Source of the DNA: Geosiphon pyriformis uo1
Taxonomy: Eukaryota > Fungi > Glomeromycota
Direction: 5' to 3'
Assembly (NCBI GenBank): GCA_016748015.1
Contig: JAAOMT010000480.1
Coordinates: 930,001 to 994,000 of the forward strand
Length of the DNA stretch: 64,000 nucleotides
The notes under the pieces are model-generated. The model saw nothing but the letters and a program-made list of their open reading frames with translations. It was not told where the DNA came from and did no database searches. A program made the position numbers and the translations under genes. This document shows, piece by piece, positions 1-64,000 of the stretch (the first letter of the stretch is position 1; each line of letters begins with the position of its first letter).

Positions 1-972
1 CAGCTTATTAGCGAAAAAGTGCAAAAATTGTTGTTCAGGACAAATTTGCAAAAATTCTAAAGGTTTCCACGCTTAAAGATTTTAAATGGTTCTTTGCACG
101 AAAATATATCCCAAAGGCAATTCATATCAATAAATATCAATAAATATAAATTAAGGTTCAATTAAGGATGAAATTTCATAGATAAAACTAATCTTATGAT
201 CGAAAACATTTTGAAATAATTTAAAAAAGTAAAAGGGTACTCATGAAAATTTTGAATTATGGTTTTTTTTAACGATGATGTTATAGTGGAAGAAAATTTT
301 TACTTGAAAAAGGCTTAATTGTTCAATTTGATCTTTGTGTTTGCATATTCTTTTTTTAGCTTCAACTTTTAAATCACTTCTATTTTAAAAACAGATGTTA
401 GAATTTTTGCCAAATGCAGAAATGCAGAGTTGGTCTTTCTAATCCTTTATTTAGAAAATTAATTCTATTAAAATGTTTAACTAGAACCGATGACATTTTG
501 AGCACTCTATGAGAAATGGAAATATAGCCATATAAAGAATTATTAATTTTAATCCGGGAAAAACGAGTTTTATGCAACAATTTTTTTTGTAAAGAATGCT
601 TTGTGATTTTTATCATTTAAAGGGCTAAAAAAAGAATTGAATAATAATAAAAAAATATTATTGTTAAATGTCCTAGTAATCTTTAATTGGTTAATCAATT
701 AATTACTTCGTTTTTTTTTTTAATTTACAATAAAGTTATTATATAAGTTGTTTTCGAATAAGGGTTCTCAAAGAATTATTTTTTTATAATCAGTATTGTA
801 ATCATTTCACAAAGCTCATTAAGACTAGTTTGGGCTTTCTATTTCAAAAATTTTTCAAATGGAAATTTAATTATTAGTTATTAACTGCAATAGAAGATTT
901 AAATATAAATTTTCAATGGTTTAATTTTTTTCAACTAATTTTTTGGTTTAAAATTAAAAATATTTATTTTTC

Positions 973-1012
973 TTAGATTAGATTAGATTAGATTAGATTA
1001 GATTAGATTAGA
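973..1012. repeat. (TTAGA)n pentanucleotide microsatellite
   Basis: About 8 perfect TTAGA units. Confidence 0.9.
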
Positions 1013-1425
1013 CTATCAAAATAATATAAATGTAAAAAATTTAGAATTTTTCAAAAGTAAATTTAAAAATAAATTCAGTTTAACGAATTCCAGAAAATCT
1101 GTAAGAATCTGTCTTTCAATAAATAAATTGTGTATTTATCCTCAAAATTTATTTATCAGTCACTTACAGCTGCGAATAATAAGGACTAGAATCTAAAATT
1201 TAAAATTGTAAAGATTTTTCTTAAAGATTTTTGTTTTTATCAAACATAAAGTCAAAAAAAATTAGGCAAATAAATTAAATTATTTAAAACTGATTGTTTT
1301 TATTTAACAAAATATAACATTATTAATATCCGGAATCTTAACTAAATTTGAGCCCTTTAACCTTATTATGAACTATTGAAAAACATTCTATAAATAAAAA
1401 AGACTCAAAATATTAAATGTGAATT

Positions 1426-2286
1426 TTATGGATTTGTGACTACTTCATTTTCTTTATATTCTACAATTCTCTCTTCTTTTTCGTAACGATGAGTGGCATA
1501 TGCAGCAATAACCAATGCGAAATAAATCTAAGAAAGAAAGGATTTAAAAAATTTATTAAAGTCATTTTTAATTAAAAATTCGTACTTTGAAATAAAATAC
1601 TATGTTTACTCACCAATATTATGATCACTAAAACAAATGTGACAATCGATTTTCGCAATTCAGCATTGTAATCATCATTGCAATAATCCACTTTATGATT
1701 GACTTCACAGGATTCGATAAACTTTGATTTTGGTGTAATATTTAGGATTATATCCACGATTCCGAGAATGAAATTAATTGCAACGTTTATGTAAAAAAAT
1801 ATAACATATGGGCGGATGAGACGGTAGATATTCTATAAAAGAGATTTAAAGATTAAAAATTTGAACGTTAGATAAATAAAGGATTTAAATAATAATCTTT
1901 GTTACTGAGAGATATTTTATAAACATACCGCAAAAGAGACAACGAATAATCCATAAATAGCTCCAAGAGTGATTATAACATTAGAAATACCAAAAATCAG
2001 AGCGAAAGTTGGGACGTAATGAAAAACTAAAACTCAAAATAATTGTTATTAAAAAAGCATAAAAATAATAAAGACTTTAACAACAAATATAGAGTAAATT
2101 CTTACAATATTTTGATGATTCATTCCGATTAGTAAAAGCAATAATTCCTGTAATTGCATTATAAAGACTATTTACCATTGTTAATAAAGTAATAATCACC
2201 ACAGCTGGTTTCAGTCTGATGCAACAGCAACAGTGCGACATACGAGGTCTAAAAAAAGGTGAGGTGGTGCCCGATGGTCGTTCCAT
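1426..2286 (-). CDS. Uncharacterised 4-TM membrane protein, family A copy 1 (tetraspanin/LAPTM-like topology)
   Basis: Four exons (2286-2106, 2026-1929, 1832-1614, 1527-1426) with GT-AG introns splice in frame: MERPSG..CCCCIRLKPAVVII..|FFHYVPTFALIFG..GAIYGLFVVSFA|..KSKFIESC..YCNDDY..|IYFALVIAAYATHRYEK..NP*. Four hydrophobic segments; paralog at 58578-59751. Confidence 0.85.
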
Positions 2287-4096
2287 TTTTTAATTTTTCT
2301 TCGTAAAATTTTATCTTGGCTCTTAAAGAGTTTTTTCAGATTAAAATTCTGAAATCAGATTAACAGGATTTATATATTAAATGCACCATTCATTTTCTCC
2401 TTTAGGCAATATCGGCAGAAATTGATAAAAATAGTTTTACTTGAATCTATATGCATAGAGTATTCTAAGCACCTGATAATTTTCTCTATGGTAATCCTGA
2501 TTTTATAGAAATTTTCACAATGAAGTTTTTCCCTTATAAACTATGTAACTATTTTGGTTAAATGAAAAATTTTAAACTTTAAAAATGAATTTTAACTCTG
2601 AACAAATTAATATATTTCATTTACATCTCATCTCAAAAAACATAATCTAGATACATAAATCTCTTTAAATAATTCGGATTTAAATAATTGCCAAGACATC
2701 TAACAATAAACTGAGAATTCTTTTAAAATAGTAATTCTAAAAATAAAAATTCAATATTTTGAATTGTTTAAAGGCAAGAAAAAAAATAATTCCAAAAAGA
2801 ACAAATAAACGCTTCTTTAATGCATGGTGATTTTGATAATTACAATGGGTGATATTCAGATTTAACAGTCGATATTGCCATTGTCGTCATTGTCGCTATT
2901 ACATGTACTATTGCTTTATATTATAGAATTTGCAAAAAATGCCTTGGATAAAAGAAATAATTAAAACGTTTATCTTAATAGTAATGAACTCAATAAAATA
3001 CAAAATAAAAAATCTAAATGTATAATCTCACAAAAAAACATGCAAGCAATTTTAAATTATTAGAATTGAACAAAAAAAAATTTAAAAAATGATAAATTAA
3101 TTTTTTCTTAGTTTTAAAAAACATTTTAATAATCAAGTATAGTAAAAACTAGCTAGCTTATAAATAATTACTTTAAGGTTTTTAAAATAGTCTTAGTCAT
3201 ATGTATTGAGCTTTTCACACAAGAATTGGGATTAATTGGTCGGTTCAAAGTCTAACTCCTAATTCAAATAATTCAAATACCATGTTAAATTCAAACAATA
3301 ATAGCAATTCAAAGAAACAAAATTATATTTAAAATGTTTGTTTATAAAAAATTTAAAAGTATTTTATTAGTAATAGTTTTATTATAAACAGAGACAGTAT
3401 AATATTTAAGAATAAAAAAATATTTTTTAAAATTCTACATTTAAATGTTAAATTTAAAAAAAACTTGATTGTATTTATTAATTTGCATTTTGAACAATAA
3501 TAAACAGATTTAATTCTTTTCATATATCTTAAATTTTGAGAATTGATCCAATATTTCTGTAATTTCGTTAATTAATGCAAAATCTTAATGTGTTTTTTAG
3601 TAAATTATTATAATGAGAAAAATTTTAATTCTCTTTTTTTGGTGATTACTTCTTTGAATGACACAGATTGGTCAATACTATTTTTCTTTGACCAAGAATT
3701 TATTTAATGATTTCCTTTTTTTAATTTTCCCAAAAGAAAATGTCGTGGATTGAAAATCCTAAAATTAATAGTTTATATTGCTTGAAAATCATTGATTCAT
3801 CATTGATGGATATCTTTTTTTTAATACTGATGATTGGGATATTTTTAATAAAGAATGTTTCACCAAAAGCTCTTAATTTTAATTATAATTTAATTAGCAC
3901 GGTTTTTAATTCACTTATTTTTGGTGAAAGAATAATCTTCAACAGAATTTCCAATTTATGGGATTTTAAACGTGATTTAGTGATACCCGAGAAATTTTGT
4001 TATTTTTTAAATGAAGATTCGATATATTAAAAATGATATTTTAGAAAATTCAAATAAAAAGAAGCAATTATTATCTTTCATATTTTCCTGAGAAAC

Positions 4097-4986
4097 ATGA
4101 ATAATTTCTTTTCTTCAAATGTTAAAGAAACCGAGCGTCTTGCAACTTATGCAAAAGTTCAAACAGAGTGCAATTCCTCAAGAACAAACTCAATTACGGA
4201 TCTTGCTATTGAAATTGAAGACTATGAGGTTGCTGAAATGATGAAAATCCAAGAAATTGACTTAGGCAGGGTATCAGATCAAAGTTTAAGGCACCAAGAA
4301 CAGGCTCATTGTAGTCTCTTTTGTGACGTCTTATTTCTGCGCAGTATGAAGATAGTTTTGTTTATATTGAATGGATGGATCTTATTAGAGTCTTTTATAT
4401 TTGCTTGTGCTATGGTGAGTAAAATTTTCAAAGTAAAAATATTTTTAATTTACAGTTCTCAAAGTATTTAGTTTAGGCGATAGAATTCATTAAATGTACT
4501 TCATTAAACAAATAGCCAGATCTTGGAGGCAAAAAACTAGTGCTTGTATTTGGAGGATTAATTGCCGAATTAATAATACGTGGGTTCTTAATCTGGACAG
4601 TTTTTGCGAATTCATTATTTTGGCCAACTAGCAAATTATTGTCTTTTGTTACTTTTTTATTTGTGTTGGTTGGTAAGTGAATTATAGCTTTGGTCAGACT
4701 TTCTTGATTTCATTGTTTTCACCTTTGACCAATTTAATTTTTTTTTTCTCGAAAAGGTGGAGAAGTTGCTGTTTATTTTTTAGAGCCATATCATCAACGT
4801 GAGAGGGTAACTTTGTTTATTTTTACAATTCCTTATACTTTAATATTTTTATTTATCAGCATATTCGTCACCATAAGTGCTGATGTCTGTTCGAAACTTG
4901 AAGATAAGAAGCTTTTTGATTTATGCGTGTTTTTGATGTTTTTGATAAGTATGGTGCATGTGGTAAAGGTTTATACTCGTACATAA
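4097..4986 (+). CDS. Uncharacterised ~5-TM membrane protein, family B copy 1
   Basis: Exons 4097-4414, 4516-4672, 4757-4986 (phase-0 then phase-1 introns): ..ILNGWILLESFIFACAM|PDLGG..AELIIRGFL..FVLVG|GEVAVYF..DVCSK..DLCVFLMFLISMVHVVKVYTRT*. Confidence 0.8.
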
Positions 4987-6132
4987 TGATTGGTGACTTA
5001 GAACCTGAGAATTAATCACATTCTAATTTTAACTTTTGAGTGTACTGCTGAATGAGAAATGGGTTTATTAATTGTCTTTTATTAAAAGATTAGAACCGAG
5101 ATTTTTTATAAAAACATAACAAAATAATTTATTTTTAAGAGTTTATTGAGCGTTAAAAAGATAAAGAATAAAGAACTTGATCACTTGATAATGTAATAAA
5201 TTATAAATTATATTTATTATAATAATTTAGCAAAAAAAATTAAAAAAGTTATTAAAAAGCTTTCTTTTATAAAAAAAAAGATTATATTTTTTAGAAATGA
5301 AAAAAATTGTATATTAAGAATTTCATTTAAAAATATTTAAAAATTAAATTTTTTTAGAGTGTTGAACTTGAGCACATGTATAAGTAAAACAATCGTTTGA
5401 ATTTAACAATTAGGTATCAAATTAAAAACTTTAAAATCTATGTAAAAAGTCCTGATAATGATATCATTTTACAATCTGAAACATTTAGGCATCATCCCCA
5501 AAAATGGTCAATCACAATTACCAATGCAGTGCACAAAGAAAATTGATAGACTGAACCAGCAATTAAAGCTATTACCATACTTATTATGGTTTTACTCCTT
5601 CGTTTTCGTAGGACGACGAAATATGTATACTAACACAAGTTTGTAACTTTTCCAATTGTGATACCTAAAAACTCTATGGCGTATTAAGATGGGATTAGAT
5701 ACAATCTTTTCAGCCCGGCCATTATTACTATTCACTTGTTTTCCTCAATAAATTAAGAGATTAAAACAATTTCGTGTTTGAAATTTAAAAAATTTTACTT
5801 TTTTGAGAGATATGAATTTTCTTAAATGAAACATAAAAGAATTGGAACTAGTATGTTTAAAGAGAATTATAGTATATTTTACCATTGGAGTTTGAAATGG
5901 AAAAAATAGCCAGATTGGTTAAATTAAAATGGAAATCTTTCAAATAACATTAATCGATTACTTTGCTCTTTGTCACACAGCTAAACGCAAACTATATATT
6001 CTCAGTGATACAAAAAACGAAACATGAAACATGAAATTCGAAACAAATTGCAGGCATAAAAAAAGAAAAATTAATCGTTTTCTTCGAGTTCTTCAAGGTT
6101 TTTGCCTGTTAAGAAAGTTTTGAATATTTGCG

Positions 6133-7163
6133 ATGGAAGATATTTCGTTGTCATATAATAGGGCTCTAAGACTGATGATACCAACTGCTGTAATTAGTGA
6201 GGAGTCTACAACTTCAATTGATTCCCCTTCGTGGCCAGAACCAATTCATAACAGACCAGAATCAAGTGCTTCGATAGCACTTGATATTGCACATCAGAAT
6301 CTTCGATACTCTGACTCGATAATTTCAGCGGTAGCAGGATTTAAAAAAATGGGAGCTCGAAATTTTTCAAATAAATATCTAGTTTTACCAACGGCGTCAC
6401 AACGAAGTTCAATTACCAATATTGCATGGGAAATCCCAAATTATGAAAATCTAATAAATCCACCAGTCAATATACAAGATGTAAATTCATTACGAAGGGG
6501 ATTAGTAGTTAACAAAAAAATTTCCACATTTTGGCGGTTGATTTGGCTTCTAATAAATATTTTTCTGGTAATTGGTGAAATCTTTTTGATTAAATGTTCG
6601 TCTTCGGTAAGTGAGGCTCAAAAAAAAAAAAAAATTGAAGTTAATGGGACGAGGATAAAATGTTGTTTCTAAAAAAAATTTTAACGTTACATGTTACTTT
6701 TAACTCAAAAAAATTTTCTTTTTTTAGCCGGAATTGCGTGGAATATGGATAGCACTGCTCACACTAGACTTATTATATAAAATTGTATTTGTCATGAATG
6801 TATTGCCATTGCTTGTTGAACTCAAGGAAAAATTTCTTATTGCTGGATTAATAATGATAGGTAAGAATCGATAAGATGTTAAAAAAATGAAATAAAGTAT
6901 TATTAATAATTTCCTTATTTTCGATAATGATAGGAAAAGAGGAGGCGTCAAGCTTTCTGATTGATGTTAATTTCCATGACCTCCCACGAATTTTATGTTT
7001 GATATTTATTGGCTCATACATAGTTTTGGTAGCAACTCTTACAACAATTCTAACCAAGAACCCAATTTACGATGCAACTCATTCGCACGATTGTCTTACT
7101 ATGTCAATAACCGTCCTGAGCCTCATTGTTTGCTCGGTTGTTAAAATGTGTATTGGAATTTAA
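6133..7163 (+). CDS. Uncharacterised ~5-TM membrane protein, family B copy 2
   Basis: Exons 6133-6606, 6728-6860, 6934-7163. Long Ser-rich N-terminus, then WLLINIFL..|PELRG..TLDLLYKI..LIMIG|KEEASSF..HDCLTM..SVVKMCIGI*. Confidence 0.85.
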
Positions 7164-8994
7164 AAATTTAAATTTCTATTAAATTTTATTTATGGTATAA
7201 AAATCTATTTTATTTAATAAATTATATATATTTTTCTAATCAGTTTTATATTTAACAAAATTTATTATTATTTTTCAGGAAAATTCCAAGATAAAAATAT
7301 GCCTTAAATCGCTACGATCATGAATAGGAAGCGGCAAATATTAAACAAACTAAGGTGAAATTCCAAGAAATAGTTTTTTTTTTTAAAAGATAAACTACCT
7401 TTCGTTGAAAGTTTAAAAAAATACATGTATTATTATAATTTTTTTAAAATAGAAAAAATATGTACAGTTAAAATATTTAGAATTAGAAATATATATTCAT
7501 TTTTTTTTGTATAAAATAGACATATCAAAAACTAAAACTTTAATAATAATAATAATAATAATTATTCTATTTCTTTTAAATAAATAATTATTTTTTTATT
7601 GAAAACCATTAAAATTCGATTATATATATTGATTTTAAATAAAATTCAAAAATCTCTTTATTTAAATGTTATTGAAAAAAAAAAAAAAAAAAAGTTTCAA
7701 ATTCTTTTTTAATTAATTTTCATTATAAATTTATAAGCAAATTGCATAAGCAACTAAACATAAAATTTTTTAATTTTAAAAATATTAAATGAATGTACAA
7801 TAAATGAAATTATTTATCAAGTATAGAATCATTCCGTGTCTTTTAAAAAATATTTTTTCAATATCTTGAAAATTTTTTATATAAATTGAAAGCAAAATTT
7901 CATTTTCAAATTTTCTAATACACACATCAAATGTTATTGACAAAATAATTTCTAAATGGTTAGAGCTGTTAAAAAATTAGCCGGGGATCTTTTAATTATA
8001 TAAGATGATTTTTTTCTCTAAATTTAACTATTGACTGAAATATATAAAATATTTAAAACCTCTTTGTAATTTTTTTTTAAATCGAAATAAGACATTTTGG
8101 ATCGGCCAAAAACCAAAACCTAATAGTTTTGAATATAATTTTATTCCATACTGTTTGTGAAATATTTTAAGCAATTTAAAAATTTTTGTCCTTGAATTTT
8201 TTTGATCATTATATAAAAATATCAATTTTCAGTAAATTTAATGTTAGATATTATTTTATCTCTATTGTGAATTTTTGATTTTAAAAAGACTAAAATCGAT
8301 CAATTTCTCATCCAAATTTAAAATGTTGTTTTACCTTCACTTTTCGGATACTATTGTTTACAAAAGAATACATTTCAAAACAAAGTTTTGGAATTTGTTG
8401 ATCACGTACGACAAATGTAAGATTATATTTAAATCTTGAGTTAATCTGGTCAAGAATATTTAAAAGTTTCATAGAGTATTTAAATTTTGTTTTTGATTGA
8501 AAATTTTTAGGGAACACAAAAATTTAACTTGTCATTTAAACTTCATATAATTCATTGTCAATGTGTCCTATACCATTCTGTATTATTTCCACTTTGAAAG
8601 TTAGAATTTTTGAATGGGGTCATTGTGATGCATGCAATACCTAAATCTTCACTCGTCAGCCCAATTTTTTTTTTAGAAAATACGATAATTTTTTTGACCA
8701 CAATGAAGTTTTTGTACAATGATTTACTGAGTGTTGCTAAATTTTAAAGTGTTATCTCTTTGAGGTCTATAAATAATTCATCAAGCAACTGGTAGCTGAT
8801 CAAATGATTGACATTAAATATGACTCTAAAATATAGAGTGATCTAAAAAAAGGGTAGTGTTACTTGAAAATTTCCTTTATGAAATTAATGATCATATAAG
8901 AATCAAGTAACATTGAGATATTTTTTTTTTTTTTTTCAGCTTCCCAAATTTTTCACTTTCCCCATTAAATACGATTTAAATCATTTCTTAAAAT

Positions 8995-9929
8995 ATGTCT
9001 TCTTCAGATGAAAGGCTTAGTACCTCCTCAATGGATGAGATCGCTCTCATTTTCGATAGGTTTGAAGAAAACGATAAAAAGTATTTTTATAATAATAATC
9101 AAGAGGAAAACAACAATAATACATTAAAAAGAAGAGATTTTAGAAGTAGAGCTTTAAAATTTACATGGTCAATTATTTGGTCTCTAGTGAATTTAATAAC
9201 GCTAGTGAGCTTCACTTTCTTGGTTATTCTTACTTACAAACGAGTAGGTATTTAAAAGTTTTCTTTTTAAGAAAAAAAAAAAAAAATTTCAAATGGAAAA
9301 TATTTTCCCAATTTCCGATTAAAGTGTCATATTCTAATTTTCTTATTGAATGAAACTCTTTTAAAATTACTTTCTCAATCAAAAACATAGAAATTCTTAG
9401 AAATTCTGAGTACTTCAATACTTTCACTGGAAGTTTTTGTTCGTATCTTTACCATAATTGTGATTGTAAAACAAGAAAATGTTCGTTTTATGCCAAAAAG
9501 AATTGGAATTTTAATTGGAGTTTTTTTTGGTAAGATAATTTTTTCATTTTCATACAAAAAGAAATTTAATATTAAAAAATTTTGAATTAATAAGAATTTC
9601 TTTTATTTTGAATCATATTATATTTTAAAAATTTTTTTGTACATTTAGGAAAAGAAGATTTTGCACAACTATTTCGTAAACCAAATCAATATCATTTATT
9701 GAGAAAATTAAAAATGATCCTTTTACTTATAATTCTTGTTAATGCTACATCATTAATACTATTGATTGTATTGTTACAGAGTTCTGAAGAATGTAAGAAA
9801 ACTTTGTTTAACAATTGTCTTGTGAATGGGATTAGTGTCTTTGGTTTAGTTTGCATTTGGTTCGATATCATGAAAGATTTTTTCTTTGGATTTTTTTATT
9901 TAAATTCGGAAACGTCAGAAATTAGTTAA
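8995..9929 (+). CDS. Uncharacterised ~5-TM membrane protein, family B copy 3
   Basis: Exons 8995-9243, 9391-9529, 9649-9929: ..WSLVNLITL..YKR|KFLEIL..SLEVFVRIF..GVFFG|KEDFAQ..EECKK..NNCLVNG..DIMKDF..*. Confidence 0.85.
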
Positions 9930-10755
9930 AGTATTTTTAGTATATATAACATTTATAGGTAATATCGACAGCTGACTAATGCTTTCTCACAAAAAAAAAA
10001 TTTTTTTATACCGATTTTCTTCGTGAAACTTAACTTTACATTTTTCTTCATAGTCAATCTTAATTGAATCGATATAAAGCTTTTTCATTAATTTTTAATC
10101 ATTTCATACAAAGTTTAAACATTATTGAATATTTTTACATTTTGTGATCATTTTCACTAAATTGTTTTCCGATATATAGATAAATATAAATAGGATTTAT
10201 ATTTTAAAACACCTCATCATCAAGAAAAATTTTGATTCAAAGATACAGAATGAAATTGTTACATGAACACAAAAATGGTTACAATAAATCGGATATTGAC
10301 TATTCATAGATGATCCATGCTTTTTGAAGTTTTCACTTTATACATGTATTCCCTTGAAAAATCGAAAGAGATATTAATATAAAATTTATTATATCTATAG
10401 AAAATGAAAAAATTTGAATTTAAGCTTTTAATTAAAAATTTATCCGGATTAATTTTAATTTTTTCTTTTCTTCTCTTTAAAATTGATATAGAAAATAAGA
10501 TGTAAACATTCTCTTCACGTGATAATATTTTAAAAATATGAATACATATGAAAGGAAATATTGAAATATGTTTTATTTACTGCAAATAAAACATATCAAA
10601 TAGACCGAAATATTGTTTATCCCCGAAGTCAAAAGATATGGGAAATTACTGTTTAGAAAATCTTGGCATTTTTTTTATTTATAATTTTCCTTCCTCAATA
10701 AGAGTTAAGGAATACTTTTTAACTTCTTTAAATTTATTATATTTTTTAAAAAATT

Positions 10756-12249
10756 ATGAAGAAAATATTTATTTCTTCTTTCTTAATTATTATATCTTTA
10801 GCGAATTGGAAAATATGTTCCTTGATTATTCTTAAATTCTTACCATATGTTGAAAAATTTAGGAATGACTCTAATAATTTTAGTAAATCACCAACTTTTC
10901 ATTTTCCTATTGAAAGAATTAAAAATTTTAATTCAACTTCATTCGTAAACAAAAAAAGAACCCTTTATAAACCAGGATCTAAATGGCCTCATCCCCCAAG
11001 AAAGAAATTACTTGCTGGTTCAGATTTAGTCTTTTTTTTAAAAGAAATGGCTCATTTGGCAAATCAGGCCTATTGCTCTCCTGGAAATGATATTGGAAAA
11101 ATAGTTGAAGGTGGACATGTGATAGGTAGTTAACTCCAAAATATGAATTAATTTAGATTATTAGTTTCGAAAAGTTAATCGATTGATTGATCTGTAGCGC
11201 AACAAGGAATTTATATTTCAAAGAGGGAAGACTCTGATAGTTTGGTTTTTTATTTCAAGGGCAAGGTAAATAAAATTATTACTTTTTTCTCAAATAAAAG
11301 TTCAATTTGATAATTTCTAATGAATATCTCGAAAAGGAATTAACAAAAGGAGAATGGAAAGCTCGAAAAACAAATCTTGTTCCTTTCAAAACACCTGACT
11401 CACAAACGAACCCAAATATTTTGGTTGACGAGGAATGGCAATTAGATACATTAAAAATGTGGCCTCAGATTTTCCATTCCATCCTAGGTGATCCTCCAGA
11501 TATTTTCCAAAATGTTTATTTCGTTGGTCATGCTATTGGTGGAGGTAAATTTTCTGAAAGGATATCTTTGTAGTTCCAAAATTTTTTTTTTTTTAAACCT
11601 CTGAATTAAATTCAGAAGTCTGAACTTCAAATTTAGCCTATGCAACTCTAGCCGCACAATATTTACGTCTTTACGAAGCTCTTGAGAAACCTCATGAATT
11701 AAGTCTGGTTGATATTCAAATATTTACATTTGGCGCTCCACGAATCGGCAATAAAGATTTCGCAAGGTTACTCAATGAATATAGCGAAAAAGATTATCGT
11801 GTAACTTTTGGAAATGATCATGTCCCACATTTCCCGACAGAAGGTATAAGAAAAAAGAAATTAGTTCATTCGGAGACGGAGATCTGGATAAAACCACCTG
11901 ATAATTGTGATTGCAATGATGCAACAACCAGTTTAGCCACATTAGATAGACAACAGATAAACGCTTACCAGCAAGCAATCGAATATTATCTATGCCCAGG
12001 GGCTAGTAACCCCGAGTATTCGTTTGCTAGGACAAATCGGTTGCTTTATCCACCAAGTCATATAAATGCTGGTGAAAATCAGGTAGTTATAATTATTTAA
12101 GAAATGAGTGGTAATATTAAATTTTATATTAACTTTTTTCCTATGATCAGGAATGCAATGCAGGCCAAAGTTTTGAAAATACTTCGGATGATATATTTCA
12201 ACGTGGTCCTTATTTTGGCGTTATAATGGGTGAATGCTCAGGGAGATAA
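10756..12249 (+). CDS. Secreted lipase class 3 (alpha/beta hydrolase)-like protein, predicted catalytically inactive
   Basis: Five exons (10756-11125, 11198-11265, 11337-11544, 11637-12082, 12151-12249). Hydrophobic N-terminus, AYC, FYFKG, VGHAIGGAYA, TFGAPRIGN, RVTFGNDHVPHFP, H-x-E-x-EIWI, ECNAGQ, GPYFG: Lipase_3 motifs. Confidence 0.9.
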
Positions 12250-15169
12250 ACCTTTCCTATGATTAATATTTTTCAATTAATTAAATATTTGATTCTTATT
12301 TAAAATCTTTTGGTAATATCATTTATTTTTAAATAATTTTGTTATATTTTAAATTGGAAACTATATTTACCTCATTTTTATAAACTATTTGAAAACTACT
12401 GTTTTGTTTTCGTATAACTGCAAATTAAATAAAAAAATAAAGGAATAATTAAAATGAATTTACTTTATATTGTCTGATAATAATTGAGTTTAATTGTTAT
12501 AAGTAAAAAATTATTTTAAAGACCTTAAAAGTTTATGCAATAAAATTATGACAGTATTAATTTTTAAAAGTGCCTATTAGACTGGTTTTACTTAGTTTAA
12601 AAGTAGCTTTACTGTTAATGTAATCAAATGTAAAATCATTTCTATCCTTCTGATATTTATCATTTGGTGATGAGAAGGAGGAGGAATAAGTTAAGTCAGA
12701 AAAAAACTAATTTTTTATAAATAAGTTAAAGTTTTTTTTTCATTAGTTAATAGACTATTTTTTGGGAAAGGTTGTATTTTATAGCATTTGGTTGTGATTA
12801 AACATTAGAAAAAGGTTTCAATCCGATTATTTACCATTATTAGATGAAACAAATAATCCTTAGAATCATGCACGTTTTCAACGATCACATGATACTCAGA
12901 CGATCACTTCATTTTTGCATTGCTACCAATCATAGCTTTGGAATGAAGCCTTTTTATTTCATTAGATTTTAAAAATTATTTTACATTTTATTCAATAAGT
13001 ATTATAATACACTTGATTTTATTTTTGTAAATAGATTTTTTGATAGTAGTTTTGCTGAATACTACCTATTCATAATCTGTTCATCATTCATAATAAAATT
13101 TATACCATTTGAAATATCAAAATTGTTTTAACAATATTTTATGATTTAATTTTTGTGATAAGATGAATTCTTGATTCTATTGTCAAGTTTTTTAATGGTA
13201 AATTTTATTATGACTTAATAAATAATATATATTTTCTCTTTTTTTTATAAATATTTTGTTAAAATGTACAAAAAAAATCTTGCTATTATGAAAGATAACG
13301 TCAGTTAATGTCCGTTAAAAACTATTAAAGTCTTTTTTTGTTTCTGAATAAACAAATCAAATTTCACTTAATATGCTGTCATTTTGAAATTTTTTTCAAC
13401 TTATTTCTCAATAAAAAAAAACTTTGTCTAATCAATCGAAAAATAGAGAGATAGCATCAGAGAAAATTTTATGAATACAAGTTTAAATGTCGCAATTTTC
13501 AATTTATTTATTATAAATTTGTATACTATTTTAAATTATAAAGGTTTTCATCCTTCATCCTTCATCCTTCATTGTACATTGTGAATCAGCATTATCATTT
13601 TATTCTGCTTTTTCATTGAATTTTTTTTGATAACTCTACCATTTAAAATCTGAGTGCCAAAGTTTCAAAGTTAATTTAGCTGTCTTTATTCAATGGTCTT
13701 TCGTTTTCCATTAAAGTTTTAATTCTCAATCAGTAACCCAATAACGATCTTATTGAGATGCCTTTTTTATAATCAGAATGACAATACCTATAAGATAATG
13801 GCTTCTTTCAATTTTAATCCTTAATTTCAATAGAATTAAACATAAATATTTTTTTCTGGAACTTAAAAAAGTAAAAGCACTTTTTCGTTGACCAATTTTG
13901 TACAATATTTCAAATGTGTTCTTTTTATTAATTTATCGATGAATTCAATTTTTGATTTTATTAATGTTGTTAATTCTTTTTTTATTCTAAACATATCAGT
14001 AAAGCTAATATATAAAAATCGGAATGAAAGTTTTAAAATAAAAAAGAATTTTTAAAAATTTAAATTATTAAATCAATTTTATAAATAATAAATATAATCA
14101 GATATATGTTTTTAATAATTATTTGTAAAAAAATAAAATATGGTTTTTTCAACAACTTTGTTAAAGTGAATATTTTGCCAAGCATTATAATATTTTTATT
14201 TTTTTTATTTTATTTCAAGAAATGCTTATTAAATTAATTTTAATAGCTGTTTTTTATTTTACAAATTTTTTATTGACCGATATGCACCTTTTTTTTAAAG
14301 TTCATTTAATATTTTTTATAATGATAACTTATTCACAACAAAAACTTATTTAAATTTTAAAAGGGACAAAAATAATTGAATTTTTTTTTCAGCATTAGTA
14401 AATTTAATTATTTCTTTTTTAGAACAAAATATAAAACCTTTTAGTCATAATTATTGTTAAATTAATAATAAACTTTAGAATTAAATATATTTTTTATAAA
14501 AAAGACTTAATTGATTTTCAATTGGTACCATATTATCAACTATTCTTATTTAATATAATAAGAAAAATGTATTTATAAGCAGTAATTCGGATTATTCATT
14601 TGTTTACCTTATTTTTAGCCTATATGAGAAAGAGTAGATTCAGTGACTAAATTATATCCTTTTTAAAATCAATTAGAAGCGAAATAGTACTTTTTTCTTT
14701 TGAATATGGGCAAAGTTTTAAATATCCGAACTGATATTTTATTGTTTATGGTAAGTTGAACTCAATCTTGAGATCTGCATTTAATATCTAAGAGCTCGAT
14801 TGCTCTTTGAAAAAACTTTTTTAGATTACTATTTAAGTAAATCATGCTGTTCTACAATAATTTCCTCATGGGAAGCTTTTTTTTTAAATACTTTTTCGGT
14901 TCAGGGTTGTTTCGGAATAAATATGTTTGATTTTATGGCTAGGTTGAGTAAAAAGTTTTTCCGTTTGAAGAAACAAAAATGATTTGTAAATTGGGTAAAA
15001 CATATTTGAAAAAAAAATTAATGCAAAATAATTCGAACCAGAAGAACTTTATAGATGTGCTAAATTTTTTTAGATTTTTCAATGCGTTATGATATTTTTC
15101 GGTTTCTATTTTCTTTAAAATGAAATCAAACAAAAAAAACATGGTGCCACAAAATCATATATGCCGCAA

Positions 15170-15545
15170 AGTCTCACCGTGGTCTTGACCACTAAAATTG
15201 AACATCAACGCATTAAAAAAATATGCTTTTTTCGGATGAATGCGTTATTACGTAATTCCATTGCGTGAAGGAGGTGAAGAGTTTAATGAAAATCGTGTCA
15301 AGGTCATTTTAATGTACAGTACAATTTTCTAGAGATATCTTTTTTGCAGGTTAGTTGCATGCATTCTACTAAAAATAAAAACTGTTTTCAAGCCAACTTT
15401 ACATAACATAGCATTTTCTCGTGTGAATGGCGTCTTTCAAAAAGACAAAACTGTCTCGCTTTTCTTCTCTCAAAGTTCGCCAAAGCTGCTTGAAAAATTG
15501 GTTCCCATCGAAAATTTCTGGACTGAAATGAAGACCTTGGACTCC
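15170..15545 (+). mobile_element. Highly degenerate Tc1/mariner transposase relic
   Basis: Remnant motifs in order: FSDEC (first D), FQKDK (cf. FQQDN) and PIENFWTEMK (cf. NPIENLW), with deletions between them. Confidence 0.5.
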
Positions 15546-17063
15546 ATCATCATGTTATTCTTACCATTAATAGATAGAAAATAAAAATAAACTTTTAATT
15601 CCCGAAATGAAAGATTTTCGTTCAAGATTTTTGTTATTCTATTCCATGAATTGGCTGATGATAAAGAATGAAATTGTGATACTTGAATAAATGTTTTTTT
15701 CCAAGGATAAAAAAATTGATTATGTAGTTTTTATTAATCAGTAGATAAAATTAAACTGCGTCATAGATTTCTCTGAAATACCGTTATTTATTAAATAGCT
15801 TATGAAAGCTTCTGTAAATTTCGCTTTGTGCATTTTCATAGGAATCAGTACAATTTTAAATAATTTTACTATAAATTATTTATATGTATGATTTTATTGA
15901 AATATTATTATAAAAGTACATGTAGTAGTTTTTAATTAAAATACTTGATTTTATTTCTGAAACACGGTAGAAGAGGCTCCTATTATAGAGTCGAGATTTA
16001 TATAGTACTTTGATTATTGAGATAGCCTCAACCTCAGAAATAATATTCTCAAACTATATTTTTGAATGAGAGATTATTATTTGACCTAATTTAAATTAAT
16101 AATAAGCATTTGGTGTTATTGCTAAAAATATATGATAAAAGCAATTAATAAAATGAATCGAATCAAATTGAATTGAATTAAATCAAATTATTAAGAAGAT
16201 TTTACCCATATATTGCATGTATTATGTAAAGACATATAATGTTTTAGATAGCGTGCTTATGCGAAGAAAAAAAATGGTATTAACTTAAAATGATTCTGAA
16301 ACAAAAGGCATTCAATTTTTTTGGACGGACACACACGAAAATCATATTTAAGAAATTTCATTTTTGATCACTCCTCATTTAAACAAATATGGAGTTCAAG
16401 GGTGTTCTCAAAGTAAATATGGATATTTCGCTTATCAAAAAGGAGAAAATATCTTGTAAATCTTTTCCCTTTTTGGCTTTCAAGAATTTGATAGAATAGC
16501 GAAAAAGAATGAATCTTAAATCTTTATATAAATGGCCTTTAAAAATTCATCGTAATGATTTATTTAATATTTTCCTATATATTTTAACGCACTTTCCATT
16601 CTGTTCTGTTCAGCTCAGAGTCAATTTCATGTTCGCTTAATTTAATCTATATTTTAATTGTAAAATTTCTTGAACAAGTTTCCTAAAACAAAAGAAATTA
16701 ATAAGCGCATTCTAATCTTTAAAAAACAAAATCTGTAGCGAAATAGATATTAAATTTTTTAATAGAAAAACCATCCCCTTTCTTTTTATGAAAATGTTCA
16801 ATTCTTATTTTTTTAGTTTTTCCCTAAGTGTTATTTTATTCTTATTTTCCATGAAGAGTGCAAAGGTTTTTGGATTGGCACAAAATGAAAGGTTTGTTGT
16901 TAATTTTTATAAAATAGAAAATATTATGGGTTTAATTAAATTAAATATTTACAATTATTTTTGATTTTTGAAATTTTAGATTTAAAGACCCTTATTCCAG
17001 TCTCTCATCCCAAATATTTCCAGTTTCTGCTTGTTCCACTAATATCACCATTAGCAGTGCCAT

Positions 17064-17094
17064 TACTACAACTACTACTAATACTAATACTACA

Positions 17095-17127
<33 letters not shown>

Positions 17128-17146
17128 CACTACTACTACTACTACC
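17064..17146. repeat. (ACT)n trinucleotide microsatellite encoding poly-Thr
   Basis: Long imperfect ACT run. Confidence 0.9.
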
Positions 17147-17562
17147 AATTTAGCCCCAACCCTAACTCCAGCTCGAATTCCAACCCCTATCCCCATCCCT
17201 AAATTAGGTTCAAATGGAAATGGAAATGGTTGGGAATATAATGACCCCTGGACTTCTACTCGAGGTCACATTAGCTGGTGAATATTCTTTAGCATATAAA
17301 AGAGCTAAAAATTTAAAAGATTTAATTAAAAACTAATTTCTAATTATTTCCATATCTAATAAAGGGGCAGGCGAGTAAGGCGAAACTGGAATATTATGTA
17401 AGCATGGGCCATTTTTAATTTTGTTCATTTAATCAAATCATAAATTAGATCAAAATTTATTTATGTCACCTTTAAACAGTCGAACAATACCAACTTCTGA
17501 TTCCATATATTTATGTATCTTGTAACAGTCAAGCAACACCAACTTCTGATCCGAATCCGCAG

Positions 17563-17627
17563 CAACAATAACAACAACAACCAACCAACCAACCAACCAT
17601 CCATCCATCCATCCATCCATCCATCCA
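17563..17627. repeat. Compound (CAA)n-(CCAA)n-(CCAT)n microsatellite
   Basis: Directly visible. Confidence 0.9.
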
Positions 17628-18798
17628 AACGTCAATAACGAGTACTGCGACCAATGTATCACTTTCATCAACTACGACTGCAATAAATAGCATGGAAATA
17701 TTAACAAGTTCATCCTAATCGAAACTAACGAAATCTGTTTCCCCTGGAACTAGTAACTATCATCTCATCATCAATTCTCAACTATTTTGGAATTAATACC
17801 AATCTTGACATGGATGGCTATTTATCCGCTCGCTTTGATTGATTAAAATATTCAAATATTTGATTCATGATCCTGGCTAGTTGGATTTAAAGTTAAGGGA
17901 ACATTTTCCTATTAACATATAAAAATAGATATACACTACAGAGACAAAACCCCTTGTCTAAAGCGAAGAAAAGCGAAGAAATTGTGTATCGTTTTCAAAG
18001 TTTTTTAGGATATGTTGCTATTTTTTTCTGGAACCAATTAATCATAATGTTATAGGAAAGTAGATATATTTGTAAGTTAAAGATATATTAATGGTTATTA
18101 TATTAAAATAAATGAAATGAAAAACAATGTGTATAAATAAATAAATAAACAAGTTTTTAAAAACCATAATCTATGATCAAAAAAGATTAACTATTTCAAG
18201 TATAAATAGTGTTTTTGTAAACATAATAACATTAAATCAAAAGGTTGAATTGCTGTACGAAACAAACTTTATCATTATAACCAACCTAATTTTTGCTAAA
18301 AACAATCAATATTAGAAGAAAAAATCATTAATTAAAGCAAAAATATATTTGTATAAAGTGATATTGAGGTTTGTGAAACGGATTTCAGAATCTTTTTTAA
18401 TATACATGGTTGTTTTTTTTAGTTATTAAAAAAAAATATGAACTTGCTAAAGGCAAATCAATCGAATCAATAATAAAACACTTTTGATTTTAAGTATTAT
18501 TTTATAAAAAAGTTAATCTTTAAAATATATATTTAAATAAATTATTAATTATGTACAATTTTAATTAGAAATATAATCTGTATTATATTTTAACTTTATA
18601 AATCTTTTTAAAATATTTTTTAAATATATATATATATATTTAATTAGACAAAGTATTGAGTCATCTGTTAGATCTGAAAATTAGAAACTTACTTTTGTTA
18701 AACCAAAATTACTTTATGAAATTACCAGTTTAATTTTTTAATTTTTTATGCTTATTAACTTAAGGCCAGTCTAATTGATATACTTTATTGAGCAAAAT

Positions 18799-19640
18799 TC
18801 ATATGTTCGTAAAATTTTTTTTATTGCAGACATCAATTATTGCCTTCCCCATCTTTTCATTTTTTTCATTTTCTTTATTTTCTATTCTCTTTTTCCGATG
18901 TATCCTGGCATGTGCTAAGGCGACATCATTTGTATGATTGCAAATCTCCTTAAGAGTTAACTATAAAAAAAAACTATTTAATTTAACATATATACATATA
19001 TACAAAATAAATATGCAATAATACCTTTACATCTAGCATAAGTACATAAAAAGCTTCCAAACAAGCAAGGGTTTTAATAGTGTTTGGCAATTTCATTCTC
19101 ACAAGCCTCCCAAATCGACAAAGATTAGTGGCTCCAAATGTATCATGAACCCAACCTTTTAATAAAAGAAGTGAGTTTATTAAAGTACCACATATTCCAT
19201 AATTATAATGGTCCTTCGATGTGCCACCGGAAGACCACCTGATCTTAGGCCTCTAAATTGTCAATGCTATTTTTAAGTGTTCCCCTAAGGTCGCATTTTT
19301 GGCCAATCCTGGCTCGCAACACCACAGACCGCCCATTATTCCGACGAGCCGCTGATCCCCAGCAGGAAATTCCTCCTCTAAAATAAATTAAAGACAATAA
19401 ACAATAGGGACTCATGAAACTTAATAAACAACATGTGTCAATCTTAACTTACACATCCATTTTTAATTCTGTTCTATCAAGAAATCTACTCGTTAGCATG
19501 TTAGGAAAGGAATTATCAAAAGATGACTCTGAAAGCGGCAAGATTTTCGGCGCTGATTCGGTCACACAAGATGAACAAAATGATTGGACGATTAACATAT
19601 CTTTTTTTTTTCTTAATGGAGACGATATAAAATCTCAAAG
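18799..19640 (-). pseudogene. Disrupted gene of a Glomeromycotina multicopy family with a putative PD-(D/E)xK nuclease-like C-terminal domain
   Basis: Spliced remnants: LPLSESSFDNSFPNML..KMDV|GGISCWGSAARRNNGRSVVLRARIGQKCDLRGTLKNSIDNLEA, (frameshift) GLRSGGLPVAHRR, (frameshift) GWVHDTFGATNLCRFGRLVRMKLPNTIKTLACLEAFYVLMLDVK|LTLKEICNHTNDVALAHARIHR..*. Frameshifts and apparent deletions; no 5' end recognised. Fold assignment is inference. Confidence 0.55.
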
Positions 19641-22074
19641 CTGGTATTGCTTATATCAATATGTTCACCACTAACCTTCATACTAAGATCTATGACTTTT
19701 TAGTACTGCTGGTTCTGTTATTTATCAAGCGATAGAAGAGTTGAGCAGTATCGTCAAACGAGCAAGAATATTAGCAAAGAATTTTTATAAAAAAGATTCT
19801 CCTCGATCTATAACAGCTCTTCTAGAGATTTTTCCACCGGTAAGCCAATAACTTTTTAAATGAATAACGTAGTTTTGCTGAAACCATTTTGAGAAAACAA
19901 GCATAACAATTTGACTATATTATGTTACCTAACAATAACACACTACCAATTACTTGAAAAAAAAAATTTTTACGCGTTTTTGACACGTTTTTCACCTTAA
20001 CAATAACACACTGCTGATTACTTAACTTTTTTTTAAGACATTTGAGAGAGAAATATTGCATTCTGAAACAACTTACTCTTTATTATGTCTAAATACTTGA
20101 CTTATTTTGACAAAAACAGACGTATCCAAATGGAATGCACGGCAGTTCGCTGACCTCTTTAATAATCACACAACCGCGCAAAAATAGAAAAATGGCGCAA
20201 AACATCAGCACTCATGTGCTAAACAACCCTAATTACCAATTACCTAGACCACATCTTAAGCAGAATGTTACATGATCCGCATAAACATATAGTTGAGTGG
20301 CCTAATACAGGCCTTGATGAGGGGCATGAGTTGTCTTCGTTTGAGACGCCCATTGTTGAGTTGGTTTAAATCAACTTACGTGTATTGCACTTCTATCGAA
20401 TCACTACGTCGAACTCTGCAGATGTAACCTTTTGGACTGTCTAGATAGACTATCGTCATCATCAGACCTTAAATATTAACATTTAGTATTTTCATTAATA
20501 TTAAGCTCAAATGCATTAATTCCAGAATATATGAAACCTCGTCGTCCAGATAATCATCATCCTGGAAAAGAGAAGACTTGCTTTTTTGTTCTTTGAGACA
20601 TGGTTCAGGTGCATCTTCAATTAAAAATGGATTCGAGTCTTTGAATTTTTTAGAAAGCAAGATGAGGAAATGGCAAGGAAGAACAAAGCAACCAGACTTT
20701 ATTATTTCAGTTATCCATCAGCAAGAACAACTGGTTGCATATTCGTGGCTGAAGTGAGCGCACCTTCAGAAAAATAGAATGTAATGACTTGATTCGGATT
20801 GGTATCTTCATGAAAGATACTTTAGATTCGGCCATAGACAAAGGCGCCGATTTAAAAATTCTAGGATTTCAATGTGTTGGTAAGGGCATATTATAATGGC
20901 TGTTTTTTCCACTTAAACAAATCTTATGGCTAATTTTTTTGTAGATCATACCGTTGACTTCTATATGATCACACGTTCGGGTCTGAGTTTGTCGACTCAT
21001 TGAATGAGGACACTTACGTTTCCAATGTGATTCTACCTGCCACCCGAGCAATATTGCAAGATCTCCCCTTAATAAATCTACATTTATCAGCAGTTTCGAA
21101 AAACAAAGTCACGCTAATGCTGATTGAAAAGGGAATGGACGAATTAGCCGAATACCAGATGTTATGTTTGTAGTGAAACACAGAGAAATCATGAGCTTTT
21201 ATATGTGGAATTTTCACGTCTAATTTGCACCAAAAAAAAGAGTAAGATGATGAAATAAAGCTTTGGCTAGAGTTTAAAGATGGGATGTAAGAAATGTAAA
21301 CCTGAAAAAAACGAATTTTCTACGGAACATTTTTACCTAGATAAGAATTCCACAGTTACACTCCACGTGATCAATAAATTAATTACACGTCTTAATATTT
21401 GTGATATGTTTGAGCACAAAGTGATTATATCAGAATTCCTAAAATAGGTTTTTGAACGACTCCTTAAATCAATTGGTTTCTTGAAATGATTCACGCAATT
21501 TTCTGCACTCAACTTATTTTAAAGAAATAAAGAGAGTAAATACGGTGTCTTCTAAAAAAGTATCAAATCGTGACACGATTGCAACCGGAACAAATACAAC
21601 TTTCCGTAGGCCCAAATTTTTATAATATAATCAATAAAAAAATTCTCAAATTAAAAAAAAACCCTTTTTGAAAATCAACCGGTTGAATAACCTGCTTTTG
21701 ATGAATCAAGTCATTTCTCATTACATTAAACTTGAAGGTTGTTAAATTGCTATAATATCTCTATTGATATTACAATAATATTTGTATTGCAATTTAACTT
21801 TAATTAACATAACACGAAATGAAGTATAACGTCTATTTTTTCAAACAAGTAAAAATAAAAAGAAAAAATTTTGAATTGCTTAAAAAATCTAAATATTTTC
21901 CTTTTATTAGTAAAAAGACAGTTGCCAGCAAAAAACTTTAATTCAAAGACTTAAAAGTGGATCATTTGATTTATTATAATTTGACAGTGCGATTCCCCTA
22001 CACTCAGGTGTTGCTTTGTAATTAAAGATTCAAATAATCTCGAGCGAAGTTAAATCACCCATTACTTTTTGCTT

Positions 22075-22627
22075 TTATTCTTCTTCCTCGACTTCCTCTT
22101 GATCACCCTCGTCTTTACCTTCCTCCTCCTCTTCACCATCGTCGAGAATCCTTTCAATATTCTCAAGCTTGTAGGCTATAATCGAAATTATGTTAATTCA
22201 ATAAAATCAAAAGATCAAAATTGCGTACTTCGTGATCCATATATATTACCTGTTTCCTGTTTCAAAAATTAATGTTAAAAGCCGAAAAAAGTAGTAATTA
22301 AGCATTTAGAAAAAATTTTCAATGTTCAAAAAATTTTACCTTCTTTGTGTTCAAGTTTTCGATCAAAATCCTAGGTTGATCTTCGGAGGCTTGGACTTTC
22401 TTTTGAGTGTTGCCGACGATCTATAAAAAAAAAGGAATTTAATCAAGGAGTCCATCTTAAATGATTGTGTAGAACATTATACTTGCCTCAGGTTCAACAA
22501 TAATTTCCTTTATAACACCTTTTGTGGTTTGCATAGCCAAGCCGACCGGATGGTAAATAACCTGTTGGCCAACCTTGAGGTCTTCCTTTCTAACCTTGCA
22601 CTCACCCTTGTTTTCGAGTCTAGACAT
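22075..22627 (-). CDS. Small Hva1/DUF2945 Tudor-like domain protein with acidic tail
   Basis: Exons 22627-22487, 22420-22340, 22256-22250, 22175-22075: MSRLENK..LKVGQQVIYHPVG..TTKGVIKEIIVEPE|IVGNTQKKVQASEDQPRILIENLNTKK|ET(A)|YKLENIERILDDGEEEE..*. Matches the VKAS-xx-xPR-x-IEN..K.TAYK pattern of this family. Not in the ORF track. Confidence 0.85.
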
Positions 22628-22784
22628 CTTGTTATATGTGAATTTTTTAAGAAAAGAAGGTTTATTCTCTCGAGGGAAAATTAGACGGAAATTAGATCTT
22701 CAAAGGTAGAATTCGCGCCCTATATATTTGAAAAATTTTAGATTTGATCATCTCAGAAAAAAGTTTTCTTTGATGAGCCAACAA

Positions 22785-22875
22785 TTGCGTCATCAAGACC
22801 TTACTTTTTTTTTCCTTTAGATCAAAGATTTATGATAAGGTATCATGACGCAACCTCAAAGGCTCTTGATGTCAT
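22785..22875. promoter_or_regulatory. Cluster of bZIP/CRE-like elements upstream of the Tudor-like gene
   Basis: TTGCGTCAT (22785) and its exact reverse complement ATGACGCAA (22845), plus TTGATGTCAT (22866); TATA-like TATATA at about 22721. Confidence 0.35.
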
Positions 22876-23484
22876 ATCAGAAGTATCAATTCAAAGCCAA
22901 ATTCGATTGAAACCCGTGAAAGGAGTAAATCAAATCAATCCTGAGCAGCGTGTAGTAGTTTCAGCGGGTTAACCGCGAGTATGACTTGCTGTATGGCTGT
23001 TTTGACGTGACGAACCCAAACAAAGGAATGAAAAAAATGTATCAGACTTTTTCATCAAGCCGTCGTCCCATCTAACAGGAGACCATGAAGTCGAAAGCCA
23101 GTCTTTTTTGGAAACGCAAACTTAAAAGCCTAACAGAAATTTATAGTAATCTCTTTACTTGCTAAGTTTTATAAGTTGAATATGTACGTGTCTTATGTGA
23201 ATCTCAGATTTATGAGAAAGATTAGTCAGGATTTAAATTGATAACTAACTAAATTTCTCAAAGAATAAATTGGCACTTCAACTCAAACAGGCTGGCAAGT
23301 ATGTAAAGTTGGTTTAAGAAACACGAATATAAGATTCTTCATGCTATTTTTTAATCGAAAGTTCTCTTAAAAATTTGTCCTTTAACCCATTCGGGGTATG
23401 ATTATTCTCTTGAACGGGAAACTATTTTCCGATATAAAGCATTCATTTTTCGTGAGAGTTCCCAGGCTACATCGAAAGCCCAAA

Positions 23485-24169
23485 TCACTTCTCGGAAGAC
23501 TTCAATTTCAGAATGATATCATCCACATTTTGAAAAATAAATCTTCTCAATATCATTGAACATGGCCAATACTTGGTAATCGGGAGAGAGATTACGTGCA
23601 TGTGAATATGATCAACTGTGTTAAAAGGTGGTTTGACGAAGCCCATACTGTGCGATGAGGTAAAAGGTATTTAATTAAAAAAAGGTATGAATCACAAAAA
23701 TATATGCTAAAATTGTAATTTATACATGAATTCCTGGATATTTTCCTCCTCTTGCCTCTTCAAGCTCACTATGTAGTTTCCTATTTGTTTCATCTTCTCT
23801 ACTGATAAAATTAGTACAAAAAGTGAATGATGAATTTCCCAAATATCCTACCAATTCAAAAAAGTTCAAAAGTTTCTGATTCAATGTACTGCAGAGAAAT
23901 ACCTAAAGAGACATCATCTTTCTTCAAAGCATTTATATTCTTTATATGTCGTTTGGTAATAACGAGAACATGATGCTTCGCAACTGGTTTTATGTCATTA
24001 AATGCTACGAGGTGGTAGTCCTTTGTGAAAGAATGACAGTTGAGCAATTCGATTGTTAGAACTCAAAAGTACCACAATTAAAAGCGAGGAACATAATGTT
24101 AAAAGGCACCTCATAAAGCAAATCTGCATTTTTTGAAGAGATGTTACAAAAAATACAATTTGGTTGCAT
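23485..24169 (-). CDS. HIT-family (HINT3-like) nucleotide hydrolase
   Basis: Four exons: MQPNCIFCNI..LLYE|DYHLVAFNDIKPVAKHHVLVITKRHI..|..|MGFVKPPFNTVDHIHMHVISLP..*. CxxC and HxHxH triad present. Confidence 0.9.
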
Positions 24170-24606
24170 AGTAATATAAGGTAAATTTTCAAGTGCCACA
24201 ATATAGCCACTCGGTACTTATTTAACTTAATGTTGATCTCTGACATAGTAATTATGGTAACGATCCCAATGACGTATTGGTATAGTCGCGTTCTAATGCA
24301 CGGAGCAAGTCAAGCTGCAGGCTAAGTTTCTCTTTTTGTTGCACCATAATAACTTGCTGCATTCTGCATAGAACAACCACTGGAACAACTTGATGAAAAC
24401 TGGCTTTGTTTTCCTAAGAAAGCTTCAGTTTACTTGGCGACTTTTCGTAGCGCACTAAATTTTATACAATAACGAATTTTTCACCTCTGTCTATACCCTA
24501 GAGTTTTATCATTTGCCTGTATTATATTTCCTCTGATATTCCAACACTCCTTCTAATAAATAGTTAGTTGTATAAAAGTAAAACCGCGGCAAAATTTCCG
24601 CAAAGA

Positions 24607-26214
24607 ATGGCCCATATAGATGAACAGTTATTTCTTGATTTGAATCGTCAAATCAAAGAATTACAGCACGAAAATCGTCGTTTACAATCCTCCCAAGTTC
24701 CTCGATCAGTCGTTATTGACGTGGTAGATGATCATGAAAGGACAACTTTGCTTCAACATGAGATCATTTCGTCTCAAAATGTGCTTCATACATTTGCCTT
24801 CGTCAAAGGAAAAAATGTTGTAATCAATGAACAAGCTGCACGTTTTCTATTTTCACAATATCTTGCTCTTGCTCCTGATGGAAAACTCTCTAAAAATCAT
24901 TTGGGCTCTTTATTGCAACGACGAATGATTGAATTGAGCTTTGGTATATTAACTAATCAAGTTAAACCTCAATCGTTTAAGCATGATCAAGTCTTCGAAA
25001 ATAGTGATCAATACAAATTGGAATTAGAAATATCTTCAGCCGCAGATAACTTCTTGGATTTGCTTACTTGTTTGAATCCATCGGTAAATGCATCATCTAA
25101 CGCTTATATGAGTGCTGTAGCGAATAAACTTCGTCAACAAATTTTTTCATCCATGACTTCCTATAGTGTAGAAAACTCTGGAAGACTCTTTAAAGAATTG
25201 CAAGAACTGCTTCTTCATGAAATGAACAAATATCGTACTATCTCGAATGATCGAGCCATCAAAGAAGCCAAAAATCTCGCCATAAAAATGATTAATCTTT
25301 TCTATCAACTGAAAAGCAACGATGTTAGAGAAGTTCGGTTTTTCGGTAACGGTGGTTTTTTAGATCGTCAGACCATGGATGGTGGTTATGATGATGATGA
25401 CGAAGAATTCGATTTTCAAATTGATTTTTGCTACTTCCCATTGATCACAACCATTGATAAAAATGGAGAAGAACAGGTTGTTAGTAAAGCAAAGGTGTGG
25501 CTACGTTCTAAAGATGATCCTTGCTTTCACAAACATGAAGATGTGACTCTGTCATTAATGGCACCTATAGAAGAATTAAAAAAATCTCAAGTCAATATTT
25601 CAAATATGGAAGGATATGACATTGTTCAACCAATTACTGGATGTTGGCGCTCGGGTTCTTCAAACTGTGAACCTGAAAAGGCAGCGCTTCGTAAAGAACG
25701 TGATGAATGGAGAAAAAGTTATGAGTCGATCTGTAAAGAAGTGGAAACCCAAAAGCAAGAATCATCTGATAGGATTGAAAAACTTACAAAACAGGTCACA
25801 GAATATTTGGAAGAAAAAGAAGCTTTTGAATTAGAAGCAAAGGCTTTAAAAGATCGACAGCAAACTTTGGACAGTGAAAATGATGATTTAAAAGATAAAA
25901 TAGAGAAGTTAGAATCTACTTCACGTGAAAAACAAGAACGTGAGGAAAAACGTGTTGTTGAAATCTGTGAAGAGATAAAAGAGAAAGAGGCAGAAGTCCA
26001 GCGAGAACTTTCTGCTGAAATTGGAATGTTGAGAAAACAGCTTCAAGCTGCCGAGAACCAGGTTGTTCAATATGCTGAACAGGAAGACTATTTTCTTGGT
26101 GAAATAAAGAACTTATCATTTATAAATCAGTCGAAAGTCATTGAAAATCACAAAGATCCAGCCAGAGCACCGCCTTCTCCAATTGAAGACGATTTCGTTT
26201 TGATTGATGAATAA
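24607..26214 (+). CDS. Intronless protein with unnamed helical+beta domain followed by a long coiled coil
   Basis: Long open frame (first ATG 24607); E/K-rich heptads at the C-terminus; N-terminal domain homologous to 43113-45071. Confidence 0.85.
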   Translation: MAHIDEQLFLDLNRQIKELQHENRRLQSSQVPRSVVIDVVDDHERTTLLQHEIISSQNVLHTFAFVKGKNVVINEQAARFLFSQYLALAPDGKLSKNHLGSLLQRRMIELSFGILTNQVKPQSFKHDQVFENSDQYKLELEISSAADNFLDLLTCLNPSVNASSNAYMSAVANKLRQQIFSSMTSYSVENSGRLFKELQELLLHEMNKYRTISNDRAIKEAKNLAIKMINLFYQLKSNDVREVRFFGNGGFLDRQTMDGGYDDDDEEFDFQIDFCYFPLITTIDKNGEEQVVSKAKVWLRSKDDPCFHKHEDVTLSLMAPIEELKKSQVNISNMEGYDIVQPITGCWRSGSSNCEPEKAALRKERDEWRKSYESICKEVETQKQESSDRIEKLTKQVTEYLEEKEAFELEAKALKDRQQTLDSENDDLKDKIEKLESTSREKQEREEKRVVEICEEIKEKEAEVQRELSAEIGMLRKQLQAAENQVVQYAEQEDYFLGEIKNLSFINQSKVIENHKDPARAPPSPIEDDFVLIDE

Positions 26215-26947
26215 TTCCACAGCTAAAATGGATGATTATGCCTTTAATCATTCATTATCATTCTTTTGATCTATAAAAATTTTGGATTGGAATCCGCAGG
26301 CTTACTAATAGATTTTTAATAAAAGATTTGAAATTACAAACAAAATTTATCGTGAAAAATACACTACCGGTTTTTTGAATTATTCAGTTGAACATTATAA
26401 TCTATAAACCGTTCTTATTTCCTAAGGGTATTTTCTTATATAAATTATTTCAAGATGATCATTTTTGAAAATTCCTTCATGAATTACGAAGTTCAGCTGT
26501 AAACTGTTAGCAGTTTTTTTTTGCTAATAATGAAATTGATTTTAAAGAAAATTCATTATCACCGTTGTCTGCTTAGACTTTCGCCTATCTAAGACATTTT
26601 AATAAATTTTTCAGAGGTCCTATTGCTGAATTTTTTTTGCTTTTTTCATAGTCAATTGAGAAAAAAGGAAATATATCACATATTTAATAGTCTTCATATT
26701 AACCTCTTTGGGTATTTAAAGAATATAAAACTATCAAATACTAAGTTTTAGAGCGGGAAAAGGGAAAAAAAGAATTTTCAATATTAGATTTTTTTCACAA
26801 TATTTTGTAAACTATTTCTTTATATTTGAGATGCTATTTCCTTTATTGGTCATGGAAGTTTTCAGTGCTCTCTGATAGTCTCTATGTTCAATTTGTCCAA
26901 TATTTTAGAGTATACCCAATCATAAGATCGAAATTCCCAATTTAATC

Positions 26948-27687
26948 TCATCTATACGTCACCAACAAAAGGTTCTTTATTGACAAAAGACAAACACTAG
27001 TCAATAGCGAAATCGCAAGCAAAGTACACAAAGAATCTTCCGTACATTTTTCATCTCGAACTAAAAGCACATAGAAAGGTGTAACTAATAATGAATTTAG
27101 CATTGTTATTACATCTAGGACATGGCTTGATAAATTCCCTTCAAAATGATCCATTAAGTGTGGCATATCTTCTTTTCGTGAATTCAGGGATAGCATAGTT
27201 ATATTTATTGAAATGTGTCGAAAATGAATAAAAAATTACAAAATTACAAGAAAATCTCACCAATTATCAAGAGAATGAATAGAAAAAATTTCCACGGAAA
27301 TTCAGGTACTCCCAATGCGCTCGCGTATCTAACCGTTACTCGTATTCCCAGATCAAAACTTATGAATAAGGACAAAAATGTTTTTGCTATTCAAGCATAA
27401 TTGAACCGACAACCAAATGAACACTCAGTAATATTAAAAATAATCATCCAAAAGTAAATTACCCCCTGTCTTAGAGCTTTTGTGAATAAGTTCTCTGATC
27501 TTGGGGAACTAGGTGAGAATATTTCTTGTATTGTTTCGTTAAAATATTCCATCGTTTCTGCTAAATCGGATATCGAGTTTTTTGAAATTTCTTTGATTGA
27601 ATATAAGAAAATTTTACAGAGAAGATGCTCAATGCAATAGTTACCATTCGCGAGTTTTGTTTGTGGTTGCATTTCAAAATCCCCCAT
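26948..27687 (-). pseudogene. Family B ~5-TM membrane protein, copy 4 (disrupted)
   Basis: MGDFEM..WMIIFNITE..YA*IAKTFLSLFISFDLGIRV..LLIIG|(GTGAG donor)..KEDMPHL..LDVITMLNSLLVTPFYVLLVRDEKCTEDSLC..SIKNLLLVTYR*. In-frame TGA at 27391-27393. The intron-2 acceptor reads CAC instead of CAG (27178-27180). Confidence 0.75.
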
Positions 27688-28933
27688 TTTTTAAGACTCA
27701 ATATGAGGCTACTTTTTGCTATTGAGTTAACTTGTAAATTTGAAAAATTTTCAAGCCTTGATTTCACTATTCTCATTTGGGCTCGATTACTCATAAAAAA
27801 AACTATAGCCCAGGTTGGCTTACACTTATCATAGATTGGATGATAAAAATCAACTCCTGGCACTGTCACTTTCAAAAAACAAATAAAAAAAGCTTAGAGA
27901 AATGATTTTACATCGGCTATTATAAATGCAAAGTTTTGTCTGCATGAATGTAGTGGAAAATCATGGCAAAATATCCAAGTTCAGAAATAACATTAGATCA
28001 TATCGTTTGTGACGCAGATAAATTGAAACCGTTAAAGGTGGGTTTTAAATAGAATCTTTAAGTGTTATTGAAAATCAGTGAAAGATGCATGTATTTAAAA
28101 AGACAAATTTGATTAAAAATGCAATAAATATTTCTAAATTTTTTTTTTTCGTGATTTGAAATTTCCAAAATTCAATTAGATCAAATAAGATGATGCTTTA
28201 CCTTTTGATGATCAATGAAAAGTTTAAAAACATGAGCTAATTACGCTGTTAATCGCTTTTATTTTTGTACATTGCCACAAATAGAATTGAATTTTTCCAA
28301 GTGGTCTCTTTAAATTGTGTGTTGAGAAATATCAACCTGGAATATTTTATGATCCCTTGATATAAATTAATTTACAAAATGAAATATTTAGCAAAATAAA
28401 AGTCATTATTTGATAAACTTTATAAAAAGACCAATCCTATTATATTTAGCTTATTAGAATTAGACTTGGTAGATTTAATATCGGTGTATATATGCGATAA
28501 TAAAATAATAATTTTATTAGAATTATATAAATTTCGAAAAAATTTTGTTACATATTTATTATAAGTAAAATAATTTTTTTTTGATTATTAATTATAAAAT
28601 TTTTATATGTTAATTTTTTATATTTTGGCAATAAATGAAATTATTTAAAAAATCATAAAGTATAGACATAATGTGAATATTTTTTAAACATTTGAAAAAA
28701 TTTTTATTAATAACAATTAAAAAATAATAATAATCATTAATTTTTTCGTAGTTAAAAAATATAAATAATTAGTTTGCAAATTTTTTATTAAATCGAAATT
28801 TATCGTAGATTAGAAAAGATTCATACAGTTCTTACAGTCGTTAAAAGAAGTTATGTTTCATCTATTTGAATTAATATATTTATTCTAATTAAATAAGAAT
28901 TTTAGATGCTTTAAAGTCCGTTTATATCATCCC

Positions 28934-30716
28934 CTATTGATTAGCTTTAGGCCTTAAATAAACTTTCAGTTCCTTGCACTGGTTTACAATACGATAAGAG
29001 TACTCTAATGGTTTTTTTGGATTCACTAATTCAATCTCGTATGCTGTAAACAAAGTAATTAACACAATCTTCATCTCTGTCATTGCCATAAATCTCCCCG
29101 GACAAATTCTAATTCCACCACCAAACGGTAAAAAAGTGTTCTTTTCAATTTTTGTTTCTGATTCACTATTCTTCATGAACCGGTCAGGATCAAATTTTTT
29201 TGGATTTGACCAATGGGAATTGTGACAATGAATTCCTTGAATGTTTGCAAAAAACATTGTACCGGCATTGAACTTGCAACCAGCAATTTCATCATCTCGT
29301 GAGATTTCTTTAAAGACTAATGGAGTTACCGGAACGAGGCGAGCGGTTTCTTTAATTATTGCCTCACAGTAAACGAGTTTGTCGAGGTCTTCAAGGGTTA
29401 TTTGGCGGTGCGTAAGGCTGTCAGTTCCAAAAATTTGCTTGATTTCTTGGAGCAGACGGGATTTGACTTCAGGATATTGGGAGATAAAGTAAACAATGAA
29501 ACTGATTGAATTTGCAGTCTGTTAAAAAGTAAAATTGGTGGTTAGTGAATTGAATACCCTTTAATAAATGATAAAAAATGAAATCATTGGATAAAAAAAT
29601 TACTTACGGTATCAATACCCGCTAAAAATACTTCTAAAATATCAGCAGAAATTTCTGCATCAGTCAATAGCCTTGAATGTTCACCATTCGGATCATCTTC
29701 AATGTTAGTTGTTAACAAGGTTGTCAAAATATTAGCATCTAATTTCTCGGGCGTATTTTTAATTTCTTCCCTTCTTTCCTCAATAATATCCGAAATAATC
29801 CCTTTCAAAGCTTGATCGTTTTTTAAACATTTATGGGTATAATGTCTGAATCCAAGTACATAATATCTAATAAACTGTGGAAAAAAGAAGAAATATTGTA
29901 ATCCTGACATCCAATCCATAATTCGTTTTAAAAAAATTTCCGATTCGACCAGGGATTTTCCTTCTGATAATTCAATTTTTTGACTTTTAGGTGCGATAGA
30001 ATTGTAATAATTTCTTAAAGAATTAATTCGATTTCCGGTGGTCGACTTCAAAGTGATATCAGTGGTGTATCGAAACATCCATTGTGTGAGGTCAAGTTCT
30101 GTATTAGGGCCTAACTTTTCCCAGTAACTTTTCGCGTCGATTAATAATTTTTGAGATTCGGTTATGATTTGAGTTAGGAAGTCGTGTGATACTATTGATT
30201 GGGTTAAAATTTTACGATTGAGCCGCCATGATGCTACATCATGATTAAACACGATTCCTCGAGTTTGAAGACCTAGTTCTGTAAATCCATCATTTCTTGA
30301 CCCCTATATTTGGAAATAGAGTTAATTAAAACTTTTTAATTAGCAATTTTATAAAAAAAAATAAAAATAAACCAAAATAATTAATCAGAAATTTAACTAA
30401 CCCTATTAAAGAAATTAAATTTCGCTGACGGTTTCATCATCTTTTCGATTAAATCTGCTCTACCTAAATAGATATTTCTTTCAGAGCCCATATAAACTTC
30501 CCAAATGTCTCCATATTTTGCTTGTAATCGTTGTGCAAATTTTGCTGGATCGCTACCCATCTGATGTAAATTTCCAATTAAAGGAAGTGGTAGCGGACCA
30601 GGTAATGGCGATTGACGTGTGAAATACTTATAGTAAAATCGTATAATGTAAGTAACAAAAAACAACAGCGTAATCTTTAGGTAGCTTTCAAATGTTAGTG
30701 TTAACATGAATGCCAT
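28934..30716 (-). CDS. Cytochrome P450 monooxygenase
   Basis: Exons 30716-30402, 30303-29608, 29518-28934. N-terminal TM, PGPLPLPLIGN, I-helix AGIDT|TANS, ETAR (ExxR), FDPDRF and heme motif FGGGIRICPG. Confidence 0.95.
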
Positions 30717-31487
30717 TGTAAATTTTTAAATGAGATGTTTTTGAAAGAAAATTTTTGAATTGAGTTTAGCAATAAATTATGAAAGATTAAAAATTCAAAA
30801 ATTGTTCGAAAAATTTGGTTGCTATGATAGTTTGAATGTTGTCAAAGTTTTTTTCAGACAACTCGATGCTTCCAGATGAATGAATTTATAACCAAAATTT
30901 CTTTCTTTGTCGATCTAGTTGATATCAATGATAAGCAATTGAGATAATGAATTTTAAGCCACCGATAATTGTCCTAATTCAAAAACATCCTAATTTTAGA
31001 TATGCTCAAGTTTAGAATTTTCCGAGTACACAATTTTATAAATAGACAATTGAAATTGTTTTGTTGATCAATTGGATTTTAATTTTGAATTCCTTTTTTG
31101 AAAAATTTTTAAAAGTGGATTTATTTGTAAGTGGAGGACGAAAAAACAAACAAATAGAAGCAATTAAGGGGTGATATGCATGAAAAATTTAGAGTTTACA
31201 TAATTGGGTAATTCTATATTTAAATAAATTGATTATACGTCATTAGTTGCTAAGGATCTTGTGATTATTGAAAGCCAAACCACTGCGTTTAAGATTAATC
31301 GATGCTTCTGATATTTAAGAGAGTAATTTAAAAATTATCATTTGTAAAACAATTTTTTAAAAATAAAATCTAAAACCATATTGTTTTAGGAATCAGATAG
31401 GCTTGGTTTCTACGTTGTTCAATTATAATTGTATTTTAGAAATTTTTCGTCAATTAGTATTACCTTGCATTTTGGATGAAATTTAAT

Positions 31488-31620
31488 TACAGTGATACCT
31501 CCCTAAGTGCACGCTCTATAAGTGCATACTCTCTCCATATGCATGCTATATAGTCTGGTCCCAAGTACGGGACTTAGAGCTAAATGCACACCCTCTATAT
31601 TCTGCATGTGCAATTGTTTT
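31488..31620 (+). mobile_element. Probable left end (TIR/subterminal region) of a pogo/Tc1-type DNA transposon or MITE
   Basis: TA|CAGTGATACCTCCCTAAGTGCAC with repeated TAAGTGCA and a downstream GGTCCC, an arrangement typical of pogo-like termini. No matching right end seen. Confidence 0.45.
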
Positions 31621-32439
31621 GATTGTCTTGGGACGGTTTTTAAAATTAATCATTTTTCTCAATTGCCTGAACAAAATTATTCAATTCTTAAAAACTGCTA
31701 TATTATTAATTATATAATATTGTTCAAGTTTAACTAAGTTATGCTAAATGACAAAACAAAAATTTTTGAATTATATGAAATTTATTATTATTTTTAGAAT
31801 AAAAAAATTATCATTAAAAACCAAAAAATCATTACTTCTAATATAAACAATATAGACAAAAATTGTTATCACTATTACTTACTTTTTGAAAATTATCTTT
31901 CAAATCAAAATAATAATAAAAATACAAAATGGCAATTTTACAATAATAAAATGAAAAAAAAAAATAACAATTAAACGAAAAATGATTTTGTATCTTTCAT
32001 ATTAAATCAATTTTTAAAATAACAATGGTAACAAAAAAAGCCGTCGTACCATTCCTGGACTTTTTGTATCTGATATTCAACACTTGATGTCGAAAGTTCC
32101 TCCTCAGTAAATCAAAATTTGTCTGCGTAGACTGAGAAACAAAATATTTATTGGAAACGTCAAATTGCGATTCCTACAGAAAAAAGTTTTAGACCCCTAA
32201 AAACATGTAACTTTTAGTAAAATTATAAAAAGCAATATTGTTTCTTTTTCTTTAGGTAAACTTAATCAAAATCAAGAGACTAAATTGAATTGCCTCGGAT
32301 TTTTTAATAAAGATGCCAAGTTCAACCTAACTGGGTAATTAATGCTGTAAAGAAACAAGTTACATTTTGTAACAAAAAAATTTAAAGATCGATTCATCTG
32401 TTGTTCAAAGAATGTAGCAAGTAAAAGCTGATCCCCTGG

Positions 32440-33200
32440 AGTGAGAGGGTGAATGTTCCGTTCTAAAATCAAGTAAAATCACTAAGCTACCTATCTCAAC
32501 TGTACGATAAAATGTTAAAAAAATGGAAAAAACAGGAAAAATTGAGCACAAAAACGGTAATGGTCATCGTAAGAAAAGTACCAAAATATACGAAGGAAGT
32601 AGACATTTCATATCACACAATTGGCAGACAGATAAAATTACTTGGATATATGAAAAACCTTCTAATTACTACGCCAATGCTCACGCAAGTTCAAAAGAAA
32701 AAACGACAAATTTTATTTTAATGATAACTGGAAAAAACCTTACTTTCTGTTGAAACAGCATTTCAAACTGTTCCCAACACAATTCTACATTGGTAAAAGG
32801 GAAAACAGATAATTTGTCCAAGACCAAAAGATCGCACAAGAATTTTTGCGTGTGATGGTTTTAAATGAAGAGAAAAACCAGTTTATTTTGTTTTTCGGCG
32901 TATCATGGATGCTAAGTTTTATATTGAAAAGTTAATGGAATACTTGGGAAGAAGTGGTGTTTTCAACAAGATAACGATCCCAAGCATATAAGTCGAGTAG
33001 CTAAGGCGTTTCTTGTAGAAAATGTACCTCAAGTATTGACTGGCCATCTTGTAGTTCGGATCTAAATTTGTTGAAAACCTGTAGGCAATCGTTAAACGTG
33101 TAGAAAAACGAATGTGGATGATTTGGAGCGACATATGGAATTCTTTGCCGAAAAACATTTGGTAAAACTAAATGTCGCGAAAAAATTCCATATGAAATTT
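32440..33200 (+). mobile_element. Near full-length degenerate Tc1/mariner transposase
   Basis: Across frameshifts and stops: LPISTVR*NVKKMEKTGKIEHKNGNG (HTH); ISYHTIGRQIKLLGY..TPMLTQVQKKKR; NDNWKK..SVETAFQ (degenerate FSDE); PKDRTRIFA; WCFQQDNDPKHISRVAKAFL; DWPSCSSDLN..VENL. Confidence 0.85.
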
Positions 33201-33382
33201 TATATTGATAAAATCAGTGGCTTTTTGGCCTTTCTAATAATACGATTCTGTGTGATCTTTTTTCACACTCTGTAACTCTTCACCAAAATGGTTTTATATG
33301 ACGTTTAATAAAGTATTCACAGAGCAAAGCAAAATTTACTGATTGATTTGTAAGATGATTGTGCCATCAATCCATCAATCCA

Positions 33383-34957
33383 TCAATTTTGAAGAGTGGC
33401 GGATGGAAGAAAATTCCCTCTCTCAAGAGATTGTCGAGTTTCCTTTACCTTTTTTTGGAAAATTTGAAATGAACCAATCAAATTGATCTCCCTAATTTTA
33501 AGGTTAGAATTAGTAGCTATCAAATTATGATTTGTATACTCCCCCATCTCATTGAGGACCGAGTTAAATTCATGTAATTGGCTTGATAGACGAATATGAT
33601 TTTCGATGGTTACTTTAAGGTCTTCGCGCATATATTCGCAAGCAACCACGGTGCCAACACCTACAGCGCCGAGACCAACAGTGAGAATTTTCTTTGTTAA
33701 AAAAGAAAATGATTTTTGTCTAATGAATACAAGGTATAAAAATTCAACATATAATAAGTGTTATTTATTTTCTGAAATTACCTCATTACGACTGAGTTTA
33801 CTCCAGGTTTTGGTTCCGTATGTAAGTGATGCCGACGTAAGTCTGATAGTTCAGTAAAAGAGCAAATTATACATTTAAACAAAAATGGTTAAATAGAAAA
33901 TCAATTTTAAATAGAAATCAACTCACAACATCCCAGCCATTTTGCCAAGACTCCAATTGCTACGACTCAGTCTTTGTTTATTTAATTCATCTTCAAGAAT
34001 TTTGGAGATTTGGTTCAACGAAAAGCTCAATTCTGTGATTGCACTTGAAAGGTTTGGAAGGGTTTCTAATAATGATATACTAAATTCAATTATTCAAACT
34101 ATGAATCAGAATTATTAAGTCGTTGAACCAAAACGTACCTAGAAACAAATCAAAATTTACCCCATTTTCTTGTGACAAAGAATCGATAGTAGTAGCAAGA
34201 GTTTGTTCGAGAAGTTCCAAGCTTTTAGTAAACTTTCTCTTGTCCTCTTCGTTAATATCTGGCAAAGGATTATTCTCATAACTCTTTCTCAACCTGACAA
34301 TGTAACGGACCGTAATAATAATTTCTCGCATGAGAGGTATACAACAAATTGTCTTTTAAAAATTGCGAAAAGTTCATTGAGTAATTTAACAAATTATCCT
34401 TAATTGAGAGTAACACTTTAATATGAATAAAATACCTCTACAAAATTTTCGACCGTACCAACAACACGACGGTTTGATATCAATTTATTAAAAAAATTAA
34501 CAAGCCATTTTGCCCACTCAGAATCCGCTGTAAAATCTTCCACAGGGGTGAAAACAAGCAAATGCTCGTCATCATCGGTATAATAAACTTTGGGTGTTAT
34601 TGCGAAAATAGCAGATAAAACTGGTACGAGGTGTTTAATATGTTCCCTTTTCAAATTCGCAAGTAGGTCAATAGCCCTATCAATTGAACTCAAACTCATT
34701 CGAGATTCGTCATCAGGACTCGCATCTTCAATATTCCAGGATAATACGGAGGTTTTTTGTTCATTGAGTCGCTTCTTAACGAAGCATAAAGAATACATAG
34801 AGTATTAGTTTTAGCAGTTACTATTAGCTTAAACTTTGTAACAAATAAAAAAAAGCTATTTTTTTACCGGGAAACGGTTCAAGTCCGATCGTTTTTCAAT
34901 GTAATGAAAAGCATCCTGGAAAAAAATCACCGCTCCCAATAAATCTAACTGTGTCAT
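33383..34957 (-). CDS. Uncharacterised alpha-helical protein with a Gly-rich hydrophobic hairpin near the C-terminus
   Basis: Six exons splice in frame via GT-AG introns: MTQLDLLGAVIFFQDAF..FP|KRLNEQK..NFVE|TICCIPLMRE..DLFL|GISLLETLP..LGKMAGM|LLTSASLTYG..SRNE|KILTVGLGAVGVGTVVACEYMRE..LQN*. Confidence 0.8.
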
Positions 34958-35863
34958 TTTTGAACGTGCTTCGAGTTATGAATCAAGATATTACAACTAG
35001 TAGAAACACTTCAAGGAGAGAAAGGTGAGAGTTAGGGTATTCTGCAAGAGAAACGTATGGTTTAAATAAATAGCTGACGTCGTTCACCGGTTATTACCTA
35101 ATGAGTAGGTGAACTAGACCAAATACATGTATCATGCATGGCATTTGGCGCAAGTTTAAAATTAAGAGAATAAAAAGTCAAAAAGGATAAATTGTGTAGA
35201 AAATTCATTCAAGGGTAGAAAAAAGATGAAAAATTTCAATTATTCCAAAAGATGGCACTTGCAAAATATATAATTTTACAGTCGTTTCGGAATAATAAAA
35301 ATATAAAATAATTATTTTGACCAATCTTATTATAAAACTTACATATATACTACAGAGCTGAATTCACCAGAAAAATTAATAGGTTTCCGAAATTATACGA
35401 ATTTTCATGTTGGTCAGTAAATAATTTTAGTAGAAAGTGGTTGGAGCAGTCGGCCAAATTTCAATGAAAAGTTTTTACTAAAGAAAACTCTGGAAGGCTT
35501 TATTTCTGTATATCATGACTAAAAAGATTTGAATAAATATAAAAAACTTCTTTATTTTTACTGATTTTAGATCAGGCTTGGATGAAATAATTGTCACCAA
35601 TTATAAACACTTTCTCTCCATCGTAATGAAATGTTGATTTAAATGCAAGGGTTTTAGAAACAATCTAGCGCCTGCAAAAAATTGAAGCTCAAAGAAAATT
35701 TTAATGTCTACACTTTGTAAAGATCAACCAATTATATAAATTTAAAACAAAGTGCATGATTAATGGCCATCACAAAAACTAAATATTAAAATAATCAAAT
35801 TTACCTGATCACTTGATTTCTATGCACTCAAAGCCTTCTTAATACACAACATGATCCTTTCAT

Positions 35864-36424
35864 TCAAAGGAGATTGATTTTATGAAGCTTAGTTTCTTCT
35901 TTCTTGCTAATTCTGGTCGTCAACACACCATGATCAAATCGAGCATCTATTTCATCAGTGTTGGCCGTTGATGGAAGAGGAATAAAACGAGAATGAATAC
36001 CATGACGACGCTCTTGGATGTGAGTTTTGCCCTTTTCCAAACTTGACTCAAGTTTTGTTTCGGCTCTAATGTATAACATGTTGTCTCCATAAAGTTCAAA
36101 ATGAATATCCTCCTTCTTGGCACCCTATTTTATTTAATTTCAATTGAGAAAGAGATTTAATTTCAAAATTAATATTTGAATCAATTTATCAGATTCTCGC
36201 AATCAACTCACAGGCAAATCACATTTAATAATGATCTCATTATCTGTTTCATGAGCATCAACTTTAGGACAAAGGTGGAGATCTCGAGTTGGAAGGTGAT
36301 CTTGTCCCTTGGCGCTCGCATCACGATTGTGACTTCCAAATCCAATTTCAGATAAAAAATCTTTGAACAGGCTTTTAACCTTCCTCTCCAAACGCTTTAA
36401 ATCTTCAAGATGAAAAGAGTACAT
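35864..36424 (-). CDS. Small heat-shock protein (Hsp20/alpha-crystallin)
   Basis: Two exons: ..PKVDAHETDNEIIIKCDLP|GAKKEDIHFEL..ERRHGIHSRFIPLP..IDARFDHGVLTTRISK; canonical sHSP motifs. Confidence 0.9.
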
Positions 36425-38911
36425 TTTGAACTTGGATTTGAGACAGCTGGCAGCTAGACTAGTTGGAATAATAATTTTATTCGATGTTGAGGGAATAGAA
36501 TAACTTTTCAAAGATAAATATTTCTTTCCTATATTTCTGAAATTATATTTTTTTTTTAAATTTATGTCATCATGATGAATGGGTCGTCTGATATAATAAT
36601 GATTTATTTTTGCTTTTTTTAAATTTGCAGCTTGACAAAAATAGCAGTCTATTTAATTAATTTGAACATTTTTTATTAAAAAATTATCTGAAATGGTATA
36701 AGCCGTTATTATTAAACAGATAGAATTCTGATGAAGATAACTTAGTTTTATAATTTCAGTTTAAAATTCTGAACCTCAAAGAAATTAGGATCCCATGTGC
36801 GTTTTCTCACTATAGAGAGGATTTTGCTTTTAGTGAAAGTCTTTAATTAATGACGTGAGATGAGTGTGAGAATTTGGAAATTTTCAATAGCTATGGTTTT
36901 TAAATACATGATCTAGAACGATGTGTCAAAAGAGGACCGTTCAAAATTGAACCATTCAGGTGAGTCTGCTACTTTATAACTATTCCTATTTTACTAGTTA
37001 GAACAATAAGAAATACAAACTTTTGGCTGCTCAGATTATTGGTCCGAGACGCTAACACCTGGTGAAAGATAAACGTTTGTAATTTTACTTGCTTAAGCAA
37101 TCACCTTCGCCGATATTTAATAAAGCGTCTCTCGCTTGGGTGATGATTTAAGATGCCTAAAGCAGATATAAAATAACACTCATCCCGCTTATAAGATATT
37201 TTGTGATTTCCAGGACATAAAAAAAATGACTGTTTTATTTTGTTAATTTAAATGTTGTTTTGAGAAGGTTTTCGTGAGTGCAAAACTGAGGGTGGGGGCG
37301 TAGAAATGTGGTCGACTTGGAATCGTAAATTGCCAAGATGAATAATGCTTGTTAGAAAAGGAGAAGGTATATTAGCCATCAAAAAGCACGGTGAGAATAT
37401 CAAGTATATTCTGATATAGAATTTTGTCCAGTGGAAGATTCAAGTAAATGAAAGTGACGAAGTGACAATTGAAGAAACCTCCCATTACAATTCCACGTGT
37501 TGTTCACCTCTCTTTCACATGATTCACAGGCTCAACAACAATGAGCTTCCAAACACCAAATCTGTCCTTTAAATATTATTGTGCCCCTGGAAAGATGTAA
37601 TTATATTTTATGTTATCTAGTGTTTTTTGAACTTTTTGTATGTGTGTTTATAAGTTGCTGACAATGTTCTTGAGCTTAAAAAAGACCTTAGCCAATCAAT
37701 TGAGAATTTAATATGGTGTTTGCAGAAAACGATGAAACAATAAGTCGTTGAATTTAGAAGTAGATATATCTGCAAGGATTCAGTTTGCTATCAAAAATTA
37801 GTCTTTGATAACCAAGATGTCTCCTTGTGTCGCGTTTTGATAAGAGTAGATTTTTTTGAAGGGAATGTTTTCATTTGATGATTGGACTATATTAAAATAA
37901 TAATCAGCTTTATATGAAACAATACATGGTTATTTTTGAAATTCAGAAAATGATAAAAAATTTCAAAACTATAAAGCTTAAAATCATCTTTATTTCGTAA
38001 TAAAACTACAAATAATAATTCATGTATTTTGTTTAAAATATGTTAATTTAAGATATTTTATTCTTTATATATTTTGCTTGAATTACTTTTTTATTCATAA
38101 CTTTAATCAAAGTGTGAAAATGCTTACCAAGAGGATTCTTTAAAGAAAAAATTCAAAAAAAGATATGATAGTTCCATAAAATGATACATATTTTTATCTT
38201 TTAAAAATATTTGAACAGTTATTTGTAGGATTTATTAATATTCTTGTTATTAAATAAGTTGAGAGGTCCTCAAGCTAAAACAATAAATGCAAAGAGGTAT
38301 ATCACTTTCAAGATAAGTTTCGAGGTTTTCAATTGACAATATAATTGTTTACTAACTAGAAATATAACTTGAGAAAAGATTTATCTTTGATTATAAATTC
38401 TCGCTTTGTAGGCGCACAGATTCTAAAATTAAGAATTAGTAAAGATTTCTTTTGATTACTCCAAAAGCACAGAAAACACTAAGAGACGTGTATAGAATTC
38501 TAATCGAAATGATATCTACCGCAAGTTGTAGGATGCTTTTAAAGCCAGTATTCCTGTCACATTACTCTTTTATACGTCCCATTCTAATTGTTTGGATTTT
38601 ATTTGGCGAATTCAAAGTTAGTAAAAATCCAGTATCAGTCTTTACAGTATGGTTTTATACTTAACCGCTTTGGTTTATTGCAGAAATAGTTGCATTTTAA
38701 TGTTTCTCGGTTCAAACTTGTGAAGGAAAAATTCGTTTCTAGAAAAACAGCATAGAGCGCTCGATTGAGAAGTTCCAATAACCACAGAACAGAAAGATCC
38801 GTTGAAGTATGGTATTTTGATATAACATATTGACACTTGATATATCTTATTTTGTTTTCATCCAGAATGTACTGAGTTATCTCTGTTACTTATCACTAAA
38901 ACGCAACGACT

Positions 38912-40482
38912 TTAAATTAAGGAGAATTCTTGATCAGCAGATTGATATAAAGGGTCTACAAAAAAATCCTCATCAAACTCTTGAGGCAATGTCAAAATAT
39001 GACTATGATAAATCGCCAAAGAATGTGAATTGGACTTTTCTGGGGGAGCATATGTTTCCGAAACTTTCTTAAACACTTCAGCACTTTCCTCAAATTGTCT
39101 CAAAGCTTCTTTTGTCTCCGGATATTCAAAATTCACATCAGGAAAATTAAGAGCCAAATTCCAATCTTCTAATATATCTCGCAATTCTAATGCAGTTGGA
39201 CGTTTTTCGGGATCTTGATGCCAACATGATGTCATAAGTTTCACGTAACATTGAGGTGTTCCTTCTATTATATCCGGGCGTCTCCCATCCCATATTTCAA
39301 AAACTAAAAGGATAATGAATGTAAAAATTGTTAGGGATTCTTCTTCAAGAGCAAATAAAAATTTCAAGACCGAAAAGCAATTACCGAGGCTAGCATCATG
39401 TGGTACATTGTAAAATGGTGGTTGGCCTGAAGTAATTTGCCACATTATCATTCCTAATGAATATATGTCTTTTTGTTAAGTAGAGATGAACCGAAAATAA
39501 AATTTATAATATATAAAAAAAAAAAAAGCGAGGAACCGAAAATAAAATTTATAATATATAAAAAAAAAAAAAGCGAGGAACAAAAGATTTCAAGACCATT
39601 TACCCGCTTTTTTTGTATATGGCTTATTTCTTAGAACTTCAGGAGCTATATAAGGCAGAACGCCACAAATATCCTCATTTTTTTTCCCTTCTTCAACTGC
39701 TCCTAAATTTTCAAAACAACTCTGTCCGAAATCAACAATAGTGGGTCCATCATAGGATAACAACATATTCCCAGGGTGTAAATCTCGATGTAGTAAATCA
39801 ATTTTATGAATGAACCAAAGATTTATACAGAGCGACCTCATGAAACGGATTTTTTCAGGCCACAAAAATGTTGTAAAATTTTTTTCCAAGTATTGTCGTA
39901 GATCCCCGTGCTCACAATACTCCATCACCAGTAGGTATCCGAATGAGTTTTTTGTGATTCCAAGAGGTGAAATTTTGTTCACGTAGTTTACGCGGTCATG
40001 AAGATAATATGCATTTAACTTTATTCAAAAATAATTGATTGAAGACAGAATATCAGGTTTAAACAAAGTCACGGATATCAACAACTTAATCATAAGTTAC
40101 AAACCTCATGGAAAACTTTATTCGAATCATTCTCAAGAGGTAAGGTTTTAAGAGCAACTTGTTGCGGTCCCTTTCTCAGCCAACTTTTTGTTTCTTTATC
40201 CCATTCGGTGAATTCTCCCGGGCTCCAAGTTGATTTATAAACTGTCCCATATCCACCTTGACCAATTTTTTCCACAGATTCAAACTCGTCGAACGGGATC
40301 CACATGAAAATAGAATTAATATTCAATGATTCGAGGTTGTATTTTTTAATGAATTCATTCAAAGGTTGATAATTCGTGCTAGCCCAAATGTATTTTTGTA
40401 TTGAAGATAATTTTTCTTGACGACAGATATTACACAAAAAAATGGACTCCGAACATTTTGGACAGGCATCTATAAGTGACAT
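38912..40482 (-). CDS. Tyrosine-kinase-like (TKL) Ser/Thr protein kinase of the Glomeromycotina-expanded type
   Basis: Four exons. N-terminal CxxC..CxxC, WIPFDEF, GQGGYGTVY, VALK, HRDLHPGN, DFG, GVLPYIAPE, DIYSLG, CWHQDPEKRP. Confidence 0.92.
39488..39577. repeat. Tandem duplication of a ~45-bp unit inside kinase intron 2
   Basis: GAACCGAAAATAAAATTTATAATATAT(A)nGCGAG repeated twice. Confidence 0.85.
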
Positions 40483-43112
40483 GTTAATTTTTAGGGGTTG
40501 AGTAGAATTCAAAGTAGAAAAATCGCTTCAATCAATATATACTTCAATTAAATTTCAAATTTACAATTTTGGGAATACAAAATATATGTAATAAAACGAG
40601 CTTCAGGTAGTACCAATTACTTTAATTAAGTTTGATCCACAAAAACATCAAATTGTAAAACTAAAGAAAACTTTATTCGGCATTTAATTTGCCATGAGTA
40701 TAGTGATATGATTTTTATAAGCAATCTAACTACATATATTTTCTATTTTTTTAATCAATACTGCGCTAGATATACCTTATAAATTAAATCTTGAATAGAT
40801 TAAAATTTTTCAATTTTTTCCATGGGGAAAATCTAGTGTTCTTGTGAAGTAAACCCGGTATACATACTAAAAAAACAATATAAGAAGAAAAGAAATCATT
40901 GCTCTAAAATATATACTTACTATTATCTGTAATATTGGTATCAAATTAATCTCTATAAGTTTTCAAAGAGAGTTTATTATGAGGTTTGGAGCACAATTAT
41001 TGCCATAGTAAAATTTAAGAAGAAACCTAGCTATATATAATTTATTTTCAACAACGCAAGAATTAAAATCTTGACGTAAAGCAAGAAAATACAATTTTTT
41101 AAATCTTTATAACGCTTTGAGTTATATAAACTAAAAAAAAATCACGATTAAGATGGTTTTTTGTGTGAAAATAACATTAACCACTTTTGAACTTTTTTAA
41201 ATTTATTTTTTCCCGCAAAAAAAAAAAAAAAAAAAAAAAAAATATCCACTTTGGTGTATTTGGTTAATGCTTTAAAATTAATTTATGCAAACAAAGTTCC
41301 CGATTGAATCATAGAGCACTTTTAAAAAAGGATAAATGGGTAACAAATATTTGGCCTTTTTTTTTTTGGATGCAGCTATTCTATTTAAAAAACTTAGATT
41401 AAATATTTATAAGGGGCTTTCAGATTTTTTTTACATTTTTTGCTTTAATTCTGTTTTTAATTAAAAGACTTTTTAGGGGGTATAGAAAGAATTTTTCGGT
41501 CATATGCTTATGGTAAAATATGTTGAAAGAACTCCGGAGCTTCTTAATGCATATTTTTTTATGTCATTAGTATGCAGAATATGTTTCATAAAAACCTTCA
41601 CATCTTTCACTTTATTAGCTATCGTCATGTTCCCTGTTTTGTAATTTTTTTTTCTTTTACAGTTGATCTAATTGACATAATTAACAAATACACATACCTT
41701 CCTTATACATGTATTTCGAATTTCATTGTGTATGCAAATAGAAAACAGGCAAAAATAACGTAATTAGTTAGACTAGGCGTCAAAACATTTTTGATTTTTG
41801 ATCGCATAATGACATTAGTGATCGATAGATTAAAAAATCCCCATTCAAATCTAAAATATCAAATAAATAAATATGTCACTTCAATTATTGAAAATGATCA
41901 TTTTTTAGCCAGATGACCAATAATTAGAAAAAGGGGAATCAAGGAAGCTTTACTTTTGGAGATGACGAATGATGATGCGAAAAGCTTGACCATTTTAAAG
42001 TAGCCCCGTTTTTAAAAGCAACTTTTGCATCAAGTATTTCTTTCAACGATCAACTTGAGAATGTTGCAATCGGTTTCACAGAAAGTTTCCATCGTCTTAA
42101 TGAGTAATTATATGCTAGACAAAATATCGACAGTTTTTCCATTTTGTACTACTCCCTAATTGGATTCAGACAATTCCTTGGTATTTCCTGCGAATTAGCA
42201 GTTAAAAAGTTAACCAGTAAAAATGATAATTACTTGCTCTAGAAACTAGGATCGAACTGCATATGGGAAAAAAGCACAAAGACAAAACCTAAAAGGGAAG
42301 AATATCATGAAAACTAACTTCTGTATTCATGGTCACGCAATACTATTGCGACTTTGCATTTCAGCTCATACTAATGGAGAATAATCACAATGAAATAATT
42401 GTCCTGCGGATTTAATGTTTAAATGGGAATACCCTCTTTAATGGATTGTTATAATGGTAGAGATCATCGGAAATTAAGGAGAATCAAAATTTTTTTGCGC
42501 TTGTGACCTGATCAATTCTGCACACCGAAAAAAACCATCAATCCTTTTTCCGATCCCGAAATTCCTCTTTTTCTGTTAGAATCGTATTAGTTATTCAATC
42601 TCTCTCAAAAAATTCTTCATTTGAAAAGTAGGTGAGGTTATTTTCATCAGAAAAAGATGAACGCCAAAGTTGATTATTTTCCTCTTGGCTTTTAGATATG
42701 TTTACTTTGTCTTTTTTATGAAACAAGTTTTTGATTCAACAACTTGTTTGAAAAAAAAATTCCCGAATCAGCATTAAAAATCTGGGTACATATAGCGTAG
42801 TAACACATGAAAGAATGAAGTATGAAAAACCGAAACTAAAATTAAAGGACCAATCAATTACCCTTTCTAGATGAAAATTTAAGTAAACCAAAATTGGTTT
42901 GGAACGGTTCAAGTCCTTTGCAATGAAGAATAATTGCTTTTATAGAAGTAGAATATGTATAAATATAATTCAAATGATCAAGGCTCCCAATAAAAACCAT
43001 TGAAAGAAATAAAAACTGCAAATTTGTCTTTTATCTTTTCCGTTTGTTTAAATTTCTCTTCTTGAAATCAGAGATAATTTCTTCAAATTTAAAAATCTAT
43101 TAATAAAAAGAA

Positions 43113-45071
43113 ATGTTGCGACAGAGGATAAAGAAAAGTTCAATTAAAATATTGAACGAACCAATGAATTTTGACGAGAAAGCAGAAATATACAATACTG
43201 AAATGGAACTGTGGAAGACACAGGTTGAAGAAATGGTTCTGCTTCGTGAAAATGAAAGAAAAAGTTATCAAGAAACATTTATCATGAACAATGAGTTGAA
43301 AGAAGAAATTAGTCGTTTGAATCAATGGGTGGTTCACCTAAACAGTGCAAACAATCAGGCAGCAGACGATTTGACCAAAAATCTCGAAACCATATTGTCA
43401 TTAAAAGAAGAATGGGAGGAAGCAACCAAAAATTTCTGTGATGAAAAGTCACACTACAAACTTTTAAAAGAAAATGAAAGTCTAAAGGCACATATAAAAA
43501 AACTCGAAGAAGAAATTAGAACGTACAAATCTCGGCGACCATTCATATGCGATCAAAATACTGTGGAGTCAAAACATGATTTTTCACAGCTCCAATGTGA
43601 TCTGGAGGGCTTGAACGACTCATTACGAAATACTACTTCACTCAAAAATCCAGATTTCAGAATTCATGAAGAGGCGGCGAAACGGCTCTTAGATAAGTAT
43701 GATGTAAAATACTACCCAGGTGAACCTTTACCAAGAAATCTGGTTAGTGCTGCTATGCAACGCCACATAATCGAAACGGTTCTACAACGAATGAACGCCC
43801 ATTTTGATCAATCAGATAAACTTGATCGATCGGCAAAGCCAATAGTTTGGCGCTCGTTGGTAGGAAAAATGGAGGACCCAAAAAAGGAAATTTCAAAGGA
43901 ATCCATGCACGATCAACAAATTATTGCAATGATGGGATCAATGGCTGAACATCTCAGCTCTTTTGCCGAATCAAATCCTGCTGCCCATTCAATTGCTGAG
44001 AAATCTCGGATCCAACTACGCCAACTCATATTCAATCTACTGGCCTCTCGAACCTTGGAAAATTCATCGTCCGAGACCGTGGACTCAATTTGCAGAGAAA
44101 TTTTGGCGAACTTGAATGAAATCCGTTCGATCACAGATATCCAACAAAAACAGCTTTTGGCACAGCAAGATAGAGCAACGATTCGACAATGTATTTCAAC
44201 AATTTTTTTCAAACTGGCATCTCAATATCCACCTTTGCATATTGAATGGCTTCAAAAAAGATTACCTGTTGACCCTTCTATCATGGATATCACATCGATT
44301 GAGGATGATGAGTCCATTGAGATTTGTTCTTTCCCTTTGATAAAGGTCACCGAAACTGGTGATATTGTGTTTAAAGCCCATGTTGAGACTTCCTCTGAAG
44401 GCACTAAATGTGGGGACGACTTAAGCCACATTGAACAATATTCGGATGTAGTAGTTGACGCTACTCATACCGAGAATACCAGCAATACTTTTATTGAACC
44501 AAAAAAAGATACAAAAGAGATTTCGAAAACAGAGAAAGATCTCGAAACAGAAGGTGCTTAAATTCGAGTATTCTTTGTTGGTATATTGAGATAGAGAAAT
44601 AAATTTAAATACGACCCAAATTTACTAAATTAGTCATTTTTTTATATTTTATAGTTGTCAAAACTCCAGCACCCAAGATTTGCTTCAAGATTGCACGAAA
44701 ACTTGAACGGAAAAACAGTAAATTAGTAAAAAAGTAAGTACGAAAAAAGCGTCTTTGTTTCGGTCCTTTTAAAGTTAAAGCGTGTAAAACTGATATCTTA
44801 CAATCCAAAATTTTTTAGTGATGATAAGCTGATTCCTTTTAATACCCCAGTCTTAAAAAAAGCCCAAAATCCCACGCATAAATATGTCAAGCGATCCAAT
44901 ACTGCACCACCTATGCAACAACAACAACCACGGCTTCAGAAGTCATATATCAATGGATTAGCCAGTTGGGCAACAACATATGTACCACCATCTGTTCAAA
45001 CATGGGCAACTTCACATGTACCCCCATCTATCCAATCAAAATTCGGGGAATATATTCCCTATTATATTTAA
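43113..45071 (+). CDS. Coiled-coil protein with the same unnamed domain as 24607-26214; C-terminal Pro/Gln tail
   Basis: Exon 1 43113-44552, plus exons 44655-44734 and 44819-45071, which splice in frame (VVKTPAPK..LVK|NDDKLIPF..MQQQQPR..WATTYVPPSVQTWATSHVPPSIQSKFGEYIPYYI*). Confidence 0.8.
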
Positions 45072-46692
45072 TTGTGCTTATTTGAATTTCATAAATTTCG
45101 GCTGCTGAATAGCTTAGGTCACAGTTTAAATTAGCGATGTCAATATCATTCATCTCATTTTTTAGTAAAACATTAGAATTATTTGTAAAGATATTTTTTA
45201 TAATTGCCAAAGGCAAAAAATACTGAGGTTTTTCAAAATTGATCCTTGTACAAATCTGCAGGCTTGATTAAAACTTCAACAAAAAAAAAGTGAATTAAAA
45301 TTATAAAAAATCACAAATTGATTCATGAAAATAATTATACAAATAAATGGCAAAATATTTTAAATTCATCATATTAAACCAACTTATTTTAATTTATAAA
45401 TTTACAGGTTTGTTATAGTCTAAGTTTAAGATTATGAATTGAAGTGACTGATTTTAATCAAATAAACTAAATTGTCAATTTTAGATATATTGGAGATAGA
45501 TCGGGGTTTGCGCAATTTCCGATAAAGTTTGAGATTTATGTGATTTCGTAAGCAGCATCATTTTTTTTGAAATATTTTTGTATTTGAACAATCATAAATC
45601 CAAAGTTTATTATTAATGACAATAGGTTTCTTGAAAAAAAAAAACATATTTTGTACAAGATAAAAGAATATATTGTGAAATGTTCAAAACAATACTTACT
45701 GTTCTGAAATTTAATACATTTACTAAAAAATTGATTAATAATAAACTTTTTTCAAAATTCCAAGTAAAAAATGTGTTAACCCTTTTTAAATTTCCATAAA
45801 ATAACAATTTTTTATCAAAATATTTTGCAATTTACATCTTTTTAGAGTCAAAGTGTCAAATTTTTTTAGCAGCAGCAAATAAAAATTAAAATATTTACAC
45901 TGAAAATATTTATTCAACACTTCTAAGCTAAAGAAAAATGAAAAAAGAATTCGACTCAATGAGTAGTTATTTTTTTTTAAATATTCTTCTACATTTGGGA
46001 AACTTTTCAGGTTCAAAGCAATAATAAAAGTTATGACAAATAATGCAAATATGATTAGTGCAGAAAATGAACGAAATTAAAATTGAACTCGATATTATGT
46101 AAACATGGCAATTAGAATCAATTTATTTACAAGAATAAAACATTGCAAAAAAAAATCTCAGACATAATATTTTAATGTCCTTAACTTTGAAAATAGTGAC
46201 AAATGGGTTTAAGGACATCATATAAATAATTTTGGAACCAAACAAAAATTTTAAATGAAATTTTATTCAAAGAAATTTCCAATAATTAATAATTATGTAT
46301 TCTTTTAATCAAACTTTAATACAATAGTTATTTTGATTTGGTGAATTTTATTTTTGTATTTTTATATGATTCAAAGTACAGGTTAAAAATTACGTTCTTG
46401 CAAAAATAAAAATAGGAATAATTGCTATAGAACTTGAAATAAAACATTAAAAACTGAATATAATCTAAGCAAATTGCTTATTAAGTAGTACAAAAATAAT
46501 ATTATATGTATTTATTATTTTTGCCATGAACTTGACAAAATTTATAATAAAAGATATTGTTAATGAAAATATTTTAATACATATAAACTCAATATTTATA
46601 ATATTAATTTAATTAAATATTTAAATTATTAAAAAAAAACAGCATAAACAAAAAATGTTTTGGATTTACAAAAATTATTGTCATTTTAATTT

Positions 46693-47376
46693 TTAGCATT
46701 TGTTTACCTTATGCTCCTCTTTTTTCTCTTTCTCGGATCGGAAATTGGCCAGAACATTATAAGAGCTCCATTCTAATTCTTGAACTGGTTCTCTATTCAA
46801 AAAGTTTTGATCCCAGGTGAAATAAGTTGCCGTTTGTGGTCCTTTTTCATTCGGTGGTTCTGGTGGAAAATGATAATGACAACAAAATGCCCCAAAATCA
46901 TTATCTTGCCAGAAATTATCACCTAAATCGTCATGTCCCTTTTCTTGCTCTTTTTCGTCGGGCTGTCAATCGTTTGATGCAAGATTAGGGATATGAATTT
47001 AAAGTATTTTAAGGGTGAATCTTATAATTGAAATGTAACTTGCCAGAATCTCGTCTGGCCAACTCTTTTTCCAGCCAAAATTATTTCTTGTTCCATCAGG
47101 ATTCCATTCCTCCTCAAACCATGGCAAATACTTCTCGCCTCGGCAATCCTTCAACAATTTCTACCATCCATAATGATACTCTTTATGTCTCTTAGCGAAC
47201 TTGACATACTTTGGGTTTGCCAAGATATTATGAACAATAAAAAAATATTCTTCAGGTAAAGGCCCGAGAGAAGGAACTTTTATATGCCTATTTTTCTTGA
47301 TAAATTCTCGAGTAGCTCGTCGCTCCAGCTCATAAAAAGGCATGAATTTTTCAAAGTTTTTAATAGTGAACTCCAT
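46693..47376 (-). pseudogene. Unknown Trp-rich protein gene interrupted by a single in-frame TAG
   Basis: MEFTIKN..HYGW*KLLKDCRGEKYLPWFEEEWNPDG..WPDEIL|(GC-AG intron)|PDEKEQEKG..FCCHYHFPPEPP..KC*. The frame stays open for over 100 codons past the TAG at 47161-47163. Confidence 0.6.
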
Positions 47377-49529
47377 TTTGAGAAAATTTTGATAAAAGTG
47401 ACTAGATGGGCGAGAATAAAAATTATTAGTTTACGAGTTTAATAATTGGACTTTGAGTCTCAATTAAAAAAGCAATTTTTTTAGTCAACACTATCACCAC
47501 CTTCACTATAAAGGAGCTGTATAGATGATTCTGCAGTCATTAAATAAAAAATTTTCACAATGGACAAATTTAAAGATTCGTAAATCTAATCCAAAATATG
47601 GATACCAAAAATTTCAATATTTTTCAAATTACTTGGTGGAAACATTTTTCACTATTTAAGTAACCTTCGCACATTCTATAGTAAACTTGAATCTATTGAA
47701 TAAATTCTTAATTTTGAAAAATCAATTTGATGCATACTGCATAATCAACCATATTATTTAATCCGTAAATGTATTCAGTTCTACTAATGTAGATAATAAA
47801 GGAACTTTTTTCGAGATTCTCTGAAATTTCAGAAAAAGCATGAGACAAATTCAATTAAAAAACCTTTTTAGAAAAATGAACATGTCCTATGAAAATCAAC
47901 GAGCATTTCTAATACATAAATGAAATTAATTGATATTACTACTACTCCTATACCACATTAAATTCAAGAAAATAGATGAGTGTTTGAAAGATCTACTCAA
48001 GCGTTAAAGTTCAAAAAATGATAATTTTTATGTATAAATTAATTTTCTTAAAATAATAATCTTGAGCTTATTATTATGCCAAGAATATTTACAACAACAT
48101 ATCAACGTTTGACAAATAAACTTTTTGATCAAATTTTTCTTATTTATCAGCCGAAAGAATTATTCGATTGTTTGAAGAAGCAATATTTTGAAATTTTATC
48201 TCTATTGAACTCAATAGTTTTAAAGATATTGCAATTTTTGAAATTTTAGGATTATGCTTTATTTAAATTATGATTATATATTTCTAATTGTGTAATTAAT
48301 TTATAAAAAAAAGCAAAACTGGGTACAATTTTATTTTTTAGGAGTAAGCAAATAATCAGCACCATTTTAATAATAGACTTGGAATTAAAATTATTGTTCA
48401 AATCCAAATTTCAGTTCTGACTTTTTTAATATATAAAATGTTTAAAAATAAATAAATATTATTTAGGAATAAAAATATAGAAATTGATTAAATAATTAAA
48501 ACTGTATTTTTTTTCCTTTAAAAAAATCACCAAAAAAACAACTATCAAATTGATTTGCTAATTTTCATCCCATTTTGTAAATTCAATAGTAAAGAGTAAA
48601 AATATATTACAAGTTAAAAAACAATTGTACCCGAATTCTTTTAAAAAGAAATCTATTTTTGAAAACTAAAACCATAACAAATTTGTAGGTAAAAGTAGAA
48701 TTAAAAATGATCAACATTTTAATTTTATTGGTTCGATCAAATAAGGGTTTCAAAATGTTTGTCAGTGAATATTTTCCACAATTTCAAATAGGGGAGTGGA
48801 TAATAATTCAAAGTCAATGATCTTGACCGAAAAAAAGATATAAATTCTCAAATTTCGTCAATTTTTTTCAGAACTTATGGAGCCGATTTCTATTTTAAAG
48901 AAAATAATGAGACTTTTTAAATAGGAAAGATATGGATTTCGATAGAAAAATGATTTTGATTCTGCAGAAATATATTTTTAACCTTTTTTTTCAAAATTTT
49001 TGTTGGAGGTCCAACGCGATTTCCAAATTTAAGATTATTAATCTATAAAAATATCTTTAAAGTATTGTAACACACACATACATATATACATACATACACA
49101 GATCACCTTCGATCAATAAGCCGAAAATATCACTTTAACTTTCAGGTGAAAGTTTCCAATCTATTACTACTTTTAGTTGGAACATTAGCTCCATCTATGT
49201 TGTAGGAAATTCTTATGCAAGAACTCCTCGATTTCTATAACTTATAATAAGAGGAGAGCTTAAAATAATCTACCAGTCATAATACTGTGAGGATTTCTTA
49301 TTTCCTAAAAAAGGAATTATTTCGAACACATTTATGATATTGTTCTATGCTGGATGTTTAACTGTTTTTTCCTATTAAATAAAACGAATATGAGTTTATA
49401 TCGTAACTAACTATTTATATACATTTTAAAACATATATAAAATGTGTGTGAGTGAAAATTTCCAAAGAGATAATAATTTTTATTAAAGCAATTTTTTATG
49501 ATTGAAACTCTCTTAACATTGACACCAAA

Positions 49530-50063
49530 ATGCATTTAACAAAACTCACTTTTCTCATGGCTACAGTTCTTATTCTAACTACTTTACTTGTCTTAATTCC
49601 CTCCGGCGTCGTTTCATGTGGCTGCTATGGTCCGTGTACCACCTCCGGAGTTTGTACCTACACGCTCGGTAAACCAGCAGCCAATTGTATCTGTGACTGT
49701 TGTCCAGTTTGCAATTCATGTGCACAACTTTTCCAAGGCTGTGCACAAGGGGCCTATTATAAAAATTATCAACTTACCCTAGACCCTCCAATCACCTCAC
49801 CATTTAAAATTGGCAAATCAATTGAACCTAGAACCGTGATTTCACAATCAACTGATAAATGGACAGCTTCCATGAATGGATTTGAATTTTGTATTCTACC
49901 AGAGTTACCAAAAGGATTAAGATTTGGATTGAATGATAGTGTTTATCAGTTGTCTGGAACTCCAGAAGTGGTGGCTTCTGACACAACCTATAAAGTTATT
50001 TTCAAAGGTGGTCTTGAATTGTTGACCACCTTTTCTTTCACTATTTCTGTCATTAATGGTTAG
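49530..50063 (+). CDS. Small secreted Cys-rich protein with a C-terminal putative Ig/cadherin-like (He_PIG-type) domain
   Basis: Intronless 177-aa ORF. Signal peptide, 11 Cys within about 42 aa, then LPKGLRF..LSGTPE..TYKV..FSFTISV, typical of putative-Ig repeats. Confidence 0.85.
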   Translation: MHLTKLTFLMATVLILTTLLVLIPSGVVSCGCYGPCTTSGVCTYTLGKPAANCICDCCPVCNSCAQLFQGCAQGAYYKNYQLTLDPPITSPFKIGKSIEPRTVISQSTDKWTASMNGFEFCILPELPKGLRFGLNDSVYQLSGTPEVVASDTTYKVIFKGGLELLTTFSFTISVING

Positions 50064-52162
50064 GTAACAGAAATAATAATTTTATCGTTGATTGATCCAA
50101 TTTCTCAGTGATTCAGAAAATTTTTAGAGGATAGACGAGTTTTCTATTTTAAATCTTTATATGTGAGATAAACTTATTATATTTTATTAGTGATTAAAAT
50201 TTTACGTGTCTAAGAAGTTAAATTGGCTCGACAAAGAATTTTATTTATTTAAAATTGTGTTTTCACAGTTGGTGACAATATGTAAAATAATGATTGATCA
50301 AAATTTTATTTTGACTTTTATCTTAGTTGAATATTTCCAAAGTCTCTACAATAAATTGATGAACCATTTTTCCCATTTTAACCATCATTAATAATATCTG
50401 ATCAATTTAATTGTTGTATATAAATAAATTTTGTTAGCAAAAAAATTAACTAAAATGTAAAAAGTAACATTATTTTTAACTTTAATATTACCATATGACT
50501 TCAATAAAACAAAACAGAATTCATCAAATGACACAATTTTTTGTTTTAATATAATATTAATTAAGATAAACTTTGTTTTTTAATAATAAATGTATAATAT
50601 AATGTTTTAATTTAGTTTTATGTATATATTTGTAAATAATATGTTAAATATTTATTTATTTCCAGTGCTGTTTAAAAATTTAAATTAATATTTTAAAGTA
50701 TTATATAATAAAAATTTAAAGTATTGTTTTCTAAAATATTTTATATTTTATTAATCATGTATTAACCACTAATGTCATATATTTAGCCATCTTATTTTAG
50801 AATTTCAAAACTATTTTTTTATATATTTAAAAAAATAATTCTTTGTGTAAAAGTTCAAATTTCAATTATCTATAAGTTAAACAATTTATACTTTTAATAA
50901 CTTATTAATAATTATAAAAACCTTAAAATTAATCAGATATCACGTATCTCTTTAGATTTAAAAATTAAATTTAATCTATTATTGATTTTTAGATTAATAT
51001 TATCAATTATAGAATTAATACAAATAAAAACAATTTTTTTATTTTTAATGTCAATTTTTTTAATCTTAAAAATTAAACAGCCATATTTAAAATATTCTGT
51101 ATGATAGCTAATTTTTAAAAATTCAAATAGTGTTATTTTACAAAAACACTTGTAACTATTAATCCAATTAAAATCTGTTTAAATTTAATTAAATCTATAT
51201 GTATTCAAAAAACTTGATAACTCTTTTACATATTTTAATCTTTCTTAAAGTAATTGAATTGCATATTGTTATTAGCTGAAATTTGAGTCAAAATTAACAT
51301 AAAAAATTATTTTTTTAATTTCTATTTATTATTTAGCATATATATTATTATTTAGCCAAATTACTGATAATTATTATTTGATTAATAACTTAATTTGTAC
51401 AATACATAAAGATAGCTAAATGACATAATTAGATTATTTAATAATTCAAACTATGTAATATTAAAAATTTTGCTGAAATATTTAGTAGTTCACCAAAATA
51501 TTCAATGATTTGCAATAAATTTAGTTCTAAAACTCGGAATTGTATTATTTGAAAATGCATAAAAAAAAAAGCTTCTTTTTTAAAAAATCTATTTTAGTTA
51601 TGAATAATCAATAACTTCTTAGCAAATTTGCAATACTTAAAAATAAATTATTATTTAAAAATTTAATACAAATATAAAAAAAAAAATAAACATTCTTTTA
51701 ATATCAATTTTATTATACTATAAAATAATAACTTATTTTTAATTAGCCATTAATTTAATAAATTAATTAGTTTATTTTTGTTTTGGTTATAAATAAAATT
51801 CAACTTTAAAAAGTTTATTATATTTTCCAAATATTAAATTTTAATAAATTCACCATATATGTAGTATTTTTAATTGCTTAAATGAAGTGTGGCCCAACTA
51901 CTACTTATGTAAATACATCTTATAGTACAGGCAACTCATGCTTTTTTCTGCACGTGACCAGCCACCCAATTTATATAAATCATTTTTAAATAAAAATATT
52001 TATAATTTTAAATTAAATAGTATTGAAATGTTAAAAAATACTCTCGATAATAAATTAGATGAATAAAAATATATATTTATCTTTTATGCGATAAGTCTAG
52101 AATATACTGTTTTATGACACAGTTTTAGACTCTTCTTATGTAAATTCTTCATATCTAAACTC

Positions 52163-53462
52163 TTAATCATCTATAGACGCTTCCCACAACTCCTTCTTAA
52201 CTTGTTCGGCAGCAGGACGATTTTCAGGATTAATATCCCAACACTTTACAATTATTTCAGAGATACAAGGTGGAATAAGTGGTGAGGTAATTCTAGGTCT
52301 TTAACCATTCAAAATATCCATTATAAGAAGGTGGTCATGAGAACGATCATGAAAAGAAGGCATTCCTGTTGCTAATTCCCATAATAAAATGGCAAAACTA
52401 TAAATATCACCAGACAAAGTAAACTTTTCTCCTCTTAAAACTTCTGGTGGAATGTATGGAATCACTCCATATATCTTTTTTTCCTTCGCGTCTTTACCTC
52501 TTGTTGTAGGTTGACATAATCCGAGGTCTCCAATACATACCCTACTACGGTAATATTGTAAGATGTTGCCCGAGTGTAGGTCACGATGAACTATACCAGA
52601 ATAAAGAATAATATAAAGTCCTCCAGCTATATTTGATGCGATCCTTAATGAAAATTTGTTGATAAATATTTTCGCATGTCTCCATATTCGGCAAACTGCG
52701 TCACAATTTCATACTCGAGTGTTTCAGCGTTTTGCGTAAATCCCCAAAATTTTAGAGATGTTACCCAAATACTCATTCTTAATATACATAGCTCTTTTAA
52801 TATTTAACTATTAACAGTATAAGAAAAGATAAATTAAGTAAATAGATAATATAATAAATAATGGATAATATAAATAAATAAATAATAGTAAATAAATATA
52901 AATAATAATAGTTTGTTTACCTCTTTTAAACACTTCTAAACTGTTCGTTTTCATAATTTTTATTGCTACTTCTTTACCTATTAATTCTCTTTCATATTCA
53001 TCATTACATCTTATTCACCATTACATCTTATACTTTCTACATCAATTAATCCATCAATTAGGGTTGCTTTATAAATTATACCGAACCCTCTTCTAGCAAT
53101 TTTGTTGATATTTGACAAACGCTCCATGGAATCCATTCATAGTAATTAACTCTACCACTATATTTTCTACTATGTTCATTATTAGTTGAAATATAAATTG
53201 GATTCTTAATTATTTCATCCACTTCTTTATTGCCGCTTGAAAAGTTGCAATAAAGTTTTTCAAAAAATATGAACTTGCATGCAGCGTGATCATTATCACT
53301 TTTGTTTAGAATACTATATTGACAAAGTTTACATTCTCTGTAATCATGTGTTTCTGGACGAGTTATTCTTTTAATTTCTTTTAATTCCGTGGTTAACTTT
53401 AGGTAAATTTCGATAAAAATTGAATAACCTATTATTCGAATAGGGTTTTTTAACATGAACAA
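52163..53462 (-). pseudogene. TKL protein kinase pseudogene
   Basis: YEWIPW then a frameshift before ARGGFG; VAIK; HRDLHSGNIL; GDLGL; YGVIPYIPPE; DIYSF; premature TAA at 52301-52303 (NG*RP); further indels. Confidence 0.85.
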
Positions 53463-53632
53463 GGTTTGTATAAAGAGTAATTTTTTAAAGGCGGAGTTAG
53501 TATATATGTTATTTCTCTGTGTTCAGATACTTAAAAAATCATTTTAATAATCTTATACATCAAGTAATACACAAAGACGCCAAACAAGTTTCCCATTGTC
53601 AACATTGTCTTGTTGTAGTTCAATTTCTTTGC

Positions 53633-53699
53633 AGAACAATAATAACAATAACAACAATAACAACAATAATAATAACAATAACAACAGCAACAGCAACAA
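53633..53699. repeat. Imperfect (AAC/AAT/CAG)n trinucleotide tract
   Basis: Directly visible. Confidence 0.75.
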
Positions 53700-54920
53700 G
53701 AGGTTTAGGCTTTGATCAAAAATGAAAATTTCATTGATTATTTAATTGATATTATTAAATAAGGGTGATAGTAGGTTAAAAATGAATCAATAACTCTCTG
53801 TTTATCAGATAGTGAGTATTTATGATTAAATTTTAAGAAGATAAAGTTAGCATAATTATAAAAATTTTTATTAATCTCATTTGAATATTTTCAAATTCTA
53901 ATATTACAATAATCTTTAGAAAATAATTAAACAATTCTTTAAAAATAATTATATTTTTATGTACTCTATTAATATAAATCTAATATATTTAGATAATTTT
54001 TTCTTTTTTTACGAAATTAATAATAAGTAATTTAATAATTTTTTAAAATATTTTATAAAGTTAAAACTTTCTAATAACTTGTATACTTTTTGAAAAGATA
54101 TAAAAGTAATGACGACAACAATGTTATCAAAATTATTTAGCAAATTTCAAAATTTCAAAAAACCCCCAACACTGTAAACGTTAATTTTGTTTATGACTTA
54201 ATAATACCAAATTTTTTATTTATTCCCATCACCACTCATTTTGTTTATTCACCATAAAATTGAATTTTAAAGCCCTTAAATATTTTCAGTGTAATTGAAA
54301 TCACTAAATTAAATCGCGTTCTTATTTGCTCCTATCAATATTAGATTGTTCCATAAAAACTTACTCACAAATGTTACAAGATCAGTAAAGTCGTGCATAG
54401 AAATTATGAAATTGATGAAAAAAGCTTCATTCTGCCTAAACATATCCGACACTATAATATATAACTCATAATTGAGGTAATTATTAATATAAACAAACAA
54501 ACAAATAATAAATAAATAAAATTTTTATTGTCAAGTAAAAGCTTTTATTAAATTTATTATGATTATTTATATCTCAATATCGAAAACAAATATAAAATTT
54601 ATTTGTTATAAATAATTAATAATTTAATATTTAAAAAAAAATTGTAATATTTATTCCTAATTTATGTTGATTATTATTATTTTTCAAACTTAAAATAAAT
54701 TTAAAATTTTTCATTAATATAAAATATAACTTGCTCTTGTAATTTATTTAAAAAAAATTTTTTTAAAAAATAATTAATATCTATTATTAAATTTTAAAAT
54801 TATTAATTGAAATATAAAATTATAATAATTTTATTATTTTATTTTATTTTATTTTATTGGCAATCACAAATTATTTATTAATCTTCAAATTTTCTTTATG
54901 ATTATGATTTTGAAATGATT

Positions 54921-55461
54921 TACAGTCTGGTAAGAAAAAAATTGGAAAAATATGGAAACAGAATATTAGATAAGTGGCTGAGCTCTAAAAAAATTTCTTG
55001 TGTATTAACTAATAGTTATTTTTTAAATTTGTCTTTGAAATGCTGACTTCAAAGCAAGAAACACAATGGCAAGTCGTATTACATTTTTGGAAGCAAGGAA
55101 TACAAAAGGCGAAAGAAATACAGAATAAAATGAATATACCCCTTTTTATAATCTATAATATCCTCGAAAAACTCAAAAAAAAAAAGGAACAATAAAGCAT
55201 GCGGATGGTAATAATCGGCCAAAAAAGATTATGGGAAATGCTTCGAAAGTATTAGGGCAGATTATTTATAGAGATTTCTTAGTTTCGTCTAGATATTTAG
55301 CAATAGAGTTGGCTAAGAAAGAAAGAAATATTTCTCATGTTACTATTCAAAACCATTTATCCAACCTTAATTATAAAAAAAGTCTTCCTAAAGCAACTTC
55401 AATGTTGACTGAAGAGCATAAGCGAAAACGTGTAGAATGGGCCAGACTGTATATTAATTGA
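54921..55461 (+). mobile_element. 5'-half Tc1/mariner element: putative left TIR plus truncated transposase DNA-binding region
   Basis: TA|CAGTCTGG.. end. ATG at 55040: MLTSKQETQWQVVLHFWKQG.., frameshift in poly-A, GNNRPKK..ISHVTIQNHL..MLTEEHKRKRVEWAR; truncated before the DDE domain. Confidence 0.8.
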
Positions 55462-56298
55462 ATCAAATTAAACATTCACTTTGCTACTTTGTTATAATTT
55501 CTTTATTATTAGATTTATATCATTCTTGAATACTTTTTTTTTGTATTTGTTAGCATATACTTTAATTTATAACATTATTATAAATAACGAATACCATTTT
55601 AATTTTACAAAGATATAAAAGTATTAATTTATAAATTAATTTATTATAAGAAATTGTATCATATAATAATTTTTTTAAAAATTTAAAAATAATTTTATAA
55701 ATAAAAATGTTAAATATTTTGTGCAAATAATTTTTTGATACAATTTTAAACACAATTCTAGACTATCAATTGTACTGTGTAATAATATTTATTTAATTCA
55801 AGCACTAAAAATTTTCGGAACGCTTTAAATGGAAATATATATATATATATATATATATATTTATTTATTAAAGTAAAAAAAAACAAGTGCATCGACAATA
55901 TATTAAAATAATTAATTATTTGCATAAAATTTGTTACCCAAATCAGCCTTGAGGTGATTTTCAAAATAAATATGCGAGGATTAAAGAAACAATGATGTTT
56001 TAGCTGCCTTATTTGTTAATCCTTAAATGGAATTCATTCAATCATATGTATAAACCAATTATGTTGTTGTTGTTGTAATAGAATTGGCTAAACCTGTTAT
56101 TGAAATGAATGAAAATGAATGAGAATAGATAATATGCTGGATTTTAAACAAGATTATTAATCAAAATTACTGTTATTGTTTAATGACTAACGATTGTCTA
56201 TCGCTGATCATGCACACATATGGACTTTCCAGAGATTTAAAATATATGCAAATGACCGTTTTTCTCTGAATATTATGTACCTCTTCTCTTTCTAAAAA

Positions 56299-57322
56299 AT
56301 GCAATTTTTATTTGAAATTTGTCTTCCCACTGAGATACTTCAAGATATTTTTAACCGACTAACTACCAAGAATGATTTATTCTCTTGCGCGCTTGTTAAT
56401 CGTCAATGGTGTCAAGTTGCCGTGCCTATATTATGGAAAAATATTTTGGAAGCCAAAAATCGAATAAGAATAGTTGAAGTGTTTCTATTCTGTTTACCAG
56501 AAGCTGACAAAGAATCGTTATCTCATTATGAAATTCCCATACCCAAATTTCGACAACCGGTTGCAACATTTAATTACCCTTCATTCTTGAAACTTATTTG
56601 TTTGAACGACATTTATCATGACATCAAGGATTATATTTGTTCTTGTTGTAAACCCGCAAGTATCAATTCCACCCGAGTTGCTGCAGAACAAATAAGATTT
56701 TTGCAAAAGATTTTGTTAGAATATTTTGCCAGAAATTCTCCCAAACTCTCGTCGATGATTATTGATCAACGTGGTGGGTTGCTTGTACCACTCCTGGTCA
56801 ATTCTGAACTCGATTTATTGACAGCAAGAATCACAACACTTAAAATACATTGGGAATTTAACATTTTTCCAGCGCTTCAACTGCTCTCAAATACAAAATT
56901 ACAGAACATAGTAAGTCAAAGTATTTCTTGTTCAATTTGATTTCATATTTTCTCGATATTTTATTTATTAAAATAATAATTACAATTTTTTTTTTGATAC
57001 AAAGCAAAATTTAGACTTTGACTTACAAAATGGAAAAGTTCTGGAACTATTTAAATTCATAAAAATGCAACGTAATCTCAACACTTTGAAAATTAAATTA
57101 GGATATATAGGTTATGAAAATATCACCTTTGATGAAATTAGTTCTGTTATAACACAAAATTCTCGCACACTTGTGACACTTTCACTTAATGAATGTGGAT
57201 TATTGGAAAGAAAAATTTTTGATATCCTATCACTTTGCATTAAACTAGAAGTTTTTGAAATCATAAATTGTTATACAGAAACATATCAAATCACTAATTA
57301 TGTAAAATTAATACGGCAATGA
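56299..57322 (+). CDS. F-box protein with degenerate LRR-like C-terminus
   Basis: LPTEILQDIF..LFSCALVNRQWCQVAVPILW, FNYPSFLK. Exons 56299-56910 and 57005-57322 in frame; LxxLxL repeats. The 3' end is uncertain. Confidence 0.88.
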
Positions 57323-57390
57323 ATGAATGAATGAATGAATGAATGATTTTTTGATTTGTACATAAATATTTAACTTTTTTTTTTCTGATG

Positions 57391-57427
<37 letters not shown>
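57318..57427. repeat. (GAAT)n and (ATA)n microsatellites at the 3' end of the F-box gene
   Basis: Directly visible. Confidence 0.85.
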
Positions 57428-57428
<1 letters not shown>

Positions 57429-58577
57429 GGAATATTTATTTTGTCAATAATAGAAATAAATAAATAGCATTGACATAGCCTCTTTTTTATCCATTTCTAG
57501 TAACATTATTTTAAATGTTACAACAGTAACAATCTTCTCCCGTATCATACGAAATACTTGATCGTAATACCACCAACTAACTTTAAATAAATATGCATTG
57601 AAAAATTATAAGGGATTAAATTCAAAACCTTTTTTTTTTTTCAAATAGAAAACTGTAAAGAAAAAATTTATTTTATTTTATTATGTATAATATTTTTGAA
57701 TAAAGCAATATTTTTTTAAAAAAAAAAAAACTAAATAAAAAGCTTTTATTGAAAAACCATTAAAATATAACAAAAATTATTAAATAATGGTAAAAATTTA
57801 ATAATAATTAAATTATTAAAACTTTTTTAATAACCAATATCAAAAACAAAAATATTAATTTAAAACATGTGACAAAATGTTTAATTACAAAAAATTATAT
57901 TTAGTGTTTAAATTTTATTTCTTTTGATATTGAATTAAGTTCCATCACCAGATCCTTAAATTTTTATTTCTAAAAGTTAGGAAAAACATATTCACAATAA
58001 TGAAAGCCAGGTTTTTTGATGAATTTTTAGTTGGATTATCAAAAAAAACTTTATGGCTATTAGGGGATAAACCATAATTTAAAAAAAAAAAAATTCACAG
58101 AGAATGTTCGTTTAATCTATGCATTCTCTTATTTGATATCACTTTTTCGATTCTCATTAAAAAATATTAAATGTGGCTTGTTAAAGATGACATCAAAATT
58201 TTAAATCTTAAAGTATCCAAATTTGAATCTAGCCTTTAATAATAAAAACAGAACGGCTTTGAATATGAGAATTTCAGAAAAAGGAAAAATAAGGTATTTC
58301 CTTTATAATGGCTTTTAAAATTGTTTATTTGTGGCGTAAAAATTATTGATAATCAATCACTACGGATTATTTTCCAAAAAAAAAACCTCCCCCCCCAATC
58401 TCAAGGTAAAAGCTTTAAAAATCTACTATTTCAAAGATTGATCAAAATTTTCGAAACCACTATTTCTGAAACAAAAAGTTCTTCTTATTAATTTATTAAT
58501 TAATTCTTTTTTTCTTTCTTTCTTTGTTAAAAGTTAACAAATTTTAAAGATTTCCTTTTCCAAATTCCTGTAAAAGA

Positions 58578-59751
58578 ATGGAGAATCCGCCACAAAATAC
58601 TTTAGAGCCTTCCGATATTCTTCCTAGAAGAGTCAGGGTTTCAAATACGTATTGCTGCTTTTGTATTAATTTAAGACCGGCGGTCATTGCGATCAGTGTT
58701 TTTTGGGCGGTAATTTTTAACTTGAAAAAGTTTTTGAATTCAATATAAAATTTGAAGTATACCCACCCATAAAAGAAATAATTTATTTCCTTTTTGTTTT
58801 CGCTTCATAGTTCTATGCACTCTACAGAGTGATTATAGATTTTATCAATTTTCAATATAGGGATACCATTACAGATGATTGTAAGAATTTAAAATTTTTT
58901 CAAGTTCAGACTAACAAAAAAATTTAAAAATTAAAAAGAAATCTTTCAAATTGAAACATTTATCTAATGAAAAATTCTTTAATCTTTTTTTTTAGTCACA
59001 CATTACACGCGTAATTTTAATCTTATTGATGGAATAGTTTCTTTAATCATTCTGCTAGGAGCAACATTCGGAATAGTTGTCGTCGGCTTTACCGTACGTT
59101 TTCATTTTTCACTTTTTTTTTTTACGATTTAGAATAATTTAAATAATTTTTTTTTATTTAAACCCCATCCACAAAAAAAAATATATTCTTTCTTAAAAAA
59201 TATTCTCTTTTTACAAATTTTTAGCGTGATATACAACTTTTAAAGATCTATGAAATCATCGGCTATCTAATCGCAACAATTCGATCAGTAATCGAAATAG
59301 CTAGTTTCATCATTTTAATCGCTTACAAAAATCAATTTATCGACTTTTGTAATAGTTCAATTGTTCCTATCGATAAAGTGGACGCAAATACTTATTTCGT
59401 TTATGAAGTATCAGGGGATAACAGCCAAGGTGCCACAATAATTTTTAAGAGAAAAGATTGTGAAACGGCTTATAGGTGGTTAGTGCCAGAAATTTTTTTT
59501 AGAGCGTTTTTTACTACTTTGCTCTCGGTGAGTTAGTTTATTTCATCAAAAAATTGAAAATAGAAATGACTATTTGAGATAAAAATTATATATATATATA
59601 TAAATATTTTTATTATTAATTTTAGATTTACTTCGCGATTGTGATTTCGTCATATACCAGGGAGCGTCGAATCCAAGCCATACTTGATGATGCACATGAA
59701 ACAAATACTCCACCTATTCCAGATGATTCGAAAGAATTAATCGAAAAATAA
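58578..59751 (+). CDS. Uncharacterised 4-TM membrane protein, family A copy 2
   Basis: Exons 58578-58709, 58811-58880, 58996-59093, 59225-59527, 59626-59751: MENPP..YCCFCINLRPAVIAI..|..|FTHYTRNFNLIDG..GATFGIVVVGFT|..KNQFIDFC..KDCETAY..|IYFAIVISSYTRERR..EK*. Absent from the ORF track. Confidence 0.85.
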
Positions 59752-60666
59752 GGTATTAGAAGGAATATTAGAAGGATATAAAAATTAATAATGAGTCTTT
59801 AAATTATACATTTATCTTTGTGTCATTTACAAGAGTTTAAGAGGACTCATTTGTTTTTTTTTTAATTCTTTAAATTTTTAAATTTTTTTCATCCTTTTTA
59901 AAAAATTAAAAATTTTTCTTTTTTGTAAACTAATTTGATTTCTTCTTTCAAAAAATCTGGATTAAAAGAAGATAATAAAAAAGGATATTAGATACCCACC
60001 CACAATAATGATCTTTCACCCACCCAAGTTTAAACATTTACCTTTTTATTTTCCAACCTAACTGTATCAATCAAACTAGTAAAAGCCCCATATTTAATAC
60101 TCTGTATTTTTTAAGTATGACGTTACTTAATTAAAAATTTTTCCCAATGCCAAGCTATTTGTAGATGTATCTGAAGGACATTTCATATGCCTTTAAGATA
60201 TATAAAATCTTAGTAGGGAATATCATTTTCTGTACAATTATTTAATTTTTCAGGGGGAAATTACCCGTTTTCAAAGTATTGGTTGAACCATCTGACCACG
60301 ATTTTCACCCACCGACCCACCCACATCAGTATACATGTACATATATGAAAGCAACAGAACTTTTTTTTCCCATATGCTTATGGTCAATCAAATAAAAATT
60401 ATACTTTACTAAAATGGTTAATAAAAGGGAAACATTCTTTTATATCTTTGGGGATCACGGGAAATTTTAAAATTTATTAAAATTCCACCCAATAAAAAAC
60501 TTTATACAGGTAAACGGAAATAAAATTCTAATAATTTTACATCTTTTAATTATATCATAATTTTTATGTTTCTCTCTGGATCTAAAAAATAAATAAAATA
60601 AAATAAAAAGTATTTCATACCTGTAAACCCTCCCTCCCTCCCTCCCTCCCTCTCAAATTTTGATCT

Positions 60667-61472
60667 TTAATTATATCTATAAAACACTATTAACCATAAA
60701 CTTTTCAAAAATAATGTCGCAGCACAAATTATTAACAAGATAGCTTTCATATTACAATATGAATTTTCTTTACAACTTTCTTGACGTAGAATTAACACGA
60801 GAAAAGGAATCACAGTTCCGGTATTTATCAATGAAATAATATCCCATATGCTGGTATGTAGACTATGTCCGAACGCATTCATATGTCCTATATCTTCTTT
60901 TCCTATTAAAATTATTTTAAAATGGTTTGATAATAGTGAATTCAAGGAATTTAACATTTATAAATTTTTTTCTCAAAATCATATATTACCTATGAACCAG
61001 ATTATACCACAAAGAGCTCTTGCGAAAAATTGACATTGATTATTAGATGGCTTCAATTGTAAAAGAGCCATTGTACATCGTGCGACTATATCCAAACTAA
61101 TATTTAATGATACAAAAAATTGTTGGACAGTCTATTTAAAAAAAACAAAAACATTAGACACATGTTAGAATTTCGAAAAAAAAAAAATCCAAATGTAAAA
61201 ACTTTTTTAATTTTCGTTACCTCTACGGGATATGTAGCTATAAATCCCAAAGTACCAATAATAAAATAAATATTAAGAGAAATTGCTAAAATCCAAGCTA
61301 TGATTCTGGCCACATATTTTGCCGCCTTAAAACATTGTACTTTTTGTCGTGGTGGTCCAGGGACAAATTTATATCGTATAGTCTTTTCAAATGTATCAAT
61401 TCCATCGGCTAGATCGCTTATTGAATTTTCGCGAGTTGGTGAATCAATTATAATTTCTTTTGATTCATTCAT
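60667..61472 (-). CDS. Uncharacterised ~5-TM membrane protein, family B copy 5
   Basis: Exons 61472-61221, 61131-60990, 60902-60667: ..AISLNIYF..YPVE|TVQQFF..SLDIVARC..IWFIG|KEDIGHM..WDIISLINT..RQESCKENSYC..FLKSLWL..*. Confidence 0.85.
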
Positions 61473-61500
61473 TCATTCATTCATTCATTCATTCATTCAT
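61463..61500. repeat. (ATTC)n microsatellite overlapping the start codon of family B copy 5
   Basis: Nine CAT (ATG on the minus strand) at 4-nt spacing. Confidence 0.9.
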
Positions 61501-61731
61501 TGATTGGTCAATCGAATGTTCCCATGTTATAATTTCAAAAAATAAAAAATAAAAAAATTGAGCATCTTTATCAAGAAATAATCGTCAAAAAACTTTATAT
61601 ACATTTAATATTTACCAAATCCAGTTTCTAATTCAGAATTTTCCATGGTATCATGATATTCCTAAAGAAAGGCCTCCAAAATAGCAGAGAATTATTATTT
61701 TGTTTCAAAAATTTAAAGTTGTGTAAATCAC

Positions 61732-61753
61732 CATCATCATCATTATTATTAGA

Positions 61754-61794
<41 letters not shown>

Positions 61795-61809
61795 CATCAT
61801 CATCATTAT
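61732..61809. repeat. Compound (CAT)n-(TAT)n-(CAT)n microsatellite
   Basis: Directly visible. Confidence 0.85.
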
Positions 61810-63065
61810 TGATCCAAATATTCTTGCATTTTTTCGAGAGAATTAAAAATTCTAAAAAAGCGCCCCCCCTCCCCACGATGCTTTTTTAAGAACATTTCCT
61901 TAGGGACCGTTTAAAGAAAAGTGTGGGCAAATGGTCTTTCATGCTTGTCCTTTTTTCGAAACGAAATAACATGAGAAGTTTGGTAATGATGAACAAATTG
62001 TTTGTCTAGTGAATGGATTTAAGATTATCTAAAAGATATATTTTTTGTTTATATGCGAATTGGTGATCTGAGAATTTTTAGATAAACATCATATTTCATT
62101 TCTCGAAAAAAAAAAAAAATTTATTCATACTTTGATGAATGAAAAACGCTCGCGTACATAATCGCTTTAAGTATAGCATATAAAAAAAATTTTCAAGATT
62201 TTGATTTTTTTTTTGTTCCAGGGTAACTAGAAAATCTTTGCATTATACTATAGGTTTCTGAAAATGTTTAATGATAATTGTTAAAAAATATTTTTTAGAA
62301 TTCTTTACACGAAATATTCCGTATTTGAAACAATATTACTGCTTGGTATAAATCAAAAGGTCAGAAATGACAGTTTTTAATAGTTTCATTTTCAAAATAA
62401 TCATGCAAGTTTCTATCTACCAGTTTTGAGTCAATTATAAATATTAGCCAATAGGATTGGAAAAGAATTTGATAAAAATTCCTAATAAGAGTGTGTCTTG
62501 AACTTGAAAAATCCTCTGTAGTTCCCTTGGTTACGCAAATGACAAGAAAATTGAATCTTTTGACTATGTGAAAGATTTCTAAAGTAACTTTCGTAATCTT
62601 ATTTTGTAAAAGTAAGAAAAATCTAAATTTTTGAACTTTTGCGGATGATTAGAAACCTTCGGATAATAAAATTTCTCCGAATTCACTTCCAAATCAATGT
62701 AATCTCACTAATCAACTAATCATGAAATTTGCTTAGGGACAGGATCTTTCTTGTGATCCGATTCATTTCAAATTTTTATCTTCCAAAAGATAAACCATAA
62801 ATTCCTTTAATAAACAATAGAATTTTCTAAACCCAAAAGAGCTTCCATTATACCAATAAAATTTGTTTCACTTCTTTGCTTGGGATAGAGTTCAACACCT
62901 TTTCAAGTGATTCGTGATGATAACTTGAAATTAGACTTGATTAAGTTCAGCAAAAACTAAAGTAAAATTTTTTATTAAAGGTTAGCAAGCCAATTAATTT
63001 ATTCATGGGGACTACCGTTAATCCGAAGTATTAATTTAAATAGTGATCTTTTAGACAAACAAAAT

Positions 63066-63072
63066 ATTATTA

Positions 63073-63152
<80 letters not shown>
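63066..63152. repeat. (ATT)n microsatellite
   Basis: Over 25 units. Confidence 0.95.
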
Positions 63153-63204
63153 GTAGTCATTACCTTAGTTTTTATTTACAAAAAAACCTTATTTAAAATA
63201 TATT

Positions 63205-63525
63205 GAAGAAGATAACGCTCCTCCAATTCACAAGTACAAGCTTGTAAAGAACTCCAAGGTAATCTTGAATTTGTAACTTTGGAATGGCTTTCACAATTCT
63301 CATATTTTAGTTTAATAGAAAACATGTGGCGGGAAGTTAAAATTTCGATTTACTAGAACCGAAAGCCACGAATAGGAGCTCGTTTATCCAAAGAAAACTT
63401 TGTGGAGACAATATTTACTGCGTGGAACGCTATTCTATTAGAGATAATTTTTTAATTTATTGACTCAATGACAAAATGTGCTAAAGAAGTTATTAAAAAG
63501 AAAGTGGTATGCGACCCATTTAGTA
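63205..63525 (+). mobile_element. Degenerate Tc1/mariner transposase C-terminal (DDE) fragment
   Basis: EEDNAPPIH (cf. QDNAPxH), LEWLSQFSYFSLIENMWREVK (cf. WPxxSPDLNPIENLW), AWNAI, IDSM..VIK. Confidence 0.75.
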
Positions 63526-64000
63526 GACGTTTGTTTCTCAATAATGAAGTCCTAGTTCGTAAAATACGCAGATCTTACTCATGAGGATAAAACACTAGGG
63601 GTTTTAAGGTTAAGGAAGAAAAATTATTAAAATCCATAAATAAAGCAGTTTGAATCGGGCTAAATTAAAATTTTATTATTGTTAAGAGTTTTGAAAGAGG
63701 ATATCTGCCTCTATCTGAATCGATTGATAATAGTTATTGTCACTCAAAATTTTTAGTGAGGGAATCAGCGAGACTTTTATCCTCAACATAAGACTTATCG
63801 TTTATTAATTAAAATGTTTCGTAGCGATGGATTTTCTCTTCACAAAAGTCTTCAATAGATATCTGTTTGACTGGGATATTTGTTTTGGCTGTCAGTTATT
63901 ATGAATTTAATTCCGACTTCAACGTTAAAAATTATAAAAAAAGCGAAAATTTCAGCTTTAATTCATATTTTTTAAAAGCAAAGCTAAAGGATAAGATTAG

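What the first reader, a model, noticed from the sequence alone, without database searches (positions are those of the whole stretch)
4097..61472. Unnamed five-copy family of ~5-TM membrane proteins with fixed intron positions and conserved intramembrane charges
Seen: five genes (4097-4986, 6133-7163, 8995-9929 tandem on +; 26948-27687 and 60667-61472 on -). Their cytosolic-type N-termini have no visible similarity, yet the core is shared. TM1 has an Asn (LNG/INI/VNL/FNI/LNI). A phase-0 intron follows TM1 in the four intact copies. TM2 has [DE]xxx[RK] (ELIIR/DLLYK/EVFVR/DLGIR/DIVAR). A phase-1 intron splits the Gly of G|[KG]E. One or two Cys precede the last TM, and a Lys follows it (VVK/VVK/IMK/SIK/FLK). 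The ORF track shows only fragments. Inference: extreme divergence around conserved buried polar residues fits a rapidly diversifying receptor, channel or scramblase family under birth-and-death evolution (e.g. nonself recognition or host sensing). I cannot assign it to a known family. The TM2 E/D-x3-R/K recalls the S2 helix of voltage-sensor domains, but this is only an analogy.
Basis: partly seen in the sequence, partly recalled or inferred. Interest (0 to 1): 0.8.

Follow-up and report, generated by a model that had tools for sequence, protein, structure and literature searches.

The report
Orphan fungal membrane-protein gene family
The five genes are real and belong to an undescribed family of small multi-pass membrane proteins, seen so far only in Geosiphon and its relatives Ambispora, that grows and decays by local duplication; what the proteins do is still unknown.

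Summary
The window comes from Geosiphon pyriformis. The five genes sit at the stated places. Four are intact and share canonical GT..AG introns: phase 0 after TM1, phase 1 inside the Gly codon of G|KE. Copy 4 is a pseudogene, with an in-frame TGA, a degenerate TM1 and an acceptor changed from AG to AC.

- All copies share a 13-residue N-terminal motif.
- Copies 4 and 5 very probably have an extra short 5' exon.
- The "third TM" is only about 10 uncharged residues, so four TMs plus one short helix fits at least as well as five.
- The TM1 Asn and the TM2 acid-x3-base pair are not invariant across the wider family.

The genome holds at least nine copies. The only relatives in public protein sets are from Ambispora leptoticha and A. 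gerdemannii (Archaeosporales), and those checked have the same introns.

Pfam, PDB sequences, two AlphaFold models with Foldseek and VIA searches, and the ESM Atlas gave no known family or fold. Birth-and-death evolution is supported. The receptor, channel or voltage-sensor readings remain untested. No RNA run was listed.

Public gene models for four copies drop conserved helices.

The parts
4097..4986 (+). Copy c1, 234 aa. Exons 4097-4414, 4516-4672, 4757-4986. N-motif at 4190-4228. The most divergent member.
   Evidence: Model and splice sites. Motif. Profile score not above shuffles. Public model P0008 (170 aa) skips TM3-TM4.
6133..7163 (+). Copy c2, 278 aa. Exons 6133-6606, 6728-6860, 6934-7163. 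N-motif at 6409-6447. Long unique N-terminal extension.
   Evidence: 29.5 bits against a profile built without it. Public model P0001 (G9A89_017861, 244 aa) uses a donor at 6504/6505 and so loses TM1.
8995..9929 (+). Copy c3, 222 aa. Exons 8995-9243, 9391-9529, 9649-9929. N-motif at 9028-9066.
   Evidence: 36.5 bits against a profile built without it. No annotated protein containing its last exon was returned by the exhaustive search.
26948..27687 (-). Copy c4, a pseudogene. Exons 27687-27645 (short 5' exon), 27590-27261, 27171-26948. N-motif at 27576-27538.
   Evidence: The last exon is still well conserved (E 1e-24 to 3e-15), so decay is recent.
27391..27393 (-). In-frame TGA in c4, at the place where the other copies have the phase-0 intron. 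The preceding TM1 is shortened and no longer hydrophobic.
   Evidence: ORF end. Translations. Alignment.
27178..27179 (-). c4 intron-2 acceptor reads AC where c3, c5 and the other copies have AG before GAAAAGAAGA. The next AG is 6 nt downstream and in frame.
   Evidence: Sequence compared. Coordinates.
60667..61646 (-). Copy c5, revised four-exon model (219 aa): 61646-61616, 61456-61221, 61131-60990, 60902-60667. N-motif at 61424-61386. The first intron holds an (AATG)n microsatellite.
   Evidence: The 31-nt phase-1 first exon matches that of the C790 paralog. Public model P0004 shares that donor but uses an acceptor inside the motif, and adds a 3' intron that removes the last TM.

Best explanation
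These genes belong to a taxonomically restricted, undescribed family of small (about 200-280 aa) polytopic membrane proteins of the fungal order Archaeosporales.

Shared architecture:
- a probably cytosolic N-terminal helix carrying a conserved Ser...Ala...Ile...Phe/Tyr motif
- a Pro-rich, basic juxtamembrane linker
- two TM helices: TM1 with Trp and usually Asn, TM2 with an invariant Asp/Glu usually paired with Arg/Lys one turn on
- a short hydrophobic helix ending in G-K-E-D
- two more TM helices: one with a polar Asp/Asp/Thr/Asn face in the conserved subgroup, the last with Ser and a mid-helix Lys, separated by a short loop that usually holds a Cys pair

Shown: the family expands by local duplication, diverges very fast in the c1-c3 tandem trio, and loses copies to decay.

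Inferred mechanism: the conserved polar and charged side chains inside the membrane make the helices pack with each other or with copies or partners into an oligomer. The invariant N-terminal helix, whose Ser usually follows a basic residue, is the regulated or partner-binding handle.

My estimates:
- about 0.9 that the family is real and lineage-restricted
- about 0.3 that the assembly is a small ion- or solute-conducting pore
- about 0.3 that it is a non-conducting scaffold or trafficking adaptor
- the rest is open
For: Gene reality:
- Canonical introns with conserved position and phase are seen in Geosiphon and in the two Ambispora leptoticha genes that were mapped.
- Exon GC exceeds intron GC, and the frames are open.
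- Pairwise E-values within the conserved subgroup run from 1e-10 to 1e-92.

Family size: nine Geosiphon copies on four contigs.

Restriction:
- The exhaustive profile search of 1.84 billion representatives returned only 5 proteins, all from Geosiphon or Ambispora leptoticha.
- Two word searches added only Geosiphon models and one A. gerdemannii protein.

No known family or fold.

Architecture:
- Hydropathy and segment charges.
- Six helices in both AlphaFold models.

Conserved residues: 11-sequence alignment.

Birth and death:
- Star tree with terminal branches of 2.5-3.7 for c1-c3 against about 1 for most of the rest; the C660 copy is also long at 2.2.
- c4 lesions.
- Decayed tandem copy in Ambispora at L029:13800-14600.
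Against: - No expression data: no RNA run was listed, so every junction is a prediction. Public models differ from mine at four loci.
- Both structure models are weak (pLDDT 68 and 71, pTM 0.40 and 0.38), so neither helix packing nor topology is established.
- The 'conserved buried charges' are not invariant: Asn is replaced by Ser or Gly in three members, the +4 base is missing in two, and the polar face of the fourth TM is lost in c1-c3.
- c1 is linked to the family only by the motif, its gene structure and its position.
- Unannotated genomes of other fungi could not be searched, so 'restricted' means restricted among predicted proteins.
- Nothing tested here speaks to conduction, oligomerisation or phosphorylation.
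Confidence: 0.6

Rival explanations
1. The family is a very distant, unrecognised branch of a known four-pass superfamily (MS4A/CD20-like, tetraspanin, MARVEL/CASP, or claudin/Sur7-like) and works as those do, organising membrane domains or forming small oligomeric channels.
For: - Size, number of helices and probably cytosolic termini are similar.
- Short outer loops, with a Cys pair in the second one.
- Polar residues inside the TM helices.
- Tandem gene arrangement.
- The structure models are too weak to exclude a shared fold.
Against: - No Pfam hit for any of these families at E up to 10 on five full-length proteins, or at E up to 1 on the exons.
- No PDB sequence hit.
- Foldseek found nothing at E <= 0.001 in two runs.
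- There is no large second loop with a CCG motif, and no claudin-type first-loop motif.
Confidence: 0.15
2. One reading: a rapidly diversifying surface receptor family for nonself recognition or host or symbiont sensing.
For: - The tandem trio c1-c3 has branch lengths 2.5-3.7 times those of most other copies, yet intact frames and splice sites.
- Pseudogenes in two genera.
- The neighbourhood holds other expanded families: P450, kinase, F-box.
Against: - With four TMs the outward-facing loops are only 8-14 and 11-20 residues. With five TMs a further 17-22 residue loop would face out. Either way there is little surface for ligand diversity.
- The best-kept element is the probably cytosolic N-terminal motif.
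- The conserved subgroup has a clear ortholog pair between Geosiphon and Ambispora at E 8e-92, which is not the pattern of a recognition locus.
- The family occurs both in a host of cyanobacteria and in plant-root symbionts.
- No population data exist to test positive selection.
Confidence: 0.12
3. c1, c2 and c3 are relaxed, functionless or mis-modelled remnants, and only the conserved subgroup (c5 and the copies elsewhere) is functional.
For: - Extreme divergence; c1 is not detectable by the profile.
- The polar face of the fourth TM is lost.
- No expression data.
- Public models splice c1 and c2 differently, and no model containing c3's last exon was returned.
Against: - All three keep open exons, canonical splice sites at the family positions, the N-motif, the TM2 acid-base pair and the hydrophobic segments.
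- At 8.3% stop probability per codon, neutral sequence this diverged would not stay open.
- The true pseudogene c4 shows what decay looks like here.
Confidence: 0.12
4. A voltage-sensor-like domain in which the TM2 acid acts as the S2 counter-charge.
For: Only the [DE]xxx[RK] spacing in TM2.
Against: - No helix carries repeated Arg/Lys at every third position.
- No voltage-sensor structure among the fold matches.
- No ion-transport Pfam hit.
- The +4 base is absent in two members.
Confidence: 0.02

Closest known systems
MS4A / CD20 family (Pfam PF04103), from my own knowledge
   Same: - Small proteins of about 200-300 aa with four membrane passes and cytosolic ends.
- A disulfide in the second outer loop.
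- Genes in tandem clusters that diverge quickly.
- Thought to act as oligomers.
   Different: - No sequence or fold match.
- This family has a conserved N-terminal helix motif, a short extra hydrophobic helix ending in GKED, and a TM2 acid-base pair.
- It is fungal and restricted to one order.
Tetraspanins (PF00335; fungal Pls1/Tsp), from my own knowledge
   Same: Four passes, a conserved Asn in TM1 and polar residues in later TM helices, and a role through lateral association in membranes.
   Different: - There is no large second extracellular loop and no CCG motif. The loops here are 8-20 residues.
- No Pfam hit.
CASP / MARVEL-type four-pass proteins, from my own knowledge
   Same: Small four-pass proteins with conserved charged residues inside TM helices that drive self-assembly into membrane domains.
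   Different: - The charged positions differ: Arg in TM1 and Asp in TM3 there, against an acid plus base in TM2 and a Lys in the last TM here.
- No Pfam hit.
DUF679 / DMP (PF05078)
   Same: Small multi-pass membrane proteins. This was the only membrane-family Pfam row for c5's last exon.
   Different: - E = 0.058 and 13.8 bits against a cut-off of 25. It matches the wrong end of the profile, and the hit did not recur in any full-length member. It is a chance match.

Membership tests
Any Pfam-A family | Score at or above the family's gathering threshold | tested here: not met
   Ten exon translations and five full-length proteins at E up to 10. Every row was far below its cut-off.
Voltage-sensor domain | S4 helix with Arg/Lys at every third position, plus a four-helix S1-S4 fold | tested here: not met
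   No such helix in the 11-sequence alignment. No voltage-sensor structure among the fold matches.
Voltage-sensor domain | Acidic counter-charge in S2 | tested here: inconclusive
   An invariant Asp/Glu sits in TM2, but a single buried acid is common in membrane proteins.
Tetraspanin | Large second extracellular loop with a CCG motif and conserved Cys | tested here: not met
   The loop between the last two TMs is 11-20 residues with at most two Cys and no CCG.
MS4A / CD20 | Match to PF04103 or to CD20 structures | tested here: not met
   No Pfam row. No CD20 chain among the Foldseek or VIA rows. The models are weak, so a shared fold is not excluded.
The family defined here (Archaeosporales N-motif / GKED membrane proteins) | N-terminal motif S-[ILM]-x-x-h-A-x-x-[IMF]-x-x-[FY]-x upstream of TM1 | tested here: met
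   Present in all five window copies, four other Geosiphon copies and three Ambispora proteins.
The family defined here | Phase-0 intron after TM1 and phase-1 intron in the Gly codon before [KRG][EQ] | tested here: met
   - c1, c2, c3, c5
- C790a, C718 and C660 copies
- C790b
- both Ambispora leptoticha genes
- c4 has lost the first intron and mutated the acceptor of the second.
The family defined here | Significant profile similarity over the membrane core | tested here: inconclusive
   Met for c2, c3, c4 and c5. Not met for c1.

The most novel reading that the evidence does not exclude
An order-specific family of small oligomeric membrane pores or transducers, gated or docked through a phosphorylatable N-terminal helix. 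The fast-evolving tandem trio would adapt it to different partners at the symbiotic interface of early-diverging Glomeromycotina. This would be a new membrane-protein fold class with no relatives outside Archaeosporales.
Probability: 0.12. Interest if true: 0.65.

Novelty: new variant of a known kind. Interest (0 to 1): 0.35.

Why it matters
If the family is functional, it is a membrane-protein family private to the oldest lineage of Glomeromycotina, which includes the only fungus known to house cyanobacteria inside its cells. Such lineage-private membrane proteins are candidates for lineage-specific cell biology. The family also offers a compact natural series, from conserved to extremely diverged copies, for asking which residues a small helical membrane bundle really needs.

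There is a practical result too. The public Geosiphon gene models at these loci are unreliable. Four of them drop conserved helices, and no annotated protein was returned for at least two further copies. Orthology and orphan-gene counts for this genome are therefore affected.

Tried and rejected
1. RNA evidence. No RNA run was listed for window:4050-9990, so read laying was not used and no junction could be checked.
2. One profile spanning all exons from exon-wise rows. MAFFT stacked the exons on top of each other, so the exhaustive search used the last-exon profile only (A4).
3. Internal duplication (N-helix+TM1+TM2 against GKED-helix+TM4+TM5), suggested by that stacking. hhalign gave P = 0.11, no better than the reversed controls. 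Rejected.
4. DUF679, SLC3A2_N, MscS_TM and RPN11_C Pfam rows. All were far below their cut-offs and did not recur across members. Chance.
5. Fold assignment. Foldseek pdb twice, VIA wide and the Atlas gave only generic helical matches.
6. Conserved neighbours. The Ambispora loci have SWIRM, CDH-cyt/DOMON and Fungal_trans genes nearby, and the window has P450, kinase and F-box genes. No neighbour is shared.
7. A tiny 27-36 nt intron that would rescue c4. It is too short and would still leave a 14-residue TM1. Rejected.
8. dN/dS between paralogs. Not attempted, because divergence is far beyond saturation.
9. Literature. No paper mentions the locus tags. The paper on variable Glomeromycotina surface proteins (PMC8786786) concerns disordered Pro/Gly-rich proteins, not this family.
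Full report
ORGANISM AND LIMITS

The window is G000:C704:930001-994000 of Geosiphon pyriformis. GC is about 27%.

Database searches used single exons by reference, ORFs by reference, or public protein ids (P0001-P0008).
- Joined translations were made only inside local scripts, for alignment, hydropathy, shuffle tests and a tree.
- No RNA run was listed.

THE OBSERVATION

Reading the DNA and translating the models confirms five related genes.

- c1, c2 and c3 lie in tandem on the + strand within 6 kb. c4 and c5 lie on the - strand, 17 kb and 51 kb further on.
- Every intron in the models is GT..AG and 54-158 nt long.
- In c1, c2, c3 and c5 a phase-0 intron follows TM1.
- In all five a phase-1 intron falls after the first base of a Gly codon that precedes K-E (G-E in c1).
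- Exon GC is 0.28-0.35 against 0.17-0.27 for introns. With a stop probability of 8.3% per codon, a 230-codon open frame has a chance probability of about 2e-9.
- A profile built from the conserved members without c1-c3 scores c3 at 36.5 bits and c2 at 29.5 bits. The best of 9000 composition-matched shuffles scores 15 bits.
- c1 scores only 7.6-9.9 bits, inside the shuffle range.

First, the N-termini are not unrelated.
- All copies carry S-[ILM]-x-x-h-A-x-x-[IMF]-x-x-[FY]-x, some 25-45 residues before TM1.
- A pattern derived from eleven other members, without c1, still fits c1.
- It matches exactly five places in the six-frame translation of the window, all in these genes. By chance 0.006 matches are expected.
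- This motif, the gene structure and the tandem position are what tie c1 to the family.

Second, c4 and c5 very probably begin with a short extra exon.
- In c5 it is 31 nt (61646-61616), phase 1. That is the same length and phase as in the C790 paralog.
- It joins to an acceptor at 61457/61456, upstream of the motif.
- c4 has the equivalent exon (27687-27645) and a 54-nt intron.

Third, c4 is a pseudogene.
- TM1 is shortened and polar.
- An in-frame TGA (27393-27391) sits where the phase-0 intron should be.
- The acceptor of the phase-1 intron reads AC instead of AG.

Fourth, the segment counted as TM3 has only about 10 uncharged residues, lying between a conserved Lys/Arg and G-K-E-D.
- The loop before the last TM is net acidic and usually holds a Cys pair.
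- The N-terminal juxtamembrane stretch is net positive or neutral in most copies, net negative only in c1.
- An arrangement with both ends in the cytosol, four passes and one short non-spanning helix fits these features at least as well as five passes. This is inference, since no topology predictor was available.

FAMILY SIZE AND RANGE

Own-genome searches found four further Geosiphon copies:
- two tail-to-tail on C790 (L006 and the gene of P0005)
- one on C718 (L007)
- one on C660 (L028)
All four have the same two core introns. Three show the extra 5' exon, and P0005's annotated start lies inside the motif, which continues in frame upstream.

The exhaustive search with a seven-row last-exon profile against 1.84 billion representatives returned only five proteins at E <= 0.001. 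Three are from Geosiphon and two from Ambispora leptoticha.

Word searches with a full-length profile and an N-half profile added only two more Geosiphon gene models and one A. gerdemannii protein.

The A. leptoticha genes have the same phase-0 and phase-1 introns and the short first exon.

Among predicted proteins the family is therefore confined to Archaeosporales. Unannotated fungal genomes could not be searched with these tools.

EVOLUTION

The maximum-likelihood tree is a star.
- The only supported pair is the C790a copy with Ambispora P0002 (88/97; pairwise E 8e-92), a clear ortholog pair.
- Terminal branches are about 1 substitution per site for most members, 2.2 for the C660 copy, and 2.5-3.7 for c1-c3.
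- The tandem trio nevertheless keeps open frames, splice sites, the motif and the TM2 acid-base pair. It is diverging under some constraint rather than decaying.

Decay is seen in c4 and in an unannotated tandem copy about 3 kb downstream of P0002 in Ambispora (L029:13800-14600). That copy has frameshifts and an internal duplication.

Birth-and-death is thus supported in two genera.

CONSERVED RESIDUES

- Nearly invariant: the motif Ser and Ala; Trp at the start of TM1; Gly in TM1; Asp/Glu in TM2; Lys/Arg before the short helix; G-[KR]-[EQ]-[DE]; the second Cys; Ile-Ser in the last TM; and a mid-helix Lys (Gly in the C718 copy).
- The TM1 Asn is Ser in two members and Gly in one.
- The basic residue four positions after the TM2 acid is missing in P0003 and P0005.
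- The conserved subgroup has a polar D-x2-D-x2-T-x2-N face and I-P-F in the fourth TM. c1-c3 have lost most of that.
- The Ser of the N-motif usually follows Lys/Arg at -2 or -3 and precedes a hydrophobic residue. That resembles a basophilic kinase site. This is inference from my own knowledge and was not tested.

COMPARISON WITH KNOWN FAMILIES

- Pfam: nothing on ten exons or on five full-length proteins.
- PDB sequences: nothing.
- ESM Atlas features: below 0.9, with no named cluster.
- AlphaFold: two models (P0002 and P0003, with 15- and 17-row alignments) agree on six helices but are weak (pLDDT 67.8 and 71.1, pTM 0.40 and 0.38).
- Foldseek against the PDB: no match at E <= 0.001, twice.
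- Atlas shape search: TM no higher than 0.41 by query.
- No voltage-sensor, tetraspanin, CD20, claudin or MARVEL structure stood out.
- An internal-repeat idea was tested and rejected.

MECHANISM

Shown: a real, multi-copy, order-restricted gene family for small helical membrane proteins with a conserved N-terminal helix, and duplication-divergence-decay dynamics.

Inferred: the polar and charged residues kept inside hydrophobic helices are there for helix-helix association within an oligomer or with a partner, and the N-terminal helix is the cytosolic handle.

- I put about 0.3 on a small conducting pore, about 0.3 on a non-conducting scaffold or trafficking adaptor, and leave the rest open.

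ANNOTATION NOTE

- Public models P0001 (c2) and P0008 (c1) skip conserved helices.
- P0004 (c5) and P0006 (C790a) add a 3' intron that removes the last TM. The Ambispora orthologs show that TM to be contiguous.
- No annotated protein containing the last exon of c3 or of the C718 copy was returned.

VERDICT

The family is real and undescribed, its function is unknown, and the more colourful functional readings are untested. Interest is moderate.

Noticed in passing
window 6133-7163, 4097-4986, 60274-61646; L006: Public Geosiphon gene models at four family loci look mis-spliced. G9A89_017861 loses TM1, G9A89_017860 loses TM3-TM4, and G9A89_017879 and G9A89_023788 replace the last TM with a downstream exon. 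No annotated protein was returned for c3 or for the C718 copy.
   Followed up: partly
L029:13800-14600 (Ambispora leptoticha CAJVPS010000711.1): An unannotated, decayed tandem copy of the P0002 gene. It has the same start (MEQSS...) but carries frameshifts and an internal duplication of the segment before TM1.
   Followed up: partly
window 61466-61510 (-) and 60625-60655 (-): An (AATG)n microsatellite lies inside the proposed first intron of c5. A (GGGA)n run lies just after the c5 stop codon.
   Followed up: no
L007:710-765: The C718 paralog has a (TCA)n run that encodes a poly-Ser tract of about 15-20 residues in its first exon.
   Followed up: no
window 29584-30252 (-), 38912-40512 (-), 56299-56940 (+): Neighbouring ORFs match cytochrome P450 (E 4e-17), protein kinase (E 4e-20, split over several ORFs) and F-box (E 3e-12). 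These are typical expanded families of Glomeromycotina, and none recurs next to other family members.
   Followed up: partly
window 24568-26214 (+) and 43113-44561 (+): Two long uninterrupted ORFs (548 and 482 aa) have no Pfam match at E <= 0.001.
   Followed up: no
L030:1071-1877 (Ambispora leptoticha): The 204-aa gene called just upstream of P0003 has no Pfam domain. It looks soluble and does not look like a family member.
   Followed up: partly
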